From: Bacteroidales bacterium
Lineage (GTDB): Bacteria > Bacteroidota > Bacteroidia > Bacteroidales > UBA1715
NCBI GenBank assembly: GCA_031286165.1
Contig: JAITUU010000055.1
Coordinates: 404-64,403 of the forward strand
Length of the DNA stretch: 64,000 nt
Direction: 5' to 3'
Position 1 is the first letter of the stretch. The number at the start of each line of letters is the position of its first letter. Under the pieces are notes generated by a model. That model was not told the origin of the DNA. It was given only the letters and a program-made list of their open reading frames with translations, and made no database searches. Below are positions 1 through 64,000 of the stretch, piece after piece. A program made the position numbers and the translations under genes.

Positions 1-378
1 TTAGCGATTTGAAAGAATTGCATACACCGAAAGGTTCACCGGAGTAGTGCCGGTGTTGGTAAAATTCAGTTCTATGAGCGAAGAATTGGCAGGAATTGAA
101 TCTTCCACAAATTTGTAGGCAGCATCTTCTACCACGTAATTACCGTTGAATGTGAATAACACCACATCGGTATTGTCGGGCAAAATTTCCACCCCGCCTA
201 CTTTTATGCCGCACTGCACGTATGTTATATCGTTGCCTTGCTGCGGTATAATCACCACACCGTCTATGTGCGAAAAATCATTGCGTAATTGCTCGCTAAC
301 ACTTTGAATTACTTTTTCTTCGGGATTGCCCGAAGAGGCTGGTAAGGTAACGGTGATTTTTTGGTATGTTTTTTTCAT
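1..378 (-). CDS. Hypothetical beta-rich protein (125 aa), last visible gene of the structural-like operon
   Basis: Complete ORF (ATG at 378, TAA at 1-3), 3 nt downstream of the preceding gene. The composition is rich in V/T/N/I. No recognisable motif. Confidence 0.45.
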   Translation of the reverse strand: MKKTYQKITVTLPASSGNPEEKVIQSVSEQLRNDFSHIDGVVIIPQQGNDITYVQCGIKVGGVEILPDNTDVVLFTFNGNYVVEDAAYKFVEDSIPANSSLIELNFTNTGTTPVNLSVYAILSNR

Positions 379-381
379 GGC

Positions 382-1248
382 TTATATTTTTTTGTAAAGG
401 AAGGTAAAGGCTAAATCAATGGTATTTACCGCATTGCCGTCTATCATAATGGTGGAGTACGCATTGCGGTTGAAACGGTCGGTGTAGTAGAGTTTTAAAA
501 AAAGGTTGCGTTTTGTTTCTTCGGAAAAGAACCACACGCAGTTTTTCCACGCTATGGTATTGGTGGCGCACAAGGGCAAAACGTCCATTTTTGGCATAAA
601 AATTTCAGTATCGGCTCCATATACGTCCACAAGTATATTCGATTGCAATAACGAAGGTATATACGTAGTGGGGAAAGAGAATAGTTTGCCGTCAGTTTCG
701 CGGCTGTACGTAGGAAAAATAAAAAATCCGAGTGGTGATTTATCGAACTGCACGCCTATTTCTTGTTGTGGCGGTGCAAGTATGGGTTGTAATTTTTGAG
801 GTGCTGGGTTTACTATGGTAGGGTTTTCACTGCGCAGGCGCAAAAGTTTTGTTTCCATAAAGGTAACGCCGCTGTAATTGCGGTCGGCTTCGTTGTCGCT
901 TTCTGCCATTGTTTTTGTATCATATACAAACACTATGTTTACGTCATTATCGCGCACACCGCTTATTTTTACCTGTGAATTATTCACGTCCATACCCACG
1001 CGCAATGCTACTTTGCGCCAATCTATATAGTGCCTGCGGTCGAGTGTTTCGGTGCAAAACGGCAACATAATCATGTTGCGGCATATTACGGTGTTATTCA
1101 CCGCAATAGATATACAATCTGGTACAGAACCGCAAGAGAACATTCCGCCATTTTTATTTTCAAAGAAAATGTAGCGAAGACTTTTTGCTTCGAGCGGTGT
1201 GTTGCTTACTATTTCGGTAGAACTTGACGGTATGCTTTGGAAAAACAT
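382..1248 (-). CDS. Hypothetical beta-rich protein (~288 aa); speculative double jelly-roll-type capsid candidate
   Basis: ATG at 1248 is preferred over the tracked TTG at 1299. The protein has two beta-strand-rich halves of similar size. It sits in an operon with small membrane proteins. The capsid assignment is inference only. Confidence 0.35.
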   Translation of the reverse strand: MFFQSIPSSSTEIVSNTPLEAKSLRYIFFENKNGGMFSCGSVPDCISIAVNNTVICRNMIMLPFCTETLDRRHYIDWRKVALRVGMDVNNSQVKISGVRDNDVNIVFVYDTKTMAESDNEADRNYSGVTFMETKLLRLRSENPTIVNPAPQKLQPILAPPQQEIGVQFDKSPLGFFIFPTYSRETDGKLFSFPTTYIPSLLQSNILVDVYGADTEIFMPKMDVLPLCATNTIAWKNCVWFFSEETKRNLFLKLYYTDRFNRNAYSTIMIDGNAVNTIDLAFTFLYKKI

Positions 1249-1331
1249 AATGCGGTAGATTTTTGAGTGTTTGTTTTTGAAAAGTAAGTAGCGCAGCAAG
1301 CGAAAAACTTGCTACGCTACTATGTGTGCAT

Positions 1332-1880
1332 TTATGCACGCACGGTCATAACTCCGTGTAATTCAAGACGCGCGGCAACTAAGCCTGCACAACCTGCGCT
1401 GAGATACAATTTTGCATCAATCGGGGCTGACGGTACAATCAATTTTGGGCAATCGAGCGCAAAATAGTTGTTCCATTTTGCAGTTGTGCCGGTTACGAAA
1501 CGTCCATTGCTCATGCGTGGCAAAATCGGTTTGCCGCTCACGTTAATTTCTATTTCGCCGTTGGCTACATTTTTGTTTAACTGTCCCGAAAAATCGGCTT
1601 CGGCAACATTTCCACCGGCTGTAATAGTTGCCGTGCGCAAACGAACGCCTGTAAGCAACATATAGTTGCCTTGTTCCAATTTACCTGCGTTTACATTGGT
1701 AAGTCCGGTCGATTGTACATCGCTTGCGAGTACCATATCTACGCTGGTGTTCGATTTCAAATCTTTTGTGAAGTATATTACTTCGTCCACAAGGGTTATT
1801 TGTCCTGCATTATATGCTGCCGCCATTGCAGATGGCAATAAAGGTAGTGCTTTTGTTTCAAAAATGTTTTTTGTTTCCAT
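1332..1880 (-). CDS. Hypothetical beta-rich protein (182 aa); speculative jelly-roll capsid/vertex candidate
   Basis: Clean ORF with no TM segments and alternating hydrophobic patterns typical of a beta sandwich. The functional call rests on context only. Confidence 0.35.
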   Translation of the reverse strand: METKNIFETKALPLLPSAMAAAYNAGQITLVDEVIYFTKDLKSNTSVDMVLASDVQSTGLTNVNAGKLEQGNYMLLTGVRLRTATITAGGNVAEADFSGQLNKNVANGEIEINVSGKPILPRMSNGRFVTGTTAKWNNYFALDCPKLIVPSAPIDAKLYLSAGCAGLVAARLELHGVMTVRA

Positions 1881-1919
1881 AATAGTAATTTTTTTATTTT
1901 GTTTTGATTTTTTTGTTTG

Positions 1920-2453
1920 TTACAGAATATTTGCATATCCTACACCGCTCACCGGTTGTTGTGTCAATGAGGGGTCAATAGATGCCTCGAAAGAAGTAGG
2001 TATGCCGGGTACATCTCGCACGGCAGTGTCCCACGCGCCTATACCCGGTAGGGCTGGTAATTGTGGTGATGCACCTACGGTTACATCTTCGTCTTCGGCT
2101 GCGCCGAGTGCTACGATAGATTTACCGGCGGCAGCATTTACCAAACCTACACCACCGGCGAGGGCTGCGCCAAAGCCTATATTGGCTATGTGTTGATTTT
2201 TGCTCAGCATGATTGCTGCTACACCGGCGGCGGTGGCAATCAATGGCGAAGTGAATTTACTTGTTGCTCCGTCCAAACCTAAAAGGTCGGTGCCGGAAAC
2301 TACATCTTTTTTCTCCACAAATTTTTTGATTTGCGAGCCAATCACCATACCAACCATAGCCTCGCCCGCAACGAGGGCTACGCTTGTCAATGATGACGCT
2401 TTTTTTGAATTTGTGCCGCGCGAAGTGCGGCGGCTTGTTTTGCGTTTTTTCAT
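1920..2453 (-). CDS. Membrane protein with a strongly basic N-terminus and Gly/Ala-rich TM segments
   Basis: N-terminus MKKRKTSRRTSRGTNSKK, followed by hydrophobic G/A-rich stretches (VALVAGEAMVGMVIG, AAGVAAIML, GFGAALAGGVGLV). Confidence 0.5.
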   Translation of the reverse strand: MKKRKTSRRTSRGTNSKKASSLTSVALVAGEAMVGMVIGSQIKKFVEKKDVVSGTDLLGLDGATSKFTSPLIATAAGVAAIMLSKNQHIANIGFGAALAGGVGLVNAAAGKSIVALGAAEDEDVTVGASPQLPALPGIGAWDTAVRDVPGIPTSFEASIDPSLTQQPVSGVGYANIL

Positions 2454-2459
2454 AGTTAA

Positions 2460-3020
2460 TTATATTAAAGAGATTGCTTTTACTTTTGTTTGAGTGCGGC
2501 GTGCGGCACCTTTTTTGCGCGAGTTTCGGCGTTTACGCGAAACTCCTGCAAGTCCGAGTGAAGATAGTGCTGTGGCGGTGGTTGGTTTCTTTTTCGTCAT
2601 TTTATAAATGCCGATGCCGAGTAAACTTACACCAACAACAATAGCACCACCTATTTTCACCTTTTTTTTCATGTCGTCTGTTAGTGTCATAGTGTTTGTT
2701 GTATTAGAATTATTTGTATTAATAGTTGCAGTAGTCGGTGTGGTGGCTACGTGTGTTTGTGCTATGGTTTTGGGTGCTGCTACCACGCTTTCTTTGAGGT
2801 ATTTATTTGCCACCCACCCTGTTTGCGAATTGTAACTCACTCTGCGCCATACCGTACCCTCGCTGTCGGTTTGGGTTTCTTGCGGCGGCACGGTAATCAT
2901 AATAGGAGCACTTGTAACCTGCGCGTAATTCGGAATAGTACACAAAACGCTTGCCGTGCTGTTTGCACCGCTGCGCAGGTTGAGTGCTCCCGAAGATAGT
3001 GTTACGGTATATGTTGCCAT
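2460..3020 (-). CDS. SH3b-like domain protein with a TM helix and basic C-terminal tail
   Basis: The N-terminal LNLRSGANSTASVLCTIPNYAQV...WRRVSYNSQTGWVANKYL resembles a bacterial SH3 domain. Also has a T/N-rich linker, a TM segment IGGAIVVGVSLLGIGIY and an RKRRNSRKKGAARR tail. Confidence 0.55.
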   Translation of the reverse strand: MATYTVTLSSGALNLRSGANSTASVLCTIPNYAQVTSAPIMITVPPQETQTDSEGTVWRRVSYNSQTGWVANKYLKESVVAAPKTIAQTHVATTPTTATINTNNSNTTNTMTLTDDMKKKVKIGGAIVVGVSLLGIGIYKMTKKKPTTATALSSLGLAGVSRKRRNSRKKGAARRTQTKVKAISLI

Positions 3021-3024
3021 GTTG

Positions 3025-3414
3025 TTATTTTTTTAGTGCTATTACTGCTATTAGTCCCAATACAGCCACCCCACCGCATATACCAACTGTTAAAAGTGTG
3101 TTTTTTCTTTGCGCTTGTTGTTGTTGTAACAACTGCTGCTGCAATGAAACGGTGTTTGTATTGCTTGTGGTGGTCGGTGTGGTGGTTTGTGTATTGGTTT
3201 GTAGAGTTGGCGGTGTTATTGTTACCATATTTTTTACGGCTTCCACAGTACCACTACCTACTTTTTTGAAAAAATTGCCTACTTTTTGAAAAAATTCGCC
3301 GTTCAAACTTTGGTAGTATTCTTCGCCATTAATGCCCATAACGCGGATGAGTTCCATACCGTTGTGGTAAATGGCGTTATTATCGGCGGTTCCGTTTAAA
3401 TATTGCAGTTTCAT
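3025..3414 (-). CDS. Small protein with a T/Q-rich linker and C-terminal TM anchor
   Basis: C-terminal LLTVGICGGVAVLGLIAVIALKK. Packed tightly between neighbouring genes. Confidence 0.5.
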   Translation of the reverse strand: MKLQYLNGTADNNAIYHNGMELIRVMGINGEEYYQSLNGEFFQKVGNFFKKVGSGTVEAVKNMVTITPPTLQTNTQTTTPTTTSNTNTVSLQQQLLQQQQAQRKNTLLTVGICGGVAVLGLIAVIALKK

Positions 3415-3416
3415 GA

Positions 3417-5588
3417 TTATAGTCCTATTAACGATTGAGGTTGTTTTTTGGGTTTGAGGGCATATACGAGCAATCCGAGTGCGCCGAGTGTGCCAACTGC
3501 GATACCTACTTTTGCGCCGATGCTTAATCCTTGTGCTGCCGGTACCGAATTGTTTGCTACATAGTTCACATATTCATTTTCTGCGAGTTCGGGGTGTTCG
3601 GCTATAAAAGCCTGCCCTTCGGGAGTAGTCATGTACGAAGGGTCGGCAGTAATTTGATTGATAAAATGCTTCTCGTCTTCGGGCATGGAAGTAAACCATT
3701 CTTGATTTGCGTAATCTGCCGACTGTGCTTGTACGGCTGTTGCTCGTGTGTTAGCCTCAATTATATCGTTTGCAGTATCATGTTCTATGGCTGCTTTTTC
3801 GCTTTCTTTTTTTGCGGCAGAGCGTTGCGCAAGGGCTGCACCAAAAGTTGCCAAGCCACCTACTAACCCAATAATAGAAATAATTACCGGCGTTGCTGCG
3901 GTGGTGGCGGCTGCGGCTACTACTACGCCGAGTGCGCCTAAGCCTTGCACGGCTTGTTCCACTTCTTTTTGTATGGTTACAATGTCGGCATTGGTGCCGT
4001 TCGGGTCAAATTCGGCACCTTGTGCAATGAGTTCTTGTTTATCTGCCTCTACATCGGCATCAATTTCGACTTGTTCTTGCGGAGAGAGCGAGGCACTTGC
4101 CTGTTCCATTTCGGCTTTTGAGTAGGTTTCGCTACCCTGCCATTTTTTCTTAGCACCTTTGCGAATTGCGGCTTCGAGTTTGGCGCGTTTGCCCATAAGT
4201 CGGTCGGCATAGAGTTTGGCAACTTTTTCAAATTTCTCTTTTGCTTTTGCTATTTGTTCGGGGGTGTATCCTGCGTTGGCTGCCTCTTGCGGTTCTATTG
4301 CAGGGAAGAGTTTTAAAGCCATTTTAAACATATTCAAGCGCATGGCAATGAGCACACCTGCTTTGGCGGCTAACGAAAGCGGATTGAAACGAATAATTGC
4401 TTTTACTACTTTTTTTGCAACATTTGCAACGGTTTTTACTACTTTTTTCACTGCTTTGCCGGTGGCTTTTGCTGCGGCTTTCACTGCTTTGCCGGTTTTT
4501 TGCGCCACTTTTTTGGTAGCAGTTGCTACTTTTTTTACCGCTTTTTTTAGTTTTTCTTTCACCTTACCTTTACCGGCAAGTCCCATGCAGTCGCTCAAAC
4601 CTGCAAGTCCGAGCAAGAATTGTTCGTAGCGGTCTTCGCTGATGTGCGCTCCTTCGAGTAAATTGAGTGCGTGATTGCGCGTTGCGGAATTGTTGTAATT
4701 GGCTATAATGTAGCCGAGTGCAGCCACTGCTATTTGCGCATCTTCGGGGGTATCGAAATATTCCGCAGGGGACGAAGATATGGCACTTCGTACCCCCTCG
4801 AAATATTCTTTTACACTCGGTTCGCTGGTGGTGTTTTCTACAAGCGGTAAACCTTGCAGGACATAATTGATAGTAGTTTCGTGTTCTGGTGTGCTGCCAA
4901 GTCCTTGTAGCATATCGGCTGTGGTGGCACTCACTTGTGTTATTGTTTTTTCTTCGGGTTGTTCGGGGCTAAGTCCTTCGGGCGTGGTGTCGCTTGTGGC
5001 GGTAATGGTAGGTTTTACGCGCACTTTACGCATTTTTGCTATGGCACTGCGGCGGTTGTGCAGTTTTTTTGCAAGCAAACCGCTTTGCACAGCGTGTTTG
5101 AGGTCGCGAGTTTCGGGAGTAAGTGCGGCGTTGGCATTGAGGTCGCGAATGTGAGAAAAAAATCCTGCTTTTTTCTCGCGTAAGCCACACAAAGCGTGCG
5201 TATCTTCGTCTATGCTAATGGCTCCAACGCGCATAAGGCGTTCTTCTTCTGCGGCGGCATTGTTAAGTGCTTCTTCGCGGTTGGCAGTGTCCCAATGCTG
5301 AATTACATAGCCAAGCATATCTACCAAATCCGCCGGATTTTGATAGCCTGCTACGGCAATGGGGGTACGTTCGGCTATGGTTTTTGTACGCACAAGATGA
5401 TTGAGCAACTGTTCTTCATCTTCCACAGAACCGTTACCCTCAAAACCTGCAAAATCAAGTCCTTTGAGAACGGTGTCAATATCGTTGCTTACTCTGTGTG
5501 CAGCAATAGCACGGTGTGCCATAGTAGTATAATGTGGCGCAGCACTGCGAAAACCGTCTAAAAATTGTATGTCAATTCCTTGTATCAT
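3417..5588 (-). CDS. Large membrane-associated protein (723 aa) with a duplicated N-terminal module, a Lys/Ala-rich histone-H1-like segment and two TM regions
   Basis: ATG at 5588 overlaps the upstream stop (ATGA). Contains KKAVKKVATATKKVAQKTGKAVKAAAKATGKAVKKVVK. TM stretches are GALGVVVAAAATTAATPVIISIIGLVGGLATFGAAL and IGAKVGIAVGTLGALGLLVYAL. Confidence 0.5.
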   Translation of the reverse strand: MIQGIDIQFLDGFRSAAPHYTTMAHRAIAAHRVSNDIDTVLKGLDFAGFEGNGSVEDEEQLLNHLVRTKTIAERTPIAVAGYQNPADLVDMLGYVIQHWDTANREEALNNAAAEEERLMRVGAISIDEDTHALCGLREKKAGFFSHIRDLNANAALTPETRDLKHAVQSGLLAKKLHNRRSAIAKMRKVRVKPTITATSDTTPEGLSPEQPEEKTITQVSATTADMLQGLGSTPEHETTINYVLQGLPLVENTTSEPSVKEYFEGVRSAISSSPAEYFDTPEDAQIAVAALGYIIANYNNSATRNHALNLLEGAHISEDRYEQFLLGLAGLSDCMGLAGKGKVKEKLKKAVKKVATATKKVAQKTGKAVKAAAKATGKAVKKVVKTVANVAKKVVKAIIRFNPLSLAAKAGVLIAMRLNMFKMALKLFPAIEPQEAANAGYTPEQIAKAKEKFEKVAKLYADRLMGKRAKLEAAIRKGAKKKWQGSETYSKAEMEQASASLSPQEQVEIDADVEADKQELIAQGAEFDPNGTNADIVTIQKEVEQAVQGLGALGVVVAAAATTAATPVIISIIGLVGGLATFGAALAQRSAAKKESEKAAIEHDTANDIIEANTRATAVQAQSADYANQEWFTSMPEDEKHFINQITADPSYMTTPEGQAFIAEHPELAENEYVNYVANNSVPAAQGLSIGAKVGIAVGTLGALGLLVYALKPKKQPQSLIGL

Positions 5589-6661
5589 GCGAAATCTTTG
5601 TGTTTTGAGGTTGGTTTTTCGTAAAAGCAGGCATCTACCACCGGGTCGCACACGAGTTCTACGCCATTGTGAGGTACCACCACATACACGTGTTGGTAGT
5701 TTTCTTTGCCATTGTAAGCCGCTATGCGAAAAAAATAGGGAATATTCAAATTTTCCAACAGAGAAGCAATAAGAGTGCTAAAACAATCGCAATCGCCTTT
5801 TCTGTCATACAAGGTGCGGAGCGGACGGCGCACTTGTTCGGTAGTGGCACTGTCGGGAACGTACTGAATGTAGTTATACACAAAATCGAAAATCGCCTGC
5901 AAGGTTTTTTCAACGGTAGATTTTTTCAACTGACGAGCAAGCATGGCAGTATCGGCTTTGCATTTTTTTGCAATTTGCTGCATAAAAATTACGGTATCTT
6001 CTACCGAGCCGTTGGGAATACATATTAGGTCGCGGTTTTTTAGTGCCGATTTGAGCGGAATAAATTTTTCGTAATCGGCAAAGGGTTTTATTTTGCGCAA
6101 ACTTGCTGCTACAAGCCCTAAGCCACTCATACTTGCCCGTGTGTGATTTTGAGCATTTACCTGTTTTTCTTCGCCGAGTGCAATTTTATTGATAGAAAAT
6201 ACAACACTATCATTGTAGGTACAAGTAACGTTGAGCGTAATATCGGTCAAAAGAGTATTGAAATCACCACCGGTAATAATATTATTGATAGCCGAGCCTG
6301 CTACTGCAATAAGGGAGGTGAGCGAAAGCACTAAATCTATGCCGGTAATGGTAGTAGTAGCGTATTTTTGTATGGTAGCACTTGCGGTGGTAGGGTTGGT
6401 AATACCCATTGACTTGCCTTTATAGAACACTTCTACGGCGTTCACACCTACTTTCATAGTTTGGTCGGTGCGGTTGCCTATTGCTACTGCAAGGGGGATT
6501 TTTACTTCGGTAAGCGAAATTTTTATGCTTTTGAGGTTGCCGTTGAGTTTTGGTGAAAACGAAAGTAGTTTTGCAAAATTGGCAAGTTGGGTAATTTTCA
6601 GAATACCGAAAATTGCGCCAATACCGAAAAGTCCGAGTAAAATTTTGTGTTCGTTTTGCAT
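5585..6661 (-). CDS. Membrane-anchored transglutaminase-like (Cys-His-Asp) peptidase-fold protein
   Basis: N-terminal TM segment ILLGLFGIGAIFGILKI. The C-terminal GDCDCFSTLIASLL...YQHVYVVV...VCDPV matches the transglutaminase-core pattern. Confidence 0.6.
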   Translation of the reverse strand: MQNEHKILLGLFGIGAIFGILKITQLANFAKLLSFSPKLNGNLKSIKISLTEVKIPLAVAIGNRTDQTMKVGVNAVEVFYKGKSMGITNPTTASATIQKYATTTITGIDLVLSLTSLIAVAGSAINNIITGGDFNTLLTDITLNVTCTYNDSVVFSINKIALGEEKQVNAQNHTRASMSGLGLVAASLRKIKPFADYEKFIPLKSALKNRDLICIPNGSVEDTVIFMQQIAKKCKADTAMLARQLKKSTVEKTLQAIFDFVYNYIQYVPDSATTEQVRRPLRTLYDRKGDCDCFSTLIASLLENLNIPYFFRIAAYNGKENYQHVYVVVPHNGVELVCDPVVDACFYEKPTSKHKDFA

Positions 6662-6700
6662 TTCGTACTACGTTTGCTATTTTTTTGCAATAGTACGAAA
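6661..6700 (-). promoter_or_regulatory. 5'-leader stem-loop abutting the start codon of the 358-aa gene
   Basis: TTTCGTACTA (6661-6670) and TAGTACGAAA (6691-6700) are perfect reverse complements: a 10-bp stem with a 20-nt loop. In the mRNA the 3' arm ends at the A of the AUG. Confidence 0.55.
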
Positions 6701-6720
6701 GTCAATTTTTGAAATGTCCC

Positions 6721-6785
6721 GATAGGGAACGATAGGGAACGATAGGGAACGATAAGGGACGATAAGGGACGATAAGGGACGATAG
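6721..6785. repeat. Six phased 10-bp direct repeats (GATAGGGAAC x3, GATAAGGGAC x3) plus a partial seventh
   Basis: Read directly. They lie 60-125 bp upstream of the first gene of the structural-like operon (start at 6661). Confidence 0.9.
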
Positions 6786-6790
6786 GTTGG

Positions 6791-7105
6791 TTATTTATAC
6801 CCACTCAAAGTTGCCGCCGGAGCAATTCGGTGTATCCATACCATATCATTGAATACGGTGTATAATATAGTTTCACTTTTATAATTTATTCTGCGTACAA
6901 ATTCTCCATGTTGTAACACAGAGCGCGGTATGGTAATAACGGCAAATGAAAGAGGGTAGAATTGGAGGCGTTCTATTTCTTTTAGTAATCCAACGAGATA
7001 TTTTTCAGCAGTGCGCGGAGCATGATAGGTGTAAAATATTCTATCGAATACTTTTATTAAATCCGTTCTCGCTTGTTGCGAATATTCAATTTTATACTGC
7101 TTCAT
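6791..7105 (-). CDS. parE: Type II toxin, ParE/RelE family
   Basis: 104 aa; MKQYKIEYSQQARTDLIKVFDRI...AEKYL..LLKEIERLQFYP is the typical ParE layout. Overlaps a small upstream partner gene. Confidence 0.7.
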   Translation of the reverse strand: MKQYKIEYSQQARTDLIKVFDRIFYTYHAPRTAEKYLVGLLKEIERLQFYPLSFAVITIPRSVLQHGEFVRRINYKSETILYTVFNDMVWIHRIAPAATLSGYK

Positions 7106-7304
7106 TTATGGGAAACTTACAATTTGTACCATAATGGTCGTTAAACTTCTTTTCCAACATTGACCACACTTCGCTATGCGAATATGAAGTTTCGCCCAAA
7201 GAGGAAGGGGGAAGAAAGGTTACAACTCTTTTGTGTTGCAAATCCTGTACTAATTTCACTCCGGCAGGGCGCGAAACGTCTATTTCTACTACTACTGTAC
7301 TCAT
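7092..7304 (-). CDS. Putative cognate antitoxin (70 aa)
   Basis: Small ORF overlapping the ParE-like start by 14 nt. Called from operon position only. Confidence 0.45.
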   Translation of the reverse strand: MSTVVVEIDVSRPAGVKLVQDLQHKRVVTFLPPSSLGETSYSHSEVWSMLEKKFNDHYGTNCKFPINEAV

Positions 7305-7403
7305 GGTTCTGTAATTTAATGGTATCTTTTCGCAAATATACTACATTTTTTATGCAAAAATTTGCAATTTCCTTTTTCTCTAATTTTTTTCATTTTCCTG
7401 TTA

Positions 7404-7628
7404 TTATAAAAGTTCAAACTCATACACCCAAACGTATCATCAATACCCATATTTGTTATACGGAATTTGAAAAACACAAACACCTTTAATAGACTTTGCG
7501 TGAAAGTAACTCATATACGTAGGTGTATGGTCAAAAAATAGCGACTTTTTTACCGGTTCTAATCTTCGGCAGGAAAGTTTGCATTGCTTATTTTCGCAGC
7601 GGCTTATGTCGTTTGATAAATATTCCAT
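7404..7628 (-). pseudogene. Decayed partial tandem duplicate of the adjacent ASCH gene (62-aa ORF + TGA TGA + YVWVYEFELL)
   Basis: The ORF contains RCENKQCK (compare KCENECK in the ASCH gene). After two in-frame TGA codons (7437-7442), the same frame encodes YVWVYEFELL*, which matches the ASCH C-terminus PYVWVYEFRLLKE. Confidence 0.35.
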
Positions 7629-7633
7629 TTTCC

Positions 7634-8026
7634 TTATTCTTTTAAAAGTCTAAACTCATACACCCAAACGTAGGGGTTGCTTTGCCATGTGCCAGAGCCA
7701 TAAATACTATCAAACAATTTTGAGAATGCCTTATATAGCAGTATATATGCAGGGTCTATACCCTCACTTACGCACTCGTGAGGTCTTATATCTTTCACCC
7801 TCTCGCAACGCACATCGGTAATTTCAACGAGGTGTGTTTCGTCTATTTGGCAAATTTCGCCGCCGAAATACTTCGGTTTACACTCGTTCTCACATTTGCG
7901 TATTCGGCAAAATTCCGCATTTCGTTCAAGGCATGGAATAAAATTTCTTATTATCCGCCGTGTCTGTGTTTTTCTACCCTCTATTACCGCTCGTAACAGT
8001 TCGGGTGTGAATTTTAGTTTTTTCAT
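7634..8026 (-). CDS. ASCH-domain-like protein
   Basis: The N-terminal MKKLKFTPELLRAVIEGRKTQTRR pattern is typical of ASCH domains. Start overlaps the upstream stop (ATGA). Confidence 0.6.
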   Translation of the reverse strand: MKKLKFTPELLRAVIEGRKTQTRRIIRNFIPCLERNAEFCRIRKCENECKPKYFGGEICQIDETHLVEITDVRCERVKDIRPHECVSEGIDPAYILLYKAFSKLFDSIYGSGTWQSNPYVWVYEFRLLKE

Positions 8027-8847
8027 AATTTTATATTAAAATATTTTTCTAAAAATTCTTTGCTATCAATCGGAAACATTCCGTAAAACACATATGTAAA
8101 ATCCTCGTAATTAGAGAAAAACAAGTTATGTACAAATAAATCTTCCACGTTCCGAAATTTCTTTTTGCTGACGATTTCCTTTTTTCGTTCCTTGTTCCAC
8201 CATATTCGTCCTCTATCAATCCACAGTTTTACGAATTTGGGGTATTTTTTGAATTGCTCGATTTGATTTTTGTTTGAACACATTGGGCAAATCATGCAGC
8301 CCAAACGCTTTGTAACATCAAATTTGCCATTTTTATAGTACAAATCGTGGCACTTAATACCGCGTTCACGAATAAAATCCGCCACATCTTTGTCCGTCCA
8401 TTCCAAAATAGGAAAATACACTTTCACTTTATCTTTTCCGTAACTGCGGCATATTTCAGGCTCTTTGTAACGCTTTTTTCGTGCCTCGCTTTCGCATTTA
8501 CGAATACCTTGTACGGAATAATTACACACCTTGTATTCTTTCAAAACTTCGCAGCAATAACGCACCCTGCGTGTGGGAAAACCGCGCTCCGAAATGAGTT
8601 GTAACATTGTTTTTTTCGGCATTATTATTTCGCAGCCATTTTCTTTGCAAAACGCTATAGTTCCTTGTGGGTCAATCGTTGTGGCTTTGTAAATTGCGCG
8701 GTATTTAATTCCTGCCATTTTAGCGATTTCCAAAATCACGCTGCTATCTTTGCCGCCCGAAAAACTAATTTCTATCTCTTCGTCGGTGTGTATTGAGCGC
8801 AGTAATTTTATCGCAAAATCTACCTTTTTTTGAAGTTCTTTTGTCAT
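8023..8847 (-). CDS. Phosphoadenosine-phosphosulfate reductase-family (PP-loop ATPase) protein
   Basis: PP-loop motif SFSGGKDSSV near the N-terminus. Cys clusters RYCCEVLKE and CMICPMC. Confidence 0.8.
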   Translation of the reverse strand: MTKELQKKVDFAIKLLRSIHTDEEIEISFSGGKDSSVILEIAKMAGIKYRAIYKATTIDPQGTIAFCKENGCEIIMPKKTMLQLISERGFPTRRVRYCCEVLKEYKVCNYSVQGIRKCESEARKKRYKEPEICRSYGKDKVKVYFPILEWTDKDVADFIRERGIKCHDLYYKNGKFDVTKRLGCMICPMCSNKNQIEQFKKYPKFVKLWIDRGRIWWNKERKKEIVSKKKFRNVEDLFVHNLFFSNYEDFTYVFYGMFPIDSKEFLEKYFNIKL

Positions 8848-9074
8848 ACTTTTTCTTTCAATTTTTTAATTAAAAAACCAATCGGCGAATGAATTTTTCC
8901 GTTACTTTCCAAAATCGTTTTCATGATTGAAAATACGCGGTGTCCGATAGGGGCGTAGTCGCATAGTTTCAAGATTGTTCTAACATCTTCTTGATTTGCG
9001 TTTAATTTTTTCAACTGCGAAACAAGTAATGAAGTGCTGTACTTTATTGTTCCGTTTTTTTCTAACTCTATCAC
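8844..9074 (-). CDS. Hypothetical protein (76 aa)
   Basis: ORF translationally coupled (ATGA) to the PAPS-reductase-like gene. Confidence 0.5.
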   Translation of the reverse strand: MIELEKNGTIKYSTSLLVSQLKKLNANQEDVRTILKLCDYAPIGHRVFSIMKTILESNGKIHSPIGFLIKKLKEKV

Positions 9075-9379
9075 GCTTAGCGGAATAGCAACCTTAAATC
9101 CGAAAAAATCATATTTATTTGGTAGGGATTTTGGTATTTTTTTTATTTTTCTTGTGTTTTTTACGTTTTTTCTTGACTTTTCATATTTTTTATTGTATAT
9201 TTCTGAAAACTAAAATTTAATGCTATTATTACCACACTATTAACTATATTATTTGTTGTTTTGGGTTGGATTTTATATATTTTGTTCGATTTGTGGATTA
9301 CTACTCCTACGAAAAATTACAAACCCAACCTTTCAGGCGGTATTGCACCAAAATCAAAACCGATATTTATTTGTTAATC

Positions 9380-9529
9380 TCAGCAATACCGACTTCTATC
9401 TCTCTTGCTTATTTCTCTGTATTCGTTTTCATCGCGTGTGCTATCGTGGTATCCTTTAATGTAGCCTGCTAAAAACACGCCTACGAGTGTTGCTATCACT
9501 ATAAATATTTCTGCTATTGTTGATATCAT
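9380..9529 (-). CDS. Small single-pass membrane protein (49 aa)
   Basis: ATG at 9529 overlaps the upstream stop. MISTIAEIFIVIATLVGVFLAGYI is followed by a charged tail. Confidence 0.4.
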   Translation of the reverse strand: MISTIAEIFIVIATLVGVFLAGYIKGYHDSTRDENEYREISKRDRSRYC

Positions 9530-9744
9530 TCTTCCGACCCCCCAAATTCTTCGTTTAGTTGTTTTTCCACCCAAAGCAAATATGCCTCTTTGTCGGCTTT
9601 TATGCTATCGGTGTCGTAGGTTGTTGTTGCAATCATTGTTTCGGGGTCAAAGTCAAATTTGCGGTGTTTTTTTGCAATTGATATACCCTCCTCAATTCCC
9701 ATTTTAAGGAGTTTTAGTACTGTTTCTTTTTGTTCTTGTGTCAT
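9526..9744 (-). CDS. Hypothetical protein (72 aa)
   Basis: Clean acidic ORF coupled to the downstream small membrane protein. Confidence 0.5.
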   Translation of the reverse strand: MTQEQKETVLKLLKMGIEEGISIAKKHRKFDFDPETMIATTTYDTDSIKADKEAYLLWVEKQLNEEFGGSEE

Positions 9745-9783
9745 AGCGTTTATGTTTTAAGTTATTCAATTCCTATGTGTAAA

Positions 9784-10302
9784 TTATTCGTTATTTCGGC
9801 GGTGTAGAGCGTTGAAATTTGCTCTTTCAAGCGCGTTGTAAATTGCTCAATCGGTGCATAGTGAATTAATAAGTTGCCCTGCGAGTTCATAGCCACCAAT
9901 TTCGGCGAAGCGTTGCATGATTGTGATAAAATCCGCGCCACCGTTGCTGCTGGCTGCTCATTTAACGTTTTCCCAAATAAAAACCGTTGGTCGGGAGTGA
10001 GCAATAGCGGTAAGTGCGTATTCGATAAGACTACTTCGTTCGCCAGCCAAGCCGTGTCGCTTGCCGGCAATGCTGAAATCTTGGCAAGGCGAGCCGAAAG
10101 TGATAATGTCAGGTCTTTTAATTCCGCTTTCGAGAATATGCTCAACTGAGCCGATGTGTTCTGCTGTTTCATAATTGTATGTGTAATTTGCGATTGCGTG
10201 TTTGTCAATTTCTGAAAAATAGACATGCGAAAACTTAAAACCCGCCGCGCACAATCCTTTGTGAAAACCGCCGTAGCCGCTGAATAAATCGAGTAAAATC
10301 AT
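9784..10302 (-). pseudogene. Decayed DNA (cytosine-5) methyltransferase (N-terminal third only, two in-frame TGA codons)
   Basis: Motif I DLFSGYGGF, motif IV GSPCQDFS and motif VI IWENVK, then a TGA (9958-9960) where ENVKG is expected. The same frame continues with ...FAEIGGYELAGQLINS, a second TGA (9847-9849) and a TAA. The TRD and motifs IX/X are absent. Confidence 0.75.
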
Positions 10303-10502
10303 AAAATATGTGCATTAAATAGTGTGCGTAACTCGGTTGCTAATACACAATAGGGAGAGATTGTGGTTGCAAATACCAAATATACTCTATTGCTATCTAC
10401 GCGAATATCTAATAAATTGAAGACCTCCTCTTTTTCTAAATATCTCAAAATAGGTATTATTTGCTTAGAATGTTTTGCAATGCTGTTATAACGTTCTTTC
10501 AT
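10299..10502 (-). CDS. Hypothetical protein (67 aa)
   Basis: ORF coupled (ATGA) to the methyltransferase remnant. Confidence 0.45.
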   Translation of the reverse strand: MKERYNSIAKHSKQIIPILRYLEKEEVFNLLDIRVDSNRVYLVFATTISPYCVLATELRTLFNAHIL

Positions 10503-10542
10503 AATTATTGGGTTTTAGTTATTAATTACTGCATAAAAAAAA

Positions 10543-10583
10543 CGGTACATTTCAATATGTCAATGAAATCGGTGGGTGGGGTG
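10543..10583. repeat. Boundary repeat family, copy A
   Basis: CGGTACATTTCAATATGTCAATGAAATCGGTGGGTGGGGTG, 41 nt upstream (in gene orientation) of the 67-aa gene start. Confidence 0.7.
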
Positions 10584-10613
10584 CGTTCTATTTCACGCCG
10601 TCATTAGCGGATT

Positions 10614-11416
10614 TTATGGTACAAATGCCGTTGTTTTTTCCGTTTTCACTATATAGGTTCGTTGCGATTTTCCGGTTTCCCAACGCGAGGATTTTTCCAA
10701 TTCGTACTGTTTGTTTTTGCAAAATGCAAGGAGTGCTTTGTTGAACCGCTTTTTGCTCCAATCTTTTGTATTCACGCCGGCATCGCCTATAAATTCGTTA
10801 TACACGGTTATTATTGACACTTCTTGGTTTATGCGCGTATTTTCGGGTGTATTTTCAAAATATTGTTCTGCCCATTCTGCAAAGTGGTCGCCCATTTCGC
10901 TTTCGTTTATGCGCTCAAAGAATTTTTTCATGGGCGGGTTTATTTTTCCGTTGTGCTCCACCACTGCTAAATAGTAGTGCAGACAATCAAGTAAAAAATT
11001 AACGTCTTCGTTTTTCCATTCGTCTGTATATTTGGGATTTTCTATAATATCGTAGCCAAAATCATCGCACACTTTGCGGCTTTCGCGGTAGTTGTTCAGG
11101 TCGGTTTTTTCGTGATACCAATCCGAAAAAATGACAAACTGAAAACGCCTCGCCGTAGAACTATCAAAATTCAGCGGCGTAAAATTGGACGTAAAAACCA
11201 TTTTGGGCGATACGGTATATTCTATGTTTTGTTCATGCTGGTGCATTTTTCGACTACTCATATCGCCGGTAATTTGCGAGTAAAAATGGTTGAATTCAAA
11301 GTATTTATTGCAGTCGTCAATCACAATGAGCGAAGTATTTTCGTCTATATTGGAAAACAAAAATTTGTCTTTCACAAGTTCTTTGTCGCGCCCGCCTTTG
11401 GTGAGTATATGTTTCA
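10614..11416 (-). pseudogene. 3' part of the primase/SF3-helicase gene, severed by the prophage insertion
   Basis: Begins directly after the junction with ...HILTKGGRDKEL..., then Walker B SLIVIDDC and KMVFTSNF (SF3 motif C-like). It has no start or Walker A of its own; those lie at 43421-43470. Confidence 0.8.
11412..11416. repeat. Target-site duplication, left copy (TTTCA)
   Basis: TTTCA at 11412-11416 is identical to 43416-43420. The bases on either side of each copy differ, so the duplication is exactly 5 bp, the length Mu-type transposition generates. Confidence 0.75.
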
Positions 11417-11538
11417 ATTTCTATGGGCTTCACAACCAAACACGAATTGAAAAAAAACGAAATACAATGTGTAATTACCAATAAATAAATAACTTACAAG
11501 CAAAAATAAGCATTACGAAAAGCAATACCAAATACGAA
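11417..11538. repeat. Prophage left end with putative transposase-binding repeats
   Basis: AACCAAACACGAA at 11434-11446 and the variant TACCAAATACGAA at 11526-11538 are the reverse complement of the right-end motif TTCGTGTTTGGTT. One more copy lies in the opposite orientation at 12001-12013. Confidence 0.6.
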
Positions 11539-11785
11539 AAAGCGTAATTTACTGTAATTTTATCGTAATTTTTTTGAGGTATTTTGCCCGCAAAAGTAAT
11601 GTGAGCGTAATTTTGGCATAATTGAGTGCAAGAAAAGCCAAAGAAGCCCATAAAATAAGGCAATCCTGCCAAGCGACCATAGTTATACAGCCTCCTAAAA
11701 AGAGGCTTTTTTTGTGCCTTTTTGTTAGCGAAAAGCCACCACAAGCAAAATAACAAAACCACTAAAAAAATGCCTTTTTTTGCTA

Positions 11786-11821
11786 AAGGTTGTAATAAAG
11801 GTTGTAACGAAGGTTGTAACT
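11786..11821. repeat. Three tandem 12-bp repeats AAGGTTGTAA(Y)(R) in the prophage left arm
   Basis: AAGGTTGTAA starts at 11786, 11798 and 11810 (read directly). The position between the left end and the repressor gene suggests protein-binding sites of operator/enhancer type. Confidence 0.5.
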
Positions 11822-12016
11822 TTTTGTGCATAAAATACCCCCTTAAAACACCCCACTTTGCACTTTTTTTTCGGGTTCGAGGCGTTTTTTTGCGTTTTCG
11901 CTACCCCTATGTGTACAAAATTACCCCCTGTTCAGACCCCCTGTTTGCAGCGTAATATACTGATATTGTGTAAATTATGAAAAATAGCCGTTTTTTTGAT
12001 TTCGTGTTTGGTTTTT

Positions 12017-12040
12017 GGCTATTTGAGGGGCTATTTGAGG
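12017..12040. repeat. Perfect tandem 12-bp repeat GGCTATTTGAGG x2
   Basis: Read directly at 12017-12028 and 12029-12040, immediately after a TTCGTGTTTGGTT copy (12001-12013). Confidence 0.5.
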
Positions 12041-12101
12041 AGGTAGAAGCTTCTTTTTTGCACTAATTATGTAGCCATATACTGCTTGCTCATCCGTAGA
12101 A

Positions 12102-12560
12102 TTATTCGCCCTGTGTTTTCTTTTTCGGTTGCAGTGTCGGTGTGGAAGTGATTGTTGCCGTTTTTTTGTACAACAACTCGTTTTCTGCCTGCAAACGCCC
12201 GATTTCTCGGTTCAATGCCTTTATTTCATTGTCTTTTTCTCGGAGTTGTTCTTTGAGTAGTGCGGTAGTAGTATCTTGTTCTTGTGCTGCAGGTTGTGCG
12301 CACATCGGAGAGGTGCCACCTTGTATATCGCTATTTTTAAGCATTTCGCCCTTGCCGGTTAGTAGCCATTCGGGATTTATTTCGAGATTTCTCACGATGC
12401 TTTCAAGAATGTCATATTTTGGCATAACACCTTTTTTAATATAACCCCGAACATTAGCCTCATTTGACTGTATTAATGTAGCAAACACAGTGTTTTTACC
12501 GTTGCCAAATTTATCTACAAGAAGTTCAATGCGCTCGTGAATAGTCCCGTTTTTTTGCAT
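12102..12560 (-). CDS. Phage repressor (HTH, c/CI-like) with a coiled-coil C-terminus
   Basis: ATG at 12560 is preferred. FATLIQSNEANVRGYIKKGVMPKYDILESIVRNLEINPEWLLTGKGEM is a CI-type HTH signature. Divergent from the early operon. Confidence 0.6.
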   Translation of the reverse strand: MQKNGTIHERIELLVDKFGNGKNTVFATLIQSNEANVRGYIKKGVMPKYDILESIVRNLEINPEWLLTGKGEMLKNSDIQGGTSPMCAQPAAQEQDTTTALLKEQLREKDNEIKALNREIGRLQAENELLYKKTATITSTPTLQPKKKTQGE

Positions 12561-12678
12561 AAAATCAATTTTTATCGTAAGAAAACTCGAAAATAATTTG
12601 CTTAATCGAAATAAATTACGATATTTGCACTGTGTTAAAAAATTAAACACGCCGTAAAGATAACAAAAAATTAAAGCA

Positions 12679-12879
12679 ATGGAAAAATTAATTTACGCCG
12701 ATAAAAAATTACGGGAGCAAGTACGCAAAGCCTTTGCGTGTACCGATGCCACAATTGGCAATTCACTTCTATTCAAACACAATAGTCAAAATAATATACG
12801 CATCCGCACCTACGCCGTGCGTAATGGTGCCTCTTTCTTACGCAAAACAGACTACACTACCGAAGACCTCATTAATTAG
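12679..12879 (+). CDS. Small early protein, Ner/Cro-like by position
   Basis: 66-aa ORF, first gene of the early operon and divergent from the repressor. Confidence 0.4.
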   Translation: MEKLIYADKKLREQVRKAFACTDATIGNSLLFKHNSQNNIRIRTYAVRNGASFLRKTDYTTEDLIN

Positions 12880-12931
12880 ATATGAGATGTGAGATTGAAA
12901 GTAATTATGTAAAAATAAAACACCTCAAAAT

Positions 12932-15070
12932 ATGCAAGATTTCAACGGACAAATATGTGTAACAGGTGCGGAAGCAAAAGCAGCCATTGGCGAACATACC
13001 TATTGCTACCTATTGCGCAGCAACAAAATAGCCAATGCCGCAGGGTATGGTTGTAACGGAAAATCTGCTCTCTACCCGGTGGACGATTTTCCGCTCAAAT
13101 ACAAAGCAATGCTCTATGACTACTACCCCGAACTTTCGGACGAACAAAAGCGCAGGGAAATGATTAGTGAACAAAATTACCTCATAAGCAACATTATGCC
13201 CGACCCAAAGGCGCGAGCATTTTTTACCACCTACGAAAAACCCAACGGTGCAGAACTCAGCCCCGAAGAAAAAAGCAAATACGAAAATTCGGCAAAAATT
13301 CTCAACGCTCTGCGTGTGATGTACGAACGCTCATACTCCATGCACTCTCGCAGCGGCAAAGCGCATAAATTTCGCATAGGCGATTTTTGGCGCGGCGTGG
13401 AACGGCACAAAGACATTGTTTCCGCGCAATTTCCCAACTGCCTGCCCTGGCATTGGAAAAACTTACAATCCCTTGCCGGCGAGTATGCCGGCAATAATTA
13501 CGCTGCCCTGCTCAACGGCAGAATTGGCAACCAAAACCGCACGAAAAAACAGCGTGATTTGCTCACAAAAATAGTACTCAGTATCTACGCCGACCTTGAA
13601 AAACCTTTTAAATCGGACGTAACACGCATTTACAACGAATTTGTACTCGGCGTGCGTGAACTGTATATAAAAGCAACCGGCGAGGCGTTCAACCGCGCCG
13701 ATTTTTACCGCAACGGCGAACCCGAAACCATAAGCGATGCGCTTGTGTTCAATATCATTGAAAATCCACTCAACCGCAAAATTGTTGATACAATCCGTAA
13801 CGATTTTCACTACAATCAGCAACATCACAATGCCGCCATGCAGCGTATTTCTCCCGAATTTTCGCTCTCGAAAATTTCGGCAGACGACCGCGACCTTGTG
13901 CGCCGCTGCTGGGTACCGGGCAAAGACGGCAAGAGCAAAGTGATGGCTACCGTACACGCTTACTACATTTACGATGTGGCAAGCGGAGCCATAATAGGCG
14001 CGGCACACAGCCTCAAAAAAGATACCAACCTTGTCATGGAGTGCTATCGCAATTTATGGAACAATCTGCGCACGTGGGGGCTTGGCACTCCGCTTGAAGT
14101 GGAAGTGGAAAACCACCTTATGAAAGGTGGCACAATGGAGCAACGCCTGCACAACACCTTTACACACGTAAGCTATTGCGCCCCAATGAACTCGCAGGAA
14201 AAACGAGCCGAACATTTCAATAAAGCCAAAAAATACTACGGCGAATATGCTGAATTTAAAGTGGGTATGGCAAAAGGACGGCACCACGCACAGCACGAGG
14301 CGTATTTGGGTACTCGCAAAAAAGTATTCGACGAACACAACGATACCTACGAGGAGCAATTACCCGCGTGGGATTACAATTCGGTGGTAGCCGAAGATTT
14401 GGCACACATAGAATTGTACAACAAAGGCAAACATACTGCCAAAGACAAAAAAACAAAAGAACTCAAATATGGCGGCATGACCCGAATACAAGTGTTGCAA
14501 ATGCGCCAAAACAGCAAATGCGGCGCACTCAATTGGCGTTTGATATGCAAAGAATGGGGCGTGGAACGCGAAACAAGCCTTAAACGCGGCGCATCGTTCA
14601 CGGTGGATTACCGCGAATGGTGGTTGAGCGATGTTTCACTCATTCAGCGTTTCAAAGCGCACAATACCACCGCCACCGCATATTTCATACCCGATGCCGA
14701 AGGAAGAGTAAACGAAATATTCGTTTATCAAGACAATACATTTATTGACAGTCCGCGACACATTGGCAGTTTCCAAGAGGCTATTGCAGAACAAACAGAT
14801 GCGGACTTGCACATAATGCACACACAGTTAGGCTTTAAAAACGCGCAAAAAAGCCTTGCCTCACAAACGGCTGACGAATATTTACTCGGCAAAATCGGCA
14901 GCATAAAAACCGAACAGATAGACAGTGCATTTGCGCAAGTAACCACAAGCGAAACAATCCGCTATCTGCCGCCCGAAGACGAACTACTCGAAACACCCGA
15001 TTTCGTAGAATCGGATTACACACAGTACAGCCCCGAAGAATGGGCAGCACTATCGTTACAAGCAATATAA
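12932..15070 (+). CDS. DDE transposase (MuA-like)
   Basis: 712 aa, second early gene, directly upstream of a MuB-like ATPase. Candidate catalytic residues include ISADDRDL and KKDTN...(about 30 aa)...EVEVENH, a D..D(35)E-like spacing. Confidence 0.8.
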   Translation: MQDFNGQICVTGAEAKAAIGEHTYCYLLRSNKIANAAGYGCNGKSALYPVDDFPLKYKAMLYDYYPELSDEQKRREMISEQNYLISNIMPDPKARAFFTTYEKPNGAELSPEEKSKYENSAKILNALRVMYERSYSMHSRSGKAHKFRIGDFWRGVERHKDIVSAQFPNCLPWHWKNLQSLAGEYAGNNYAALLNGRIGNQNRTKKQRDLLTKIVLSIYADLEKPFKSDVTRIYNEFVLGVRELYIKATGEAFNRADFYRNGEPETISDALVFNIIENPLNRKIVDTIRNDFHYNQQHHNAAMQRISPEFSLSKISADDRDLVRRCWVPGKDGKSKVMATVHAYYIYDVASGAIIGAAHSLKKDTNLVMECYRNLWNNLRTWGLGTPLEVEVENHLMKGGTMEQRLHNTFTHVSYCAPMNSQEKRAEHFNKAKKYYGEYAEFKVGMAKGRHHAQHEAYLGTRKKVFDEHNDTYEEQLPAWDYNSVVAEDLAHIELYNKGKHTAKDKKTKELKYGGMTRIQVLQMRQNSKCGALNWRLICKEWGVERETSLKRGASFTVDYREWWLSDVSLIQRFKAHNTTATAYFIPDAEGRVNEIFVYQDNTFIDSPRHIGSFQEAIAEQTDADLHIMHTQLGFKNAQKSLASQTADEYLLGKIGSIKTEQIDSAFAQVTTSETIRYLPPEDELLETPDFVESDYTQYSPEEWAALSLQAI

Positions 15071-15088
15071 ACGTAAAACACCAAAAAT

Positions 15089-15967
15089 ATGATTACAACA
15101 GAATTAAAACAGAAAATTGCCGCGGCAATGACCGACCGGCGTGAGAATTTCGGCGGCTCCGACAGTCAATATGCCGTAAGTTTGGGCATCAACGCTTCCA
15201 TTTACAACCGCATAAAAAACGGCGAAACCGAGCGCGTGCTTGCCGATGCCAAATGGATAAGCCTTGCCCGGAACTTGAATGTGGAACTCGGCGCAGGCGC
15301 AGCATGGCAAACGGCAAAAACGCCGGTATATGTAGCCGTAAGCACACAGTTGGAATTTTGCCAAGAAAAAAGCGCACTCGCCGTATTGTGCGATGATGCC
15401 GGAATAGGTAAAACCTACGCCGCCGAACAATACGCCCGCAGCCACAAAAACGTGGTGTATGTGGATTGTAGTCAAGTGAAAACAAAACAACAATTAGTAC
15501 GATTTATAGCCAAAGAATTGGGGCTTGGGTACACCGGTATTTACCGCGATGTGTACGGCGATTTGGTGTTTTATTTGCGTACACTGCTCAAGCCCCTTAT
15601 TATACTCGATGAGGCAGGCGATTTGAATTACCCTGCGTTTTTGGAACTCAAAGCCCTGCAAAACAAAACCAAAGAAAGTTGCGGTTGGTACATGATGGGT
15701 GCCGATGGCTTGCGCGAAAAAATCAATTCGGGCATACGCCACAAAAAAGTAGGCTTTGCCGAAATTTTCGACCGCTACGGTGCCAAATTCCAAAAAATTA
15801 CGCCCGAAGGCAAAGAGGAGCGGAAGGAATTTTACGCGGCACAAGCGGCGGCAGTTATCAAAGCCAATGCTCCCGAAGGCACCGACCTGCGCAAAATGCT
15901 CCTCGCCACCGATAGCCGCCTGCGCCGCGTGTATATAGAAGTTAAAAAGGCTTTAAACGCCGCTTAA
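15089..15967 (+). CDS. Transposition ATPase (MuB/TniB-like AAA+)
   Basis: N-terminal HTH-like YAVSLGINASIYNRIKNGE. Walker A DDAGIGKTYA and Walker B LIILDEAGD. Confidence 0.75.
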   Translation: MITTELKQKIAAAMTDRRENFGGSDSQYAVSLGINASIYNRIKNGETERVLADAKWISLARNLNVELGAGAAWQTAKTPVYVAVSTQLEFCQEKSALAVLCDDAGIGKTYAAEQYARSHKNVVYVDCSQVKTKQQLVRFIAKELGLGYTGIYRDVYGDLVFYLRTLLKPLIILDEAGDLNYPAFLELKALQNKTKESCGWYMMGADGLREKINSGIRHKKVGFAEIFDRYGAKFQKITPEGKEERKEFYAAQAAAVIKANAPEGTDLRKMLLATDSRLRRVYIEVKKALNAA

Positions 15968-16002
15968 ATGAATACCTGAATAATTAATTAACAAACCTAA
16001 CA

Positions 16003-16659
16003 ATGGCTTTCTTCACAAACAATAATATTGTAACTACCAAACACGAAACCTTACCTTTTTCCGGCAAGTGGCACGACAGTTTCGGCTGTCCGCCGGTAAG
16101 CGGTTCGTGGATACTCTACGGCTCAAGCGGTAGCGGCAAAACAAGTTTTGCCCTGCAACTTGCCAAATACCTGACAAACTACGAAAGAGTGCTCTATTGG
16201 AGCATAGAACAAGGCAATAGCAAAACATTCCAAAAAGCATGGAAACGCGAAAACATGCAGGAATGCGGCAGCAACATAATCGTTGCCGATGGCGACACCG
16301 GTTTTGAAATGATTATAAAAACAATGACACAGCGCAAAGGGCGCAATATTCTCATTGTTGATAGTCTCACACCACTGCGTTACTTCAACGAGTTTAAAAA
16401 CGGCGTACACAGTATCAAATCCTTTGGCGTAGCCGAATACATAAAATTTTGCAAGCGCATGAAAGGTAAACTCATCATTTGGATTAGCCACGAAAAACAA
16501 GGATTGCCCGATACCACAGTAGGCGACTACATTATGAAACTTGCCGACCTCAAAATGAGGTGCGAAGGCTACAAAGTAATGACAAACAGCCGCGCCGGTG
16601 AATCTATGAAGGATTTTATTGTGTGGGAACGTGGCGCACGAGAATATAAAGGAATTTAA
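16003..16659 (+). CDS. RecA/KaiC-like P-loop ATPase
   Basis: Walker A YGSSGSGKTSFALQLA and Walker B-like NILIVDSLTPL. Confidence 0.55.
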   Translation: MAFFTNNNIVTTKHETLPFSGKWHDSFGCPPVSGSWILYGSSGSGKTSFALQLAKYLTNYERVLYWSIEQGNSKTFQKAWKRENMQECGSNIIVADGDTGFEMIIKTMTQRKGRNILIVDSLTPLRYFNEFKNGVHSIKSFGVAEYIKFCKRMKGKLIIWISHEKQGLPDTTVGDYIMKLADLKMRCEGYKVMTNSRAGESMKDFIVWERGAREYKGI

Positions 16660-16669
16660 CAACTAAAAT

Positions 16670-16981
16670 ATGCACTACTTCATTACAACCTACTCCACGC
16701 AGCCCAAAAACGCCAAAGCGCGTAAGGCGGTGGAATTTTGCGCAAAATTCCAACACTGCTTAGTGCCGGGAGCGCAAGGCTTCAATACCATTCATGCCGA
16801 AATAGAGCACGTATGCAACTATCTGAACGAAACCGACACCAAAAGCCGACCACTTACGGTAAACACACAGAGAGATAGATATATCATTCTCAAATTCGCC
16901 GGTGATGTACACAATGATGTCATTCAACTGAGTTTTACCAAAGTACAGAGTTACTACGATACGAAATTTGAAACCGAATAA
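16670..16981 (+). CDS. Hypothetical early protein (103 aa)
   Basis: Clean ORF in the early operon. Confidence 0.5.
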   Translation: MHYFITTYSTQPKNAKARKAVEFCAKFQHCLVPGAQGFNTIHAEIEHVCNYLNETDTKSRPLTVNTQRDRYIILKFAGDVHNDVIQLSFTKVQSYYDTKFETE

Positions 16982-17073
16982 CAACCAATCAAAAGCGAAC
17001 GGCGCAAGCAGTTCACGCCCTTGACGGCTCGGAAAGACGAGCATTTTTTTAGAAATAATTAACAATTAAAACA

Positions 17074-17526
17074 ATGGTAACAACTACAACAACCCAACAC
17101 GCTGCCCTTCTGCGCAAATTCCACACGCTTTTGGCTAAAACAGGCGTAGGCACCGAAGGCAAAGAAGTCATACTCGCCGCCTACGGCGTGCACAGTTCCA
17201 AAGAACTCAGCACCGCACACCTTGCCGATGCCTGCCAAAAATTGGAACAAACATTTGCGCCAAGCGAAAAACAAAACGAAATGGACACCCTGCGCAAGCG
17301 CGTAATTGCCGCCATTGGTGCATGGCTTACGGCTATGAATAAAGAACAGAATGTGGCTATCAACAAAGCCGTAGCCTGCCGCGCCGCTAAACGCGAGAAA
17401 TTCAACGACATTCCGGCGCAGCAACTCCGCAGCCTCTACGCCGCTTTTTGCAAGGCAAAAAAAGACCTTGCACAAGTGGAGAGCATTAGCGCACAGGAGT
17501 TGTTCCAACTTTCAATTAACAATTAA
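17074..17526 (+). CDS. Early-region protein, possibly GemA/gp16-like
   Basis: 150 aa. The position and the LLRKFHTLLAKTG...KELSTAHLADACQKLE pattern recall the Mu gp16 family from memory. Unverified. Confidence 0.35.
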   Translation: MVTTTTTQHAALLRKFHTLLAKTGVGTEGKEVILAAYGVHSSKELSTAHLADACQKLEQTFAPSEKQNEMDTLRKRVIAAIGAWLTAMNKEQNVAINKAVACRAAKREKFNDIPAQQLRSLYAAFCKAKKDLAQVESISAQELFQLSINN

Positions 17527-17545
17527 CCATTAACAATTAATAATT

Positions 17546-18190
17546 ATGGAAGTAACAATGACCCCCGAAGAACGCGCAGAATTTGAGGCGTTCAAAGCCG
17601 AAAAAGAACGAAAAGAGGCTCTGCAACGAGCCAAAGACGACCGCGAGGCGTACAAAAATTTGGTGGAAGACCAAATTGAAACCGTATTTCCGCGCCTGCT
17701 GGAAACAAGCGACTACCTGCGCGATGTGAAGCAGAACTGCATGAGATGTTTCGACCAAGCCCTCAAAATGAAAGCCGACCTTTTCAACGTGAAAGACGAC
17801 CAACGCTCGCACACCTTTACCAACGCCGAAGGCACGCGCCGTATTATTTTGGGCTACTACATTACCGATAACTACCGCGACACGGTGAACGAAGGCATCG
17901 CTATCATAAAAGAAGTAATCGCTTCGCTCGCTCGCGACAAAGAGAGCGAAATACTCGTAGAAGCAGTACTCAGACTACTGAGCAAAGACCAAAAAGGCAA
18001 CCTCAAAGCAAGCCGTGTATTGCAACTGCGCAAAATGGCTGACCAACTCGCCAACGAGCGATTTGCCGAAGGCGTGCGCATTATAGAAGAAGCCTTTCAG
18101 CCCGAACAAAGCAAACAATTCATTCGCGCCGAATACAAAAACGAAATCGGCATGTGGGTCAATGTGCCGCTCGGAATGACCGAAGCGTAA
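17546..18190 (+). CDS. Conserved Mu-like early protein (DUF3164-like guess)
   Basis: 214 aa; the size and position match a family common in transposable phages. Unverified. Confidence 0.35.
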   Translation: MEVTMTPEERAEFEAFKAEKERKEALQRAKDDREAYKNLVEDQIETVFPRLLETSDYLRDVKQNCMRCFDQALKMKADLFNVKDDQRSHTFTNAEGTRRIILGYYITDNYRDTVNEGIAIIKEVIASLARDKESEILVEAVLRLLSKDQKGNLKASRVLQLRKMADQLANERFAEGVRIIEEAFQPEQSKQFIRAEYKNEIGMWVNVPLGMTEA

Positions 18191-18265
18191 AAAGTTGCCT
18201 GCAATCGTCCAATGACGGCGTGGAAAGACACGCATTTTTAATTTTCAACTTTCAACTCACTACGT

Positions 18266-18496
18266 ATGCGTGGAATAAACAAAAACAAAATTGAACTAGC
18301 GCACAAAGTAAAAGCACTTGTGGATGCGCACTATGAAGAAGGAAGGCAAGACCGCTGCAAATCGGCAGTGTTTCGCAACGTGGTGCGCAAAACATATCCC
18401 ATGAGCATAGTAACGTTTTTTCGCCTCTTGGCACTTGCCGAAGGCAAACGGAAAACCTACACGCCACCCGAAAAAAATCAATTATCACTATTTTAG
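18266..18496 (+). CDS. Small basic protein, possible middle/late regulator
   Basis: 76-aa ORF at the early/late boundary. Called on position only. Confidence 0.25.
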   Translation: MRGINKNKIELAHKVKALVDAHYEEGRQDRCKSAVFRNVVRKTYPMSIVTFFRLLALAEGKRKTYTPPEKNQLSLF

Positions 18497-18547
18497 TAAG
18501 TAGTCAGTATCAAGTATTGAGTATTAACAACTAACCCATAACAACGA

Positions 18548-19024
18548 ATGAAAGAAATTTTAAACGCCATTCTCGAACGGCTCGCCGCCCTGCCCGAACT
18601 CAAATATGTGGACGAAAATTGGGGGCAAATGAACATAGCACAAAGTCCCGCAAAATTCCCTATGGCACTTGTAGATGTAGAAAGTGTAGAATTTAGCAAC
18701 ATGGGCAACCACGTACAAGAAGGCGAGGCTCGCATAACCGTTACCATAGCCGCCCTGCGCCTGAGCAATTCGAGCAGCGGCGCACCGGCAGCGCAACGCC
18801 GCAGCAATTTTGAGTTCTACGACCTGCTCACCGCCGCCCACTGTGCACTCCACCATTGGCGACCTGCCAACCACGCCGGACTTATGGTGCGCCTTGCGCA
18901 GCGGCGCATAGATTCGGCAGACGGCTACAAAATAACCGAACTAACCTACGGCGTGCGCTACCGGCAGCAGGGAGCACAGCAATACACCCAAGCCGTGAAC
19001 CCTCAGTTGAAAGTTGAAAATTGA
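18548..19024 (+). CDS. Hypothetical virion-assembly protein (158 aa)
   Basis: ORF adjacent to a morphogenesis-type gene. No motif recognised. Confidence 0.35.
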   Translation: MKEILNAILERLAALPELKYVDENWGQMNIAQSPAKFPMALVDVESVEFSNMGNHVQEGEARITVTIAALRLSNSSSGAPAAQRRSNFEFYDLLTAAHCALHHWRPANHAGLMVRLAQRRIDSADGYKITELTYGVRYRQQGAQQYTQAVNPQLKVEN

Positions 19025-19089
19025 AAATTGAAAATTGAGAACTAACAACTAATAACTCTTAATTGATATTTTTTAATTCGTAATTGACT

Positions 19090-19578
19090 ATGACCCCCGA
19101 ACAATTCCAAATACAACTCAAAAACCTGAGTAAACGAGTGCAAACGTTTTTGAAAGACGATGCGCCACAGTATGCTGCCAATAGTGCCATAGAGCATTTT
19201 AAAGACAATTTTATGAAAGAAGGGTTTTTTGGCACACGCTGGAAGAACGTGAAACGCCGCGAAGACCCCAAGAACTTTAAAACCATTACACGCGGAATCA
19301 ACAAAGGCACAGTGCGAGCCATAAATAATGCCGGAAAGGCAAAAATACTTACCGGCACAAGCAACCTCAAAAACAGCATACACTACCGCACCGAACCGGG
19401 TGCGGCAATAGTGTATAGCGATACCGAATATGGCAAAGCACACAATGAGGGGCTGAAAGCAGGGCGCGGCAAAGGGTTTATAATGCCAAAACGCCAATTT
19501 ATAGGCAACCACCCCACACTCACCAAAGCAATTCGCGAAGAACTCGAAAAGCGCGTAAAACAAGTATTCGGTAGTTAG
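19090..19578 (+). CDS. Virion morphogenesis protein (HK97 gp10 / Mu G-like)
   Basis: ATG at 19090. The N-terminal ...LKDDAPQYAANSAIEHFKDNFMKEGF...WKNVKRR resembles the gp10-type head-tail adaptor family. Confidence 0.45.
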   Translation: MTPEQFQIQLKNLSKRVQTFLKDDAPQYAANSAIEHFKDNFMKEGFFGTRWKNVKRREDPKNFKTITRGINKGTVRAINNAGKAKILTGTSNLKNSIHYRTEPGAAIVYSDTEYGKAHNEGLKAGRGKGFIMPKRQFIGNHPTLTKAIREELEKRVKQVFGS

Positions 19579-19676
19579 ACACAAGACACAAGACACAAGA
19601 TACGAGATACAAGACACGAGATACAAGACGTGAGATTTGAAAACTGATAACTAACAACTAATCACTAATAACTAAA
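19579..19676. repeat. Heptad-periodic spacer (14 x 7 nt) beginning at the stop codon
   Basis: acacaag acacaag acacaag atacgag atacaag acacgag atacaag acgtgag atttgaa aactgat aactaac aactaat cactaat aactaaa. Confidence 0.85.
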
Positions 19677-19803
19677 AAATATACGGAGTTCATTTTTTAT
19701 GTAAGCATCGGTACAATCAAAATGGTGCCAAATAGTTTTTTTAAAATTTTTACGTTGCGGCGGTTTGTATATTTTCCGCCGTTTTTTTATAGCACACAAA
19801 AAA

Positions 19804-19835
19804 AGCCCCGAACAGTCAGCGTTCGGGGCTTTTTA
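19804..19835 (+). terminator. Rho-independent terminator after the early/morphogenesis block
   Basis: AGCCCCGAAC-cagtcagc-GTTCGGGGCT followed by TTTT. Confidence 0.7.
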
Positions 19836-19846
19836 ATGCCGTTTAA

Positions 19847-19873
19847 TTGCCGTTTAAATTATTGTTACATTTG
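19847..19873 (+). promoter_or_regulatory. Promoter-like motif for the accessory gene at 19896 (TTG-N16-TACATTTG)
   Basis: TTG at 19847-19849 and TAcaTTTG at 19866-19873. The spacing is slightly short. Confidence 0.4.
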
Positions 19874-19895
19874 CGAAATTTTAAAACTGTAAACT

Positions 19896-20186
19896 ATGAT
19901 TACACCTGAATTAAAAGACAGTGTGTTGAACGCTATTTGTAACTGCGGATTACAATATGAAGTGATGTATCGCATACCAAAAAAAGAGTTCTTTTCCGCT
20001 ACCGAATTATCTATTGATAATAACGATTTTGTTTCCATAATGAGCCAATTTCAACGAAAAGGCTTTATAGAACACTATGCCAATACTTATTCTGTAATAC
20101 CAATACTATTAAAAATAGAGGCTACCGATTTTCTACAACGAGGTGGATTTGTTGCTCAAGAAAAGTGCTTACCGACAATATTATAA
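19896..20186 (+). CDS. Hypothetical accessory protein in an AT-rich island
   Basis: 96-aa ORF preceded by a TTG...TACATTTG promoter-like motif. Its composition is visibly more AT-rich than the phage core. Confidence 0.45.
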   Translation: MITPELKDSVLNAICNCGLQYEVMYRIPKKEFFSATELSIDNNDFVSIMSQFQRKGFIEHYANTYSVIPILLKIEATDFLQRGGFVAQEKCLPTIL

Positions 20187-20206
20187 AACTCGAAAAAGAA
20201 ATCAAT

Positions 20207-20500
20207 TTACTTGCCAAACAACTTTCTCCAAAATACTTGTAAAAGGCTAATTTTATTGTTTCTCTCGGTTCCGCTATCATTAGTGCTGTAGGATTGATGA
20301 AACAACCCTAATTCAATCGCCTTTAAAGGGTCGTTACATTGTTGGTAAACTCTCCATTCTGCCCTATCTCTATATACCTCTTCATTTTCGCACAACACAA
20401 TTCTTTCAACAAATTGTGTTGCGGCAAATGGCGTATTTGTTTTTTTAGTTTCGTAGTTAAATATAATTTTGTATGTAACCGTTTGTTTGTTTTTTTTCAT
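20207..20500 (-). CDS. Hypothetical accessory protein in an AT-rich island
   Basis: 97-aa ORF on the same strand as, and downstream of, the MuF-domain gene. Confidence 0.45.
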   Translation of the reverse strand: MKKNKQTVTYKIIFNYETKKTNTPFAATQFVERIVLCENEEVYRDRAEWRVYQQCNDPLKAIELGLFHQSYSTNDSGTERNNKISLLQVFWRKLFGK

Positions 20501-20521
20501 TGTTGTATTGATTTTTGAATT

Positions 20522-20863
20522 TTATTGTTGTATACAATCTAATACACCGACCAAATCGCAATCACAGAGCGAAAGACGGTTTTGAAACCAATTCTTTATG
20601 GTAAAATCATTTTCAAAATCAAGTTTTGAACCTTCTTTAACCACTTCGTTGAAAAGATTAAACTTCTTTTTACCAAGAATAACCGAAAGAGGTGCGAAAC
20701 CTTCGTAAAACACTCCGTCATATACACAATCTCTTTTCGGATATTGAGCAGGACAAAGTTCATCAGGTTCTAACATTCCGCTTTTGAGACGTATTTCTAT
20801 TATACACATTCGGAAAAGAAGGGTGTTAAAGTTTCGATGTTTCGTTGGAAATAATATTGCCAT
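20522..20863 (-). CDS. Hypothetical accessory protein; candidate immunity partner of the MuF C-terminal domain
   Basis: 113-aa ORF, the first same-strand gene downstream of the MuF gene. The immunity role is inferred from the polymorphic-toxin gene-order rule only. Confidence 0.3.
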   Translation of the reverse strand: MAILFPTKHRNFNTLLFRMCIIEIRLKSGMLEPDELCPAQYPKRDCVYDGVFYEGFAPLSVILGKKKFNLFNEVVKEGSKLDFENDFTIKNWFQNRLSLCDCDLVGVLDCIQQ

Positions 20864-20928
20864 ATTTGTACATTTTTGAATTTTATTGTTGTATCTTTGT
20901 ATTATTAATCAATCTAATTGTTACCGCT

Positions 20929-21144
20929 ATGTCTGACTTGAATTTCTATAAAGAAAAGAAAAAAAACTCTATTTTTTGGGTAGATAATGCACTATACGCG
21001 AAAGGAGAACATCTATTTTCTTTTGATAAAAAGAAGATATACAACCTATTTGCCGATTACCCACACAATATGACTGCCGAAGAAATTGCCATTTTTGACA
21101 AAGAGGAACCGTATTGGTGCGATTTTTTCAAAGACAGAAAATAG
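20929..21144 (+). CDS. Hypothetical accessory protein (71 aa)
   Basis: ATG at 20929 (MSDLNFYKEKKK...). Convergent with the MuF gene. Confidence 0.4.
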   Translation: MSDLNFYKEKKKNSIFWVDNALYAKGEHLFSFDKKKIYNLFADYPHNMTAEEIAIFDKEEPYWCDFFKDRK

Positions 21145-21153
21145 GTGTTTATT

Positions 21154-22512
21154 TTATTTTATTTTGCCTTTTTCACCTTTTAACTGTCTGTCTTTGTTTG
21201 TATTTATATACCCAAGTAGTTCGCGAAAAGAATCATCTTTCTTGAATAATTCCAAATCTATAAGCACTTCTTCAACTTCATATTTTTCTCCCAAAAATGT
21301 GTGTGATTTTTTCGCTTTAAATCGCTCTTTCAATGCCGCTTCGGTAAGAGGTTTAAACCCATTGTCTTTGGTGTCTTGTAGTTCTAAGTATTCATAACCA
21401 TTATCTATTTTTCGTATTATTGCAGCATGTCGCCCTGATGTAAAATAATACTCTTTCCCTTTTTCTGTTTGTTTTATCAAGTTTACTGCATTAGTAAAGT
21501 CGTTTCCATTTTTGCTTATGATACATCCCGCTTTTTTGGCAATGTCTTTTATGTTGTAGTGTCTTGAAAATATTAAACAACTATTTCCACCTCTGAAATC
21601 CAAAACATCATACCCACATTTGTTTCCAGCGTATGCAAAAGCCAGAGACGAACACGAACCTTTTGTTAAATCTCCACCGCCAATTCGCTCGATTATTTCT
21701 GTTTCAGTTGGCTGTTTTGAGTGGTTCTTAACTTCGTTATATTCTATCTTGTCAAATTTTATATTTTCGATAATCTCATCAAATTTTCGTATTTCTACGG
21801 GCTTCGCTGCCTCTATTTGCTCCCTCAAAAACTGTTCTACTACTTCACGTCCTTTCTCTCCCGTTCGCACAATGTAACCGGCTTTGTCGGTAAAAATTTC
21901 GCCGGTAATACCCGGATTGCCTTCTAATCCTGCCGGTGGGGTAAATTCCGGCACATCGGTATTGTCGGTTACGGCATCGGCGCATTCCTGCATACCGCAC
22001 TTGCACCGCCAGAGTGAGCCGGGTGTATTGCTAACCCAAAAGGGGTCGTTTTTTGCCCACACGCGGTGGTAGAATCTTCGATGTTCTTCGCGCTGAGTTA
22101 CGCTGGTGCTTGGCAGCCATTTGAGGTTGGGAAAAAGGCGCAGGTTATCTGCTTGCATATACACACTCCACTGCTTGGCGGTGCGAGCGCGAGCGGTGGC
22201 GGTGGCGCACTCGGTGTGCTGCCATGCGTGGAACTGTGCAAGGGTCGCCGCTGCCGTGTCGGGGCTGTGGCGCACTATTTGCGTGGCTTGGTAGGCTTTG
22301 TAGGCGGCAAAGCGGTTGGTGTTTGCCTTCAAGTGTTCGCCGCCGCCCTCGTGATACACCATTTCCACTGCTCGGCGCAAACTTGTTGCATAGTGCTTGT
22401 AGAGTTCGCTGTGTATGGGTTTTTCGCTTGCGAGTATTTCCTCTATTGTTTTTTTCGCATTATAGGCTGCCGTCAGTCGCCCAAGCCACTCCCCATCGTT
22501 TCTTACTCCCAT
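21154..22512 (-). CDS. MuF-like head morphogenesis protein with an extra C-terminal Cys/His domain
   Basis: The N-terminal half has the MuF/SPP1 gp7 pattern ...REEHRRFYHRVWAKNDPFWVSNTPGSLWRCKCGM. The C-terminal ~250 aa is AT-rich in coding sequence and contains GGGDLTKGSCSSLAFAY and GRHAAIIRKIDNGYEYLELQD. Confidence 0.75.
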   Translation of the reverse strand: MGVRNDGEWLGRLTAAYNAKKTIEEILASEKPIHSELYKHYATSLRRAVEMVYHEGGGEHLKANTNRFAAYKAYQATQIVRHSPDTAAATLAQFHAWQHTECATATARARTAKQWSVYMQADNLRLFPNLKWLPSTSVTQREEHRRFYHRVWAKNDPFWVSNTPGSLWRCKCGMQECADAVTDNTDVPEFTPPAGLEGNPGITGEIFTDKAGYIVRTGEKGREVVEQFLREQIEAAKPVEIRKFDEIIENIKFDKIEYNEVKNHSKQPTETEIIERIGGGDLTKGSCSSLAFAYAGNKCGYDVLDFRGGNSCLIFSRHYNIKDIAKKAGCIISKNGNDFTNAVNLIKQTEKGKEYYFTSGRHAAIIRKIDNGYEYLELQDTKDNGFKPLTEAALKERFKAKKSHTFLGEKYEVEEVLIDLELFKKDDSFRELLGYINTNKDRQLKGEKGKIK

Positions 22513-22547
22513 ACCTTGCGGTGAGGGTTCGGGGGTGGGGCTTGGGC

Positions 22548-23789
22548 TTAGTCGAAAAAACTAAGGTCGCCCGGTTCTGCGGCAAAAGCCCCTCTTGCTG
22601 CCTCTCCCCACAAGGGAGTGGGGAAGGAATTTTGCAATGCAGCAGTAACACCGGCACCCATCGGAGCCGGTGCTGCAAATTTATCTGCCACCGGCACACC
22701 GAATTTTTCCTCAATCCATTTGTTATCCACCTCTTTGTATGGCAGCAATTCTTTCACTATTTCCCACAGTTTGGCAGTATTTTCGCTCGCAGAAAAGCGA
22801 AAAATCTCGGTTCCGGCAGGGAGCCAGCCCATGGCGCGAAAGGCAGGCAGCACTACGGAATTGATGTACATTTCCACCATGCGTTTATCGCTTTCTATTA
22901 AGCGGTTGAGCATTTCTATGGAGAGTTCCTCTTTTGAGCGGTTGCCGTTTTGTGTGTCCTGCCCTATAATTGCGCCGCTTACTAAAAGCGATGTTTCGTT
23001 GTTGCACAAGCGAATGAGGTTGGCATACACATCACCGTTGGTATTCACGCCCTGCAAAAAACTAAATTCTTCGGTGCTGTCTATCACCGCCCATGTAGCC
23101 GCGCCCATTTCGCGCATCATTTGTTCGGCACGGTCGAGCATGGCTTTGTCTCGGGTGTTGGTTTTCAAGTAGCGCGGCGGTATGCCGTAAATTTCGCAGA
23201 GTTCGCTCCAACACGATTGCGCAAATTTTTTGAACAATATGTGGTTCACCGATTTATTGAGCAGCCCTAAGTGTTCGGCGTTAAATTCTATCAGCGAAGT
23301 GCCGTATTCGGCTACGCTGCGGTAGGCAATGCCGGTGGATTGACTTACGTTGGGGTACAATATGCCGAGTTCCGACACCACATGGCGGCGGTCTATAAGC
23401 GTTGCTCGATTGATGCCGTTTTGGTCGGTAAAAATTTCCACCAGCGAGCAGCCGTACCATTCGGAATTGAGAATATGCCCAATAATATCGCGCAAGCACG
23501 GTATGGTATTGAGCGTGGCAGTGGCGTGGTCGTTTACCTTGCCATCGGCTGTTACCAATTCAAAGCCGGCACTGATTGTTTGCTCATTGCGGTTGTTGAG
23601 TTGCGAACTCAGCAGTGCATCGTTTGAAATATCGGTATAAATTTCCTGCAGGAGGTACTGTTTGGGATTTGTGGTGGCAGTAGCCATACGCACGGCGCGT
23701 TTCCAATCGGCTATATCGCGGCGCACCTGCGGAATTTGCCGTTGTACTAACTGTGTGCTTATTTGGGGTGTTTGTTTTTTCTTTGTCAT
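22548..23789 (-). CDS. Portal protein (Mu gp29-like)
   Basis: 413 aa, located between the TerL and MuF genes, the canonical portal position. Confidence 0.65.
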   Translation of the reverse strand: MTKKKQTPQISTQLVQRQIPQVRRDIADWKRAVRMATATTNPKQYLLQEIYTDISNDALLSSQLNNRNEQTISAGFELVTADGKVNDHATATLNTIPCLRDIIGHILNSEWYGCSLVEIFTDQNGINRATLIDRRHVVSELGILYPNVSQSTGIAYRSVAEYGTSLIEFNAEHLGLLNKSVNHILFKKFAQSCWSELCEIYGIPPRYLKTNTRDKAMLDRAEQMMREMGAATWAVIDSTEEFSFLQGVNTNGDVYANLIRLCNNETSLLVSGAIIGQDTQNGNRSKEELSIEMLNRLIESDKRMVEMYINSVVLPAFRAMGWLPAGTEIFRFSASENTAKLWEIVKELLPYKEVDNKWIEEKFGVPVADKFAAPAPMGAGVTAALQNSFPTPLWGEAARGAFAAEPGDLSFFD

Positions 23790-23845
23790 ATTTTTTAGTT
23801 ATTAGGTATTAGTGGTTGGTACTCACATCTCTGTACTCAATATGC

Positions 23846-24361
23846 TTACTCATGATTAAATTTGGGTCGCGAGCCGGAGCGGAAGGGTTTCATGTCTTCC
23901 TGCGTGTTGTTTTCGTTTTCGAGTGCCGGGTGTGCCGGCGAAGGCAGCGAAGATATTACCATGTGCGATTTGGCGTATTCGCCCATACCGGCTATTTTTT
24001 CGAGGGTGGAAATGCTTTGTTCGTAGCGTTCTTTCACGTGCTGATATACAACATCTACATTGCTCAGTTCGCACACATTCCACGCCGCTACGCGCTTGCA
24101 CAAGCGCAAAACAAAGGCGTTTCGCTCGGCACCGCGTGCGTTGAAAATAGCGTTTACATCGTAGAGTTTGTAGTGAGCGTATTGTTGTGCCGTAAGATTC
24201 AGTGTTTCGCGGCGGTTGTTGCTCGCCTCAAAATAGCCGCGCACTTCTTCCACACCGGCAGCAATGCCGTCAAGGATTATCTCCGTATCGTTTTCGGCTA
24301 TTTCGTTCATTTGGTACTCATAGAGCACCGATTTTAGTTCGTCAATTTCTAAAAAATCCAT
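23846..24361 (-). CDS. Head-tail connector-like protein (Mu gp36/DUF1320-like guess)
   Basis: 171 aa between the terminase and portal genes. The N-terminal MDFLEIDELKSVLYEYQMNEIAEND... pattern resembles that family. Confidence 0.4.
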   Translation of the reverse strand: MDFLEIDELKSVLYEYQMNEIAENDTEIILDGIAAGVEEVRGYFEASNNRRETLNLTAQQYAHYKLYDVNAIFNARGAERNAFVLRLCKRVAAWNVCELSNVDVVYQHVKERYEQSISTLEKIAGMGEYAKSHMVISSLPSPAHPALENENNTQEDMKPFRSGSRPKFNHE

Positions 24362-24395
24362 ACATTTAGTTGTTAGGGGTTAGTTTTCATTATAT

Positions 24396-25931
24396 TTAAA
24401 ATCTGCGATTTGCTCGTGTACCTATCACATAGCGGGCGTTCGATTGTCGGCTTCGTTGGCTGAGCATCCATATAGCACTTTCGAGTGCATCGGGTGCATC
24501 GTCATGCGCACGGCTGCCGCGTTCAAAAAGCAACAACTGTTCTACGAGAACCTGCATACCCGGTGTGTCTTTCTCCTTTTCGTTGAACACCACAAGGTTG
24601 CGCTCAAAGAGCGGCTGCATAGCCTCTATGCGGGCAAATTTGTCGGGCTTTTTGCGGCTGTCGCCCAAAATGGGGACGTGATTCCCCAGCGTATTGCCCA
24701 CCTGCCGAAATTCGTCCAACATCAAATCCTGCATAAAATTTGCTTCCATATAGTAGAGTACCGGCACACGACCCTCTATGTAGTCCATAATGGCGTAGTG
24801 CCATGCAATCATGTTGCTCACTGAGGTTTGGTCGGCGTAGGCTTTTAGGAGGTGGAACTGCCCTTCGGGTGTTTTGCCAACAAGCATGGTGGCTTTAAAG
24901 TCTGCCGTATTGCTGTTTTTGAACGAAGGGTCGGTGTAGCAAATCAACTGCCGGTACTCTTTGGGCGGTAGCATTTTTCCGTATCGGATATTTTTTTGGC
25001 TGAATACCGCGCCTTCGGTCATGGGGTTGTTCATGTACTCTTTTTGGAAATTGCGCTCGCCCATCGTTTCGCGCAGTTCGCGAATCTCGTCTGCAGTGTA
25101 GTTTTCTGCCCACGTGGGTTTTCCGTGTTTATCCAAAGCGTTTACAATGGTATGATAGAAGTGCGGTCGTGCCGCTATGTGCGTGAGTACGCTTGTTTTG
25201 GCTATTCGGTTGCCAACCAACACGAAGCGACCTCTACCCATTGCCATTGTGCCGAGCAGAGCCGTGAGGCACCATTCGGCTATTTCGTTTACGCGGCGCG
25301 GGTTTCGCGCCATTTCGTCATCATCTATATCGTCAATCACGATGTAGTCCGGGCGGTTGCCCTTGTGTTTCAATCCGCGTGGACTTTGCCCACGTCCGAG
25401 TGCTATAAAAAAGGTATCGTCTTGCGTAACAAATTCACCCTCTGTCCACGAACCGGCTTTTACCTGCTCCCCGAAATCGCGTATGTAGAGTTCGTTGTAG
25501 GCGAGTTGCTCCTGCAAGTCCGAAAGTAATTTTATGGCGGCATCCTGACTTTTCGACACCACTACCACAGTATTAATACTCCGACTTAGCCCCTCTCTAT
25601 TTGGAGAGGGGACTTGAATTTTGAGCCACAGCGGAATGAATACGCCCAAATGCGTGGATTTTGCGTGTCCTCGCGCCCACTCAAACACGGCGCGAGTGTT
25701 GGGGTTTTGTTTCAGGTAGTTTGCCGCTTGTATTTGGAATTTTCCGCAGGCGCAGCGAGCGGTGTCGCAAAAATAGGTTTCCACGAAATACGCATAATCG
25801 GCACGCGCTCGCTCGATGCGCTTTTTTTGCTCGGCGGGGCTTTCGTGTTTGGGTACCGAGCGCAGCCGTTGCCGGTACTCGCATTCCTCGTGCCATTTCT
25901 GTAATTGTCGGGTGCTTACTTGTATTGTCAT
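24396..25931 (-). CDS. Terminase large subunit
   Basis: 511 aa. Walker A-like ARGHAKST, Walker B DYIVIDDIDDDE and a C-terminal nuclease signature SRAHDDAPDALESAIW. Confidence 0.8.
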   Translation of the reverse strand: MTIQVSTRQLQKWHEECEYRQRLRSVPKHESPAEQKKRIERARADYAYFVETYFCDTARCACGKFQIQAANYLKQNPNTRAVFEWARGHAKSTHLGVFIPLWLKIQVPSPNREGLSRSINTVVVVSKSQDAAIKLLSDLQEQLAYNELYIRDFGEQVKAGSWTEGEFVTQDDTFFIALGRGQSPRGLKHKGNRPDYIVIDDIDDDEMARNPRRVNEIAEWCLTALLGTMAMGRGRFVLVGNRIAKTSVLTHIAARPHFYHTIVNALDKHGKPTWAENYTADEIRELRETMGERNFQKEYMNNPMTEGAVFSQKNIRYGKMLPPKEYRQLICYTDPSFKNSNTADFKATMLVGKTPEGQFHLLKAYADQTSVSNMIAWHYAIMDYIEGRVPVLYYMEANFMQDLMLDEFRQVGNTLGNHVPILGDSRKKPDKFARIEAMQPLFERNLVVFNEKEKDTPGMQVLVEQLLLFERGSRAHDDAPDALESAIWMLSQRSRQSNARYVIGTRANRRF

Positions 25932-26055
25932 ATTGAGAATTTTGAGGCAAAATTCTAAATATAGAGGCTGATATAAAAAAATGAATTTCAGTATGAAATA
26001 ACTAATTTTCTATGCCAATCTATTGTGCCATGTTTGCAGAACAAAACAACAAGCA

Positions 26056-26520
26056 ATGACTACGAAAAAAGAAACGCAACGCAAAAAAGAACTCGCACGG
26101 CTCTATTATATGCAAGGCGAAAGTCAAAAATCCATAGCCGAAAAAATAGAAAGCACCGAAGCCACTGTAAGCCGCTGGAGCAAAGCCGAAGGCTGGGAGG
26201 CAAAACGCGCGGGAACAAACATTACCCGCCCCGAATTGGTCAATAAACTGCTGGTAACTATCAATACCATGATAGACAGCGTGCATGCAAGCAACGACCC
26301 CATGCTTATAGGCGGTTTGGCTGATAAACTGAGCAAATTTGCCGCTGTGATAGAAAAGTTAGACAAAAAAGCAAACGTGGTAGATGCTATTGAAGTATTC
26401 ATGGCGTTCAACAAATGGCTCGAATACCGCATGAGTTACGACAAAGACGTAACGCCCGAACTCATTAAGGCTATCAATAAATATCAGGATTTATACATTT
26501 CGGAAAACATAGTGAAATAG
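26056..26520 (+). CDS. Terminase small subunit-like HTH protein
   Basis: ATG at 26056. KKELARLYYMQGESQKSIAEKIESTEATVSRWSKAEGW is an HTH. Divergent from TerL. Confidence 0.5.
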   Translation: MTTKKETQRKKELARLYYMQGESQKSIAEKIESTEATVSRWSKAEGWEAKRAGTNITRPELVNKLLVTINTMIDSVHASNDPMLIGGLADKLSKFAAVIEKLDKKANVVDAIEVFMAFNKWLEYRMSYDKDVTPELIKAINKYQDLYISENIVK

Positions 26521-26583
26521 TTTGAACCGGGATTTTCAGGATTAAAGGATTTTCAAGATTGTAATTTTCAACTTTCAACTAAT

Positions 26584-27615
26584 ATGAACAAAATACATGA
26601 AATAAAACTCTACGGCATTATAGCCGAAAACGAATACAACTGTGCCGAGCGTGTAGTGAGAGAAATAGAATACTACAAAGCCGAAGGGTACGACATAGTA
26701 CTGAGTGTGCACAGTAAAGGCGGCGATGTAATAGAAGGCAACATGATAGCCGCCGCCGTTGCCCGCGCCGGAGCGGTGATACGTATTGACGGATTGGCGG
26801 CGAGTATGGCGGCTTTCATGCTACCCTATGCTTCGCAAGTGCACATGGTGGACAATGGGTTTATTATGCTCCACGCACCGCGTTTCAATGCAGGCGGTAC
26901 CGCCGAAGAATTGGAAAAAGCCGTAAAACAGGTGCGCAGTATAGAAAACGATTTTGTGAGCAAACTTATGACCAAAACCGGCAAAGACGAAGATACTGTG
27001 CGCGGGTGGCTTGTGGGCGAAAATTGGTTTACCGCCGCCCAAGCACTCGAAATGGGTTTGGTGGACACAATCATTCCTGCCATAGCACCGGTAGAACCCG
27101 AAGAAGAAGAACCCGATTACGAACGAATTTTTGCCCGATTTGCGGCACATTTAATAACTAAACACACACACGAAATGGACAAACAACAACTCATTGCCCA
27201 CTACGGGCTAAGCGGCGTAACCGCCGAAAGCAGCGATGCCGAAGTGCTCGAAGCCATTGATGCGCAACTCCAAAGCGAGCGCACAGCACGCGAGGAAGCA
27301 CAAACTGCACTCGCCGAAGAACAAACGGCTCGCCAAGCAGCCGAAACTGCTATTGCCACCGAACGCGAACAGGCAATAAGCGCCGAAGTAGAGGCGGCTA
27401 TTACCGCCAAAAAAATTACCGCCGACAAAAAGGACACCTTCCTTAGCATCGGTAAAAGTGCCGGTATTGAGGCTCTCAAAACCGCTATCGGAGCCATTCA
27501 CACCGTAACGCCAAACCGCTTTTCGGCTATGATAGGCAAAGAACATGGCACAGAACCCGGCAGCGCGTGGGAAAAACGCATGGCGGAAATCAATACCAAG
27601 AACAATAGCAAGTAG
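26584..27615 (+). CDS. ClpP/S49-type head maturation protease fused to a scaffold-like coiled coil
   Basis: SVHSKGGDVIEGNMIAAAV...GLAASMAAFML...MLHAPR matches a ClpP-like serine protease. The C-terminus is an Ala/Glu/Gln-rich coiled coil. Confidence 0.75.
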   Translation: MNKIHEIKLYGIIAENEYNCAERVVREIEYYKAEGYDIVLSVHSKGGDVIEGNMIAAAVARAGAVIRIDGLAASMAAFMLPYASQVHMVDNGFIMLHAPRFNAGGTAEELEKAVKQVRSIENDFVSKLMTKTGKDEDTVRGWLVGENWFTAAQALEMGLVDTIIPAIAPVEPEEEEPDYERIFARFAAHLITKHTHEMDKQQLIAHYGLSGVTAESSDAEVLEAIDAQLQSERTAREEAQTALAEEQTARQAAETAIATEREQAISAEVEAAITAKKITADKKDTFLSIGKSAGIEALKTAIGAIHTVTPNRFSAMIGKEHGTEPGSAWEKRMAEINTKNNSK

Positions 27616-27658
27616 TCAGTATTGAGTACAGAGTATTAACAATTAATAACTATCCATT

Positions 27659-27829
27659 ATGGCAGAAAAAACCGAAAAAACCGAAGCAACAATCATAGCG
27701 ATTGACCCGGAAGTAAAACAACTTTTAATAGAAATTCGCGATGCGCTCAAAGCACAACAAGAAGTACCGGCAGCACCCAAAGCCGCACCACTCAAAGTGT
27801 ATGCACCGAAACCGAAAAAGAAACAGTAA
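27659..27829 (+). CDS. Small head-module protein (56 aa)
   Basis: Manually translated as MAEKTEKTEATIIAIDPEVKQLLIEIRDALKAQQEVPAAPKAAPLKVYAPKPKKKQ. Lies between the protease and capsid genes and falls below the ORF-track length cut-off. Confidence 0.4.
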   Translation: MAEKTEKTEATIIAIDPEVKQLLIEIRDALKAQQEVPAAPKAAPLKVYAPKPKKKQ

Positions 27830-27874
27830 GATAGAGTACTAACAACTAACAACTAACAACTAATAACTAAAACA

Positions 27875-28801
27875 ATGAGTGTACAAATAACCACTGCCTA
27901 CGATGGCGAAGTATTAGAGCAACTGCTCGTAAGAGCCACTACCAACAATGAGTTTGTAGCAGGCGGACACATTCGCATAGAGCCGAATGTGAATAAAAAA
28001 TTCTCAATTCCACGTTTGCGTGCCGGAAAAATGCTGCAAAAACGTAAGGAAATGCCCACGAGTGAAAACAGTAAAGGCGATTTTAGCATAAACGAAGTGT
28101 ATTTGGAGCCAAAAGATGTAATGGTATATACCGAGTTCAACCCGCGCTCTTTTGAGAAATTTTGGCGAAAATACCAGCCCACCGGCAATTTGGTATTTAC
28201 CGAACTGCCCGCCGAAGTGCAAAATGCCATGCTTGCAGAAATGGCAAAAATGGTAGACTTTGAAATGGGGGTAGAGTTTCTTACCGGCACCTACGGCACC
28301 ACCGAAGGCAATTATTTCGATGGTATTCTTACTCGCATTTGCGCCTCGCCCGATGTGGTATCGCTCGCCAATGCCGAAGAAATTACCGCCGACAATGTAT
28401 TTGCAGTACTTCATTCGGTAAAATCGCAAATCCCAAATACGCTGCGCGGCAATCCGAACCTCAAAATTTTCATGAGCCGCACCGATGCCGACATTTACGA
28501 TGAAGCCCTCACCGCTCGTGAGTTCAAAGGGGCAAACTACACCGAAAGCAACCCCGAACGCTACAAAGGTATTCAAATAGTGCCGCTCGCTGCCATGCCT
28601 AAAAACGTGGTGGTGGCAGCCGTGGCAAGTACCGATTTAGGCAGCAACTTCTGGGCTGGCGTGAGTTTTGAAGACGATGCCGAAACAATCAAAATAGACC
28701 GCGTGAGCAATGCCGGAGAAAAATACTTCTTCAAAATGCTCATGAAAGCCGACACCAACATTGTGTGGGGCGAGGACATTGTTCTCTATGACGGTAGATA
28801 A
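27875..28801 (+). CDS. Major capsid protein (HK97-fold, Mu gpT-like by size and position)
   Basis: 308 aa, directly after the protease/scaffold and followed by a structured intergenic region. Confidence 0.7.
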   Translation: MSVQITTAYDGEVLEQLLVRATTNNEFVAGGHIRIEPNVNKKFSIPRLRAGKMLQKRKEMPTSENSKGDFSINEVYLEPKDVMVYTEFNPRSFEKFWRKYQPTGNLVFTELPAEVQNAMLAEMAKMVDFEMGVEFLTGTYGTTEGNYFDGILTRICASPDVVSLANAEEITADNVFAVLHSVKSQIPNTLRGNPNLKIFMSRTDADIYDEALTAREFKGANYTESNPERYKGIQIVPLAAMPKNVVVAAVASTDLGSNFWAGVSFEDDAETIKIDRVSNAGEKYFFKMLMKADTNIVWGEDIVLYDGR

Positions 28802-28808
28802 ATTAAAC

Positions 28809-28947
28809 ATGGAGAATTGAAAATACAATTCCAAAATCTAAGAATAAGAGGCGATTTGACACCACAAACAAGAGGTTTAAACCCCTTGTTTAACCAACGC
28901 TTAAAAACCATATAAACCGGAATTAAACACAATTTTCAATTCTCCAT
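28809..28947. repeat. 139-bp element bounded by 16-bp perfect inverted repeats, between the capsid and sheath genes
   Basis: ATGGAGAATTGAAAAT (28809-28824) is the reverse complement of ATTTTCAATTCTCCAT (28932-28947). Both are preceded by AATTAAACA. An internal hairpin ACAAGAGG-TTTAAA-CCCCTTGT is present. Confidence 0.6.
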
Positions 28948-28983
28948 TTTCCATTTTAAATTTTAAACTTTAAACTTTTAATT

Positions 28984-30204
28984 ATGCTAAACGATATACT
29001 TTTTGAAAAACAAAACGGCGGAATGGGGCGCACAGCCCCCAATGCCGACCCGGTGAGCGGACTACTCATGGCTCTCGGCACCGGTATTGCAGCCACGCTT
29101 GCGCAATTTGAGCGCATAGGCGAAGGCGGCGCACAGGTGGCAGTAATCAAACTCAAATACTTTGAGCAATTGGCAAATCAATTCGGCATAGCCGAAAGCC
29201 TGCCCAAAGACCTGCCCGAAGGCGCAGAACTGAGCGAAGTGCAAAAACAGCACAACGCCATAGTGCAGCACGTGCGCGAGTTCTTCCGCATGTCGCCCGC
29301 AGGCACGCTCTACCTTGCAATCAAAGCAGGCGGCGAAATTTCGGGCGAACACATCAAAGCCCTGCAATATTTCGCCGGTGGCGAAATCCGTCAAGTGGGC
29401 GTGTTCTCGGCTGCCATAGCCGTAGCCGACTACCAAAGTGCTGCCGATGAACTCTCCGGCGAACACCAAGCACTGAGCGTAATAGCCACACCTGCCAAAG
29501 GCGCAAGCACCCTTGCCGACTACTACGATGAAGATTTGAGCCAAGTGGCAAAAAACCGCGCCAATGTGAGTATTCTCATTAGCCGCGACCTCGACCCCGC
29601 GCTCGACGAAAAACTCGGCGCATGGGCGCAATATGGCTGCATAGGCACCGTGCTTGGAGCCGTAAGTGCAGCCGCCGTGCACGAAAGCATTGCATGGGTG
29701 GCAAAATTTCCGCTCTCGCTCAAAATACCCGGATTCATTACCGGCGAAGCGGTGAAAACCGTAAGCACCGCCACGCTCAATTTGATTAACGACCTGCGTT
29801 ACCTCTTTGTGCGCACCCACACCGGCGATGCAGGCAATTACCTGAACGACAGCCACACGTTGGACGAAGCAACTTCCGATTATGCCTTCATAGAAAACAC
29901 GCGCACTATGGATAAAGCAATTCGTGGTATTCGTAGTAATCTTTTGCCCTACCTGAATGCACCACTCTATGTGAACCCTGAAAGCGGAAAACTCAGTTTC
30001 GGCACGGTGGCGAATTTGGAACTCATAGCAAGTAAAGCACTCGAAGACATGGAAAAAGCAGGCGAACTAAGCGGCTACCGTGCCGTAATAGACCCCGAAC
30101 AAAACGTGCTTGCCACAAGCGAAGTAGAGGTGCAAATTAAAAACGTGCCGGTGGGTGTCATGCGCACTGTGCGGGTGAAAATTGGATACACCACGAAAGT
30201 ATAA
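28984..30204 (+). CDS. Putative tail sheath protein
   Basis: 406 aa, followed by a 142-aa tube-sized gene, a frameshifting chaperone and a tape measure gene. Called from order and size only. Confidence 0.45.
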   Translation: MLNDILFEKQNGGMGRTAPNADPVSGLLMALGTGIAATLAQFERIGEGGAQVAVIKLKYFEQLANQFGIAESLPKDLPEGAELSEVQKQHNAIVQHVREFFRMSPAGTLYLAIKAGGEISGEHIKALQYFAGGEIRQVGVFSAAIAVADYQSAADELSGEHQALSVIATPAKGASTLADYYDEDLSQVAKNRANVSILISRDLDPALDEKLGAWAQYGCIGTVLGAVSAAAVHESIAWVAKFPLSLKIPGFITGEAVKTVSTATLNLINDLRYLFVRTHTGDAGNYLNDSHTLDEATSDYAFIENTRTMDKAIRGIRSNLLPYLNAPLYVNPESGKLSFGTVANLELIASKALEDMEKAGELSGYRAVIDPEQNVLATSEVEVQIKNVPVGVMRTVRVKIGYTTKV

Positions 30205-30243
30205 GCCTAACAACTAATAACTAACAACTAATACCTAATTAAC

Positions 30244-30672
30244 ATGAACGGAATACCATTAATTAACGGATTTGCCTACGATTGGGGCGAAATAGCATTT
30301 ACCCTTGCCGGTATGCCTATTACAGGAATTATCGCAATAGATTACGCCGACAAACAAGAGGTAACCAACAACTACGGAGCCGGTCGCTACCCCATAAGCC
30401 GGAGTAAAGGGCGCATAACCTGCACCGCAAAAGTTACGCTCGACATGGAAGAAGTGCGGGCAATTACACGCAAATTGCCAAACGGACGATTGCAAGACTG
30501 CCTGCCCTTCAATGTTTTGGTGGCGTATATCAAAGAGGACGACCCTACCAAAGTACACTGCGATGTGATTCACAACTGCTCGTTTACACAAAATTCTCGC
30601 GCTTGGAAAGAGGGCGACACGCGCAAAACGGTAGATTTAGACCTCGTGCCAAGCCATATTACATGGGGGTAA
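30244..30672 (+). CDS. Putative tail tube protein
   Basis: 142 aa, located between the sheath-sized gene and the chaperone. Confidence 0.45.
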   Translation: MNGIPLINGFAYDWGEIAFTLAGMPITGIIAIDYADKQEVTNNYGAGRYPISRSKGRITCTAKVTLDMEEVRAITRKLPNGRLQDCLPFNVLVAYIKEDDPTKVHCDVIHNCSFTQNSRAWKEGDTRKTVDLDLVPSHITWG

Positions 30673-30714
30673 ATTCAAGTAACAAATAATAATTACACAT
30701 TAATAATTACGAAT

Positions 30715-31017
30715 ATGAGTAAAATAGATAGTGAAAAATTGGCGGAATTGCGCAAGGCGCACCGCGTAGTAACGGCAATAGAAGTAGAAGATAACGGCGA
30801 AACACTGTGTTGCTACCTCAAACGCCCAAGCGTAGAAACACAAACGATTGTGAATAAATTGGCAAAAACGGACGATATGAAAGCACTTTCGGTTATGATT
30901 AGTAACTGCTGGCTCGAAGGCGATAGTGTGATTAAGGACGACCCTATACTGCTCGCTGCCGTTGGCAACCAATTTGGGCAAGCAAACCAACCTGCCGCGA
31001 AAGTAATAAAAAACTAA
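30715..31017 (+). CDS. Tail assembly chaperone (G-like, short form)
   Basis: 100 aa, immediately upstream of the tape measure region. Ends 1 nt after the slippery heptamer A AAA AAC. Confidence 0.55.
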   Translation: MSKIDSEKLAELRKAHRVVTAIEVEDNGETLCCYLKRPSVETQTIVNKLAKTDDMKALSVMISNCWLEGDSVIKDDPILLAAVGNQFGQANQPAAKVIKN

Positions 31018-31232
31018 TTGGGGCATTTCTGATTGACAGCGAAGACGAAAACGAGGCGGACGAACTGTTGAAAGGCGATGCCCTCATTAGGGCAAACTTT
31101 GGCGTGAACCCTGCCGAACTCGAATATGAGCAATGGGCAAAACTATTTGCAGAGGCAGTGTGGATTGAAGGGTGGCGGCTCAAAAACCAAGCGGAAATGC
31201 TCAGTATGTTGTTCGGTGGAAGAAAAGGTTAA
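30715..31232 (+). CDS. Tail assembly chaperone, -1 frameshift-extended form (GT-like)
   Basis: The -1 frame after AAAAAAC (31008-31014) stays open for 72 more codons (KKLIGAFLIDSEDENEADELLKGD...MLFGGRKG*) up to the TAA at 31230-31232. Confidence 0.5.
31008..31014 (+). promoter_or_regulatory. -1 programmed ribosomal frameshift slippery site A AAA AAC
   Basis: Canonical X XXY YYZ heptamer in the zero frame (ATA AAA AAC TAA), located where long-tailed phages place their G/GT frameshift. Confidence 0.55.
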
Positions 31233-31402
31233 TTAAGGTATTTATTGAGCGGATAAGGGTAATTTCCATTTCCTTTTTTTCCTCTGAGCGCATTAGCAAT
31301 GGCAGCAACAATCCACCCCAACACAACAAAAGGCGCAACGATTAGTAACACATAACCTATCGCTGTTAATATAGTTCCGAATATGGTAAAAAGCGTTGTC
31401 AT
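31229..31402 (-). CDS. Small hydrophobic protein (57 aa), paralog 1
   Basis: MTTLFTIFGTILTAIGYVLLIVAPFVVLGWIVAAIANALRGKKGNGNYPYP.... Shares MTTLFTIF and 28 nt of DNA with the 31541-31684 gene. Confidence 0.45.
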   Translation of the reverse strand: MTTLFTIFGTILTAIGYVLLIVAPFVVLGWIVAAIANALRGKKGNGNYPYPLNKYLN

Positions 31403-31413
31403 GACGGTTACAA

Positions 31414-31530
31414 TCAAAATGGTTTCTCTCCTTTAATAATAACACGATACCAATACCTACAAGAGGTTATAATAAAGTTTAGTAAACCAAATGCTAATAA
31501 CACTCCTAATATGATAAACACGGTTTTCAT
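31414..31530 (-). CDS. Small hydrophobic protein (38 aa)
   Basis: Manually translated as MKTVFIILGVLLAFGLLNFIITSCRYWYRVIIKGEKPF. Lies between the two paralogs on the same strand. Confidence 0.4.
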   Translation of the reverse strand: MKTVFIILGVLLAFGLLNFIITSCRYWYRVIIKGEKPF

Positions 31531-31540
31531 GACTTAATTT

Positions 31541-31684
31541 CTAAATGTATGGATGTCCGGAAGGTGGATTTTTACCATTAAAAATTCCCCACCAAAACCT
31601 CCATATAGCATACACAAGCCAAAGGCAAAATGCAATAACACAAATGGCAATAAATTTAGCGAATATGGTAAAAAGCGTTGTCAT
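31541..31684 (-). CDS. Small hydrophobic protein (47 aa), paralog 2
   Basis: MTTLFTIFAKFIAICVIAFCLWLVYAIWRFWWGIFNGKNPPSGHPYI. ATG at 31684 is preferred over the tracked TTG. Confidence 0.45.
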   Translation of the reverse strand: MTTLFTIFAKFIAICVIAFCLWLVYAIWRFWWGIFNGKNPPSGHPYI

Positions 31685-31744
31685 GACGGTTAAAATTGTA
31701 ATGCTCTCGCAATATACAACAATTAAACTCAAAAAGCAAATAAA

Positions 31745-33760
31745 ATGGCAGATAATTCAATAAATTTCACGTTTACCATAGGCGGTAATGCCATTCCTGT
31801 TTGTGTGGATTTGGGTAATGCAGTAGAGGTGGTAACTCAAAAGGCTACTGATGCTATGAGTATATTTGATAAAATAGGAAAAAACGCATTTCATTTTACC
31901 GCCGTTACTGATGCTGTTTCTAAATTGAGTACAAGTATTCAATCAGCCATTCAACCCGGCATAAGTTTCGACCACTCGCTGCGTGAACTTTCGGCTATTG
32001 CACAGGTAACAGGTAGCGACCTCGAAGAAATAGGCAACAAAGCCCGCAACCTTGCAAAAACTTTCGGAGGCGATGCCACTGATTATGTAGAATCGTTTAA
32101 AGATGTGATAGGCAGTTTGGGCGACACCTTTTCCGACAGTACTGCGCTTGATATGATGGGCGAGAACATAGCCACACTCAGTAAACTCATGGGCGGCGAT
32201 GCCAAAGCCGCAGCCAATGCCTTAACAACGGCAATGCTGCAATACGGCGTAGATTTGAGCAACCCCATAGCAGCATCGGCAGAGGCAGCACGTATGATGA
32301 ATGTAATGCAAGCCGCCGCCAATGTGGGTGGTTCCGAAGTTGCCGACACCGCAGAGGCTCTGCGTCAATCGGGACTGCTTGCCAAGCAAAGCGGCGTGGG
32401 TTTTGAAGAACTCAACGCCTCGCTCGAAGCCCTCGCAAAGGGTAAAATAGTAGCAGGCGAGGCAGGAACGGCTATGCGTAACATTCTGCTTTCTATGAGT
32501 ACACTCGGCAGTTCTTCAAAAGAAGTAACCGAAGGGCTGAAAAAATACGGAGTGGACGTAGCGTTGGTAGCCGACCCTACGGCAAAATTTACCGACCGCC
32601 TGCGCGAACTGCAAAAAATACAGAATGACCCCGGATTGATGGAGAGCGTGTTTATGAAAGCAAACATTGCCGCCGGACAAACCATACTCAACAACATTGA
32701 TACCATAGACGAATGGACGGTGGCTGTTACCGGCACCAACGCCGCCGTAGAAGGTGCGGCTATTGTAATGGAGAGTTTTCAGGAACGGCAGGAACGCATA
32801 CAGGCGAAATTCAACGATTTGAAAATTTCGTTTTTCGAGGCTACCGGCGATTTGGGATTGTGGGCTTCCACCATTGCACAATCGCTGGTGCCAATGGCGC
32901 AAATGCTGCCGCTCTTTTCAGGCGTAGGCAGCGGACTGTTGCATGTAGCCAAGTATGGCAAAGATGCCTACACTGCGTTGGGAATGTACAACGGCTATTT
33001 GAGTATAGGAAAAGTGGAAAATTTGGGCTTTGGTAAAAACGTGTTACAAGCGGCAACGGCACTTGTACGCTTTGCCACCGTAGGCGTAGTAAACGGATTA
33101 AAAGGTATAGGCGCATGGATTCTTTCGTTAGTAACAGGCGGTGCGGCATCGGTAAAATTTGCAACAATTTCTTCCGGTGCTTTCGGAACCTTTGCCGCCA
33201 CCGCACGCACGGCTTGCACTGCTGTTTCAACGGCAATTTCCTCTATTCCTATTATCGGGTGGATTGCCCTTGCCATAACCGCCATTGGCACGCTCGGCGT
33301 GTATTTATACACCAAATGCGATGGTTTTCGCGCCTTTGTGCAGGGAACATGGGAGGCTATCAAAGCAATATTCAGCAGCGAAAGCATGAGCGATGCCTTT
33401 CAGCGCGGCTACGCTGAAAGTATGAAAAAATCGGCAGAGGCGCGTAAAAAATTGGAGGAAGACGAAAAGGCAAAAGACGGCACTGCCGATATAGATAAAA
33501 TGATTGCCGACCTGCAAACCGAAATGGACGCGGAGAAGAAAAAGCAAGGCGGCGGCGGAACTACGATTAACAATACGCTCGAAAGTACTGCCACTACTGC
33601 CGCAGGCGATAAAAAAATTCGCAATGTGAACATAACCATTCACAAATTGGTGGAGAATTTTACCGTGAGCACTACCACTCTCAATCAAAGTTTAGATAAA
33701 ATAGAGGAAATAATAACCAATACGGTTATCAACGCATTGAACGATGTAAATTTAGAATAA
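31745..33760 (+). CDS. Tail tape measure protein
   Basis: 671 aa, Ala/Gly-rich helical protein with a hydrophobic central region, located after the chaperone genes. Confidence 0.8.
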   Translation: MADNSINFTFTIGGNAIPVCVDLGNAVEVVTQKATDAMSIFDKIGKNAFHFTAVTDAVSKLSTSIQSAIQPGISFDHSLRELSAIAQVTGSDLEEIGNKARNLAKTFGGDATDYVESFKDVIGSLGDTFSDSTALDMMGENIATLSKLMGGDAKAAANALTTAMLQYGVDLSNPIAASAEAARMMNVMQAAANVGGSEVADTAEALRQSGLLAKQSGVGFEELNASLEALAKGKIVAGEAGTAMRNILLSMSTLGSSSKEVTEGLKKYGVDVALVADPTAKFTDRLRELQKIQNDPGLMESVFMKANIAAGQTILNNIDTIDEWTVAVTGTNAAVEGAAIVMESFQERQERIQAKFNDLKISFFEATGDLGLWASTIAQSLVPMAQMLPLFSGVGSGLLHVAKYGKDAYTALGMYNGYLSIGKVENLGFGKNVLQAATALVRFATVGVVNGLKGIGAWILSLVTGGAASVKFATISSGAFGTFAATARTACTAVSTAISSIPIIGWIALAITAIGTLGVYLYTKCDGFRAFVQGTWEAIKAIFSSESMSDAFQRGYAESMKKSAEARKKLEEDEKAKDGTADIDKMIADLQTEMDAEKKKQGGGGTTINNTLESTATTAAGDKKIRNVNITIHKLVENFTVSTTTLNQSLDKIEEIITNTVINALNDVNLE

Positions 33761-33762
33761 GT

Positions 33763-34398
33763 ATGAAGGTAAATTGGCATATAACAACAGCAGGAGCAGA
33801 AAAATTGGTAAAAACCAAACTCTACCGATTAACGCCGGTGGACGTTTCGCACGAGCAGGAACAAGGGCAGGAAGTATGGAATACTATAAAAGTGCCGCTT
33901 GTGGGAAGACTTGCAACGGCTGCCGATTCTCTTTCAGGGAAGAATTTTAAGGACTTTTTCGCTTGCAATGTGATTTGTCCGCTGGTATTGAATGGTGGCG
34001 GAAAAGAAATAACTATTGCAGAGGCAATAGTAACCGTAACGAAGACGAAAACGATAAATACTACGGTAGTAGTAGGCGGTAAAGGTACGGTAAAAGAATT
34101 TATTGCCGACCAAGATATGAAATTAATTATAGCCATTTTCATAACCGCCACCGATGCCGAAGGCAATATCATAGACGAATATCCGGCAGAGGCTATTGCA
34201 GAATTGACTACAATTTTAGATGCCGTAAGTATAGATGCGTGGAGTCCGTTTTTGGAACTATTCGACATTAATGGAGGCAAAATGAAGTTGATTGTGGAGA
34301 ATTACACAATAGCGCAAATGACTGACACCAACCGGCAATCAGTTACCATAAACGCTATAAGTGATTATGATTACGAACTGTATGCAATGGAAGAATAA
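33763..34398 (+). CDS. Tail/baseplate-associated protein (211 aa)
   Basis: Coupled to the tape measure gene. No motif recognised. Confidence 0.35.
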   Translation: MKVNWHITTAGAEKLVKTKLYRLTPVDVSHEQEQGQEVWNTIKVPLVGRLATAADSLSGKNFKDFFACNVICPLVLNGGGKEITIAEAIVTVTKTKTINTTVVVGGKGTVKEFIADQDMKLIIAIFITATDAEGNIIDEYPAEAIAELTTILDAVSIDAWSPFLELFDINGGKMKLIVENYTIAQMTDTNRQSVTINAISDYDYELYAMEE

Positions 34399-34400
34399 TA

Positions 34401-34778
34401 CTATTTTGAATATAATGTAGGAGGTAAACCGGGAAATGAATTATCAAAATAAATGTAAAAATCGGCAGCCGATGCAGGAACAAATTGAATGGTAAAATCG
34501 GGATTGTTATCAACGAACTGCCATTCACCGCAAGAGGTAGGAAATGTAGAAACTTTTTTTACATACAAGTTGGCGGCTGATTTTACAACTTCGCACACTT
34601 TGAAATCGGCAGCAATAGAAACAACTTGAACCCTGCCGTAGAGAGGAATACCTTTGAGGGTGCAATTTTCGCGAATAGGTTCTTTTCCCAAATAAGAATT
34701 ATTGCCCACTGTGTGTTGAGCAAAGGCTCCGGTGGCAAACAACATACAAATAATAGGCAAACAGAATTTAAAACGCAT
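34401..34778 (-). CDS. Secreted protein moron (125 aa) on the opposite strand
   Basis: ATG at 34778. Has a signal peptide MRFKFCLPIICMLFATGAFAQ. It is antisense to the tail operon and its start region overlaps the next tail gene's start. Confidence 0.5.
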   Translation of the reverse strand: MRFKFCLPIICMLFATGAFAQHTVGNNSYLGKEPIRENCTLKGIPLYGRVQVVSIAADFKVCEVVKSAANLYVKKVSTFPTSCGEWQFVDNNPDFTIQFVPASAADFYIYFDNSFPGLPPTLYSK

Positions 34779-34812
34779 AATAGTACGATTTATACATAAA
34801 ACAAAAAGAAAC

Positions 34813-35781
34813 ATGGTACAACTGACAGCAAAGATAACAATAAAATCGCAAAAAACATGGGTAATTCACCGAATTACTTCGTGCGAAATAGTGCGCGATA
34901 TTGAAAACCTTACTGCAAAATGCACAATTACCATGCCAAAAAGGGTAACATGGGCGGGCGAAATCTCCATACCCATAAAACGCGGCGACCGCGTACTCGT
35001 GCAACTTGGCTACGACTACGATTATGAGATGGCATTTACCGGTTATATTTCCAAAATAACGGCAAAAACGCCCATTACCATAGAGTGCGAAGACGAAATG
35101 TGGCGGCTCAAACAAACAACGGCAAAGAAAAAAACCTATACCCATGCCGACCTGAAAAACATACTTGCCGAGCAGTGTCCAAAGGGTATGAATATAGAGG
35201 TATTCGGCAAACAAGTGATAGATAAATATGTGGCAAATTTCGACACCGTAGCCCAACTGCTCGGCGGTTTGCAGGAAAACGGATTTACGTTTTTTTTCAA
35301 ACACGGCACGCTCTACGGCGGTATGATGTTCGATTACAACGAGCCGTTGAGCGGTAAAAAACAGGTATTTCACTGCGGCGAACGCGGCAATATTATTGAC
35401 GATAAAGATTTAGCATGGGCAGAATCGGACAGCATATTGGCACGTATAAAAGCCACCGCCATTAACGGCAAGGGCAAAAAAGACCGAATACAAATAGAAA
35501 TTGGCGATAAAGAGGGCAATTTAGGCAGTTTTACCCGGCTGAATGTAAGCAAAGAACAACTTGAAAAAGAGGCAAAACAACGCTTGGCGGAAATAAAGAA
35601 AACAGGGTTGAGCGGCTCGTTTACCACCTTTGGCGCACGGCTCGTGTGGTTGCTCGACCTTGTAAAAATAAAAACCATAGAACACCCCGAAGGTGCTGTG
35701 TATAAGGTGCGTAAAAACACTATCACCTTTGGCGAAAACGGCTACCGCCAAAATATAACAATAGGAGGAAAAGCAAAATGA
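34813..35781 (+). CDS. Baseplate hub / late-control-D-like protein
   Basis: 322 aa counted from the ATG at 34813. The position after the tape measure and before a spike-like gene matches P2 gpD / Mu gp44. Confidence 0.45.
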   Translation: MVQLTAKITIKSQKTWVIHRITSCEIVRDIENLTAKCTITMPKRVTWAGEISIPIKRGDRVLVQLGYDYDYEMAFTGYISKITAKTPITIECEDEMWRLKQTTAKKKTYTHADLKNILAEQCPKGMNIEVFGKQVIDKYVANFDTVAQLLGGLQENGFTFFFKHGTLYGGMMFDYNEPLSGKKQVFHCGERGNIIDDKDLAWAESDSILARIKATAINGKGKKDRIQIEIGDKEGNLGSFTRLNVSKEQLEKEAKQRLAEIKKTGLSGSFTTFGARLVWLLDLVKIKTIEHPEGAVYKVRKNTITFGENGYRQNITIGGKAK

Positions 35782-36239
35782 CGGCACTTTCAAAAGCAAT
35801 AAAAGAGGCAGCGCATCGCGGCGAGCAAATATACCTGCAAACCTGCACGGTTGATAGCGTAAATGAAAGCGAACGCACCATAGAATGTACACCCTTAGAC
35901 GAAGGAGCACAACTCACAGGCGTACAACTGCAAGCCGTAACAGACGAAAGAGGCGGTTTGTGTATGTTTCCCAAAGTGGGCAGTTACGTGGTTGTTGGTT
36001 TTTTCGACCGCCACAATGCTGCGGTGCTGCTTAGTACTGAAATCGAAAAAATAACAATCAATGTAAACGACACAGTGTGCATCAAAAATGAGGCGTACAG
36101 CCTTGCGCAGGCGTTCAGAGACCTTTTAACGGCGATTGGAAAACTGACTGTAACTACCGGCGTGGGTCCTTCGGGCGTGCCGATAAACGTAACGGAATTT
36201 CAACAAATACAGCAAAAACTTGATAAACTATTAGAATAA
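35778..36239 (+). CDS. Baseplate spike/assembly protein V-like
   Basis: 153 aa. ...FPKVGSYVVVGFFDRHNAAVLL resembles the OB-fold gpV/gp45 pattern. Confidence 0.5.
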   Translation: MTALSKAIKEAAHRGEQIYLQTCTVDSVNESERTIECTPLDEGAQLTGVQLQAVTDERGGLCMFPKVGSYVVVGFFDRHNAAVLLSTEIEKITINVNDTVCIKNEAYSLAQAFRDLLTAIGKLTVTTGVGPSGVPINVTEFQQIQQKLDKLLE

Positions 36240-36457
36240 TGGCATTAGTAAAAACAAGCTTGAAAACGGCAATCATGGCGGCTTTCAAAGCACAGCAAAA
36301 CAAAACGGACAATCCCGAAGGGGCGTTGAACGACTTGGCTGACAAACTTGCAACGGCAATAGATACCTACATAAAAAGCGGAACGGTAAACGTAACGGTG
36401 GCAACCACCGGCTCGGCTACGGCGCAGGCAGGGACAGGAACAGGAAATATTGTCTGA
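36239..36457 (+). CDS. Small baseplate-module protein (72 aa)
   Basis: Coupled ORF (ATAATG overlap). No motif recognised. Confidence 0.4.
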   Translation: MALVKTSLKTAIMAAFKAQQNKTDNPEGALNDLADKLATAIDTYIKSGTVNVTVATTGSATAQAGTGTGNIV

Positions 36458-36477
36458 ACCGTGATTTACAGGATTAA

Positions 36478-36801
36478 ATGATTGACAAGATGAATGGAAT
36501 TTTGATAGATAACGAAACAAGCGACCTGCTCGTGCAAGTAACACGCAATGCGCAGGGAAAAATTACACGCGGCGTGCTGGTGGGCGACTGCCGCGCAGAC
36601 GTAGCCGAACGCATACTGCAAGCCTATCCGGGAGAGTTTAAAGAACATCCTACGCTCGGCTGCGATATAAAACAGCAAATCAACGGCACAGCCTCTCCCT
36701 TTTGGCGCGGACACACCATGAGCCAACTGCGCAGCGAAGGAATAGAGGTGGAAAATTTGACAATCAACGAAAATGGAGTACAACTGAGTATCAAGTCGTG
36801 A
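36478..36801 (+). CDS. Baseplate wedge protein, gpW/gp25-like
   Basis: 107 aa; size and position match. EHPTLGCDIKQQING resembles the gp25-family loop. Confidence 0.4.
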   Translation: MIDKMNGILIDNETSDLLVQVTRNAQGKITRGVLVGDCRADVAERILQAYPGEFKEHPTLGCDIKQQINGTASPFWRGHTMSQLRSEGIEVENLTINENGVQLSIKS

Positions 36802-36883
36802 GATATGAGACATGAGATTTGAGATTTGAGACGTGAGAACTGAAAACTAACAATTAACCATTTACAATTAATAATTAACAATT
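36802..36883. repeat. Heptad-periodic intergenic leader (11 x 7 nt + 5)
   Basis: gatatga gacatga gatttga gatttga gacgtga gaactga aaactaa caattaa ccattta caattaa taattaa caatt, then ATG. Confidence 0.85.
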
Positions 36884-37303
36884 ATGGAAAACAACCTCCC
36901 ACGCGGCTTGCGAAACAACAACCCCTTGAATATGCGCATAGGCGAAAGTGCATTTACCGGCGAAATCAAACCGGGCACAGATAGAAGTTTTCGCCAATTT
37001 CAAACTATGGCGTATGGCTACCGCGCCGCCTTTCGGCAAATGGAACTCTACTTGGGGCGCGGGCTGAATACGATTGAAAAAATCATAACAACATGGAGTC
37101 CGCCCGAAGAAAACCACACGCAGGCGTATATTGCTATGGTGTGCGCCCACACCGGCATTGCATCCACAAAAGTACTCACGCTCCACAGCGGCGAAGATTT
37201 TATACGAATAGTAGCCGCCATGAGTTACGTGGAAAACGGGCAACAACCGGTAATGGCAGACGTGCTTGCGGGATTTGCGTTACAAACGGCAATAACAAGA
37301 TAG
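36884..37303 (+). CDS. Conserved phage protein with an RNNNPLNMR motif; candidate cell-wall hydrolase by context
   Basis: 139 aa: PRGLRNNNPLNMRIG...FRQFQTMAYGYRAAFRQMELYL. Directly precedes two membrane/lipoprotein genes. Confidence 0.35.
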   Translation: MENNLPRGLRNNNPLNMRIGESAFTGEIKPGTDRSFRQFQTMAYGYRAAFRQMELYLGRGLNTIEKIITTWSPPEENHTQAYIAMVCAHTGIASTKVLTLHSGEDFIRIVAAMSYVENGQQPVMADVLAGFALQTAITR

Positions 37304-37386
37304 ACACAAGACACGAGATATGAGATTTGAGACGTGAGATTTCAGACTAACAACTAAGCACTAATAACTAACAACTAACAACGAAT
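37304..37386. repeat. Heptad-periodic intergenic leader (11 x 7 nt + 6)
   Basis: acacaag acacgag atatgag atttgag acgtgag atttcag actaaca actaagc actaata actaaca actaaca acgaat, then ATG. Confidence 0.85.
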
Positions 37387-37734
37387 ATGGACACATCAAT
37401 TATTATAACAGTAATCGGCTTGCTGAGCGCGGTGGTAGGGAGCACATGGATTGCTTCGGTGGTGCTGCGGCGCAAGTATGAGCAGGAAATAGAACTGCTG
37501 AAAGCCGACCACCACCGCAAAGAAAGCGACACCAACGGCGTGGAAATAGCCAACGCCAAAGAAGTACTCAAAACTCAAATGGAATACATAATAACCCCTT
37601 TACAAAATGAAATCAAAGCACTTAGAAAAGATGTACGAAGCCTGCGCAGGGCTGTGGAAAAAATCAGCGATTGCCCTCACAGTAGCGATTGCCCTGTGCG
37701 CCGTGAGTTGCAAAACAACGAAACTAACGACTGA
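37387..37734 (+). CDS. N-terminally anchored coiled-coil protein (holin- or i-spanin-like)
   Basis: TM segment IIITVIGLLSAVVGSTWIASVVL followed by a charged helical region. Overlaps the next gene by 128 nt in another frame. Confidence 0.4.
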   Translation: MDTSIIITVIGLLSAVVGSTWIASVVLRRKYEQEIELLKADHHRKESDTNGVEIANAKEVLKTQMEYIITPLQNEIKALRKDVRSLRRAVEKISDCPHSSDCPVRRELQNNETND

Positions 37735-38080
37735 AACCGCTACCACACTCAGCCACCATGCCGCCGATGTGCGATGGACTACCGACACGGTGTTTGCCGC
37801 CGAAAAAGACTTCGTGTTTGTGTACATAAACGGCGACACGGTGTATAGAGACCGCCTGCGCGACCGCTTTGTGTATAAAACCAAACGCGATACCACCGCC
37901 CGAACCGACAGCGTGTATGTAGAAAAAAAAGTATTTGTGGAACAAGAAAAACAACTCTCCCGGTGGCAACAACTCAAACTCGACTGCTTTTGGTGGATAG
38001 TGGCGCTCAATATTGCACTACTCGTTTTTATCGGCATTTACGCAGTGATTAAACGACTTTTAAATAGACACAAGATTTGA
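37607..38080 (+). CDS. Lipoprotein with a C-terminal TM helix (spanin-like; possible unimolecular spanin)
   Basis: The signal and lipobox-like IALTVAIALCAVSC, plus a C-terminal CFWWIVALNIALLVFIGIYAVI. The gene starts inside the preceding gene, an Rz/Rz1-like arrangement. Confidence 0.4.
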   Translation: MKSKHLEKMYEACAGLWKKSAIALTVAIALCAVSCKTTKLTTETATTLSHHAADVRWTTDTVFAAEKDFVFVYINGDTVYRDRLRDRFVYKTKRDTTARTDSVYVEKKVFVEQEKQLSRWQQLKLDCFWWIVALNIALLVFIGIYAVIKRLLNRHKI

Positions 38081-38140
38081 GACGTGAGACATGAGATTTC
38101 AGACTAACAACTAATAACTAATAACTAACAACTAATAGGT
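38081..38140. repeat. Heptad-periodic intergenic leader (8 x 7 nt + 4)
   Basis: gacgtga gacatga gatttca gactaac aactaat aactaat aactaac aactaat aggt, then ATG. Confidence 0.85.
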
Positions 38141-38467
38141 ATGAAATATTCCGTTCTTGACCGACAAAGTATGTTTGACATTGCCCTGCAAACGGCAGGC
38201 AGTGCGGAAGCAGCCTTTGCCCTTGCGCGCGAAAACGACCTTTCGCTTACGGAAGATTTGGAGGTGGGTGCGGTATTGACAATGGGGCAATCAATATTGA
38301 CAATGGGGCAATCAGTATTAACAATGGGGCATGCCCCATTGCTAAACAAAAACGTTACCGATTTTTTCGCCAACAAACACCTGCGCCCGGCAACGGCAAT
38401 TTCCAACACCGAAACCCACATTGTGGGACGAATATTTGATTACACGTTTGAAGAACAATTTGAGTAA
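38141..38467 (+). CDS. LysM-like tail protein X homolog with an internal heptapeptide repeat
   Basis: The N-terminal YSVLDRQSMFDIALQTAGSAEAAFALARENDLSLTEDLEVGAVL is LysM/gpX-like. Followed by (V/I)LTMGQS repeats. Confidence 0.45.
   Translation: MKYSVLDRQSMFDIALQTAGSAEAAFALARENDLSLTEDLEVGAVLTMGQSILTMGQSVLTMGHAPLLNKNVTDFFANKHLRPATAISNTETHIVGRIFDYTFEEQFE
38275..38340 (+). repeat. In-frame 21-bp tandem repeat (~2.8 copies) ending in a 16-bp palindrome
   Basis: TATTGACAATGGGGCAATCAA / TATTGACAATGGGGCAATCAG / TATTAACAATGGGGCAT.... ATGGGGCATGCCCCAT at 38325-38340 is a perfect palindrome. Confidence 0.85.
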
Positions 38468-38520
38468 CAAGACACAAGACACAAGACACAAGACTTTTCA
38501 ACTTTCAATTTTCAATTAAA
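38468..38520. repeat. Heptad-periodic intergenic leader (7 x 7 nt + 4)
   Basis: caagaca caagaca caagaca caagact tttcaac tttcaat tttcaat taaa, then ATG. Confidence 0.85.
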
Positions 38521-39378
38521 ATGGCACGCACAATTTCAGAGATAAAAAAAGAGATAACGGACGATTTCGTGAGTAATCCGGCAGTGGTAGAAGCCTACGG
38601 TTTGGAGCAGGGAAAATCCTTTGAGGAGCAATTTTCAAAAGCGAGTTTGGAGAGCATCCTATTCTACCTGCACGCGGCGAAAATTTGGCTTTTGGAGACA
38701 CTGTTCGACACCCACCGCGAGGAGATAAACACCATTCTGCAAAGCAAACGTCCGCACACGGTGGGGTGGTATCGTGGGGCGGCACTTGAATTTCAATTCG
38801 GGCGCGAACTGCGGGCGGACGTGGCGGAATACGATAATTCGGAATTGAGCGAAGACGAAATTGCAGCCGAGCGCATCGTAAGCAAATGCGCGGTGGAAAA
38901 AGCCGAATTTGCCGAAAAGCCGACCCTGACCATCAAAGTAGCCAAAGCCGCCACGCACTTAACCGATGCCGAAAAAACGGCATTTGAAAAATACATGAGC
39001 GAAAAAGCCGATGCAGGCGTGCGCTTGAATATTATCAGCGGCGCACCCGACCGCTTGTGGCTCAGTATCATTATTCGGCACGATGGGCTTGTGTTGAACG
39101 GCAGCGGCGAACGGCTTTACGGAGGGAGCGAAAAACCTGTTGAAAAGGCGGTTAAAAATCATTTAAACAAGCTTGTGTTCAACGGCACGTTTTTCCCCTC
39201 GCTCTTGGAGCAGGAACTCATGCGCCTGCCGGGTGTGAAAATCGCCACCGTGCAAGCCTCGCAAGCCTGCCCCGCCGGTGGCACCCTCACGCAGTTTGTG
39301 GACAAATATCAACCCCTCACCGGCGCGTTGGATATTGACACGGAAAACGATTTGCGCGTGGAATACGAGTTGATATAA
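38521..39378 (+). CDS. Baseplate J-like protein
   Basis: 285 aa. Called from its position after the gpW/gpX-like genes. Confidence 0.45.
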   Translation: MARTISEIKKEITDDFVSNPAVVEAYGLEQGKSFEEQFSKASLESILFYLHAAKIWLLETLFDTHREEINTILQSKRPHTVGWYRGAALEFQFGRELRADVAEYDNSELSEDEIAAERIVSKCAVEKAEFAEKPTLTIKVAKAATHLTDAEKTAFEKYMSEKADAGVRLNIISGAPDRLWLSIIIRHDGLVLNGSGERLYGGSEKPVEKAVKNHLNKLVFNGTFFPSLLEQELMRLPGVKIATVQASQACPAGGTLTQFVDKYQPLTGALDIDTENDLRVEYELI

Positions 39379-39443
39379 TTGTCTGAACCGGGATTTTCAA
39401 GATTAAAGGATTTTCAGAATTAACCATTAACCATTAACCATTA

Positions 39444-39968
39444 ATGAAACTATTTGAGATACAATGGGACAAATTGAACGTGTTGTTACTGCCCACGTTC
39501 TTGCGGAAAATGCGATACTTCGCGTTTCTAAAAGCCTGCACGCAGCCGATTTGGACGGTCTATCGGTGGTTTGCGGAGTGCCGGGAGCAAACGCTCTTTT
39601 TGCTGAAATTCGACACAAGCAAAGGTAACGTAGAACGTGCGCTGCGCACAAAATTTGAATCGGACAGAATTTATATTACCAATACCGATACCGTAACAGA
39701 TAACACAATCTACCTTGCAAGTGCCGAACTCGAAGAAATCGTGTATTTAGATGCGTGGCTTGGAACATTGGAGGAACTTACACCCATTGAACGTACCTAT
39801 TTTGACGATACGCTGTATTTGGATTTTTTTATAGCCCCCAAAGCAACTTTGGCGGACTTTACCGTACACGTTCCGGCAGGAACCGATGCCGTGTACCACA
39901 CCGAAATCGTGCAATTTACCGAACAGTTTACCCTGCCCGGATTTCGATTCCAATTACAAATATTTTAG
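39444..39968 (+). CDS. Baseplate/tail protein, gpI / Mu gp48-like by position
   Basis: 174 aa, following the J-like gene. Confidence 0.35.
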   Translation: MKLFEIQWDKLNVLLLPTFLRKMRYFAFLKACTQPIWTVYRWFAECREQTLFLLKFDTSKGNVERALRTKFESDRIYITNTDTVTDNTIYLASAELEEIVYLDAWLGTLEELTPIERTYFDDTLYLDFFIAPKATLADFTVHVPAGTDAVYHTEIVQFTEQFTLPGFRFQLQIF

Positions 39969-40001
39969 ACACAAGACACATAGACACTAATAATTAAAAA
40001 A

Positions 40002-40766
40002 ATGAATAGAATTGAATTACAAGACAATGGATTTCCGATGACGGCAAAAACACTGCGATTTTTGCAAGAGGCGTATCAAAAACCGATTGAATTTTTGGCA
40101 CGCGAGGCAGCGGTACGCGCAGGCGGCAACTGTATTTTGTACGGAGTAGAACAAACATCAAGCGGCGGCGCGTGGACGGACGGCGCAATAGTTTACAACA
40201 ACGAAATTCTGCCCTTTGTGGGAGGTAGTGGTAACTACTTTTCCGTGAAAAACACACCGGAGCAGGCAGTGTATAAAAATGGGTTGAGCGTAGATGCCTA
40301 CTTCACACGCTACGCGCAAACCGACACAAGCGGCACCGCTATTTCGACACTAAAACGGCTCAACGAACCCGCGCCCACTGCACCCGCAAACACCGCGTGG
40401 GCTTCGCCAACATGGCAAACGGACTATGCAGACATGGCTACCTACCCCCTGAAATGCCGTATATATGGTGGAAAAGGGCAAATAGTGGGAACGTATGAAC
40501 GAACATTTCCTTTGCCATCACAAATTACTACCGATAGTTATACAACGATACTCACACTTCCATCTTCAATGAAACCCAAAAAAGAACAATGGATTACGGC
40601 GCAAATAAGTAGCGTTAGTGCATTTAACTCTCCCAATAATATATTTGGAGCGGGTTTGTTGCAAATTACCACCGGTGGGTTATTGCGAGTGCAATACAAT
40701 AAAGAAACACGCGGAATGGGATTAATTGACTGTGGCGTGATTGCCGCCACCTTCGATTTACTGTAA
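40002..40766 (+). CDS. Tail fibre-associated / receptor-binding candidate
   Basis: 254 aa, located between the baseplate and long-fibre genes. Confidence 0.4.
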   Translation: MNRIELQDNGFPMTAKTLRFLQEAYQKPIEFLAREAAVRAGGNCILYGVEQTSSGGAWTDGAIVYNNEILPFVGGSGNYFSVKNTPEQAVYKNGLSVDAYFTRYAQTDTSGTAISTLKRLNEPAPTAPANTAWASPTWQTDYADMATYPLKCRIYGGKGQIVGTYERTFPLPSQITTDSYTTILTLPSSMKPKKEQWITAQISSVSAFNSPNNIFGAGLLQITTGGLLRVQYNKETRGMGLIDCGVIAATFDLL

Positions 40767-40804
40767 TTTTCAACTTTCAATTTTCAACTTTCAATTCAAA
40801 AAAC
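40767..40804. repeat. Heptad-periodic intergenic leader (5 x 7 nt + 3)
   Basis: ttttcaa ctttcaa ttttcaa ctttcaa ttcaaaa aac, then ATG. Confidence 0.85.
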
Positions 40805-42505
40805 ATGGATTTACAAAATTTAGCAAATCGCGCCGTACAAGTGCGCGAAGAAACACAGCAGGGGCAAAACACGGCAAAGCGCGTGGGTTCGCTGTTCTAC
40901 GATATTATTACCTTCTTTTCGGGTTTGCTGCAAGGAAAGCAGGACAAAACAGACGAAACTCTGCAAACCACCGACAAAAGTGTACCGGGTGCAATCAACG
41001 AAGTGTATAATGGTATTTCGCTCCTGCAAGGCAACGTGAGCGATGCGTTGGGGGAATTGGAGGGCGAAGTCATGCGGGCAATTACCATAGAAACCCAAAA
41101 CCGCACGGAGGCACTACTCGCCGAAACAAATAATCGCACCGCCGCCATTGCCGCGCTTGATAATCAAAAGCAGGACAAAAGCGATGCGAACCTGCAAACC
41201 GGCGCGAAAACCGTAGTAGCCGCCATAAACGAGGTGCTTGCAAATGCGAACGCAATAGGACACAGGGTGCTTACGTGCAATCAAGGCATGGCGTGGAACG
41301 GAATACCCAATGACGGCGGAAATTCTGCATACAACAACTATTACAATGTAGCAGACGGCACAATAGACGTGTACAAAGACTGGCCGGGCTTCAAACTAAA
41401 CGGCGCAACGGTGAATATGCAAACCGATGTACGTGTGGGCGATATTGCTATGGACGGTGCCGGAACCAATTTCAGCTCAATGGTAGGCGTATTTATTCAA
41501 GGTTCCCCACAACCGCGTGTAAAACTACTGCCAAACGCCATGAACCGATATTATAGATTAATCAGAAACGCCACAAACCCTTACGTAAAAATCGGGAAAA
41601 TGCAAACCTCGTTTGTGGGAAGACCGTCCGTAACAAGTTCGGTAGTTATATCAATGCCGGTGGGCGATGCCGCAGCCTCAAATTCCAATCCTATCACGCA
41701 CAGTGCTATATTCACATGGAACGGCAACAAAATATATCAATCGAACCCCATAGAGGGCTACACCTTTCGCTGTGATAGCGGGGGGTGTTTGTATGTAACC
41801 ATTCCGCGCAATACCTACATATATGCCACCACATGGCACGAATCGTATTTTAATTTAGACAAAACGGTAGTAACCGCTGCCGAATGGGAAACACTCTCGC
41901 CGGTGGTGCTGCCATTATTTGCAGGCGAGGCTTACGACCTCAATACAGAGGCAAAAGATATTATCGGCGCAATTAATGAGATATATTCTATTGCCGGACA
42001 AAGTAGCGGCGGTGTTGCTATTATAGAAAGTTTCCCTTTGGCACTATGCGAAGGAGCGCAAAATATCAATCCGGGTTTTGTGGGATTTTTAACCGTTCCT
42101 ACGGTCGATACGCTTATTTCCAAAGCGCAAACCTGCGTGCAAACAAATCACACGGCAGGTAATTTTAAAGTGGCTATTTACAATGAGAATAAACAGTTGG
42201 TGGGCAGTACACAATGGGGGTATTTGGCACGCTCCAAAGCGTGTTTTGTGGAAGCCGATTTTACCGCACCACTGACACTTACCGCCGGAGAGTACTATTA
42301 CGTAGTATTGCACATTGACCACTACAATAGCCGCTATTTGGCAGCAAAGCAACTCAAATGTAACGTGGCAGGTTCCGCGAACGTATTGCAAACCATAATA
42401 GCAGGTAGCGCACAAACAGAACAAAACGATTTGAGCGGGTTTATTACCCAATCCTTTCCCTGCACTGTGCAACAAATTGATGTGCCGTATGTGAAAATTT
42501 TTTAA
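40805..42505 (+). CDS. Tail fibre protein
   Basis: 566 aa, last late gene, followed by a strong terminator. Carries three copies of a K-x-V/I-x-G/A-A-I-N-E-V/I-Y/L motif (KSVPGAINEVY, KTVVAAINEVL, KDIIGAINEIY). Confidence 0.6.
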   Translation: MDLQNLANRAVQVREETQQGQNTAKRVGSLFYDIITFFSGLLQGKQDKTDETLQTTDKSVPGAINEVYNGISLLQGNVSDALGELEGEVMRAITIETQNRTEALLAETNNRTAAIAALDNQKQDKSDANLQTGAKTVVAAINEVLANANAIGHRVLTCNQGMAWNGIPNDGGNSAYNNYYNVADGTIDVYKDWPGFKLNGATVNMQTDVRVGDIAMDGAGTNFSSMVGVFIQGSPQPRVKLLPNAMNRYYRLIRNATNPYVKIGKMQTSFVGRPSVTSSVVISMPVGDAAASNSNPITHSAIFTWNGNKIYQSNPIEGYTFRCDSGGCLYVTIPRNTYIYATTWHESYFNLDKTVVTAAEWETLSPVVLPLFAGEAYDLNTEAKDIIGAINEIYSIAGQSSGGVAIIESFPLALCEGAQNINPGFVGFLTVPTVDTLISKAQTCVQTNHTAGNFKVAIYNENKQLVGSTQWGYLARSKACFVEADFTAPLTLTAGEYYYVVLHIDHYNSRYLAAKQLKCNVAGSANVLQTIIAGSAQTEQNDLSGFITQSFPCTVQQIDVPYVKIF

Positions 42506-42506
42506 G

Positions 42507-42537
42507 AAAAAGGGAGAGTGAAGATTCTCCCTTTTTT
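42507..42537 (+). terminator. Terminator after the tail fibre gene
   Basis: AAAAAGGGAGA-gtgaagat-TCTCCCTTTTT. Confidence 0.75.
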
Positions 42538-42559
42538 GTTGAAAAAATTGCTGAAAAAG

Positions 42560-42590
42560 TTGCTTAATACGAAAAAACGTATTATATTTG
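42560..42590 (+). promoter_or_regulatory. Bacteroidota-type promoter for the right-end morons (TTG-N20-TATATTTG)
   Basis: TTG at 42560-42562 and TAtaTTTG at 42583-42590, just after the tail-fibre terminator. Confidence 0.5.
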
Positions 42591-42613
42591 TAGTGTATTA
42601 AAAAATAAACATT

Positions 42614-42760
42614 ATGGACAAATTAAAATTAACAGACAAAGAAATTGAACTAATAGAGGCTATTAGGAATTTCCAAAAAACAAAACACAATTACTCTTTT
42701 GATTTAGAGTTTTACGTTCGAGAATTATTTGAAAGTATTTTAACCGAAAAAGAAGATTAA
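42614..42760 (+). CDS. Small moron protein (48 aa)
   Basis: Manually translated as MDKLKLTDKEIELIEAIRNFQKTKHNYSFDLEFYVRELFESILTEKED. Has its own TTG-N20-TATATTTG promoter and a terminator. Confidence 0.35.
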   Translation: MDKLKLTDKEIELIEAIRNFQKTKHNYSFDLEFYVRELFESILTEKED

Positions 42761-42766
42761 CCAATA

Positions 42767-42797
42767 AAACCCCGCTCGAAAAAGTGGGCGGGGTTTT
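42767..42797 (+). terminator. Terminator after the 48-aa moron
   Basis: AAACCCCGC-tcgaaaaagtgg-GCGGGGTTT followed by T. Confidence 0.65.
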
Positions 42798-42813
42798 ATT
42801 TAAAATTATAATT

Positions 42814-43062
42814 ATGGAAATAACAGTAACACAACAACAAAAGGCAATGAAATACCAAATGAAAGATATTGCATTAGATATTACATGGTCGAAGATAGCG
42901 AAACGGTACTTTGGAAAGTCCGCCTCGTGGATGTATCATAAGTTGAACGGAATGGACGGCAATGGAAAGCCAACCGATTTTAGTCCGGAAGAAAGAGAAC
43001 AACTAAAAAATGCATTGTTTGATTTTTCGGAAAGAGTGCGAACGGTTGCTTATGCTATTTAG
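42814..43062 (+). CDS. Moron protein (82 aa)
   Basis: ATG at 42814; the tracked GTG start lies inside the preceding terminator hairpin. Followed by its own terminator. Confidence 0.45.
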   Translation: MEITVTQQQKAMKYQMKDIALDITWSKIAKRYFGKSASWMYHKLNGMDGNGKPTDFSPEEREQLKNALFDFSERVRTVAYAI

Positions 43063-43097
43063 GCTCAACACATAGTGTTTCTTTTTTAATACACCCG

Positions 43098-43128
43098 AAC
43101 CCTGCAATGAGCCTTTGCAGGGTTTTTT
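43098..43128 (+). terminator. Terminator after the 82-aa moron
   Basis: AACCCTGCAA-tgagcct-TTGCAGGGTT followed by TTTT. Confidence 0.75.
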
Positions 43129-43133
43129 ATTGT

Positions 43134-43290
43134 ACGTTGGAACGCAGTTTAATCGGTATTGAAATGGGGATTATCAATCTCGAACCTTTTATAGGCACAG
43201 GAACAACGGCGGTAGTAGCGCGAGAGTTGTGGTTTTAAAATCGAACTCAATCCCGATTATATAGAGATAGCAGAAAAGAGGCTGCGGTAA
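43134..43290 (+). pseudogene. C-terminal remnant of an N6/N4 DNA methyltransferase (frame-broken)
   Basis: Encodes ...IINLEPFIGTGTTAVVARELWF* and then, in another frame, FKIELNPDYIEIAEKRLR*. This matches the DPF-GSGTT...IGIE-N--Y---A--R tail of PF01555-type methylases. No upstream catalytic region is present. Confidence 0.55.
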
Positions 43291-43294
43291 TAGA

Positions 43295-43331
43295 AAAAGC
43301 GCATAAAATTTGATGGTTTTATGCGCTTTTT
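43295..43331 (+). terminator. Terminator after the methylase remnant, near the prophage right end
   Basis: AAAAGCGCATAAAA-tttgatgg-TTTTATGCGCTTTT. Confidence 0.7.
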
Positions 43332-43368
43332 ATACTAAGTTAGTGGAGGTGGCGAAAAAGTGAAAAAA

Positions 43369-43415
43369 TTCGTGTTTGGTTTAAATTTTTTTCGTGTTTG
43401 GTTTTGTGGATTATA
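43369..43415. repeat. Prophage right end with two putative transposase-binding repeats
   Basis: TTCGTGTTTGGTT occurs at 43369-43381 and 43391-43403 (22-bp spacing), 12 bp from the junction. Confidence 0.6.
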
Positions 43416-43420
43416 TTTCA
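43416..43420. repeat. Target-site duplication, right copy (TTTCA)
   Basis: See the left copy. Joining the flanks through one copy gives ...SGGSGKSLMFRSLRTLK-HILTKGGRDKEL... in frame. Confidence 0.75.
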
Positions 43421-45641
43421 GCGTGCGCAGAGAGCGAAACATAAGCGATTTCCCACTACCGCCGCTGCTTTCGTTGCTTTTGCCCACCGGCGATTTTTCG
43501 TGCGTTTCCATAGCCCACACCGCCCATGATTTTGAAGAAAATTTATAGCGGTGCATACAGTAGCCGAGTGTGAAACATTTTGAGAAAAAATTGAGCATTT
43601 GCTCGCAGGCTTCTTCGTTGGTAAGTCGTGCGCCGGTAAGGTTATATTGATTGGCTTTGAAGTAGGCGGCATCGTCTTCGGGTGTGCCGGTGGCACGGTC
43701 TTCCATTTCTTTGCGCCAATGTATGCGACTACCGTTTATAAGATAGCGAGCATAGTGGCTTTTGAGCGATTGCACCGCCGCGAAGTCATCGAAATTGGCA
43801 GTGCCTTCGTCCCAATCTTTCCACCATATAGCAGGTGCGGTGCGTGTGAATGAAAGCGGACATACATTTTTTTGATGTATAAAAAACGGTATTTTGCTGT
43901 ATGGCACGGTTTGTACACCCTCTTTGGTAACGAGTACGGCGGTGTTGGCAAAAAACATATATTGGCTGTTGTAAGTACTATCGGTTGTGTTGAGTTCTAC
44001 TCACGGCAGAAAACCGAATATCAACTGTTCTTTGTTGCCCAATTTTACATAGAGTTCGCACACGGTTTGGTTGTGCGAAGAAAGATAATCGAACGCAAAT
44101 TGGGTGATTTCGCCCACGCTCACTTTTTTTACTATGTTTCTTTGTATGCGAGCATACACGTTTTTGTCTTTTTCTTCGCCTATTATGCAAAAATCATTGA
44201 TAGTGAGAAAATTCACAAGCCACAGAGGGCGTATGTGATATTTTCCTTTGCCTTTTTCATTTTCGGAAAAATCATAAAATTGATACGGCATTGCGCCGTT
44301 GAATAGTTTGTTCACAGGGTTGTATTCCTCTGTGGCAGCAAATTTTTCTGGCAGAGTTACAGTGCGGCAATCGGTCATTTTTTTTGCCACACTGCGGCGG
44401 TTTTCTTCGCTCTCGGCAAAGTAATATACCACTTCTGCACATTTGCGCAGTATGCTTTTTTCGTTGGCAGTGAGCGACTGCACCACACCGGCACAATGCA
44501 CAGCACAGTGTCCGTATTGCTCCACTATGGCGGCAATTTCGGGCGAAGAACAAATGACCACTTCGGGTAGTTTGCAATCTTCATTTTTGCTGTATAGTTC
44601 TTGTAATTCCTGCAATCCGTGCCATTCGCACGCTTTGGGTGCAGGTTGGGATTTTTTTATGGAAGGTACTATCGGGCGTGTGCCTTTGTTCACGGCAATA
44701 TCAATACCTGCTTTTTTTGCAAGTCCGAAAAAGGTAGTCAAATCACTATCATTGCGTGGATTTTTGAGGCAAGCGGAGTATTGCGTGTTGGTATCTTTTT
44801 CGTTGTATTTCGAGCAAAAACGGCTCAATCGGTGGTAGTAGTCGCGCCCGCTTTCGCCAAATCGGGACACGAGCGTAAAGCCCAACGCGAGCCAATCTTC
44901 ATAGTCAAAGGCAATGTCGGCATAACTTTGCTCTATACGTTCCAGCACTTTGTGAAAATCAGCCTCTTCTTGGTCGGCAGGTTTTAGCGGTGTTGCCACA
45001 GGTGCGGCAGGTTCTCCGTAGCGGAGCCAAAACTCCACATCAAATAGTTTTGTTTCGCGTTCTTCGGGCAGTACTGCTTGTGGGTCGTGGCACAAAAAGC
45101 AGGCGCGGCTTGTATCTTTACCGCTCTGGTCGGTTTGCAATCCATACTCCGTGCGCAGGTAGTTACTCACGGCGGTAAAATATTCGGTTTGATATTTGGA
45201 ACAATCTACCGGAATGTTTTTGCCTTTCTCGGCTACGTAATCGGCTGCAATTACCCATTTCAATCCATCGCCGCTTGGTGAGCGAAAAAGAAGTTTTGTG
45301 GCAAAATACTCGTCGCCCAGCAATAATTGCTTAGTAGCCTCCACATCGGGCAGGTGGTCGAAATCGAGTACCATAATTCCGCTGTGGGTTATCAAATTTC
45401 CGGCACCACGCTTGGTGAATGTGCCGGAAAAGGCTGCATAATCGAAATTCGCCGCTTTGTATTTTTTAGCCTCTTTGAGGTTGGCTATGCTGCGAAGGTG
45501 CTTTGTAACGTGGTAGTATTCACTGCCTGTAATGAGTTCATATACATCACGCAGTGAGTAGGGCGTGGCAAATGGGGTTGTGTTTTGTATCGGTTTTGAA
45601 AAAACCGAAAATAGTGGATTTTTTTGTGTTTTTTGTGTCAT
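43421..45641 (-). pseudogene. 5' part of the primase/SF3-helicase gene (primase N-domain + PriCT-2-like + Walker A), with an in-frame TGA, truncated by the prophage
   Basis: The 546-aa ORF has SGIMVLDFDH and a PriCT-2-like YEDWLALGFTLVSRFGESGRDYYHRLS. An in-frame TGA lies at 44001-44003. The same frame continues to Walker A SSGGSGKS at the prophage junction. Confidence 0.8.
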
Positions 45642-45744
45642 AATATTTGGTTATTTAATATATAATATATATCTTTGTCAAAAATATTTGGTTCTAAGCC
45701 TCATTGATAGTTTGTGTGTCAGTGAGGCTTTTTTCGTTTTAGTA

Positions 45745-45960
45745 TTATTCCGGAAAGCCTATTTTTTCGCACACAAGTTTCATTTGTGTGGCGGTAAAAA
45801 TTTTGTCGCCGCGCTTGAACCCTATTTTTTGCAATTCGGCACAGAGGTTGGGTATGCTTTCTATGCGCCGCCACAGGGTTTTACGGCTTATTTTTAGTTT
45901 GTTACAGAGTTCGCTTACTCCTATCAGCGTGCCTTTTTCTTCATTCGTTTGTGCGTTCAT
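45745..45960 (-). CDS. HTH DNA-binding protein (excisionase/AlpA-like)
   Basis: 71 aa. LIGVSELCNKLKISRKTLWRRI is a typical HTH. Directly upstream of the primase gene. Confidence 0.6.
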   Translation of the reverse strand: MNAQTNEEKGTLIGVSELCNKLKISRKTLWRRIESIPNLCAELQKIGFKRGDKIFTATQMKLVCEKIGFPE

Positions 45961-45984
45961 GTGTTTTGATTTAGTTTGGTGGTG

Positions 45985-46338
45985 TTATTCTTCTACATCG
46001 AAAGTCTGTGCACAAAAGGGGCATACATATCTATCGGCATGAGGCAGGTGAAACAGTAATGAGGCGTGGCTGCACCCGTGCCGTTTTTTTACAAGTTCCT
46101 GTATTTCTTCATCGGTGGCGGTAACATCGGGTAAACTCGCAATGTGTGCTTTGTATTGGTCGAAATAACTTTTGCCGCGCCACGAATTGCCGCACTGTGG
46201 GCAGTAACCTACTTTTTGCACTTCGGAAATTACAGGAATAAATACAACGCCCTGCAAAAAGCCGCGTTTGTACGCCTCTTTTTCGTCTTCTGTGGCAAGG
46301 AGTGCTTGCTCTTTGCGTATTTTTTCTTGGTAGTCCAT
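45985..46338 (-). CDS. Zinc-ribbon protein (117 aa)
   Basis: CPQC ... CPFC cysteine pairs. Confidence 0.5.
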   Translation of the reverse strand: MDYQEKIRKEQALLATEDEKEAYKRGFLQGVVFIPVISEVQKVGYCPQCGNSWRGKSYFDQYKAHIASLPDVTATDEEIQELVKKRHGCSHASLLFHLPHADRYVCPFCAQTFDVEE

Positions 46339-46592
46339 GTGGTTAGTTGTTAGGAGTTAGGGGTTAAAGTAGATATTTATTCACGTCATATGCTGTAGTC
46401 CAAATACCTTCAACAGATTTTTCCATTGTTCCCACAGAAAGAAGTATTTCTTTTTTTATTTTCTTTTCGGTTTCGGTTTCTTTTCTCGAAAACACTTATA
46501 CAACATTATTTTTATTTCCCATAATCCCATTCATTCGTGTCTTCATATTTGTCGTTTTTTAGTTATTATTTCAGTTGTGTACATAAAAAAAC

Positions 46593-46633
46593 CGGTACAG
46601 TTCATATTGAATTGTACCGGTTGTGAGGGAGGG
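46593..46633. repeat. Boundary repeat family, copy F (hairpin-forming variant)
   Basis: CGGTACAGTTCATATTGAATTGTACCGGTTGTGAGGGAGGGT. GGTACAGTTCA and TGAATTGTACC form an 11-bp stem with one mismatch. Confidence 0.6.
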
Positions 46634-46645
46634 TAAAAAAATTTT

Positions 46646-47185
46646 TTAGATTGTTTTCAAGTCAAAATACATTGCTCGTGTTTCTTCGTCTTTATCGGTT
46701 TCGGTCATAAACTTAAAACCATTTTTTTCGTAAAAATCGGTTACTTCGGCATAAGCATCTACGGTTATGAAACGGCAACCGGCTGTTTGCAGTGTTTCGG
46801 CGTACAGTTTTTTAACATAGAATACAATAATTCTGCCGAAACCTACCTGCGCCGATTTCTTATTGACAGCCAATCGTCCTATTTTTACGGCAGGGTGGCT
46901 TTTCTTACGTTTATTGTTTGCCACACTTCTACTCAATCTGTTCCATTCCGTTTTACTTACATCAATACGGGCTATACGGTCGTTTGATAATGAAAAATAG
47001 GCAATCGTTTCAGTGTTTGTTTGTAACACATAGGTTACGGCAAACAAATCATTCAAATATTTCTTTGCATCATTTTTCAAAAATTTATTCAAATCGTCTT
47101 TTCCGCAATCGAAAGAATGAATAGGAGTATCTTGTGTCAATCGAGCAATGTCCCATTCCAATTGTTCTACTTTTCCTAAACTCAT
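46646..47185 (-). CDS. GNAT-family acetyltransferase, probable TA toxin
   Basis: The acetyl-CoA motif region IGRLAVNKKSAQVGFGRIIVFYV and ...FYEKNGFKF. Start overlaps the stop of a 53-aa upstream ORF (ATGA). Confidence 0.65.
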   Translation of the reverse strand: MSLGKVEQLEWDIARLTQDTPIHSFDCGKDDLNKFLKNDAKKYLNDLFAVTYVLQTNTETIAYFSLSNDRIARIDVSKTEWNRLSRSVANNKRKKSHPAVKIGRLAVNKKSAQVGFGRIIVFYVKKLYAETLQTAGCRFITVDAYAEVTDFYEKNGFKFMTETDKDEETRAMYFDLKTI

Positions 47186-47343
47186 AATACAGGGAATGTT
47201 GCTCGTGATTTAATTAATTCATACGCAGCATCCATTTCTCTGCGTTCTTTTGCCGATATTTTTTTTGGATTTGCAATTTCTCTTTCAAATCTTCGAGCCT
47301 CTTCACCATACAGTGTCGGTGTTTCTTTTATAGGTCGTGCCAT
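47182..47343 (-). CDS. Putative antitoxin of the GNAT toxin (53 aa)
   Basis: Manually translated as MARPIKETPTLYGEEARRFEREIANPKKISAKERREMDAAYELIKSRATFPVL. Translationally coupled to the GNAT gene. Confidence 0.5.
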   Translation of the reverse strand: MARPIKETPTLYGEEARRFEREIANPKKISAKERREMDAAYELIKSRATFPVL

Positions 47344-47405
47344 AGTCTTATCCTTTTACGTTTTTTTTGCAAATATAACGCAAAATTTGAAAAATTGTTT
47401 CTTTT

Positions 47406-47447
47406 CGGTACAATTCAATGTGTCAATGAACTCGGTGGGTTGGGTGG
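47406..47447. repeat. Boundary repeat family, copy B
   Basis: CGGTACAATTCAATGTGTCAATGAACTCGGTGGGTTGGGTGG, 63 nt upstream of the GNAT-operon start, with a TATATTTG -7-like box in between. Confidence 0.7.
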
Positions 47448-47709
47448 TGTGTTGCTTCACACACAATAGATAAAAAAAGCATCGTTCAGTTTGTTATTCC
47501 GGCGAAGAAAGAAACTCACTCAACGATGTTTTTGTGTTATACATTTTTTGCAATTCACAATTGATTTTCTTCGCCTGCCAAACGTTCTCTGAATGTTTGG
47601 TTTTGTAAATGTATAATTTTTTCGGAGTAAAATCCAAAAAATTAATACAGTTTTTCCAAAAAAATTCAACACATATTTCTAATACACTAAATATTAATTA
47701 CTTAAATTT

Positions 47710-48039
47710 ATGGATATGAAAAAAACAATAGGACAACTAATTCAAGAAAAAGTAGAAGCCGAAAAAATGGAAGTAACGGCTTTTGCAAAGGCTATCGAAA
47801 AAGAACGTAGCAATGCGTATGATATTTTTAAAAGAGATAGTATAGATACAAAACTGTTGAAAAAAATTGGACAAGTTTTGAATCATGATTTTTTTCAAGA
47901 TTTATTAGAACCTGAAACAAAAAAACGATTAATGGCAAAGAGGGGGATAACTCGTAAAGTATTGGTTGAATTGGAACTTACAGACGAGGAAATTAATATG
48001 TTAAAAATAGAAAAAAAAATAATAGATGAACGACAATAA
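47710..48039 (+). CDS. Small HTH-like protein, first gene of an AT-rich three-gene operon
   Basis: 109 aa. TIGQLIQEKVEAEKMEVTAFAKAIEKERSNAYDIFKRDSI resembles an XRE-like HTH. Confidence 0.4.
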   Translation: MDMKKTIGQLIQEKVEAEKMEVTAFAKAIEKERSNAYDIFKRDSIDTKLLKKIGQVLNHDFFQDLLEPETKKRLMAKRGITRKVLVELELTDEEINMLKIEKKIIDERQ

Positions 48040-48604
48040 ACATGACAATTATAGACTGCTTTGGATACTCATGGCGTGCAGTGCTGCATTTTGGGTATTT
48101 GGTTTGATTGCAACACAATTCGGGTGTGTTTATACAGATATACAAACAGGCATAATTCTTACATTTATTGGTATTTTGGCAACTTTTGTTGTTGTAAGTA
48201 ATTATGCACAAGTACAAGATGTTGAAGAAAAGCATAATAAAGAAAAAGAACAATTACGCAAAGAAAATGCTGAATTAAGAAATGAAATTGATAAAAAAAT
48301 AGAGGAACAAAATAAGAAAAATACTGCCCAAACCCTTTTTACAATAGGAATGTTATTATTAAACGAAGGGAAAGTGGAAAATGCTATTGGTTGTTGCGTT
48401 GCTTCGGTATTGTGCTATTGTGAAATACATAAAATTGAAGAATGTTTTCTTGATAAAGAGGTTTTTAGCACCTTCACAAAAAAAGAAGATATAAAAGTGC
48501 GTAAATACTTAAAAAACAAGTGGATTGATGAATTAACGAAATACATTGTTAATACAAAAATACGGGAAATAATAGAAGAAATTAAAAAAATCAATGAATT
48601 ATGA
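48026..48604 (+). CDS. Two-TM membrane protein with a coiled coil (192 aa)
   Basis: TM segments LLWILMACSAAFWVFGLIA and GIILTFIGILATFVVV, followed by a K/E-rich coiled coil. Overlaps both neighbours. Confidence 0.45.
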   Translation: MNDNKHDNYRLLWILMACSAAFWVFGLIATQFGCVYTDIQTGIILTFIGILATFVVVSNYAQVQDVEEKHNKEKEQLRKENAELRNEIDKKIEEQNKKNTAQTLFTIGMLLLNEGKVENAIGCCVASVLCYCEIHKIEECFLDKEVFSTFTKKEDIKVRKYLKNKWIDELTKYIVNTKIREIIEEIKKINEL

Positions 48605-48942
48605 AAATAAATGCAAGCCTAATTGATAAGAAAAACGGAGAAGTCATACAAAATGAAATCAATGTAACTGTGTGTAATTCGTTCGTACCAAGTAACGTGT
48701 TTTTTATTGATAAAAAACATAAAGACGAGACAAAAATACAGAATATAATCAGTGCTGAAATGAAAGTACCGGCAGGGTGGATTCTGAGTTTAACTTTGAT
48801 ACAAATCATACAAGACGGTAGATTGGAAACATACATTATAGATTACACAATAAGTGATGAATATGAAATACAAGGAGATGAAGTTTTTGTTGATTGGTGT
48901 GGCAAACCATGCGTTTTAACTGAAAAATTAGATAACGAATAA
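48601..48942 (+). CDS. Hypothetical protein (113 aa), third gene of the operon
   Basis: ATGA-coupled to the membrane protein. No motif recognised. Confidence 0.45.
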   Translation: MKINASLIDKKNGEVIQNEINVTVCNSFVPSNVFFIDKKHKDETKIQNIISAEMKVPAGWILSLTLIQIIQDGRLETYIIDYTISDEYEIQGDEVFVDWCGKPCVLTEKLDNE

Positions 48943-48951
48943 TTCTCTTTT

Positions 48952-48995
48952 CCACCGAGTTCCTTGACATACTGAATTGTACTGAGAGAAAAAAT
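48952..48995. repeat. Boundary repeat family, copy C (reverse orientation), upstream of higB
   Basis: CCACCGAGTTCCTTGACATACTGAATTGTACTGAGAGAAAAAAT. Its reverse complement aligns with copies A and B. The last 26 nt are identical to 49695-49720. Confidence 0.7.
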
Positions 48996-49013
48996 TCACA
49001 AAAAAAGTGAATT
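48993..49013. promoter_or_regulatory. Perfect palindrome AATTCAC-N7-GTGAATT, candidate HigA operator
   Basis: Read at 48993-49013, between the boundary repeat and a TATCTTTG -7-like box (49033-49040) upstream of higB. Confidence 0.4.
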
Positions 49014-49049
49014 TTTAGAATAAAATAGTATCTTTGTAAAAACGAAGGT

Positions 49050-49370
49050 ATGAAAATAGTGTTTAAAAAAGAGTACTTGGCGGAATTATACAATACAGGA
49101 AAAACAACGAATAAAAAATATCGTTTCCAGCCCGAAGTAATTGCCGGGTATTTAAAATGCGTAAAAGCAATTCAAACTGTTGTGCGAATAGAAGATTTAT
49201 ATGTAATCAATTCATTGCATTACGAAAAATTGAGGGGAGATAAACAAGGCTTATCTTCCGTAAGAGTTAATAAACAATATCGACTTGAATTTAGAGAAGT
49301 AACTAATCCGAACAATATTACAGAAGTTGAATTTTGCTCACTAATAGAATTATCGAACCATTATAAATAA
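49050..49370 (+). CDS. higB: HigB-like toxin (RelE/plasmid-maintenance-killer family)
   Basis: 106 aa. ...LHYEKLRGDKQGLSSVRVNKQYRLEF is the typical HigB C-terminal pattern. Followed by a HigA-type gene. Confidence 0.7.
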   Translation: MKIVFKKEYLAELYNTGKTTNKKYRFQPEVIAGYLKCVKAIQTVVRIEDLYVINSLHYEKLRGDKQGLSSVRVNKQYRLEFREVTNPNNITEVEFCSLIELSNHYK

Positions 49371-49377
49371 TAGAAAC

Positions 49378-49710
49378 ATGACTACACATACTCCGTTTCG
49401 TCCGGTACACCCAAGCGAGATGCTGAAAGACGAGTTAGAATATAGAGGCATCAGTCAAAGAAAATTTGCCGATACGTTGGGAATGTCGTACACAGTACTC
49501 AATGAAATTTTGAATTGCAAACGCCCTATCTCTACCAATTTTGCTTTGGCAGTAGAAAGTTCGCTTGGTATTCCTGCATACATATTGAACAATATGCAAG
49601 CAGAGTATAATTTACAAACAGCACGAAAAGACCGAACCTTTGCCTATCAATTACGAAAAATACATAAGTTGGCAGTGGCTGCTTGTTTTTATCCTACTGA
49701 ATTGTACTGA
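49378..49710 (+). CDS. higA: HigA-family HTH antitoxin
   Basis: PVHPSEMLKDELEYRGISQRKFADTLGMSYTVLNEILNCKRPIS is the classic HigA/VapI HTH. Confidence 0.8.
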   Translation: MTTHTPFRPVHPSEMLKDELEYRGISQRKFADTLGMSYTVLNEILNCKRPISTNFALAVESSLGIPAYILNNMQAEYNLQTARKDRTFAYQLRKIHKLAVAACFYPTELY

Positions 49711-49720
49711 GAGAAAAAAT
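49695..49720. repeat. Boundary repeat family, copy D: exact 26-bp direct repeat of 48970-48995
   Basis: TACTGAATTGTACTGAGAGAAAAAAT brackets the higBA cassette. This copy also supplies the last codons and the stop of higA. Confidence 0.85.
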
Positions 49721-49893
49721 CTATAAAAACACTTATTTTTCTTCTTTTTTGTTATGTTTTTGCGTTCAAGATAGTATAACCACACTATTGGAAACGTTTT
49801 TTACGTTTCACGAAAGCAGTAGGCGACAAGAGGTGTAGTGCCGTGTCATACAAAGCCGACTGCTTTTTTATGAGGAGGAGAGAAAACAGATGA

Positions 49894-50340
49894 TTATTGT
49901 ATCAATGATTTCAGAAGTCCTAAGTCTGTTTCAAGGAGTTTTATGTTGTTAAATTGGGTAAAATCTTTTGTGTTGTTGGTCAAAATAGCATCGCATTTCT
50001 TTTTTTGACTCAAAATGTAGTGAACGCTATCTTCAATATCTTCACTGCTTTCATTAAATCCCTTTTTTATATCAGCCAAAGTAAGGTCTAAAACAGTGAA
50101 TTTACCCGACAAATAATTGAGTTCATTAATGGTCTTTTCTTTGCTGTATGCCTTTCTATTCCGTGCTTTGTTTCCCGATTGCAAACGGCTTATTGTTTGC
50201 ACTATTGCCAACGAAGATGTGAAAAGACTGTGTTTTTGGCGTTTTGCAAAAACGTGTTTGAGAGCCGCCACATCGGCAGTTTGCCCTGTGCAATAATTAA
50301 TGAGTACGTTGGTATCAACGTAGATTTTTACGTATCTCAT
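49894..50340 (-). CDS. vapC: PIN-domain toxin (VapC-like)
   Basis: 148 aa. N-terminal IYVDTNVLINY with a conserved Asp, and a later acidic IEDSVHY. Coupled to a 60-aa upstream ORF. Confidence 0.7.
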   Translation of the reverse strand: MRYVKIYVDTNVLINYCTGQTADVAALKHVFAKRQKHSLFTSSLAIVQTISRLQSGNKARNRKAYSKEKTINELNYLSGKFTVLDLTLADIKKGFNESSEDIEDSVHYILSQKKKCDAILTNNTKDFTQFNNIKLLETDLGLLKSLIQ

Positions 50341-50522
50341 TAGAATACCAATTTATTGAAACGTTTGCGTTCGGCAGCGGTAATCATATCAAGATTTGCC
50401 GCTACGTAATTATGTTCCGCAACCGCGTGTAATTTTGCTCGTGAATACCCTGATTTACTTAAAATAAGTTTCAGCAATTCGTCTTTTTGTTGTTTTACTA
50501 CATCTATTTTTTTTGTTGCCAT
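50340..50522 (-). CDS. Putative VapB-like antitoxin (60 aa)
   Basis: Its stop overlaps the PIN gene start by 1 nt. Confidence 0.45.
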   Translation of the reverse strand: MATKKIDVVKQQKDELLKLILSKSGYSRAKLHAVAEHNYVAANLDMITAAERKRFNKLVF

Positions 50523-50576
50523 AGTCGTAATTGTTTATTTGTTTATGCAAATATACAACGAAAACGAAAATTACAA

Positions 50577-50615
50577 TATTTTTCTCTGTACAATTCACTA
50601 TGAACTATACCGGTT
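50577..50615. repeat. Boundary repeat family, copy E (diverged), upstream of the vapBC-like operon
   Basis: ATTTTTCTCTGTACAATTCACTATGAACTATACCGG shares GTACAATTCA and the TTTCTCT flank with copies C and D. A TATATTTG box lies between it and the operon start. Confidence 0.5.
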
Positions 50616-50795
50616 TTTTTGTGCCGAAATCCTCACCAATAAGAAATGTGTGTGGTTTGGGTAATGAATAGGTAATGTTTGAAAAAAATTGAAAGTCAGT
50701 GTTTTATATATCTTATTTTCTTTTTTCTTACTTATTACTTATTTTTTTAGAAAAAAATAGAGAGAATAAAAATAGATATAAGAGAGGTACGAAAA

Positions 50796-50815
50796 TCCTG
50801 ATAAATTCCTGATAA
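50796..50815. repeat. Direct repeats TCCTGATAA x2 (11-bp spacing), candidate recombinase arm-type sites
   Basis: Read at 50796-50804 and 50807-50815, in the AT-rich non-coding arm ~120 bp inside the tRNA-fragment junction. Confidence 0.35.
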
Positions 50816-50930
50816 TGGGGTACATAGGAGGTATGAAATATATGAAAACAAAAAAAGAATGAAAATATAACTATATGCCATTCAGCGCATTATATGTTTT
50901 TGCGATGTGTTTTTACGTGCCGAGTGCATC

Positions 50931-50955
50931 GTCGGTTCGAGTCCGGCTCCCGCAA
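50931..50955 (+). tRNA. Partial tRNA gene: T-arm + 3' acceptor strand only (att-site remnant)
   Basis: GTCGG-TTCGAGT-CCGGC forms a T stem-loop, followed by the acceptor strand TCCCGCA and a discriminator A. No complementary 5' acceptor (TGCGGGA), D-arm or anticodon arm lies in the preceding ~75 nt. Confidence 0.6.
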
Positions 50956-50965
50956 CTTACTTAGA

Positions 50966-50992
50966 AAACACTGCGTTTGCGGTGTTTTTTTT
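50966..50992 (+). terminator. Terminator directly after the tRNA fragment (native tRNA terminator)
   Basis: AAACACTGC-gttt-GCGGTGTTT (one G-T pair) followed by a T-run. Confidence 0.65.
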
Positions 50993-51027
50993 CGTTTATA
51001 CCATTTTTGTCATCGCCCACTTTTTTT

Positions 51028-52158
51028 TTACAACCGTTGTGCCAATTGTTTCACCATGTTGTTTTTCCAAGCAGTAAAGGTGCCTTGCGCTATTTGCGTG
51101 CGGGCTTCGCTTACGAGTGCTATGTAAAACGCCAGATTGTGAATACTCGCAATTTGCGCTCCAAGCATTTCGCCGGCTTGAAACAAGTGGCGCACGTAGG
51201 CTTTACTGTAATCGGTATCTACAAAGCAGTGGGCATCGGCATCGAGGGGCGAAAAATCGTGTTCCCACTTTTTATTTTTTATGTTGATAATGCCCTGCCA
51301 CGTAAAAAGCATACCGTTTCGCCCGTTTCGCGTGGGCATCACGCAGTCGAACATATCGGTGCCCAGCGCAATGGCTTCTAAAATATTTACCGGTGTGCCC
51401 ACTCCCATTAAGTAACGAGGTTTTTCTTCGGGTAAAATTCCGTTCACTATTTCGAGCATGGCGTACATATCCTCCACCGGTTCACCCACGCTCAATCCGC
51501 CTATGGCATTACCTTCGGCATGTTGCGAAGCGATAAATTCCGCCGACTGTGCGCGTAAATCTTTATACACCGACCCTTGCACTATGGGAAAAAACGTTTG
51601 CTCGTAGTCATATACCGGCGCAGTTTGTTTAAAATGCTCCACACCGCGTTTGAGCCACCTATGCGTGAGTTCCATAGATTTTTTTGCGTAATCGTAATCG
51701 CAAGGATAGGGCGTACATTCGTCGAGTGCCATGCAAATATCGGCACCTATAATACGCTGCGTTTCCACCACATTTTCGGGGGTAAACAGGTGGCGCGAAC
51801 CGTCTATATGCGATTTAAACACTGCTCCTTCTTCGTTCAATTTTCTATTGTGCGCCAGCGAAAATACCTGATAGCCGCCGCTGTCGGTTAAAATTGGTTT
51901 ATTCCACGAATTGAATTTGTGCAATCCGCCTGCTTTGTGCAACGTTTCAAGTCCGGGACGAAGATACAAATGATAGGTATTTCCCAGAATTATTTGTGCT
52001 TTAATGTCGTTTTTCAATTCACGAGCATGCACACCTTTCACCGAACCCACCGTGCCCACAGGCATAAATATTGGGGTTTGAATCTTTCCATGTGCCGTAG
52101 TTATGGTTCCGGTGCGAGCCGAAGATTGTGTATCGCGTGCGTGAATTTCAAAAAACAT
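51028..52158 (-). CDS. tgt: Queuine tRNA-ribosyltransferase
   Basis: 376 aa. ARTGTITTAHGKIQTPIFMPVGTVGSVKG...LGNTYHLYLRPG...DSGGYQVFSL is an unmistakable Tgt signature. Confidence 0.95.
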   Translation of the reverse strand: MFFEIHARDTQSSARTGTITTAHGKIQTPIFMPVGTVGSVKGVHARELKNDIKAQIILGNTYHLYLRPGLETLHKAGGLHKFNSWNKPILTDSGGYQVFSLAHNRKLNEEGAVFKSHIDGSRHLFTPENVVETQRIIGADICMALDECTPYPCDYDYAKKSMELTHRWLKRGVEHFKQTAPVYDYEQTFFPIVQGSVYKDLRAQSAEFIASQHAEGNAIGGLSVGEPVEDMYAMLEIVNGILPEEKPRYLMGVGTPVNILEAIALGTDMFDCVMPTRNGRNGMLFTWQGIINIKNKKWEHDFSPLDADAHCFVDTDYSKAYVRHLFQAGEMLGAQIASIHNLAFYIALVSEARTQIAQGTFTAWKNNMVKQLAQRL

Positions 52159-52243
52159 TTTGTTCGTAATTAGTTGTTAGTGATTCGTTGTTAGAAAAAA
52201 ATTGGAACCCAAAAATTAGTGAATTGTCATATTAGCACATTGT

Positions 52244-52876
52244 CTAATTTTCAATCAACTCTCCTATTCCCTGACGGATAATTTCAAAATCGCCCTGCGA
52301 GCAGTCCACCACCGTAGAGGCTGTATTGTTCCCGTAACCGCCGTCCACCACCGCATCTACAAGGTCGGCAAAGGTTTCGAGCAGCAGTTCGGGGTCGGTT
52401 ATATATTCTTCTATGGCATGGTCGCTATCGGTGTGCACCGAAGTAGTGAGTATGGGATTGCCCAATTCCTTCACTATGGCGCGGCAAATATTATTGTTGG
52501 GAATACGGATTCCCACCGTTTTTTTCTTACTTTCAAATAGTTTCGGCACATTGTTGCTGGCATTGAGTATAAAGGTAAACGCGCCGGGCAAATTCCTTCG
52601 CATCAATTTATAGGTGGCATTATCCACCGATTTGGTAAAATCCGACAAATGGCTTAAATCGTAACAAATAAAGGAGAAATTCGCCTTTTCGAGTTTAATT
52701 CCTTTAATGCGGGCAACGCGCTCCACCGCTTTTTTATTGAAAATATCGCAGCCTATGCCATACACCGTGTCGGTGGGATAAATAATCACGCCGCCGGCGC
52801 GGAGAATTTCCACCACTTGCTGCACCTGTCGCTCGTTGGGATTTTCGTTATATAATTTAATGTGTAAACAACTCAT
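52244..52876 (-). CDS. tsaC: L-threonylcarbamoyladenylate synthase (YrdC/TsaC family)
   Basis: 210 aa. AGGVIIYPTDTVYGIGCD...RIKGI... is the YrdC-domain pattern. Confidence 0.85.
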   Translation of the reverse strand: MSCLHIKLYNENPNERQVQQVVEILRAGGVIIYPTDTVYGIGCDIFNKKAVERVARIKGIKLEKANFSFICYDLSHLSDFTKSVDNATYKLMRRNLPGAFTFILNASNNVPKLFESKKKTVGIRIPNNNICRAIVKELGNPILTTSVHTDSDHAIEEYITDPELLLETFADLVDAVVDGGYGNNTASTVVDCSQGDFEIIRQGIGELIEN

Positions 52877-53037
52877 ACTTTGTATTTTTCGCCTGCAAAC
52901 ATACGAATTAATTGAGAGTTGAAAATTGAAAATTAAAAATTAATTCATATTTTTTAGCCATAACTCGTATTCAATGTGCAAAATTGTGTAATTTTGCGCG
53001 ACTAAAATTAACATAAACCTTTAAAAGTAATAACAAA

Positions 53038-53583
53038 ATGAAAATCTTTAAATTTGCAACCCTTTGTGCCGCAGTAGTAAGTATGTCATTATTCGCAAGT
53101 TGCGATAAAAAAAATGACGATGATAGTACGAAAAAACAACCGGAAACAGAAACCCCAACAGGACCGGAAAACCCGGAAACTCCAATAGGACCAGATTTCG
53201 TAGGTAGTTATACCGGTACCACAAGTTATGGTTCTACCTCAGAAGCACATTCTTCGTATCTCACCAAAACCGCAGACGGCACCTATTCATTGAACGTTGC
53301 CGCATTTTCCGTAAAACCAATGGCAATGGCACCAACTATTGCAATGCCGGATTTCACTATAACCGGTATTACTATTGATGATGAAGGAACATTAACAGGA
53401 GGAGTTTTTCCAACCGTAACCGTAACTGTAACAACTAATGCAGGAAATGTTACAGAAGTTGAAGCAGTGGCATCTTTAAAAACCGGTGCTGACGCAGCAA
53501 TTTCAAACGGCAAATTAGAATATACCATACATATTGCCTATACTATGCCTTTGGACTATACATTCTCAGGCACAAAATTATAA
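53038..53583 (+). CDS. Hypothetical lipoprotein
   Basis: Signal and lipobox MKIFKFATLCAAVVSMSLFASC. T/G-rich beta-type sequence. Confidence 0.6.
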   Translation: MKIFKFATLCAAVVSMSLFASCDKKNDDDSTKKQPETETPTGPENPETPIGPDFVGSYTGTTSYGSTSEAHSSYLTKTADGTYSLNVAAFSVKPMAMAPTIAMPDFTITGITIDDEGTLTGGVFPTVTVTVTTNAGNVTEVEAVASLKTGADAAISNGKLEYTIHIAYTMPLDYTFSGTKL

Positions 53584-53600
53584 TAGGAAACCATACCACA

Positions 53601-53634
53601 AAAGCGAGTAATTACCCAATTACTCGCTTTTTTT
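53601..53634 (+). terminator. Terminator after the lipoprotein gene
   Basis: AAAGCGAGTAATT-accc-AATTACTCGCTTT followed by TTTT. Confidence 0.8.
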
Positions 53635-53703
53635 ATGCCTATGCGCACAGTTTTGTTTTTCAGTTTGCAAAAAAAAATGTATTTTTGCGTTTTCAAAATA
53701 ACT

Positions 53704-54966
53704 ATGGCAATGAACAAAACGCTCCCTTTTTCAAAAACACAAATAGAGAACATTATAACGAACTACCCCACCCCTTTTCATATTTACGATGAGGCGGCAA
53801 TGCTGGCAAATGCACAAAAATTCAAGGCTGCTTTTGCGTGGAACGCAGGATTTAAAGAATTTTATGCCGTAAAAGCAAATCCCAATCCGGTACTTATAAA
53901 ACTGCTTGCCAACTGCGATTTCGGCTGCGATTGCAGTTCCTACCCCGAACTCGTGCTTGCCGAAAAAGCAGGTGTTACGGGTGAAAACATTATGTTTACT
54001 TCCAACAACACGGCTGCCTACGAATTTCAAAAAGCCCGTGAATTGGGCGCAATTATCAATTTAGACGATATTAGCCACATAGAATTTTTAGAACAAAGTG
54101 CCGGCTTACCCGATTTGATTTCTTTTCGCTACAACCCCGGCGCACTCAAAGAAGGCAATGCCATAATAGGACACCCCGAAGAAGCAAAATACGGATTGAC
54201 CGAAGCGCAACTCTTTGAAGGCTACAAATTACTGCAACAAAAAGGCGTGCGCCGATTTGGAATTCACACTATGGTGGCATCGAACGAACTGAACGGCGAT
54301 TATTTTGTGGAAACTGCCGATATTATGTTCAATTTGATTATAAAATTACACAAAGAATTGGGCATTCGCTTTGAATTTGTGAATTTGGGCGGCGGTATTG
54401 GTATTCCCTATCGCCCGGAGCAACAGCCGGTGGATATAGCCGCCGTGAGTGCCGGAATTAAACAAAAATACGAAGACCTGATAGAAAAAAACGGACTTGC
54501 GCCGCTTAAATTATATTTTGAATCGGGTCGCTACATAGCCGGACCATACGGTTATTTGGTTACGCGCGTGCAACATTTCAAACACACCTATCGCCACTAT
54601 GCCGGCTTAGACGCAAGTATGCACAACCTTATGCGCCCCGCGCTGTATGGAGCCTATCACCACCTGAGCGTGGTGGGCAAAGAACACGAAGCACACAATA
54701 CCATATACGATGTAACCGGTTCGCTCTGCGAAAACAACGATAAATTTGCCATTCAACGCCCACTGCCAAAACTCGAAATCGGCGACATAGTAGTAATTCA
54801 CGACAGCGGTGCTCACGGTCATTCTATGGGTTTTAATTACAATGCCAAACTGCGTTCGGCAGAACTCCTGCTGCGACCAAACGGCGATGTAGTACAAATT
54901 CGCCGCCCCGAAACCATAGACGATTATTTTGCTACGCTTGATTTTACGCAACTTTCTAAATTCTAA
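53704..54966 (+). CDS. PLP-dependent group IV decarboxylase (diaminopimelate decarboxylase family)
   Basis: ATG at 53704 is preferred. YPTPFHIYDE...FYAVKANPNP...GCDCSSYPEL...GGGIGIPY...GSLCENNDKF match the Orn/DAP/Arg decarboxylase family. Confidence 0.75.
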   Translation: MAMNKTLPFSKTQIENIITNYPTPFHIYDEAAMLANAQKFKAAFAWNAGFKEFYAVKANPNPVLIKLLANCDFGCDCSSYPELVLAEKAGVTGENIMFTSNNTAAYEFQKARELGAIINLDDISHIEFLEQSAGLPDLISFRYNPGALKEGNAIIGHPEEAKYGLTEAQLFEGYKLLQQKGVRRFGIHTMVASNELNGDYFVETADIMFNLIIKLHKELGIRFEFVNLGGGIGIPYRPEQQPVDIAAVSAGIKQKYEDLIEKNGLAPLKLYFESGRYIAGPYGYLVTRVQHFKHTYRHYAGLDASMHNLMRPALYGAYHHLSVVGKEHEAHNTIYDVTGSLCENNDKFAIQRPLPKLEIGDIVVIHDSGAHGHSMGFNYNAKLRSAELLLRPNGDVVQIRRPETIDDYFATLDFTQLSKF

Positions 54967-55000
54967 TAACTAATAATTAATTAACTAACAACTAATAAAT
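54967..55000. repeat. Heptad-type leader in the chromosome (between the decarboxylase gene and pgi)
   Basis: taactaa taattaa ttaacta acaacta ataaat, then ATG. It uses the same word family as the prophage leaders. Confidence 0.7.
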
Positions 55001-56653
55001 ATGTTTCCAACCGTAAATCCTACTCAAACTCAAGCGTGGAAAGCCTTAGAAGCCTATTACGCAACATTTCAAAACACGCAGTTGAAAGACCTTTTTGCAG
55101 GCGATGCACAGCGTTTTTCAAAATTTTCACTTCGTTTTGAAGATATTCTCATAGATTTTTCAAAAAATCGCATAGACGAAAAAGTACTTGCACTTTTGCA
55201 ACAATTAGCCACCGAATGTGGACTTTCGGAAGCAATTAAAGCAGAATTTTCGGGCGAAAAAATCAATAAAACCGAAGCCCGTTCGGTACTCCACATTGCC
55301 CTGCGCAATCGTAGCAATACGCCTATTTTGAGCGATGGGAAAGACGTAATGCTGGGCATTAACGCCGTGCTTGCGCAAATGAAAGATTTTTCGGAGCAAT
55401 TAATTTCCGGCTCTTGGAAAGGTTACACCGGCAAAGCAATTACCGACATAGTAAACATTGGCATTGGCGGTTCCGATTTAGGTCCGCTTATGGTAACAGA
55501 AGCGTTACGCCCGTATAAAAAACCGAACATCAACGCACACTTTGTATCGAATGTCGATGGCACGCACATAGCCGAAACTTTGAAACGAGTAAATCCTGAA
55601 ACAACCTTATTTATTGTAGCCTCGAAAACATTTACCACCCAAGAAACCATGACCAACGCCGAAAGTGCAAAATCGTGGTTTTTGGCAGCAGCGAAAAACG
55701 AGGAATTTGTAAAAAATCACTTCGTAGCACTCAGTACCAACGCCAAAGCAGTTGCCGATTTTGGAATTGACACCAAAAATATGTTTGAATTTTGGGATTG
55801 GGTAGGCGGTCGCTATTCGTTGTGGTCGGCAATCGGGCTTTCTATTGCTTGCACACTCGGTTTCGAGAATTTTGTAGAACTTTTGGAGGGTGCACACGCT
55901 ATGGACAATCACTTCAAATCAACATCGTTCGATAAAAATATTCCTGTAATTCTCGCGCTCATTGGCTTGTGGTACAACAATTTCTACGGTGCCGAAACCG
56001 AAGCAATTCTTCCCTATGACCAATACTTACACCGTTTTTCGGCGTATTTCCAACAAGGAAACATGGAAAGTAACGGAAAATATGTGGACCGTAACGGTAA
56101 AAAAGTGAGTTACCAAACCGGACCAATTCTGTGGGGAGAACCGGGAACAAACGGACAACACGCTTTCTATCAATTAATTCACCAAGGCACAAAACTAATT
56201 CCTTGCGATTTTATGGCTCCGGCAATTTCGCACAATCCAATTTCCGACCATCACCCAAAACTTTTGGCGAACTTTTTTGCACAAACCGAAGCATTGATGA
56301 TGGGAAAAACCGCCGCGCAAGTGCAAGCAGAATTGCAAAAAGCAGGAAAATCACAAGCGGAAATAGACGAACTGTTACCATTTATGGTATTTGAAGGAAA
56401 TATTCCTACCAATTCTATTTTATTCAAAAAACTCACTCCACGCACGTTGGGCGCACTCATAGCCATGTATGAACACAAAATTTTTGTGCAAGGTGTGATT
56501 TGGAACATTTTCAGTTTCGACCAATGGGGAGTGCAGTTGGGTAAACAGTTGGCAAACGTAATTCTACCCGAATTGCAAAACGACCAAGCCGTTACAAGCC
56601 ACGATGTTTCTACCAATGGTTTGATAAACGAATACAAAGCAATGCGCAAATAA
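55001..56653 (+). CDS. pgi: Glucose-6-phosphate isomerase
   Basis: 550 aa. [30 protein letters not shown] and [15 protein letters not shown] are PGI signatures. Confidence 0.95.
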
Positions 56654-56679
56654 AACACGCAGTGTTTTTTAGTTTTACA

Positions 56680-56716
56680 AAAAATGGCATTTTCGTAAGA
56701 ATTTGCCATTTTTTTA
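56680..56716 (+). terminator. Terminator after pgi
   Basis: AAAAATGGCA-ttttcgtaagaatt-TGCCATTTTT followed by TT. Confidence 0.65.
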
Positions 56717-56805
56717 TAATTAAATCCTCTGTTTACGAATAATTTACAATTTGTAATTTACAATTTGTAATTAAAGTGTATTTTTGTGGTCAAATTTTTA
56801 GTTGC

Positions 56806-59316
56806 ATGAACACAACACGCCTACGCATACTTTTTGCACTTTGTTTTGTCACACCGTTTTTTTTCACGTTTACCAACTGTGCTCGCGAATCGCGACCTAC
56901 CGGCGGCTTGAAAGATACCACAGCACCGGTGGTGCTGCGCACTCGTCCGCACAATGGCGCAACCAACCAACAAAATTTAAACCGTATTCGCATAGATTTC
57001 AATGAATTTATTGTTCTAAAAAATCCTAGCGAAACCTGCATAATTTCGCCGCCGCTGGCAAAAACACCCAAAATGACCACGCGCCGCCGCACTCTCACTA
57101 TCAATTTAAAAGGTATTGCGCTACGCGATAGCACCACCTACACCCTTACCTTTACCAACAGTATAGCCGATGTGAACGAAGGAAATATTCTCAATCAATT
57201 TATCTACGCATTTTCCACCGGCACTGCCATAGATACCCTGCAAATTGCGGGAAAAGTGATAGATGCCGAAAGCGGTACCGCTTCGCAAACAGCGTTTGTG
57301 CTTTTGCATCGCAATACGGCGAGCGATAGCGCGATTTTTGCGAAAAAACCCGATTATGTAACCCAAGTGCGCAACGATGGTTCGTTTACGCTCTCCAACA
57401 TTGCCGCCGGCGAATACAGAATATATGCGGTGGACAACGATAATCGCGATTTTATGTTCAACGCGCCGAACGAAAAAATTGCCTTCCACGAAGAAATTAT
57501 AAGCCCTCGCGCCGAGCGATATACCGACACCACGTGGTTTCGCCGCGCCGGTGATACCATAGCCGGAAAAGTAGCAGAACGCGACTCATTTTCACTCAAA
57601 GAAAAAACCCGATTTTTACCAAACAACATACAACTCAGCGTATTTACCAACCAAGCGCAAACAATAGATATAATTTCACAAAAACGCTTGACCCGATTTG
57701 CATGGGGCGCGAAATTTTCCACCGCCGTAACGCCGAGCGATTTTTCTCTCACAATTCCTCAATTTTCGCCACAAAGTTATGTAATAGAGCAAGTTGCACC
57801 CGATAGCGTACTCTTGTGGTTGCGCGACACAGCACTCATATCCGCCGGCAATGCAAAAATACTCTTTCAACGCAAGCAACGAGTTCTCGACACCACCCTG
57901 CACACCGATACCTTTCAGTTGAGCGCAATTTCCACCATTCCCGCACGCCTGCAAGCCGTTTCTATACCCGAAAATCCTATCCTTTTCAGCGGCGACAGTT
58001 TACACATAGCAATTTCGCGTCCCATAGCCGTGCTCAACGCCGAAAACCTACAACTCTACTCCTTGCGCGATAGTTTTGCCTTGTGGTCGAGCAAAGGAAC
58101 ACTATTGCAAAAAAATCCCGACGGCAGTTTCTCCGGCGAAGTTATACAACGAATGCCGCAGCCCTTCAAACCAAAATTATTTTACCAAACACAAAAAATC
58201 CTTTCGCAACGATTGGGTACCAACCGCTGCGCACTCTATTTTGCAAAAGTGTTCAATCCTGCCGATATTCGCCTCTCGCTCAAAGCCTATCCCGATTTAC
58301 AAAATTGGTACATCAGCGAATACGATGCCGAAACAAATGCGCTCTTAATATGGTTTACCAACCCCGATGTACGCCTTCTCAAAAATCCGATTCTTGAAGT
58401 TTCCTTTCCCGAAGGCGGAGTGCAGGGAAGTCTTCGCAGTGAAACCGTTTCGTTCAGCACCGTTTTAACTGCAAAAGACCGCTTCAAATCGCTGAAAAAT
58501 GGAAAATTGCACATAGCACTTTCGCAGGCGCAGGAAAAATCGTTTTTCGTGGACAATGCCATAGAAATAGTGTGCAATAATCCCATAACCGCCGTGCACG
58601 ACAGCCTTATCCGCATGGTGGATTTGAAAGACAGCCTCCATACATCTATTATCACTCGCTGCGAAGTAAGCAAATTGGAAGCGCGCAAAGTACTGATTTT
58701 TCACACGGCACAACCGGGAAAAAGTTATCTTATAACTCTCGAAAAAAATGCCTTGACCGATGTGTTTGGCAATACGTCCCGCACCGCAGAACTCAGCATT
58801 TCCGCGCAGGGAGAAACTACGGCACTCTATCACACAAAAGAAAATTTTACGCTTGCACGCAGCGGCGACACCCTACGCAATTTTGCCATACAAGCAGCAT
58901 GGAAGGAAGGGCAAAAATACGCTCTGGTGCTTTCTTCACAAGCAATATTCGATATTTACGGCGATACTGTGGATTCCACCCAACTACTTGCAAGCAGTCC
59001 GCTACTCGAAAACTACGGTTCGCTTGCCGTGCATTTGGCAAATGCCGAAAATATGGTGCTGGAATTGCTGCCTGCAAAAACAAAAGATATAAGCAACGTG
59101 AAATATGTAGCCTACGAAAGAAACGAAAATACCATAGTGTTTTCAAAAATAGAACCGGGTTCATACAATTTACGAGCCTTTATTGACGTAAACAATAACA
59201 GACGATGGGATACCGGAAATTTTCAACAACGCCGAAAAGCCGAAAAACGCATACGCTTTGATGGCGCGATTGAAATAAAAGCCGGACGACAAAGCGATAT
59301 ACAATGGGAAAATTAA
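56806..59316 (+). CDS. Large Ig-like-domain lipoprotein (DUF2141-like C-terminus)
   Basis: ATG at 56806. Signal LFALCFVTPFFFTFTNC. The N-terminal DTTAPVV...P.NGATN pattern is of the SbsA-Ig type. The C-terminal YNLRAFIDVNNNRRWDTGN resembles DUF2141. Confidence 0.55.
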   Translation: MNTTRLRILFALCFVTPFFFTFTNCARESRPTGGLKDTTAPVVLRTRPHNGATNQQNLNRIRIDFNEFIVLKNPSETCIISPPLAKTPKMTTRRRTLTINLKGIALRDSTTYTLTFTNSIADVNEGNILNQFIYAFSTGTAIDTLQIAGKVIDAESGTASQTAFVLLHRNTASDSAIFAKKPDYVTQVRNDGSFTLSNIAAGEYRIYAVDNDNRDFMFNAPNEKIAFHEEIISPRAERYTDTTWFRRAGDTIAGKVAERDSFSLKEKTRFLPNNIQLSVFTNQAQTIDIISQKRLTRFAWGAKFSTAVTPSDFSLTIPQFSPQSYVIEQVAPDSVLLWLRDTALISAGNAKILFQRKQRVLDTTLHTDTFQLSAISTIPARLQAVSIPENPILFSGDSLHIAISRPIAVLNAENLQLYSLRDSFALWSSKGTLLQKNPDGSFSGEVIQRMPQPFKPKLFYQTQKILSQRLGTNRCALYFAKVFNPADIRLSLKAYPDLQNWYISEYDAETNALLIWFTNPDVRLLKNPILEVSFPEGGVQGSLRSETVSFSTVLTAKDRFKSLKNGKLHIALSQAQEKSFFVDNAIEIVCNNPITAVHDSLIRMVDLKDSLHTSIITRCEVSKLEARKVLIFHTAQPGKSYLITLEKNALTDVFGNTSRTAELSISAQGETTALYHTKENFTLARSGDTLRNFAIQAAWKEGQKYALVLSSQAIFDIYGDTVDSTQLLASSPLLENYGSLAVHLANAENMVLELLPAKTKDISNVKYVAYERNENTIVFSKIEPGSYNLRAFIDVNNNRRWDTGNFQQRRKAEKRIRFDGAIEIKAGRQSDIQWEN

Positions 59317-59864
59317 AACGAATATGGATAGTATTATTGATTTTCGTGTGTGCCACCGCTCATGCGCAGGACAATAATATCTTTATTCGTTCCGAAAATA
59401 ATCCCGAACTCAAAGTTACTATCAACGGGTATTTCGGCATCAGCCTTCTTACGCAGTACAATTCCTTCATTCGCTACGCCTTTATTCAAATCAAATCCAC
59501 CGGTGAGCAAAAAATCACCTATTTATCGCGCGAGCAATTTTTGGAACAAGTACAGGGGAAAATGGTATCGAAGGCAAATCCCGACAAAGTGAATTTTTTG
59601 GATTTATACAAAATTGACCCCGAATCATTTGAAAATTTATGGAAATTGCGATACAGCGAATTTCCCTACGATGGCGATGAACGCAGTCGAGAAAAAGGTT
59701 GGGCAGGGCTTGATTTTGCGCCTACTCCCGCGCAGTGGAGTTTTCTTTCGCGCAATTACGGTTTTTCGAGTTTCGACCAACTGCTCTACGGCGAAAATAT
59801 GTGGAAATTGGTGAAAGACAGTCAAGCGCAAGCATGGCAGGCGCAGTACAAAAGTTTGAAATAG
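59304..59864 (+). CDS. Hypothetical secreted protein (186 aa)
   Basis: Signal peptide WIVLLIFVCATAHAQ. Overlaps the upstream gene's end. Confidence 0.5.
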   Translation: MGKLKRIWIVLLIFVCATAHAQDNNIFIRSENNPELKVTINGYFGISLLTQYNSFIRYAFIQIKSTGEQKITYLSREQFLEQVQGKMVSKANPDKVNFLDLYKIDPESFENLWKLRYSEFPYDGDERSREKGWAGLDFAPTPAQWSFLSRNYGFSSFDQLLYGENMWKLVKDSQAQAWQAQYKSLK

Positions 59865-59906
59865 TGTCGATGACAGTTCTAATAGAAAAGAATACCGGTA
59901 TCGTAA

Positions 59907-60326
59907 TTAAAACGTCTGCTCTTTGAGCAAATGTCCTTCGTTATCGTAGAATTTCCACGTGCCAGAAGGTTCGCCGGCGGTAAATTGTGCCTCGTAACTT
60001 TTTGTAGCGTTTTCATTCCAATAGGTTGCTTTTCCATCGAGTACACCATCTTTAAAGTTTTCTTCGAGCATTTTGTCGCCGCTCATGTACCAAAACGTGT
60101 GCAGTCCATCGCGCTCGCCGACAGGGTTGTAGTTAGTTTCCTCCTCTTTTTCGCCATGCGCATACATTCTCACTATTTTGGCAGGAAATGCCGCAGTATC
60201 ATTATTTCGGTAATATTCTATCACAGCAGGATTGCCTTCGGGATGATACATGCTAATGCGTTTTTCCAAATTTTCGCTGCAAGCAGCAAAAAGACATAAA
60301 CAACTGATAATTACAAGATTTCGCAT
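59907..60326 (-). CDS. MORN-variant repeat lipoprotein (YwqK-like)
   Basis: Lipobox ISCLCLFAACS. Repeats of the G..DG....Y..nG type (DGLHTFWYMSGDKMLEENFKDGVLDGKATYWNENG). Confidence 0.55.
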   Translation of the reverse strand: MRNLVIISCLCLFAACSENLEKRISMYHPEGNPAVIEYYRNNDTAAFPAKIVRMYAHGEKEEETNYNPVGERDGLHTFWYMSGDKMLEENFKDGVLDGKATYWNENATKSYEAQFTAGEPSGTWKFYDNEGHLLKEQTF

Positions 60327-60386
60327 ACTAAAAAAGAGTTAAAAATTAAAATTCGCACAAAATTAGTATTATTTTTCAAAAATTAC

Positions 60387-60416
60387 TTGACAAGTATCAA
60401 AACTTTTGTACATTTG
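60387..60416 (+). promoter_or_regulatory. Bacteroidota-type promoter of rplU-rpmA (TTG-N19-TACATTTG)
   Basis: TTG at 60387-60389 and TAcaTTTG at 60409-60416 match the -33 / -7 (TAnnTTTG) consensus, 37 nt before the rplU ATG. Confidence 0.6.
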
Positions 60417-60452
60417 CAGTCCTTTTTAGAGGGCAAATTAAATATAATACAA

Positions 60453-60764
60453 ATGTACGCAATAGTAGAAATAGCAGGACAGCAATTTAAAGTTGCAAAA
60501 GACGATACAATTTTTGTAAATCGTCTCAAAAATAATGAAGGCGAATCAATTCAATTTGATTCAGTACTTTTAATTGATGCCGAAGGCAAAGTATCGGTAG
60601 GAACACCAAACGTTGCGGGAGCAAGTGTTTCGGCGAAAGTTTTAACTCACCTCAAAGGCGATAAAGTTATTATTTTCAAAAAGAAACGCCGCAAAGGCTA
60701 TCGTGTAAAAAACGGATTTCGTCCGTCATTGACACAAATTCAAATAGAAACAATTAAAGCATAA
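60453..60764 (+). CDS. rplU: 50S ribosomal protein L21
   Basis: MYAIVEIAGQQFKV... is the canonical L21 start. The tracked TTG start at 60387 is actually the promoter -33 box. Confidence 0.95.
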   Translation: MYAIVEIAGQQFKVAKDDTIFVNRLKNNEGESIQFDSVLLIDAEGKVSVGTPNVAGASVSAKVLTHLKGDKVIIFKKKRRKGYRVKNGFRPSLTQIQIETIKA

Positions 60765-60783
60765 TTTTTAAAACATATATACC

Positions 60784-61044
60784 ATGGCACACAAGAAAGG
60801 AGTCGGTAGTTCAAAAAACGGTAGAGATTCGGAAAGTAAACGCTTGGGCGTGAAACTTTTTGGTGGTCAAGAGGCGAAAGCCGGAAATATTTTAGTTCGT
60901 CAAAGAGGAACTGTGCACATGCCGGGCGAAAACGTAGGCATAGGCAAAGACCACACATTGTTTGCGCTTGTAAGCGGAACAGTAGCATTCAAAAAGAAAG
61001 TAAACAATAAATCGTATGTATCGGTAATTCCGGCAGAAGCATAA
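60784..61044 (+). CDS. rpmA: 50S ribosomal protein L27
   Basis: [26 protein letters not shown]....[11 protein letters not shown] is the L27 signature. Confidence 0.95.
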
Positions 61045-61068
61045 ATTACTGCGATTTTCACACTGATT

Positions 61069-61103
61069 ACTCCTGATTATTTTGTATAGTCAGGAGTTTT
61101 TTT
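61069..61103 (+). terminator. Terminator after rpmA
   Basis: ACTCCTGA-ttattttgtatag-TCAGGAGT followed by TTTTTT. Confidence 0.75.
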
Positions 61104-61182
61104 GTGTTCATATCTGAGATTCCTGCCTTCGCAGGAATGACGAAATGCTCACCGTAAATAATAACGAAATGCCTTGTTTATT

Positions 61183-61779
61183 TCAAATCAAATTCACCAC
61201 ATCGCGCACGCTACTGTACATTTCCGGTAAGCGTTTTTGAATTTCTTCGCGCGAAAGCCATGCTATTGCTTCGATTCCTTCTTCGGTTTGCGGCGTAAGA
61301 TTTTGTTCTTTGGGCGCAGTCATGCGGTACCAATAGGTTTGTTTGAGCAGCATTTTCCCCTTCAGCAAATAGCAATGCCACGTGTCGCACAAAAATTCTT
61401 CGAGAGCAAGTTCATACACGCCCGTTTCTTCCTGCACCTCGCGTAGGGCGGTTTGTTCTATTGTTTCGCCTTTTTCGGCTTTTCCTTTGGGTAAATCCCA
61501 AAAACCGTTGCGGAAAATAAACAAATACTCGCCATATTGATTTTTCACCACACCGCCGGCAGCCGCTACGCGCTTAAATTCCGCGGCAAACCACGAAAAA
61601 ATATTGGTAAACGAAGGATTGTACAAACGAATTTGAAACTCACGAAACGTGGGCAATTCGCGCAAAACTGCCTTCACGTCGCTTTTATGCACACATTCGT
61701 AGAGCGTTTCCGAAATTTGTGTATTTTTGCAATCACTTACTACTATATAATTTGAATTAAAATAAATTTTACGTTCCAT
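61183..61779 (-). CDS. NUDIX hydrolase
   Basis: Nudix box GKAEKGETIEQTALREVQEETGV. ATG at 61779 is preferred; the tracked longer start would overlap pyrE. Confidence 0.75.
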   Translation of the reverse strand: MERKIYFNSNYIVVSDCKNTQISETLYECVHKSDVKAVLRELPTFREFQIRLYNPSFTNIFSWFAAEFKRVAAAGGVVKNQYGEYLFIFRNGFWDLPKGKAEKGETIEQTALREVQEETGVYELALEEFLCDTWHCYLLKGKMLLKQTYWYRMTAPKEQNLTPQTEEGIEAIAWLSREEIQKRLPEMYSSVRDVVNLI

Positions 61780-62413
61780 GTCTGAATCTATTGAACAATT
61801 AGTTGCCGATAATTTATTGCAAATAAAAGCAATTAAACTCGAACCAACAAATCCATTTACGTGGGCAAGCGGTTGGAAATCGCCCATCTATTGCGACAAT
61901 CGCAAAATTCTCTCCTATCCTGCCATTCGCAAAGTGGTGAGTCGTGCCTTTGTGGAAAAAATCCGCTCACTCTATCCCGATGTGGAAATTATAGCCGGAG
62001 TGGCTACCGGGGCAATTGCCATAGGAATGTTGGTAGCCGAAGAAATGGGTTTACCCTTTATTTACGTGCGTCCCGAAGCAAAAAAACACGGACTTGCCAA
62101 TAGTATAGAAGGTGTGTATGCAGCCGGGCAGCGTATTGTGGTAATTGAAGATTTGATTTCCACCGGCGGCAGCAGCATTAAGGCAATAGAGGCACTACGT
62201 GCCGCAGAGTGCAATGTACTTGGTATGGTTGCTATTTTCACCTACGGTTTCGATGTGGCTACACACAATTTTGCTGCCATTAATTGTACCATTCACACAT
62301 TGAGTAATTACAACGCGCTTATAAGCAGAGCGGTAGAAAAACAATATATTACTCAAAACGATGTGGCACAACTGCAAGAATGGCGCAAAAATCCTGCGGA
62401 ATGGGGAGTGTAA
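61778..62413 (+). CDS. pyrE: Orotate phosphoribosyltransferase
   Basis: 211 aa. FTWASGWKSPIYCDNR and the PRPP-binding loop VVIEDLISTGGSS. Confidence 0.9.
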   Translation: MSESIEQLVADNLLQIKAIKLEPTNPFTWASGWKSPIYCDNRKILSYPAIRKVVSRAFVEKIRSLYPDVEIIAGVATGAIAIGMLVAEEMGLPFIYVRPEAKKHGLANSIEGVYAAGQRIVVIEDLISTGGSSIKAIEALRAAECNVLGMVAIFTYGFDVATHNFAAINCTIHTLSNYNALISRAVEKQYITQNDVAQLQEWRKNPAEWGV

Positions 62414-62458
62414 TAATTAATTATGTAATGATTAATGGTTAATTGAAAAAATAAAACA

Positions 62459-63364
62459 ATGTCTATTTCAGTTCACAATCTCACAAAGTACTACGGCGAA
62501 CAAAAAGCGGTAAACGATATTTCCTTCGAGGTGCAAAGCGGCGAAATCGTTGCCTTCATAGGTCCGAACGGAGCAGGAAAATCAACCACCATGAAAATCA
62601 TTACCGGCTACATTGCCGATTTTGAAGGCACGGTGCAGGTAAACGGACTTGATGTGCGCACACAGGCTTTGGACGTAAAAAAAATAATCGGCTACCTACC
62701 CGAACACAATCCGCTGTATTTGGAAATGTATGTGCGTGAATATTTGGAATTTATGCTCCGCGCCTATGAAATTCCACCGCCATTTACACTCACAATAGAT
62801 GCAGTGATAGAACAAACCGGCTTGCAACAAGAACAGCACAAAAAAATCGGTGCGCTCTCAAAAGGCTACCGCCAGCGCGTGGGTTTGGCAGCAGTGCTCA
62901 TTCACAATCCCAAAGTGCTGATATTAGACGAACCCACCACCGGACTTGACCCCAACCAAATTATAGAAATTCGCAACCTGATAGCCGAAGTAGGTAAAGA
63001 ACGTACTATTCTGCTTTCTACCCACATTATGCAGGAAGTAGAAGCAATTTGCAACCGCGTGATTATAATCAACAACGGCTCCATAGTGGCAAACGACCAC
63101 GCCGCCGGTATCAAACAAAGCGCAGCAAAACCGCCGCTACTGGTAGAGTTTTTAGAAGCAACATCACTTGCCGATTTACAAACAATCAGCGGCGCAGGCG
63201 TAGTAATGCACATTTCCGATAATCGGTGGCTTATACAAGCTGCCGGAAATGACGATATACGAAAACATATTTTCAACTTTGCCGTACAACATTCACTCAC
63301 CGTACTTTCTATGCACGAACAAGAAAAAACGCTGGAAGAAGTATTTCAACAACTCACAAAATAA
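62459..63364 (+). CDS. ABC transporter ATP-binding protein (GldA-like)
   Basis: Walker A GPNGAGKST, signature LSKGYRQR and Walker B LILDEPTTGLD. Size and layout resemble gliding-motility GldA, but this is unverified. Confidence 0.85.
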   Translation: MSISVHNLTKYYGEQKAVNDISFEVQSGEIVAFIGPNGAGKSTTMKIITGYIADFEGTVQVNGLDVRTQALDVKKIIGYLPEHNPLYLEMYVREYLEFMLRAYEIPPPFTLTIDAVIEQTGLQQEQHKKIGALSKGYRQRVGLAAVLIHNPKVLILDEPTTGLDPNQIIEIRNLIAEVGKERTILLSTHIMQEVEAICNRVIIINNGSIVANDHAAGIKQSAAKPPLLVEFLEATSLADLQTISGAGVVMHISDNRWLIQAAGNDDIRKHIFNFAVQHSLTVLSMHEQEKTLEEVFQQLTK

Positions 63365-63473
63365 GATACAAGACACAAGATTTTTAGACACAAGACATAC
63401 AATATGAGTATTGAGATATTTGTAGATATTCATTGTTCTCAGTTCTCAACTAAATAAATAATACCTATATATC
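63365..63473. repeat. Heptad-type spacer in the chromosome (after the ABC ATPase gene)
   Basis: gatacaa gacacaa gattttt agacaca agacata ... gttctca gttctca actaaat aaataat. 15 x 7 + 4 nt fill the gap from stop to ATG exactly. Confidence 0.6.
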
Positions 63474-63992
63474 ATGTACACAATCATAGAAATTTTAAAA
63501 CTCACCATTCCGGGTGTCATTGTGTTTTTTACAGCATTTTACCTCATAAAAATGTTTTTGAAAAACGAAAGCGAAAAACGCAAAGACGACCTGCGAGCGC
63601 AGAATCAAAAAATTACCACGCCCATAAAAGTACAAGCGTATGAACGCTTGGTGCTTTTTTTGGAACGTATCAACCCCGAATCGCTTTTGCTGCGCACACA
63701 AACACCGCACATGCAGGCTGGGCAACTGCACAGCGACCTTTTAGCAACTATTCGCGCGGAATTTGAACACAATCTTTCGCAACAAATTTACGTGTCGCCG
63801 GCATGCTGGCTTGCCGTGAAACGCGCCAAAGAAACCCTCATAACCATTATCAACGAAGAAGCCGCCGGCATAGCCGCTACCGCTCCTGCGCACACACTCA
63901 GTGCCGCAATTTTAAGCCGTATGATAACACAAAAAAATCCTATACCCATAGCCATTGATGCCCTCAAAATTGAGGCACAGGGGTTTATATAA
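63474..63992 (+). CDS. Hypothetical membrane-anchored protein (172 aa)
   Basis: N-terminal TM segment LKLTIPGVIVFFTAFYLIKMFL. Complete ORF ending at 63992. Confidence 0.5.
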   Translation: MYTIIEILKLTIPGVIVFFTAFYLIKMFLKNESEKRKDDLRAQNQKITTPIKVQAYERLVLFLERINPESLLLRTQTPHMQAGQLHSDLLATIRAEFEHNLSQQIYVSPACWLAVKRAKETLITIINEEAAGIAATAPAHTLSAAILSRMITQKNPIPIAIDALKIEAQGFI

Positions 63993-64000
63993 TCTCTTCT

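Follow-up and report, generated by a model that had tools for sequence, protein, structure and literature searches.

SSIP-1, an orphan salt-lake phage of Salisaeta, is a tailless, membrane-containing icosahedral phage (PMC6356626) whose gp40 is a virion ATPase and the predicted packaging enzyme (PMC4124505). It has been placed among the viruses that use two single-barrel coat proteins and not one double-barrel protein (PMC4958249). Its 43.8-kb circular genome encodes a giant virion methylase, a PAPS reductase and an integrase. In viruses of the PRD1/PM2 type (Tectiviridae and Corticoviridae, Tectiliviricetes), an FtsK/HerA packaging ATPase is a hallmark, and this motor is generally regarded as universal for dsDNA viruses of that architecture.

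The window analysed here is a stretch of 64,000 nucleotides from a Bacteroidales bacterium (GCA_031286165.1, JAITUU010000055.1:404-64403), and its positions 1-6661 probably belong to a temperate virus without a tail, whose icosahedral particle has an internal membrane and a double jelly-roll coat; they would cover the promoter-proximal stretch of its virion operon. This region carries eight minus-strand open reading frames (ORFs), all of them where the first-pass annotation had placed them (Table 1). Along the eight genes the spacers measure 0, 2, 4, 6, 39, 83 (or 32) and 3 nt, and five of the seven junctions are tight enough for the translational coupling that had been proposed. An alternative GTG start would extend the 723-aa product to 744 aa and make its gene overlap the upstream one; an alternative TTG start for the coat protein candidate gives an ORF at 382-1299, NCBI carrying the 288-aa form. 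The inventory drawn up earlier (an anchored transglutaminase-fold protein, a 723-aa protein with two transmembrane (TM) regions, three small TM proteins including one with an SH3b domain, and three soluble beta-rich proteins) was confirmed from the ORFs, Pfam and a Kyte-Doolittle scan, which detected TM segments in five proteins but not in the 182-, 288- and 125-aa products. The basic termini attributed to two of the small TM proteins were likewise seen, at the C-terminus of the 186-aa protein and at the N-terminus of the 177-aa protein. As had been noted from the sequence, none of the eight proteins resembles tailed-phage head or tail proteins, no such family being matched in Pfam, PHROG or NCBIfam. 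Profile searches assigned none of them to a secretion, adhesion or conjugation system either, and the six proteins other than the transglutaminase and SH3b ones had no significant match in the three collections.

Table 1. Features of the prophage in the window (strand as read in the window; folds are predictions)
Feature	Position	Strand	Description
Transglutaminase-core protein, 358 aa	5585..6661	-	N-terminally membrane-anchored; papain-like Cys-His-Asp
Two-TM protein, 723 aa (from ATG)	3417..5588	-	Lys/Ala-rich basic tract
129-aa protein	3025..3414	-	Thr/Gln-rich linker and C-terminal TM segment
SH3b protein, 186 aa	2460..3020	-	N-terminal SH3b domain, Thr-rich linker, one TM segment, strongly basic C-terminal tail
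177-aa protein (p177)	1920..2453	-	Basic N-terminus, then hydrophobic segment and Gly/Ala-rich stretches
182-aa soluble protein	1332..1880	-	Two N-terminal helices and predicted single jelly roll
288-aa coat protein candidate	382..1248	-	Predicted double jelly roll
125-aa soluble beta-rich protein	1..378	-	Complete; stop codon at window bases 1-3
Early/accessory arm of the same prophage	6791..11417	-	ParE-like toxin and small partner, phrog_874 protein, PAPS reductase, truncated C5 methylase, C-terminal (DUF5906) part of primase-helicase
Other side of the interrupted prophage	43335..50340	.	N-part and middle of primase-helicase, GNAT protein, HTH regulators, PIN toxin
Primase-helicase, N-part	44001-45641		BT4734_N and PriCT_2
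Primase-helicase, middle part	43335-43958		Walker A

The operon is conserved in about 20 loci, and every named host is a Bacteroidales or Paludibacter MAG. The arrangement is not due to chance, because the same order recurs in these independent loci: transglutaminase, large TM, SH3b, 177-aa, 182-aa, capsid and 125-aa genes, and then three further families (about 165, 120 and 350 aa), one variable protein, the lysis genes, a methylase and a strawberry-notch helicase. In relatives, the first product encoded downstream of the module's own genes is a coiled-coil protein, and the variable protein is spike-like; the lysis cassette is of the holin/endolysin kind, with holin and lysozyme/amidase/SLT functions encoded. 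Beyond the block of methylase and strawberry-notch helicase come a RadA-like ATPase and an integrase. The related elements are embedded in large contigs, at chromosomal sites that differ among MAGs; the integrase lies at their far end, adjoining host genes, and phage early genes (DUF551, YopX, DUF6291, SocA_Panacea) are present. One near-complete relative, rebuilt from the public viral-contig collection IMG/VR (45,930 bp, 45.9 kb), holds integrase, early genes, module and ATPase together. Its conserved gene order runs on across both ends, and there is no terminal overlap to prove circularity.

The three soluble proteins are the candidates for the shell. AF2 models were built on shallow alignments, of 10 sequences for the 288-aa protein and 13 for the 182-aa protein. 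The 288-aa model (pLDDT 78.4, pTM 0.81) comprises two beta-sandwich domains, which agrees with the earlier idea of two similar halves as far as architecture goes, but the halves have no sequence similarity to each other. Foldseek matched it in the PDB to PBCV-1 (6.6e-5), PM2 P2 (1.2e-4) and PRD1 P3 (2.2e-4; probability 1.00, TMq 0.43), and further to PR772, phiCjT23, mavirus and SGIV; in BFVD the matches were the major capsid proteins (MCPs) of cedratvirus, Klosneuvirus and pithovirus and of the tectivirus Wip1. The best matches in the two databases are mostly double jelly-roll MCPs, with probabilities of 0.96-1.00 and modest TM-scores (0.35-0.45), and the alignments to capsid proteins cover both domains; non-viral two-domain beta-sandwich proteins (PHM, CUB) are also among the PDB matches. 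On the strength of this model, the 288-aa protein is predicted to be a double jelly-roll coat protein. It has no sequence similarity to any known coat-protein family. Its own family amounts to 83 representative clusters among 1.84 billion proteins, and in its relatives the junction of the two jelly rolls is precisely where long insertions, of up to several hundred residues, are found. This site is unusual for capsid decorations and speaks against the assignment.

The 182-aa protein is the most conserved of the module (13 homologues, mean column identity 74%). Its model (pLDDT 74, pTM 0.75) is a predicted single jelly roll, so that jelly-roll folds were obtained for two of the proteins in which the first-pass annotation had sought them; Foldseek retrieved generic single jelly rolls, with Ena3A at 2.5e-4 and the coat proteins of CCMV, BMV and STMV and the KHP40 cement protein at about 1e-3. 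Judged by this fold, the protein is a candidate second capsid, capsomer-associated or vertex protein. The gene of the 125-aa protein, which has no PDB sequence match, always lies directly downstream of the capsid gene in relatives. The protein is a candidate penton (vertex) single jelly roll because its family resembles the C-terminal jelly roll of the coat protein family in a profile comparison (hhalign 74.7%, E 2.6e-5, 80 columns).

The other five proteins carry the membrane segments (all positions from the Kyte-Doolittle scan), which is in keeping with an internal membrane. The 358-aa protein matches Pfam Transglut_core (3.5e-7, residues 241-327) and DUF553 (3.8e-7) and has its TM segment at residues 5-27; Cys290, His323 and Asp338 are invariant in seven homologues including SSIP-1 gp34, and the protein is a candidate virion-borne, wall-degrading entry enzyme. 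In the 723-aa protein the TM regions (546-588 and 688-712) lie near the C-terminus and the Lys/Ala tract occupies about residues 346-405 of the translation. Its homologues, with lengths of 594-986 aa, hold the same position in loci L001, L004, L006, L009, L010, L012 and L013, and none was found in the IMG/VR relative (L021); it is a candidate internal-membrane protein contacting the genome. The 129-aa protein (TM 104-129), with homologues in L001 and L009, is a candidate small virion membrane protein. The 186-aa protein matches Pfam SH3_3 (3.1e-9, residues 12-76), has a TM segment at 120-141 and is encoded at a position conserved across relatives; it is a candidate membrane protein whose head would bind the wall and whose tail would face the DNA. 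Finally, the 177-aa protein, whose family was recovered from 12 of the 13 loci examined first and from both IMG/VR relatives, has a weak TM segment at 20-40 and is a candidate membrane protein.

Comparison with known viruses links the module to SSIP-1. Among 50,697 phage records, the transglutaminase protein has a single match, the virion protein gp34 of SSIP-1 (3e-8, 33% identity), which the family HMM finds at 1e-14. SSIP-1 gp40 matches the ATPase of the relatives (1.2e-11 for the IMG/VR relative), and gp43 gives a weak match to the methylase (0.0015; 4e-4). The first-pass annotation had likened the module to PRD1, PM2 and FLiP; the predicted double jelly roll upholds this likeness, but by gp34 and gp40 the closest characterised virus is SSIP-1. 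Both sides share a membrane-anchored transglutaminase-core protein (the virion protein gp34) with an invariant Cys-His-Asp, a RadA-like ATPase (gp40, found in the virion), a large methylase/helicase 'polyvalent' protein (gp43, part of the SSIP-1 virion), a PAPS reductase, an integrase, an endolysin and a genome of about 44-46 kb, as well as a similarly arranged series of structural genes (130-260 aa) and a host in the Bacteroidota/Rhodothermota branch. They differ in gene order, in the TM anchor of the transglutaminase (C-terminal in gp34, N-terminal here), in the polyvalent protein, which is split here into separate genes, and in the host, a halophile as against an anaerobic member of the Bacteroidales. 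The coat, too, sets them apart: that of SSIP-1 is described as two proteins of uncertain fold, and the capsid candidates have no detectable sequence similarity to gp44-48, gp53, gp57 or gp1.

An FtsK/HerA-type packaging ATPase was found neither in the window nor in any relative examined; the window copy is cut before the region that holds the ATPase in relatives. It had been supposed that such an enzyme might lie left of the window, a side on which the contig leaves nothing to inspect. The expectation of a packaging ATPase in the full element is only half borne out: the relatives carry one conserved ATPase, the sole packaging candidate, but it is RadA/RecA-like (PDB RadA, 1e-13) and not FtsK/HerA. 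Its role in packaging is not secure, because the same broad family also occurs in Mu-like phages, beside the transposase (window 16003-16659; MT836083).

With the PRD1/PM2-type viruses the module has in common the double jelly-roll coat protein (here predicted), a virion operon rich in genes for small membrane proteins, an enzyme for wall degradation encoded with the structural genes and the lack of tail genes, and a small jelly-roll protein beside the coat gene is comparable with the PRD1 penton protein P31. By contrast, their packaging ATPase was not found, its genome is 3-4 times larger than their 10-15 kb, it has a primase-helicase in place of a protein-primed polymerase or rolling-circle Rep, and it has the extra conserved 182-aa jelly-roll protein. 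The Finnlakeviridae FLiP and phiCjT23, lipid-containing Flavobacterium phages, share the Bacteroidota host and a double-barrel coat undetectable by sequence, phiCjT23 being among the structural matches and temperate as well; FLiP is devoid of an FtsK/HerA ATPase (PMC5894146), and none was found in the relatives of the module. The genomes of FLiP and phiCjT23, however, are circular ssDNA of about 9 kb replicated by rolling circle, as opposed to the roughly 40 kb here, which encode a primase-helicase, methylases and a block of polyvalent proteins.

An alternative is that the shell is built from two vertical single-barrel coat proteins, as in the Sphaerolipoviridae-type viruses P23-77, HHIV-2 and SH1, with the 182-aa protein as the small coat protein and the 288-aa protein as its large partner. 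In size the two come close to P23-77 VP16 and VP17, their genes are adjacent as are the small and large beta-barrel structural genes of that group, the 182-aa protein is the best conserved of the module, an internal membrane (here inferred) is common to both and some members are temperate; reviews moreover list SSIP-1 among viruses with two coat-protein types (PMC4958249). Yet no P23-77, HHIV-2, SH1 or HCIV-1 coat protein is among the best 50 Foldseek matches of either model, and the matches of the 288-aa one are dominated by PRD1 P3, PM2 P2 and the double-barrel proteins of giant viruses. In the P23-77-type group, furthermore, the ATPase gene stands directly upstream of the two coat genes, whereas here that block of ATPase, small MCP and large MCP is missing and a membrane-protein gene precedes the 182-aa gene. 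A two-single-barrel shell is, on balance, unlikely.

It seems still less probable that the element is not an autonomous virus. It might then be domesticated or a satellite, or its jelly-roll proteins might serve the cell, for instance in a particle resembling a gene-transfer agent or in a structure for secretion or at the surface. Its window copy is defective, no canonical packaging ATPase was found in window and relatives, and double jelly-roll coat proteins are known to have cellular homologues (PMC8812541). But the module always travels with integrase, lysis, replication and phage early genes, occupies different chromosomal places among MAGs, and is also found on IMG/VR contigs, and two of its proteins have homologues in the virion of an isolated phage. 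A very divergent tailed phage, with head, portal, terminase and tail genes beyond recognition, is highly improbable. The 723-aa protein is long, variable in length and equipped with TM-like segments, as are some tape measures, and many module proteins have no detectable family; this large protein is nevertheless missing from the IMG/VR relative. Genes for terminase, portal, HK97 and tail proteins (sheath, tube and baseplate included) were matched neither in the window arm (Pfam, PHROGs, NCBIfam) nor in the precomputed Pfam of the approximately 20 related loci, nor in a PDB search of the IMG/VR relative's unknown proteins. That genome has no spare ORF of terminase or portal size, because all its ORFs of at least 300 aa are accounted for, TM-anchored, or beta-rich/spike-like. 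The same tools, by contrast, recognise at once the tailed-phage genes of the Mu-like phage in the same window.

A tail-less virus with an internal membrane is favoured by which genes are present, by their conservation and order, by the predicted folds, by the homologues of two virion proteins of SSIP-1 and by the missing tailed-phage genes; from these I infer the membrane itself, the topology of its proteins, their entry and packaging roles and the particle shape. By analogy with PRD1-type viruses, trimers of the 288-aa protein would form pseudo-hexagonal capsomers, the 125-aa single jelly roll would occupy the five-fold vertices and the 182-aa one would add another component to the shell or its vertices. 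The five membrane proteins encoded upstream would sit in a lipid vesicle beneath the coat. Three of them have basic segments, a Lys/Ala tract in the 723-aa protein and Arg/Lys tails in the 186- and 177-aa ones, and these would face and condense the DNA. Binding to the host wall would be the task of the SH3b head; the Cys-His-Asp enzyme with its transglutaminase fold would cut that wall during genome delivery. The coiled-coil protein encoded downstream in complete relatives may be scaffold-like, and the genome would measure about 37-46 kb, like that of SSIP-1. A wider proposal, which I put forward tentatively and do not favour over its contrary, is that these elements form with SSIP-1 an undescribed lineage, of family rank or higher, of temperate viruses with large genomes (about 37-46 kb) that infect Bacteroidota and related hosts. 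Its shell might combine a double jelly roll with a conserved single jelly-roll partner, its methylase/helicase 'polyvalent' proteins might be delivered with the DNA, its capsid might be filled by a RadA/RecA-type ring ATPase and not by FtsK/HerA, and at least one member might diversify its spike-like protein by a retroelement.

The element in the window is probably an integrated, now damaged virus of an undescribed Bacteroidales virus group whose only studied relative is SSIP-1. This copy cannot be functional as it stands, because the primase-helicase gene is split, by the Mu-like phage and an in-frame stop, the C5 methylase is truncated and the rest of the operon falls past the end of the contig, which comes about 629 b beyond the left edge of the window. 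On the other side, host genes (tgt) begin at about 51 kb. The PAPS reductase of the window is 43% identical to that of the IMG/VR relative, and the primase-helicase, once rejoined, aligns in one piece with a protein of Bacteroides phage BT-TP2 (3e-64).

Every one of the eight minus-strand open reading frames (ORFs) described in the first-pass annotation was recovered in an ORF listing of the window, at its expected place, with intergenic spacers along the module of 0, 2, 4, 6, 39, 83 (or 32) and 3 nt. The transglutaminase fold and SH3b domain proposed there were confirmed by Pfam, which assigns a transglutaminase core to the 358-aa protein at 3.5e-7 and a bacterial SH3 domain to the 186-aa protein at 3.1e-9; the other six proteins had no significant match in Pfam, PHROGs or NCBIfam, and no module protein matched a tailed-phage head or tail family in these collections. 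A hydropathy scan reproduced the proposed membrane topology: the transglutaminase protein is anchored at its N-terminus, the 723-aa protein has two transmembrane (TM) regions, and the 129-, 186- and 177-aa proteins have a single TM segment each, which is weak in the 177-aa protein; the 182-, 288- and 125-aa proteins have none. Inspection of the translated sequences shows the Lys/Ala tract and the basic termini directly. The reading of this module as the particle operon of a tail-less membrane virus is supported, with a canonical packaging ATPase absent; the membrane, the shape of the particle and the roles in entry and packaging are what I infer from it.

Features of the module, the outer prophage, the inserted Mu-like phage and related loci
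Feature	Sequence	Coordinates	Strand	Remark
358-aa transglutaminase protein	window	5585-6661	-	first gene of module
125-aa protein	window	1-378	-	stop codon is window bases 1-3
288-aa coat candidate	window	382-1248	-	predicted double jelly roll
ParE-like toxin with small upstream partner	window	6791-7304		outer prophage
C5 methylase	window	9762-10302		looks like a pseudogene
Mu-like phage	window	11434-43403		inside primase-helicase gene
Terminal inverted repeats AACCAAACACGAA	window	11434-11448 and 43367-43381 / 43391-43403		Mu-like phage
218-aa ATPase	window	16003-16659		Mu-like phage
N-terminal primase-helicase parts	window	43335-45641		outer element
In-frame TGA	window	44001-44003		in primase-helicase
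PIN-domain toxin	window	49894-50340		outer prophage
RadA-like ATPase	L014	4879-5814		P-loop region shared with 218-aa ATPase
Divergent module	L022	2715-5760		UViG_3300010167_001182
Diversity-generating retroelement	L013	15768-19059		spike region
Variable repeat	L013	15768-15860		inside 626-aa protein
Template repeat	L013	17715-17804
Reverse transcriptase	L013	17905-19059		RVT_1 6e-19

The fold of the 288-aa coat candidate was predicted with AlphaFold2 from a 10-sequence alignment. With a pLDDT of 78.4 and a pTM of 0.81 the model is fairly confident; it shows two beta-sandwich domains, and each of them contains a short helix. Double jelly-roll capsid proteins make up the majority of its matches in the PDB with E <1e-3, namely those of PBCV-1 (6.6e-5), PM2 (P2, 1.2e-4), PRD1 (P3, 2.2e-4, probability 1.00, TMq 0.43), PR772, phiCjT23, mavirus and grouper iridovirus; the non-capsid matches are the two-domain beta-sandwich proteins PHM and CUB. 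In BFVD the best matches are capsid proteins of a cedratvirus, Klosneuvirus, Megaviridae, a pithovirus and an ascovirus, with that of the tectivirus Wip1 also among them. The TM-scores of these matches are modest (0.35-0.45) and therefore assign a fold class rather than a close match; at that level, the model supports placing the 288-aa protein in the double jelly-roll capsid class. The two similar halves attributed to this protein thus stand as two beta-sandwich domains of the model but not as a sequence repeat, since no mutual similarity was detected between its N- and C-terminal halves. The 182-aa model (pLDDT 74, pTM 0.75) shows two N-terminal helices followed by an eight-stranded sandwich, and the structures it matches are single jelly rolls of a generic kind (Ena3A spore appendage subunits, coat proteins of bromoviruses and satellite viruses, a phage cement protein). 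The suspected jelly-roll folds are thereby predicted for both proteins modelled, double in one and single in the other. Compared by profile, the 125-aa family aligns over 80 columns with the jelly roll at the C-terminus of the capsid family (74.7%, E 2.6e-5), a likeness expected of a penton protein, for which it is a candidate. Searched against PDB sequences, the profiles of the 182-, 288- and 125-aa families gave nothing meaningful.

In an unlikely variant of the coat reading, small and large coat proteins of the vertical single-barrel kind would be represented by the 182- and 288-aa proteins. [quoted passage not shown] The double jelly-roll assignment has a weak point of its own. Many 288-aa homologues are 400-830 aa long (P0025-P0058; alignment A1), and their additional sequence, as much as several hundred residues, lies precisely at the junction of the two jelly rolls, an insertion site unusual for this fold. 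In the homologues P0008 and P0009 the insert comprises a coiled coil, a Pro/Glu-rich stretch and an extra beta segment. A conjugative or secretion apparatus was rejected: an RteC gene beside the related locus L009 is located outside the element and adjoins host arsA, and no type IV secretion or relaxase gene occurs in any related locus.

The nearest known virus to this tail-less element is SSIP-1, a tailless icosahedral phage with an internal membrane and T=49, whose genome is described as having almost no database relatives (PMC6356626, PMC6260650). The annotation had likened the module to PRD1, PM2 and FLiP, a comparison in which the predicted double jelly-roll fold holds. The transglutaminase protein has a sole match among 50,697 phage records, SSIP-1 gp34 (3e-8, 33% identity), which is annotated as a structural protein; the family HMM matches gp34 at 1e-14, and the Cys-His-Asp triad is invariant in the homologues, gp34 included. 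In the relatives of the module, an ATPase matches SSIP-1 gp40 (1.2e-11 for UViG_3300031998_000188), annotated 'ATPase, structural protein' and listed by others as the predicted packaging ATPase (PMC4124505). When all module families were compared with all SSIP-1 proteins (HMM, hhalign), the transglutaminase was clear, the methylase weak and no other similarity was found; by the same methods the capsid candidates showed none to gp44-48, gp53, gp57 or gp1. The circular genome of SSIP-1, 43.8 kb in size, further encodes a 2319-aa virion methylase (gp43), a PAPS reductase, an integrase and an endolysin. The module supplies the first relatives of this orphan phage and yields a testable prediction on the fold of its coat.

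The 288-aa family is rare: a word-indexed collection of 5.8 billion proteins contains 10 clusters of it, and when 1.84 billion proteins were searched exhaustively by HMM, 83 representative clusters were recovered. It matches no known family. Queries with the module, the 182-aa and the 288-aa protein (DNA in distant mode, and protein) matched none of the 50,697 phage records, and a scan of IMG/VR with the capsid alignment found nothing; IMG/VR relatives were recovered with the 182-aa and ATPase alignments. Gene order was compared across contigs carrying the 288-aa family, two IMG/VR contigs and five loci, each within a large contig, from GTDB MAGs of Paludibacter, Paludibacteraceae and other Bacteroidales, and a single order is kept throughout. 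It runs from the transglutaminase protein through a large TM protein, a small TM protein (at some loci) and the SH3b/TM protein to the 177-, 182-, 288- and 125-aa families, then to families of ~165 and ~120 aa, a coiled-coil family of ~350 aa with weak scaffold-like matches, a variable protein of 450-940 aa, a small protein with a further family of ~165 aa, a lysozyme, amidase or lytic transglycosylase, an N6-adenine methylase and a strawberry-notch helicase. The methylase, a ~430-aa protein after the lysis genes, had been considered as a terminase or ATPase; its motifs EPSAGNG and TNPPF are those of an N6-adenine methylase. Phage early genes (DUF551, YopX, DUF6291, SocA_Panacea, Lin1244_N) lie 5' of the module in the relatives; at the far end, in L014 and L020, the helicase is followed by a RadA-like ATPase, an integrase on the opposite strand and host genes.

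Individual relatives depart from this plan. The divergent locus L022 has tandem 182-aa paralogues (243 and 218 aa), a 361-aa protein at the capsid-gene position that is matched by the 125-aa family HMM only, and a transglutaminase domain fused within a 690-aa protein. The Bacteroidales MAG locus L013 carries a diversity-generating retroelement in its spike region, with template/variable repeat mismatches located at template adenines; such elements are not otherwise known from tail-less jelly-roll viruses.

Four overlapping loci could be joined without conflict into the near-complete IMG/VR relative UViG_3300031998_000188 (45,930 bp). It has an integrase-like gene and early genes, among them a C5 methylase and a PAPS reductase that shares 43% identity with the one in the window. 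The transglutaminase protein, homologues of the 177-, 182- and 288-aa proteins and the two families that come next extend to one contig end. Genes at the opposite end are lysis-associated or encode the coiled-coil family, TM-anchored proteins, an N-terminally anchored GH24 lysozyme and a 637-aa spike-like protein. A 543-aa ATPase is encoded on the other strand, along with the methylase and the strawberry-notch helicase. A contig-end test found no overlapping terminal repeat; the conserved gene order runs on across both ends, which fits a circular or permuted genome. The listed genes and TM-anchored proteins account for all ORFs of at least 300 aa, so that none is left for a large terminase or portal. 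A PDB search with 3,656 residues of its unassigned proteins returned lysozymes only.

No FtsK/HerA-type ATPase was found in the window or in any relative. The annotation had suggested that a packaging ATPase might lie left of the window; the operon is cut there by the end of the contig, and what the relatives conserve is RadA/RecA-like (PDB RadA 1e-13, phrog_6891 7.5e-20). In the relatives, as in SSIP-1, this ATPase always adjoins the methylase/helicase block. Mu-like phages too have related ATPases, placed beside the transposase: the one in the window's Mu-like phage, 218 aa long, has its P-loop region in common with the ATPase of L014 (30% identity over 94 aa, 2.8e-8), and the faecal Mu-like contig MT836083 has the same ATPase adjoining its transposase. 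For this reason it is the virion data of SSIP-1 that suggest a packaging role, and by analogy with gp40 the RadA-like ATPase may package the genome. Leads from Walker-A scans proved false (host ArsA, an AAA_15 accessory ATPase, TM anchors mimicking the motif). The related loci L015/L016 and L018 were left out as evidence for the capsid module, which they lack; their block of methylase, strawberry-notch helicase, polyvalent protein and RadA-like ATPase has different neighbours (a collagen-like 633-aa protein, a Kinase-PolyVal 1842-aa protein) and seems to be a mobile cassette common to different elements.

Only a handful of isolates of tail-less membrane-containing phages are known. Their virion architecture is familiar; what is new here is the sequence family, the host order, a much larger genome, several-fold that of PRD1 or PM2, and a non-canonical ATPase. 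Surveys of prokaryotic double jelly-roll viruses began from known coat sequences, and the portions consulted contain no Bacteroidales group of this kind (PMC5894146, PMC9502842). In the literature covered, which is incomplete and may have missed an earlier report, neither relatives of SSIP-1 nor large double jelly-roll prophages of Bacteroidales are described. The coat family, with its few clusters, wholly evades sequence searches. The evidence supports the view that such viruses lysogenise anaerobic Bacteroidales, and it raises the question of how DNA is packaged without an FtsK/HerA ATPase. If a cultured carrier host can be found, the copies integrated in Paludibacter and related Bacteroidales MAGs, some of them possibly complete and intact, may offer a route to induction and structure.

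The copy in the window is a truncated and disrupted prophage. Hypothetical proteins identical to its 288- and 182-aa proteins are encoded on a 64,629-bp contig of a Bacteroidales MAG; at most about 629 bases therefore lie beyond the window, and it is the contig end, not the window, that cuts the operon. To the right of the module follow a ParE-like toxin pair, a PAPS reductase, a C5 methylase and the DUF5906-like C-terminal part of a primase-helicase. The C5 methylase ends after 114 aa, just beyond its ENV motif, with only ~65 codons between its stop and the next gene; its counterpart in the near-complete IMG/VR relative has 265 aa. The primase-helicase gene is interrupted, just after its Walker A motif, by a Mu-like transposable tailed phage with a transposase-sized ORF (712 aa, no Pfam match), a MuB-like AAA ATPase, DUF3164, a Mu portal, a Clp protease, a sheath-like DUF2586 protein and a tape measure. 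TGAAA is present on both flanks and may be a 5-bp target duplication. Beyond the phage, an in-frame TGA splits a 546-aa N-terminal from a 207-aa middle primase-helicase part, which resumes in the same frame 42 nt on; this TGA may be a recoded stop, or else a nonsense mutation in a prophage that is decaying. Rejoined, the primase-helicase aligns in one piece with a protein of Bacteroides phage BT-TP2 (33%, 3e-64). The host genes tgt, Sua5 and PGI start at ~51 kb and, together with the Mu-like insertion and the cut at the contig end, indicate that the outer element is integrated, phage-disrupted and truncated by the assembly. The outer prophage also encodes a PIN-domain toxin, and a PIN homologue lies directly 5' of the transglutaminase gene in the near-complete IMG/VR relative.

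Follow-up and report, generated by a model that had tools for sequence, protein, structure and literature searches.

The 64,000-bp stretch of Bacteroidales DNA analysed here (the window, to which all positions refer) carries two parts of a helicase gene separated by 32 kb, which raises the question of what the intervening DNA is, where it begins and ends, and what became of the gene it interrupts. Very probably, the 32 kb are a temperate Bacteroidales myophage, Mu-like and transposable, that entered the primase-helicase gene of a resident phage-like element by DDE transposition. The prophage spanned positions 11422 to 43415 (plus strand; 31,994 bp) and was apparently intact, judging by its gene content and its termini, which were defined from the independent insertions of relatives and from the ends of Flavobacterium phage fF4.

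Gene content and transposase of the prophage

The first-pass annotation had described the 32-kb segment as a Mu-like transposable prophage, and this was borne out by gene content and transposase fold. The early region comprised a leftward repressor candidate with an HTH (12102-12650, minus strand; phrog_3037 “transcriptional repressor”, 3.6e-5, and a weak HTH_19 match), a small early protein at the position of Mu ner (12679-12879, plus strand), the 712-aa transposase (12932-15070, plus strand) and, adjoining it, a candidate MuB-like AAA+ ATPase for target selection (15089-15967, plus strand; AAA_22, 9.9e-16; phrog_296 “DNA transposition protein”, 1e-37). These were followed on the plus strand by a second ATPase (16003-16659; phrog_6891, 3.9e-48; AAA_24; 27% identity to its counterpart in a P. 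gingivalis transposable phage) and a DUF3164 protein, a marker of Mu-like early regions (17546-18190; PF11363, 1.7e-8; 33% identity to fF4). The small early protein matched only phrog_16858, of unknown function (1.5e-4); its earlier label “Ner-like” reflected position only and was not upheld, as no Ner match was found.

A minus-strand block encoded a MuF-like protein of head morphogenesis that has an additional C-terminal domain (21154-22512; phrog_220, 4728 and 7104), a Mu-type portal (22548-23789; PF06074 Portal_Mu, 1e-58) and the terminase large subunit, TerL (24396-25931; phrog_38, 3.6e-82; 34% identity to fF4). On the plus strand lay genes for a ClpP-type head maturation protease/scaffold (26584-27615; PF00574, 2.5e-20), a putative major capsid protein, recognised by its gene position (27875-28801; phrog_11320, 2.9e-99; phrog_20525 “virion structural protein”), and a contractile tail: the sheath (28984-30204; DUF2586, 8e-44; phrog_907 “tail sheath”, 4e-41), the tape measure protein (31745-33760; PhageMin_Tail, 1.8e-24; phrog_28) and the baseplate hub (34813-35781; phrog_4930, 4.7e-58). 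An endolysin-like protein was also encoded (36884-37303, plus strand; phrog_873, 1.4e-36). No homologues of Mor, Gam or Ner were detected in the prophage, and a GemA match was marginal (E 0.006, weaker than the Pfam cutoff); GemA and Mor are conserved “Saltoviridae” proteins (cited in PMC7761591).

The 712-aa protein matched phrog_310 “transposase” (4e-23), and its AF2 model (pLDDT 81) was closest by Foldseek, among PDB structures, to TnsB (9bw1, 4.6e-13), the MuA transpososome (4fcy, 8.7e-13) and the MuA core (1bcm, 1e-9), that is, the DDE-transposase fold of MuA/TnsB. Searches of the protein against Pfam (including the rve and Mu-transposase families) and, at sequence level, against the PDB gave no match, and hhalign was weak against MuA (probability 6.7%) and reached 65% against the fF4 transposase, so that the case for homology is made by the predicted fold, the PHROGs match and the fF4 alignment. 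D318, E393 and E427 are the predicted catalytic residues, assigned from motif and secondary structure rather than from superposed structures; under this assignment the second catalytic position of the family would be Glu, not Asp.

Termini and target-site duplication

Identical TTTCA pentamers were present at 11412-11416 and 43416-43420, and deletion of 11417-43420 (32,004 bp) did rejoin the helicase fragments in frame, as previously described. The pentamers had been taken for a 5-bp target-site duplication, with the left prophage boundary at 11417, and both assignments had to be corrected. The family-conserved left terminus, 5'-TATGGG..., began at 11422, and the right terminus, ...GGATTATA-3', ended at 43415, as indicated by relatives and by the fF4 ends, so that the prophage termini were 5'-TA...TA-3' and not the TG...CA of Mu. 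The 4-mer TTTC directly abutted both, next to TATGGG on the left (11418-11421) and to GGATTATA on the right (43416-43419).

Comparison with relatives placed these termini. At least 10 relatives had TATGAGGGGGAGAACGAAACG in common after unrelated upstream flanks (close relatives begin with TATGGGGGTAAAAACAAACAG after the flank gcaat and with TATGGGCCTAAAAACGAACAG after ccaac), and more than 20 right ends shared ...GCG(G)ATTATA, followed by unrelated flanks. The isolated phage fF4 starts with TATAATTATTAAAACCAAAT and ends with TTTGGTTTTGCTGATTATA, and a P. gingivalis transposable phage starts with TATGGGGCAAGAAACGAAACG and ends with ...GCCGATTATA. Clean pairs of ends were available for two relatives, both from isolate genomes, and showed the 4-bp duplications GATT (L382/L423) and CACG (L372/L429); in both, the host ORF was restored by removing 4 nt (or 1 or 7), and removing 5 failed. 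Two metagenomic contigs with both ends (L380/L471 and L394/L173) had no matching flank repeat. “4 bp bounding repeats” have been reported for Bacteroidota transposable phages in a study of P. gingivalis phages (PMC10367356).

Mu itself, as a rule, makes a 5-bp target duplication. A prophage at 11417-43415 with a Mu-style duplication of TTTCA, in which ATTTC (11417-11421) would be either the phage left end or flap-repair filler, would account for the identical pentamers and the in-frame rejoining, and its join is matched gap-free by P0002 and other distant helicase homologues (identity of about 32% or lower), which fit the 2-residue-shorter protein slightly better. We nevertheless consider this improbable, as the left pentamer lies 5 nt from a terminus that is kept in close and distant relatives, fF4 and the P. 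gingivalis phages, what stands before TATGGG in relatives bears no relation to ATTTC, and the duplications of relatives are of 4 bp and not 5 (also PMC10367356). Deletion of 11422-43419 (31,998 bp, or 3 x 10,666) was likewise in frame and gave ...SLRTLKLKHILTKGG..., which aligned gap-free to ALGKLGIKNMETKGG of the closest homologue, P0001, where both extra residues are present; the 11417-43420 join required a 2-residue gap (556 bits for the 4-bp join vs. 551 bits, with one gap more, for the 5-bp join). The left TTTCA copy itself is there because the host codons CTGAAA-TTGAAA (LK-LK) repeat at this place, which accounts for the pentamer repeat. On the sequence evidence, the target-site duplication of the prophage is the 4 bp TTTC. 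The uninterrupted site expected under this boundary would read ...ATATGTTTCAATTTCAGCGTG..., extra TTGAAA codons included; an empty-site allele ...CTGAAATTGAAACAT... would speak against the 5-bp boundary and ...CTGAAACAT... for it.

Candidate transposase-binding motifs were repeated, in inverted orientation, at both prophage ends (three exact 13-mers and an L2-like site). The inverted motif noted in the first pass was recovered as exact TTCGTGTTTGGTT at 11434-11446 (minus strand), 43369-43381 and 43391-43403 (both plus strand), and a fourth exact copy, in opposite orientation to that of the left end and about 580 bp inside it, lay at 12001-12013 (plus strand); chance alone would give about 0.002 exact copies in 64 kb. 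At the left end (11422-11446, plus strand) the terminus TATGGGCTTCAC was combined with a predicted L1 site, AACCAAACACGAA, that began 12 nt after TATGGG, the same offset as in relatives and fF4. An L2-like site with two mismatches, TTCGTATTTGGTA, was found 92 bp from L1 (11526-11538, minus strand; the L1-L2 spacing of relatives is 91 bp). The right end (43369-43415, plus strand) contained R2 (43369-43381) and R1 (43391-43403), 22 bp apart, and the terminus TTGTGGATTATA, comparable to the fF4 right end ...TTTTTGGTTTTGCTGATTATA.

The interrupted primase-helicase gene and the second element

The prophage interrupted a primase-helicase gene of about 1000 aa with the architecture BT4734-like_N, PriCT_2 and DUF5906. 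On the minus strand the two fragments read, as reported earlier, ...SSGGSGKSLMFRSLRTLK and HILTKGGRDKEL...LIVIDDC...TSNF. The N-terminal fragment (43416-45641) contained BT4734-like_N, PriCT_2 and Walker A, and the C-terminal one (10614-11421) ran from Walker B onwards. In the rejoined protein BT4734-like_N (2.7e-20) and PriCT_2 (1.6e-10) were detected, together with a DUF5906 match that spanned the join (2e-5; 25.6 bits, just under the Pfam cutoff of 27.6 bits). That the fragments belong to a single gene, inactivated by the insertion, was supported by continuous alignment of homologues: P0001 (1023 aa; the only close full-length homologue among 5.8 billion proteins, at 50% identity) aligned over 98% of the length, and the alignment of P0002 also crossed the junction. 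Because the insertion separates Walker A from Walker B, this replication gene is dead.

The helicase ORF continued in the same frame into an ORF at 44001-45641, interrupted by one TGA at 44001-44003 through which P0001 also aligned. This in-frame nonsense codon is a second lesion in the gene, and insertion and TGA can be given only a presumptive order. The D5/SF3-type primase-helicases of Bacteroidota mobile elements (BT4734-like_N/PriCT_2/DUF5906 or DUF3987) share the architecture of the split gene, which differs from them in being a pseudogene, with a prophage between Walker A and Walker B in addition to the TGA.

As the first reading had it, the helicase gene belongs to a second mobile element, here found to be phage-like and to adjoin host housekeeping genes. 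The rest of the element occupied positions 1-10502 (minus strand): its genes at 1-6661 were collinear with a Logan contig (L529) that continues to holin and lysozyme genes, and PAPS-reductase and ASCH-like genes lay at 7634-8847. Chromosomal DNA to its right included the host tgt gene for queuine tRNA-ribosyltransferase (51028-52158, minus strand; PF01702, 6e-157). The element had also been called integrated; since it lies on the same contig as host genes it probably is, and no integrase or att site of its own was found in the window. Its structural genes had no relatives in PHROGs or INPHARED, and only two contigs homologous to it were found among 5.8 billion proteins; it is an almost unrepresented type of phage.

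A mis-joining of phage and island during assembly is very unlikely to have produced the nesting. The window does come from a contig of a metagenome-assembled genome, contigs of relatives often break at phage ends, and the flanks of the two metagenomic contigs mentioned above do not match, but here the two junctions interrupt one gene at an identical nucleotide position, a 4-bp repeat is present there without mismatch, and removal of the insert restores a 1000-aa protein in frame and with no gap. A chimera would not yield these at two independent joins; the nesting of one phage in another element is real and cleanly resolved.

Spread, related phages and proposed mechanism

GTDB species representatives yielded 189 relatives of the prophage and IMG/VR 458, all of them in Bacteroidota; Bacteroides ilei held two copies at different loci, and the insertion sites compared (at least 10 left ends and more than 20 right ends) were unrelated, with variable flanks and no shared att site. 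An integrase-type prophage or island inserted site-specifically in the helicase gene can practically be dismissed: a homologous primase-helicase does occur in an integrase-bearing temperate phage (L527), and hence such genes in integrase-type elements, but the 37 ORFs of the prophage included no integrase or recombinase (Pfam and PHROGs), no long att repeats were found, relatives lie in unrelated flanks, and a transposase/MuB-like pair is present.

The first reading took transposable phages to be poorly documented in Bacteroidota-type genomes, a view that the literature has since overtaken. Hankyphage (PMC6199706), for which replicative transposition has been demonstrated (PMC12135933), Flavobacterium phage fF4 and fF4-like prophages across Bacteroidetes (PMC7761591), the Winoviridae, with a core of Clp protease, neck, major capsid, sheath, protein D and portal (PMC8776804), and the candidate family “Alisviridae” of P. 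gingivalis, with 4-bp bounding repeats (PMC10367356), have all been published. Mu-type phages and their 4-bp insertion footprint are thus already described in Bacteroidota, and the prophage is not a new kind of phage.

Phage fF4 (MN850656; Winoviridae; 31,958 bp vs. 31,994 bp) resembled the prophage in size, in gene order (leftward repressor; DDE transposase, then ATPase(s) and DUF3164; leftward block with portal and terminase; rightward protease, capsid, sheath and baseplate) and in its ends (5'-TAT, 12 nt and AACCAAA ... TTTGGTT and 12 nt ending in GATTATA-3'). Eleven fF4 proteins were 25-34% identical to those of the prophage, including protease, portal, sheath, baseplate, TerL and DUF3164; the capsid candidate had no BLAST match in fF4, nor did either ATPase have a match there, and the transposases had no BLAST match beyond the weak profile alignment. 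In the fF4 transposase the second catalytic residue is Asp, against the predicted Glu of the prophage family, and the host of fF4 belongs to Flavobacteriales, that of the prophage to Bacteroidales.

Hankyphage p00 and the P. gingivalis phages (candidate Alisviridae) share with the prophage Bacteroidales hosts and non-site-specific transposition, and the latter also the type of conserved termini (TATGGGGCAAGAAACGAAACG ... GCCGATTATA) and 4-bp repeats outside the phage. The MuB-like protein, ATPase, portal, adaptor, TerL and TerS of the prophage were 22-32% identical to those of a P. gingivalis phage, whereas the transposase was similar over the N-terminal 205-223 residues (approximately) only, at 26-27%. 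The matches to P. gingivalis phage008a were confined to early and packaging genes, with no similarity among tail genes; the prophage has a sheath (myovirus type) and the P. gingivalis phage a “major tail” protein. The prophage showed no diversity-generating retroelement.

Mu (AF083977) and the prophage have in common the order repressor, small early gene, A and B, a MuA-type fold with an AAA+ partner, multiple end sites (R1/R2 spaced by 22 bp, L1/L2 about 90 bp apart), a Mu-type portal, MuF and virion-morphogenesis genes, and a contractile tail. They differ in duplication and termini (5 bp and TG...CA in Mu, 4 bp and TA...TA in the prophage) and in the head/packaging block, inverted in the prophage, where Com/Mom, like Ner, Mor and Gam, were not detectable. 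The 4-bp duplication, the TA...TA termini and the lack of sequence-level homology to MuA argue against membership in Muvirus proper.

By analogy with Mu and Tn7, the prophage would have integrated into the codons ...CT[GAAA]TTG... of the helicase gene of an already-resident element. The transposase would bind the AACCAAACACGAA sites (L1 and L2 on the left, R1 and R2 on the right), pair both ends and expose the 3'-OH at the terminal ...TA-3'; the MuB-like ATPase would select the target, the transposase would join the ends to phosphates 4 nt apart on the two target strands, and gap repair would leave the TTTC/TTTC duplication. The prophage may be active and may transpose replicatively. Contigs of relatives often stop at phage ends, some exactly at ...ATTATA, which is suggestive, and only that, of replicative transposition and of headful packaging with host DNA at the virion ends.

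More tentatively, and at less than even odds, the 712-aa protein may stand for an extensive family of MuA/TnsB-fold transposases that is spread across Bacteroidota and has no Pfam model, and the disrupted element may come from a previously unsampled phage lineage. If so, the transposases of this family would have a D-E-E rather than a D-D-E triad and cut with a 4-nt stagger at TA-3' ends, and in the silencing of the second element by a transposable phage one prophage would have abolished, in nature, the replication of another.

Primase-helicase gene interrupted by the prophage

Both minus-strand ORF fragments flanking the Mu-like prophage read as the first-pass annotation had described them, and removal of 11417-43420 (32,004 bp), as it had proposed, rejoined them in frame (...SLRTLK|HILTKGG...). 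The rejoined product (about 1007 aa) contained the Pfam domains BT4734-like_N (2.7e-20) and PriCT_2 (1.6e-10), and a DUF5906 match spanning the join (residues 725-831, 2e-5, 25.6 bits, slightly below the Pfam cutoff of 27.6 bits). Its top match among 5.8 billion proteins, P0001 (1023 aa; 50% identity, 98% of the length aligned), was continuous through the phage junction, as was the alignment to a second homologue, P0002 (966 aa). Together with the domains, these alignments indicate that the fragments are a single D5/SF3-type primase-helicase gene, with the break falling between its Walker A and Walker B motifs. The helicase frame extended upstream into the ORF at 44001-45641 past one in-frame TGA (44001-44003, minus strand), where the full-length P0001 has Asn and its alignment is also unbroken (LPXVELNT vs. 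LPNVSINT). This TGA would be either a second lesion of the gene, which may have preceded or followed the phage insertion, or a sequencing error.

The split gene belongs to a second, phage-like element (element 2). Logan contig L529 (18 kb) was collinear with the genes of element 2 at 1-6661 (minus strand), at 42-75% amino-acid identity. It carried holin-like and Phage_lysozyme genes beyond the collinear part and stemmed from the sample (SRR13001969) that also yielded the intact primase-helicase P0001. Phage-typical genes were present at 7634-8847 (PAPS-reductase and ASCH-like), and a more distant primase-helicase homologue lay within an integrase-bearing temperate phage (L527), which showed no similarity to element 2 outside the primase. 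PHROGs gave no match for the structural genes of element 2 and INPHARED none for two large proteins of the element, and only two homologous proteins were present in the 5.8-billion-protein set; with two homologous contigs (L529 and L530), element 2 has almost no database relatives. Its 288-aa protein gave an all-beta AF2 model of low confidence (pLDDT 47). Several small proteins of element 2 (1-10502 and 45745-47343) look membrane-spanning.

To the right of element 2, past small regulators and toxin-antitoxin genes, tgt (Pfam, 6e-157) was accompanied by a Sua5/YciO/YrdC-family (TsaC-like) gene (Pfam match). Beyond these lie, by eye, what we take to be genes for diaminopimelate decarboxylase (lysA-like), glucose-6-phosphate isomerase (pgi) and ribosomal proteins. 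The interval between element 2 and tgt has a GNAT acetyltransferase (46646-47185), a HigB-like toxin with an HTH partner (49050-49710) and a PIN-domain gene preceded by a small ORF (49894-50522), which may be part of either element 2 or the host. Neither a tRNA nor, for element 2, an integrase or att site was found in the window; the left boundary of element 2 is beyond the contig, whose end is 629 bp past the window. The first-pass annotation had called element 2 another integrated element: it is phage-like and lies within chromosomal DNA, beside host genes, but as the window includes neither its left boundary nor its integrase and att site, we infer its integration from the contig that it shares with those genes.

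Phage ends and target-site duplication

The motif TTCGTGTTTGGTT, noticed previously in inverted orientation close to both ends, was present in exact copies at 11434-11446 (-), 43369-43381 (+), 43391-43403 (+) and 12001-12013 (+), against about 0.002 exact 13-mers expected by chance in 64 kb, and with two mismatches at 11526-11538 (-). The right-end sites R1 and R2 were 22 bp apart and the left-end sites L1 and L2 92 bp apart (91 bp in relatives). The copy at 12001-12013, missed in the first reading, was inverted and about 580 bp within the left end, and copies with one mismatch lay within genes at 16035-16047 (-) and 25842-25854 (+) (about 0.07 expected by chance); these internal copies may be transposase or repressor sites. 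Conservation of the window motif was looked for among relatives and not found, and DNA similarity of the window phage ends to relatives was confined to the repressor region.

The transposase family comprised at least 305 proteins; its loci numbered 189 in the species representatives of GTDB (two of them in Bacteroides ilei) and 458 in IMG/VR, all within Bacteroidota, and the relatives sat in variable, unrelated flanks. In one clade, 10 independent insertions had the left end TATGAGGGGGAGAACGAAACGTATAT in common, preceded by wholly unrelated DNA, and in other clades TATGGGGCAC, TATAGGGCAC or TAAGGGGCAC each stood about 12 nt ahead of a AACGAAAC site. More than 20 right ends read ...GTTTCGTT plus 12 nt, finishing GCG(G)ATTATA and followed by unrelated DNA; several contigs terminated precisely at ...ATTATA. 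The two relatives nearest to the window phage, with transposase identities of 61% and 57%, started with 'gcaat|TATGGGGGTAAAAACAAACAG' and 'ccaac|TATGGGCCTAAAAACGAACAG', the Flavobacterium phage fF4 (Winoviridae) started with TATAATTATTAAAACCAAAT and ended with TTTTTGGTTTTGCTGATTATA, and a P. gingivalis transposable phage started with TATGGGGCAAGAAACGAAACG and ended with GTTTTGCCGATTATA. The family end consensus was 5'-TA(T)GGG, about 12 nt, AAC(G/C)AAAC ... GGATTATA-3'. The window sequence reads TATGGGCTTCAC-AACCAAACACGAA from 11422 and TTCGTGTTTGGTT-TTGTGGATTATA at the right, with last base 43415; because this is the architecture of relatives and isolated phages, we place the window phage at 11422-43415 (31,994 bp).

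About 25 right ends of a further group, “clade C” (loci L168-L239), were conserved as far as ...TTTTGCCGGATT and divergent beyond, with a terminus seemingly 3 nt shorter than the ...GGATTATA of other clades. Contigs of relatives often started or stopped exactly at phage termini (...ATTATA; L161, L190, L409 and many other loci) and others broke 0.4-5 kb upstream of the transposase; assembly breaks at such prophages were also remarked on by the fF4 authors (PMC7761591). The 14-mer AACGAAACGTATAT was too unspecific in the collection scan. A sub-clade right-end pattern gave only 4 loci, the TATGAGGGGG left-end pattern 14 loci and no end pairs, a tail-fibre protein query of the collection 2 loci, and a search of metagenomes with the end sequences of the window phage no matches; a degenerate scan for both ends gave 120 loci, with no repeated contig name among the 80 matches listed.

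The first-pass annotation had taken TTTCA as a 5-bp insertion duplication. The pentamer is present at 11412-11416 and 43416-43420, but the phage is bordered by ...CAATTTC| at its left end and by |TTTCAGCG... at its right end, which makes the duplication a 4-bp direct repeat, TTTC, rather than a 5-bp one. The five bases from the left pentamer to the terminus, ATTTC, are host-gene sequence, and the repeated pentamer is a product of the host codons CTG-AAA-TTG-AAA (LK-LK). The 5-bp model was dropped as the primary model, with family termini, paired ends and reading frames against it.

Four IMG/VR contigs with both ends, two isolate-derived and two metagenomic, served as the test set (L138/L420 was left out, its contig stopping short of the left end). 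In the isolate-derived pairs, ...ATATGATT|TATGGGGCACAG...GGATTATA|GATTGGCG and ...AGCCACG|TAGGGGGCACAG...GGATTATA|CACGCCG, matching 4-mers abutted the ends, and the adjacent 5-mers matched in neither. With 4 nt (or 1 or 7) cut from the right flank, a long ORF was restored through the site in both (410 aa in one, GH43-like, 195 aa, in the other); with 5 nt cut, none was. The metagenomic pairs (L380/L471 and L394/L173) showed no matching repeat in their flanks, which were a few to about 100 nt long and at contig ends, and were regarded as uninformative for the footprint rather than as counter-evidence; virion-type heterogeneous flanks, chimeric assembly or a replicative-transposition rearrangement are possible causes. 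Bounding repeats of 4 bp agree with passages on Bacteroidota transposable phages in the literature (PMC10367356).

Removing 11422-43419 (31,998 bp, a multiple of 3) gave ...SLRTLKLKHILTKGG..., which aligned without a gap to ALGKLGIKNMETKGG of P0001, and this join scored 556 bits with 2 gaps vs. 551 bits with 3 gaps for the earlier one. More distant helicase homologues lack the two residues and slightly prefer the earlier join, so that the proteins by themselves do not settle the boundary; we regard the terminus evidence as decisive for 4 bp. The left limit was accordingly corrected from 11417 to 11422, with TTTC as footprint.

Gene content and transposase

Pfam and PHROGs searches covered the 37 ORFs of the inserted element and found no integrase among them. 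A leftward HTH repressor (12102-12650) was followed by a small early gene, the 712-aa transposase (12932-15070; phrog_310 “transposase”, 4e-23) and a MuB-like ATPase (AAA_22, 9.9e-16; phrog_296 “DNA transposition protein”, 1e-37), and the early region also held a second ATPase, DUF3164 and a marginal GemA match. The repressor, transposase and ATPase had been recognized in the first reading; its “Ner-like” gene has the ner position only, without Ner homology. A leftward block encoded a MuF-like protein, Portal_Mu (1e-58), an adaptor and TerL (3.6e-82), and rightward genes a TerS-like protein, ClpP protease, capsid candidate, sheath (DUF2586), tube, tape measure, baseplate, endolysin-like protein, fibre and DUF5053. 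A low-GC (0.34) patch at 19896-21144, with small ORFs on both strands and a DUF7675 protein, is probably accessory cargo; the MuF-like protein beside it (21154-22512) had an additional C-terminal domain (phrog_7104). Close relatives encoded a Mu Gam-like protein (L370, 8319-8831; L653, 8072-8593), for which the window phage had no match.

The 712-aa protein had no Pfam match, its family being without a Pfam model, and a PDB profile search returned nothing relevant. Its AlphaFold model (28 homologues, pLDDT 81) matched TnsB (9bw1, 4.6e-13) and the MuA transpososome (4fcy, 8.7e-13) best and then, in order, ShCAST TnsB, the MuA core (1bcm/1bco), IstA and retroviral integrases, which points to a MuA/TnsB fold. 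A weak hhalign alignment to MuA paired D318 with MuA D269 and YYxYDVxSG with WFWQDVKTR, and a profile alignment to the fF4 transposase (probability 65%) paired NSQEKRAEH with NSQANPAEM. From these pairings and the predicted strand/helix order, not from superposition, D318, E393 and E427 are the putative catalytic residues. E393 lies in EVEVENH (SDNH in fF4, IDNT in Mu); Glu is invariant at this position in the 28-sequence alignment (A1), where fF4 and Mu have the Asp that is second in their catalytic set, and E393 and E427 are 34 residues apart vs. 56 in Mu.

By Mu and Tn7 biology, the transposase would pair both phage ends, use the terminal 3'-OH (here ...TA-3') for joining and attach the ends, at positions staggered by 4 nt, to a target marked by MuB, gap repair then yielding the 4-bp duplication. 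By analogy with Hankyphage, for which replicative transposition was demonstrated experimentally (PMC12135933), the window phage would use it for lytic growth. With its perfect repeat and intact ORFs, the insertion looks recent and the prophage possibly functional.

Known relatives and meaning of the nested insertion

The closest characterized relative was fF4, which matched the window phage in size, layout and ends and had 11 proteins at 25-34% identity, but a barely related transposase and unrelated ATPases. The P. gingivalis phages of the candidate family “Alisviridae” resembled the window phage in early and packaging genes (22-32% identical) but not in the tail module, and likeness to Mu failed in duplication length, terminal dinucleotides and sequence-level transposase homology. 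Transposable phages, which the first-pass annotation had thought poorly documented in Bacteroidota, have been described there (PMC6199706, PMC7761591, PMC8776804, PMC10367356, PMC12135933), and insertion into other mobile elements was raised by the Hankyphage authors as a possible route of horizontal mobilization (PMC12135933). Such phages were therefore already known and such insertions anticipated, and the nested prophage, neat as its configuration is, opens no new biological category. The nesting itself is real and had been read correctly in outline, with boundary and footprint now corrected, and it provides a cleanly resolved natural case of a transposable phage that landed within another mobile element. 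End sequences and a 4-bp footprint are now fixed for a group of Mu-like prophages that is very widespread in Bacteroidota, lacks a Pfam model and has ends at which genome assemblers break; the end consensus and the 4-bp rule are usable for delimiting such prophages and repairing assemblies.

What the first reader, a model, noticed from the sequence alone, without database searches (positions are those of the whole stretch)
21154..21915. MuF head protein carries an extra AT-rich C-terminal domain with a Cys/His signature (possible capsid-delivered effector)
The first ~200 residues match the MuF/SPP1-gp7 morphogenesis pattern (…REEHRRFYHRVWAKNDPFW…WRCKCG). The remaining ~250 residues are encoded by visibly AT-richer DNA. 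They contain GGGDLTKGSCSSLAFAY and, ~80 residues later, GRHAAIIRKIDNGYEYLELQD. This is a Cys…His…(Asp/Gln) arrangement compatible with a papain-like or transglutaminase-like fold. MuF-family proteins are known carriers of polymorphic C-terminal toxin or effector domains that are packaged in the head and injected with the DNA. The compositional break argues for domain acquisition.
Basis: partly seen in the sequence, partly recalled or inferred. Interest (0 to 1): 0.65.

Follow-up and report, generated by a model that had tools for sequence, protein, structure and literature searches.

The report
Phage head protein carrying toxin cassette
A prophage head protein ends in an acquired, uncatalogued papain-like enzyme domain that always travels with the small protein DUF7675, which makes the pair a probable toxin-immunity cassette of a known general kind.

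Summary
ORF 21154-22512 (-) encodes 452 aa: a MuF head-protein N-terminus plus a ~205-aa C-terminal module. GC drops from 0.55 to 0.33 at codon 239, where N-terminal homology ends. The module models confidently and matches only papain-fold (clan CA) enzymes, weakly. C287, H362 and E377-x-Q379 are invariant. No Pfam, NCBIfam or PDB sequence match exists.

In ~200 loci it is always followed directly by DUF7675 (window 20929-21144, +, convergent, 9 nt away). DUF7675 occasionally occurs alone or beside a frameshifted module; the reverse was never seen. The same cassette also sits on WXG100-like carriers next to EccC/EssC-type ATPases (type VII secretion). The 120 closest MuF N-terminal relatives lack the module and mostly carry LPD3.

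These are hallmarks of a polymorphic toxin-immunity cassette. The signature parallels Tox-PL1 (NC-H-DxQ), known on MuF and T7SS carriers since 2012, so this is a new family of a known kind. Toxicity, target and capsid delivery are untested.

The parts
21154..22512 (-). Whole ORF (452 aa plus stop): MuF-type head protein fused to a papain-like C-terminal module
   Evidence: called as a gene in an independent assembly, L002
21832..22512 (-). N-terminal MuF head-morphogenesis domain (residues 1 to ~227), the predicted capsid-targeting carrier
   Evidence: PHROG hits over residues 32-219. 218 relatives at up to 62% identity, many hitting PF04233. Homology to them ends at median residue 227
21796..21798 (-). 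Codon 239: GC change point and recombination junction between carrier and cassette
   Evidence: GC 0.547 before and 0.326 after. Agrees with the homology boundaries
21157..21768 (-). Papain-fold module (residues 249-452), an uncatalogued Tox-PL1-like family (phrog_7104)
   Evidence: phrog_7104 at 1.9e-51. AF2 pLDDT 87, pTM 0.81. The credible Foldseek hits are clan-CA enzymes. 1050 clusters, always at the C-terminus
21652..21654 (-). Cys287, predicted nucleophile at the N-terminus of a helix
   Evidence: 56/57 in A1 and 138/138 in loci (partly circular because the motif was a retrieval pattern). DSSP
21427..21429 (-). His362, predicted general base at the start of a beta-strand
   Evidence: 57/57 and 138/138. 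Not part of the retrieval patterns
21376..21384 (-). Glu377-Leu-Gln379, an invariant ExQ that parallels the DxQ of the Tox-PL1 signature
   Evidence: Tox-PL1 signature NC-H-DxQ from PMC3482391
21157..21219 (-). Conserved flexible C-terminal tail, LLGYINT..Q.KG..G..K, ending the protein
   Evidence: N437 and T438 invariant; Q443, K445, G446, G449 near-invariant. Low pLDDT. Also present in the T7SS-type copies
20929..21144 (+). DUF7675 (71 aa), the conserved partner and predicted cytoplasmic immunity/inhibitor protein; convergent, its stop lies 9 nt from the MuF stop
   Evidence: PF24723 at 6e-33. Adjacent to the module in every testable locus. 969 relatives. AF2 pLDDT 89
20892..20899 (+). TATCTTTG, a match to the Bacteroides -7 promoter consensus TAnnTTTG about 30 nt upstream of the DUF7675 ATG (weak evidence)
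   Evidence: about 0.17 matches expected by chance in the stretch searched (my estimate)
19600..21797 (.). AT-rich island (GC about 0.33) holding the cassette and three lineage-specific small ORFs (20522-20863 -, 20207-20500 -, 19896-20186 +)
   Evidence: The three ORFs have no relatives in ~200 related loci and no significant family hits
22548..23789 (-). Mu-type portal gene directly upstream, which defines the head-morphogenesis context
   Evidence: PF06074 at 1.9e-59

Best explanation
The gene encodes a MuF-family polymorphic toxin or effector. The N-terminal ~230 residues are the MuF head protein, which by analogy with SPP1 gp7 and the MuF toxins Bxa and Apk2 places the protein inside the capsid next to the portal. 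The last ~205 residues are a papain-fold thiol enzyme with predicted catalytic Cys287, His362 and Glu377 plus an invariant Gln379. It may be a peptidase, deamidase or transferase and would act on a cytoplasmic bacterial target. The 71-aa protein DUF7675, encoded convergently 9 nt downstream, is its cognate neutralising (immunity) protein and would protect the cell that makes the toxin. The toxin-immunity cassette entered this MuF gene by recombination at about codon 239, where it took the place usually held by a C-terminal LPD3 domain in this MuF lineage. Shown here: domain boundaries, fold class, invariant residues, obligate linkage to DUF7675, re-use on other carriers, and the chimeric origin. 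Inferred: catalysis, toxicity, inhibition by DUF7675, packaging and injection.
For: (1) Fold. The AF2 model has pLDDT 87 and pTM 0.81, with Cys at a helix N-terminus and His at a strand start. The credible PDB matches are all clan-CA enzymes: phytochelatin synthase, C39 ComA/PCAT1, UfSP, Josephin, MINDY, M48 DUB and RavD, with probabilities up to 0.96. (2) Invariant C287, H362, E377 and Q379, among others, in 57 database relatives and 138 unique locus copies. The pattern SC-H-ExQ parallels the Tox-PL1 signature NC-H-DxQ. (3) Obligate partner. DUF7675 lies directly 3' of the module in 79/80 viral loci and 77/80 genome loci by phmmer. With HMMs it is found in every locus that has sequence downstream; the only two without it are at contig ends. 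(4) Asymmetry. DUF7675 occurs alone in L033, L035 and L036, and beside a frameshifted module in L044-L047, which come from four different metagenomes. The module never occurs without DUF7675. (5) Shared between delivery systems. Seven of 80 species genomes have a WXG100-like N-terminus, the module and DUF7675 directly after a 1460-aa ATPase whose best PDB matches are EccC, EccC5 and YukB, with small WXG100 genes upstream. (6) Polymorphism. None of the 120 closest N-terminal relatives has the module; many end in LPD3 instead. (7) The junction coincides with a sharp GC and GC3 break. (8) The module is always at the extreme C-terminus of MuF-type carriers (PF04233, PF06152, PF25310). (9) The phage has its own ClpP-type prohead protease, so the module is not needed for head maturation. 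(10) The pair persists outside intact head modules (L003, L004, L006). (11) Precedent: Bacteroidales MuF toxins with adjacent immunity ORFs (PMC11699363) and MuF-Tox-PL1 fusions (PMC3482391).
Against: There is no experimental evidence of toxicity, catalysis, binding or packaging. Fold matches are weak (Foldseek E about 0.01, TMq 0.26-0.35, 6-16% identity), and I could not inspect coordinates to confirm triad geometry. The residue six positions before the Cys is Asp281, not the usual Gln/Asn oxyanion residue. DUF7675 is more conserved than the enzyme (58% against 48% mean pairwise identity), which is the opposite of what is usual for immunity proteins, and it has no detectable fold relative. 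In Bacteroidota the partner gene is convergent, not co-transcribed. Locus retrieval used conserved peptide patterns, so the samples favour typical members, and the invariance of the GSCSS and DFRGG motifs in loci is partly circular.
Confidence: 0.7

Rival explanations
1. The module is a processing or releasing peptidase, not a toxin. It would cut virion or cargo proteins, or MuF itself, during head assembly or ejection, as Zhang et al. 2012 suggested for MuF-Tox-PL1 fusions. DUF7675 would then be a regulator or substrate.
For: The proposal is in the literature for the closest known family (PMC3482391). The fold neighbours include C39 leader peptidases. One relative, P0442, is a polyvalent MuF-zincin-zincin protein ending in the module.
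Against: The same module with DUF7675 occurs as the only catalytic domain at the C-terminus of WXG100-type T7SS substrates, where there is no capsid to process. The 120 closest MuF relatives assemble heads without it. The phage has a ClpP-type prohead protease. The pair persists where no head genes remain. A processing enzyme does not explain why DUF7675 survives next to frameshifted modules.
Confidence: 0.1
2. The module is an injected host-takeover or anti-defence enzyme that is not growth-inhibitory, for example an isopeptidase or deconjugase. DUF7675 would be a cofactor, chaperone or packaging adaptor, not an inhibitor.
For: Fold hits include deubiquitinase-type enzymes (UfSP, Josephin, MINDY, M48 USP). 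DUF7675 is unusually conserved for an immunity protein. The T7SS-type loci also encode ThiF (E1-like) and Prok-JAB proteins. The polyvalent-protein literature argues that MuF-linked enzymes help early invasion (PMC5512222).
Against: A cofactor should not be kept when the enzyme is lost or frameshifted (L033, L035, L036, L044-L047). In L035 the orphan DUF7675 sits beside an HD_4 hydrolase of the type used as immunity against MuF alarmone-synthetase toxins. Use as T7SS cargo is typical of antibacterial toxins. DUF7675 has no ubiquitin-like fold or C-terminal Gly-Gly.
Confidence: 0.12
3. One reading: the immunity protein is the product of 20522-20863 or 20207-20500, which lie on the same strand downstream of the MuF gene.
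For: They are small ORFs downstream on the same strand inside the same AT-rich island, the classic position for immunity genes.
Against: Neither has a single relative in ~200 loci that carry the module, and neither hits any family library. DUF7675 lies between them and the toxin gene and is present in every testable locus.
Confidence: 0.04
4. The extension is a non-catalytic structural part of this MuF subfamily.
For: It always sits on head proteins in phage contexts, and no activity has been shown.
Against: About 16 polar residues are invariant across phyla, including a Cys/His/Glu arrangement on a papain-like scaffold. It also occurs on non-phage T7SS carriers. The nearest MuF relatives lack it.
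Confidence: 0.03

Closest known systems
MuF polymorphic toxins (Jamet et al. 2017, PMC5576092; Bxa and its relatives in Bacteroidales, PMC11699363; Apk2)
   Same: An N-terminal MuF head protein encoded next to the portal gene in a temperate phage. A variable C-terminal enzymatic domain. A small neutralising gene directly adjacent. C-terminal domains shared with other toxin-delivery families.
   Different: The C-terminal domain here is not an ADP-ribosyltransferase, alarmone synthetase, nuclease or metallopeptidase, and it is not covered by any Pfam model. The partner gene is convergent in Bacteroidota, not co-directional. The partner is more conserved than the toxin.
Tox-PL1 papain-fold toxin (Zhang et al. 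2012, PMC3482391; to my knowledge Pfam PF15644 Gln_amidase), with immunity family Imm35
   Same: Papain-like fold. Signature NC-H-DxQ against SC-H-ExQ here. The same carriers (MuF and WXG/T7SS). Placement at the extreme C-terminus as the only catalytic domain.
   Different: None of 57 members plus 10 divergent members hits PF15644, even at permissive thresholds. The third residue is Glu, not Asp, and Ser, not Asn, precedes the Cys. The partner is DUF7675 (PF24723), not Imm35. Whether it is a distant branch of Tox-PL1 needs a profile-profile test I could not run.
Clan-CA enzymes found by fold search: phytochelatin synthase Alr0975 (2bu3), C39 peptidase domains of ComA/PCAT1 (5xe9, 6v9z), UfSP, Josephin
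   Same: The overall alpha+beta papain fold in the model. The Cys-to-His (75 residues) and His-to-acid (15-17 residues) spacings are close to those I recall for C39 peptidases.
   Different: Only 6-16% identity, Foldseek E about 0.01, and no HMM-level match. Asp, not Gln, sits at the -6 position. There is no ABC-transporter or leader-peptide context.
Type VII secretion WXG/LXG antibacterial toxins with adjacent immunity genes
   Same: In seven species genomes the same module with DUF7675 is fused to a WXG100-like N-terminus next to an EccC/EssC-like ATPase and WXG100 genes.
   Different: The window copy is on a phage MuF carrier in a Bacteroidales Mu-like prophage, with no T7SS genes in the window region examined.
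Cysteine protease plus dedicated cytoplasmic inhibitor pairs (staphopain-staphostatin, SpeB-Spi); from my own knowledge
   Same: A papain-fold enzyme encoded next to a small signal-peptide-less protein that protects the producer's cytoplasm.
   Different: There is no sequence or fold relationship of DUF7675 to those inhibitors. Those enzymes are secreted by Sec, not delivered by capsid or T7SS.

Membership tests
MuF polymorphic toxin system | N-terminal MuF/SPP1-gp7-type head-morphogenesis domain encoded next to the portal gene | tested here: met
   PHROG MuF-type hits over residues 32-219. Relatives at 45-62% identity hit PF04233; P0150 reaches 30.3 bits against a cutoff of 29.6. A Mu portal gene lies directly upstream. 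The window protein itself is below Pfam detection.
MuF polymorphic toxin system | Variable C-terminus: close relatives of the N-terminal carrier bear different C-terminal domains | tested here: met
   0 of 120 closest N-terminal relatives carry the module. Homology ends at median residue 227, followed by ~130 aa that is often LPD3 (PF18798).
MuF polymorphic toxin system | C-terminal toxin domain shared with other polymorphic-toxin delivery families | tested here: met
   WXG100-like N-terminus plus module plus DUF7675, next to an EccC/EssC-like ATPase, in L192, L197, L200-L203 and L205.
MuF polymorphic toxin system | Cognate immunity gene immediately adjacent to the toxin gene | tested here: inconclusive
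   A conserved adjacent small gene (DUF7675) is present in every testable locus, and orphans occur in one direction only. Neutralisation itself was not tested, and no complex prediction was possible with these tools.
MuF polymorphic toxin system | Toxicity of the C-terminal domain, and packaging into and delivery from the capsid | not testable with these tools
   Needs expression assays and virion proteomics.
Papain-like (clan CA) thiol enzymes | Alpha+beta fold with the nucleophilic Cys at a helix N-terminus and His on a beta-strand | tested here: met
   DSSP of the model: Cys88 of the fragment starts helix 87-99 and His163 starts strand 163-170. The credible Foldseek PDB hits are clan-CA enzymes, with probability up to 0.96 but E about 0.01. 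Coordinates could not be inspected.
Papain-like (clan CA) thiol enzymes | Invariant Cys and His plus an acidic or amide third residue | tested here: met
   C287 in 56/57 and 138/138; H362, E377 and Q379 in 100%.
Papain-like (clan CA) thiol enzymes | Gln/Asn oxyanion-hole residue about 6 positions before the Cys | tested here: not met
   Position -6 is an invariant Asp281. This is a departure from the canonical pattern.
Tox-PL1 / Pfam PF15644 (Gln_amidase) | Match to the family profile | tested here: not met
   No hit in 57 members at E<=1 or in 10 divergent members at E<=10.
Tox-PL1 / Pfam PF15644 (Gln_amidase) | NC-H-DxQ signature | tested here: inconclusive
   The family has SC-H-ExQ, which is the same spacing logic with two conservative differences. 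A profile-profile comparison was not possible.
Peptidase C39 (bacteriocin leader peptidases) | Match to the C39 profile and fusion to, or linkage with, an ABC exporter | tested here: not met
   No Pfam hit and no ABC transporter context. The similarity is at fold level only.
Ct_MAD (C-terminal MuF-associated domain, Jamet 2017) | C-terminal part of COG2369-type MuF1 proteins of Proteobacterial phages | not tested
   The profile is not available here. The description (Proteobacteria, COG2369 C-terminus) does not fit the taxa or carriers seen for this module.

The most novel reading that the evidence does not exclude
DUF7675 may be more than a plug-type inhibitor. It is a 70-aa protein of unknown fold that is more conserved across phyla than the enzyme it accompanies. 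One possibility is that it mimics the toxin's universally conserved cellular target. Another is that the pair works as a kin-recognition or superinfection switch. In that model Bacteroidota lysogens express DUF7675 from its own promoter, as the convergent orientation and the -7 motif at 20892 suggest, and so survive toxin injected by sister phage particles while non-lysogens are intoxicated. A related, less likely reading is that the enzyme is a deconjugase aimed at ubiquitin-like defence pathways, given the fold hits to UfSP, Josephin and MINDY and the ThiF and JAB genes in the T7SS-type loci.
Probability: 0.15. Interest if true: 0.65.

Novelty: new member of a known kind. Interest (0 to 1): 0.45.

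Why it matters
MuF-borne toxins are thought to be carried in phage heads, but only two enzymatic classes (Bxa, Apk2) have been studied. This module is among the commoner MuF cargoes: at least 1050 clusters at 50% identity, 464 viral contigs, and species from Bacteroidota, Bacillota, Fibrobacter, Spirochaetes, Fusobacterium and Actinomycetota. It has no Pfam model and only an 'unknown function' PHROG family. The analysis gives a testable function to a Pfam DUF with about 1000 known members (DUF7675 as cognate immunity protein) and defines a new thiol-enzyme toxin family used by both phage capsids and type VII secretion. The pair is compact (205 aa plus 70 aa) and highly conserved, so it is well suited to structural and target-identification work. 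It should also be annotated in gut-phage genomes.

Tried and rejected
(1) Sequence searches of the module against Pfam, NCBIfam and PDB chains, with single sequences and with a profile, returned nothing meaningful. The aldehyde-dehydrogenase 'LGYINT' hit is a short chance motif.
(2) I considered an ADP-ribosyltransferase reading of the invariant D-F-R-G-G-x-S and E-L-Q motifs (R-S-E-like). I rejected it because the confident model matches papain-fold enzymes and no ADP-ribosyltransferases.
(3) Ct_MAD of Jamet 2017 was considered as the identity of the module. It is unlikely: that domain was defined in Proteobacteria from the COG2369 C-terminus.
(4) The polyvalent-protein survey (PMC5512222) has no papain-like entry, and no paper contains 'DUF7675'.
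(5) The fold search of DUF7675 gave no match, best E about 7.
(6) Seed-based portal detection in the loci failed because portals are too diverse. I replaced it with a Pfam scan of the upstream neighbours.
(7) The sigma-70 promoter scan of the island was uninformative: 14 sites against 7.7 +/- 2.9 in shuffles, in AT-rich DNA, with the wrong promoter type for Bacteroidota.
(8) The JBC paper's supplements do not give the sequence of its 'glutamine deaminase' MuF toxin, so no direct comparison was possible.
(9) The third, helical N-terminus in L198 and L193 and the 973-aa upstream ORF in L193 have no PDB sequence match.
(10) No natural fusion of module and DUF7675 appeared among the 120 listed DUF7675 relatives (longest 122 aa) that could have served as a proxy for a complex model.
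Full report
**1. The observation**

The ORF 21154..22512 (-) encodes 452 aa and contains both quoted motifs. GC in 200-nt windows falls from 0.52-0.62 to 0.30-0.38 within the gene. A likelihood change point places the break at window 21797, which is codon 239. GC is 0.547 before it and 0.326 after it, and GC3 drops from 0.43-0.77 to 0.20-0.30.

The low-GC tract does not stop at the end of the gene. It continues to about 19600. An independent assembly (L002) calls the same genes: portal, this ORF, a convergent 71-aa gene, then ORFs of 113, 97 and 96 aa.

The surrounding element is a Mu-like prophage. It has an AAA_22 MuB-like protein, a Mu portal, a ClpP-type prohead protease, DUF2586 and a tape-measure protein. 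It lies in a probable Bacteroidales genome, as a BT4734-like primase is nearby.

**2. Two parts with different histories**

PHROG profiles split the protein in two. Residues 32-219 match MuF-type families. Residues 247-450 match phrog_7104 (1.9e-51, function unknown) and the C-terminus of a 'head morphogenesis' family.

Searching the N-terminal 215 residues finds 218 relatives at up to 62% identity. They are 300-376 aa long, and many hit PF04233 (Mu_F), PF18798 (LPD3) or both. None of the best 120 contains the C-terminal module. Their homology to the window protein ends at median residue 227 and is followed by an unrelated ~130 aa. The protein-level junction and the GC break therefore coincide, so the gene is a chimera.

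**3. What the C-terminal module is**

It has more than 631 relatives at 40-60% identity, 1050 clusters at 50% identity in an exhaustive profile search, and 464 viral contigs. In all 150 listed representatives it sits at the extreme C-terminus.

Its carriers are PF04233, PF06152 and PF25310 head proteins. Some contain inteins, and one is a polyvalent MuF-zincin-zincin protein.

No Pfam, NCBIfam or PDB sequence match exists, even for divergent members.

An AlphaFold2 model built from 57 sequences is confident (pLDDT 87, pTM 0.81). The conserved Cys starts a helix, the conserved His starts a strand, and ExQ follows the next strand. The credible Foldseek matches in the PDB are papain-fold enzymes: phytochelatin synthase, C39 ComA/PCAT1, UfSP, Josephin, MINDY, M48 DUB and RavD. 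Probabilities reach 0.96, but E-values are about 0.01 and identity is 6-16%.

Invariant residues are D281, T283, G285, S286, C287, S289, D305, R307, S311, Y355, H362, E377, Q379, R397, N437 and T438. Part of this invariance in the loci is circular, because TxGSC.. and DFRGG were the retrieval patterns. H362, E377, Q379, Y355, R397, N437 and T438 were not in those patterns.

**4. The conserved partner**

In five contexts found by exact protein look-up, the gene directly 3' of the module is DUF7675 (PF24723). Adjacency in larger samples:

| Sample | Loci with the partner adjacent | Notes |
|---|---|---|
| Module-seeded viral loci | 79/80 | The exception is a contig end |
| Species-representative genomes | 77/80 by phmmer | 56 co-directional/overlapping, 21 convergent |
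| DUF7675-seeded viral loci | 36/39 | The module is adjacent |

With HMMs, every module that has sequence downstream has DUF7675.

The exceptions run in one direction only. DUF7675 occurs alone in L033, L035 and L036. It occurs beside a frameshifted module in L044-L047, where four different metagenomes show the same break. In L035 the orphan follows an HD_4-type hydrolase (E 1.2e-5, just under threshold) close to the endolysin. That resembles the alarmone-hydrolase immunity genes of MuF-Apk2 toxins (PMC11699363).

DUF7675 has 969 relatives. All are 65-122 aa and 62-78% identical. It has no signal peptide and no metal-binding Cys/His. Its confident model (pLDDT 89) is a three-stranded sheet plus helices and has no PDB fold match.

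Over 139 unique pairs the two proteins co-diverge (Mantel r 0.50, 0/999 permutations). Orientation follows phylogeny (135/139 nearest neighbours agree). DUF7675 is the more conserved of the two, at 58% against 48% mean pairwise identity.

**5. The same cassette on another delivery system**

Among 45 upstream neighbours in genomes, 23 are portals or terminases and six are ~1470-aa FtsK/SpoIIIE proteins.

In L201 the module's host protein (333 aa) begins with a WXG100-like domain, and DUF7675 overlaps its end. Two small WXG100 paralogues lie upstream. The ATPase's best PDB matches are EccC (4nh0, 9e-32), EccC5 and YukB. Seven of 80 species genomes have this type VII secretion arrangement.

The conserved C-terminal tail is present there too. 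It therefore belongs to the enzyme and is not a capsid signal.

**6. Interpretation**

The following features are the defining traits of polymorphic toxin-immunity cassettes (PMC3482391, PMC5576092):
- C-terminal placement.
- Replacement of alternative C-termini on the same carrier.
- Re-use on an unrelated secretion carrier.
- An obligate adjacent small cytoplasmic partner.
- Orphan partners, but no orphan enzymes.

A role in head maturation is unlikely. The phage has a ClpP-type protease, and the nearest MuF relatives lack the module. I therefore read the gene as a MuF-delivered thiol-enzyme toxin or effector, with DUF7675 as its immunity protein (confidence about 0.7). The reaction catalysed (peptidase, deamidase or transferase), the target, and delivery are all unknown.

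**7. Relation to what is known**

Zhang et al. 2012 described Tox-PL1, a papain-fold toxin with the signature NC-H-DxQ. It is found on WXG/T7SS and MuF carriers and has Imm35 as its immunity family. The present family shows SC-H-ExQ and uses the same two carriers. However, it does not hit the Pfam Tox-PL1 model, and its partner is a different family. I regard it as an uncatalogued sister, or a very divergent branch, of Tox-PL1.

The concept is therefore established. The new elements are this specific toxin family and the functional assignment of DUF7675. No paper in the searchable library mentions DUF7675.

**8. Caveats**

- All functional statements are inferences from comparative genomics and a predicted structure.
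- The fold matches are weak.
- The partner's high conservation and its convergent orientation in Bacteroidota are unusual for immunity genes and remain unexplained.
- Locus sampling relied on conserved peptide patterns.

Noticed in passing
window 19600-20863: The AT-rich island extends beyond the toxin-immunity pair. It holds three small ORFs (113 aa and 97 aa on the - strand, 96 aa on the + strand) with no relatives in ~200 related loci and no significant family hits; the 96-aa ORF has only a very weak Abi_2 match (E 0.09). They may be separate accessory cargo.
   Followed up: partly
L035:3517-4216: An orphan DUF7675 with no toxin module sits directly after a 140-aa HD_4-type (RelA/SpoT-family) hydrolase near the endolysin of a prophage. 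This could be a small island of immunity genes against MuF toxins.
   Followed up: partly
L044-L047 (e.g. L045:2572-4240): Four contigs from different metagenomes share the same frameshift splitting the papain-like module at profile position 72, while the adjacent DUF7675 is intact. This is either an inactivated toxin with retained immunity or a programmed frameshift.
   Followed up: no
L201:669-11757: The type VII secretion-like loci that carry the module also encode a ThiF (E1-like) protein, a Prok-JAB protein and a B-box zinc-finger protein between the WXG100 genes and the EccC/EssC-like ATPase, and an M48 peptidase just downstream. An M48 peptidase also lies near the cassette in L003.
   Followed up: no
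L198:807-1967 and L193:9413-10621: A third carrier type: a ~185-aa helical N-terminus that is neither MuF nor the WXG100-like domain, fused to a module 74-82% identical to most of the T7SS-type copies (66% to the most divergent, L192).
   Followed up: partly
P0449, P0405 (relatives): Some MuF-papain proteins are interrupted by inteins or a LAGLIDADG domain between the MuF domain and the module.
   Followed up: no
P0121-P0240: The closest relatives of this MuF N-terminus mostly end in LPD3 (PF18798), a polyvalent-protein domain of unknown function. In L003 an LPD3 protein is encoded separately just upstream of a MuF-papain gene.
   Followed up: partly
window 21157-21219 (residues 432-452): The module ends in a flexible but highly conserved tail, LLGYINT..Q.KG..G..K, and the protein terminates there in all 150 listed representatives. 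Its role (partner binding, substrate mimicry or autoinhibition) is unknown.
   Followed up: partly
window 7000-13000 and 47000-51000: There are two further AT-rich islands (GC 0.30-0.39 against 0.43-0.50 elsewhere in the window), which may be additional acquired cargo.
   Followed up: no
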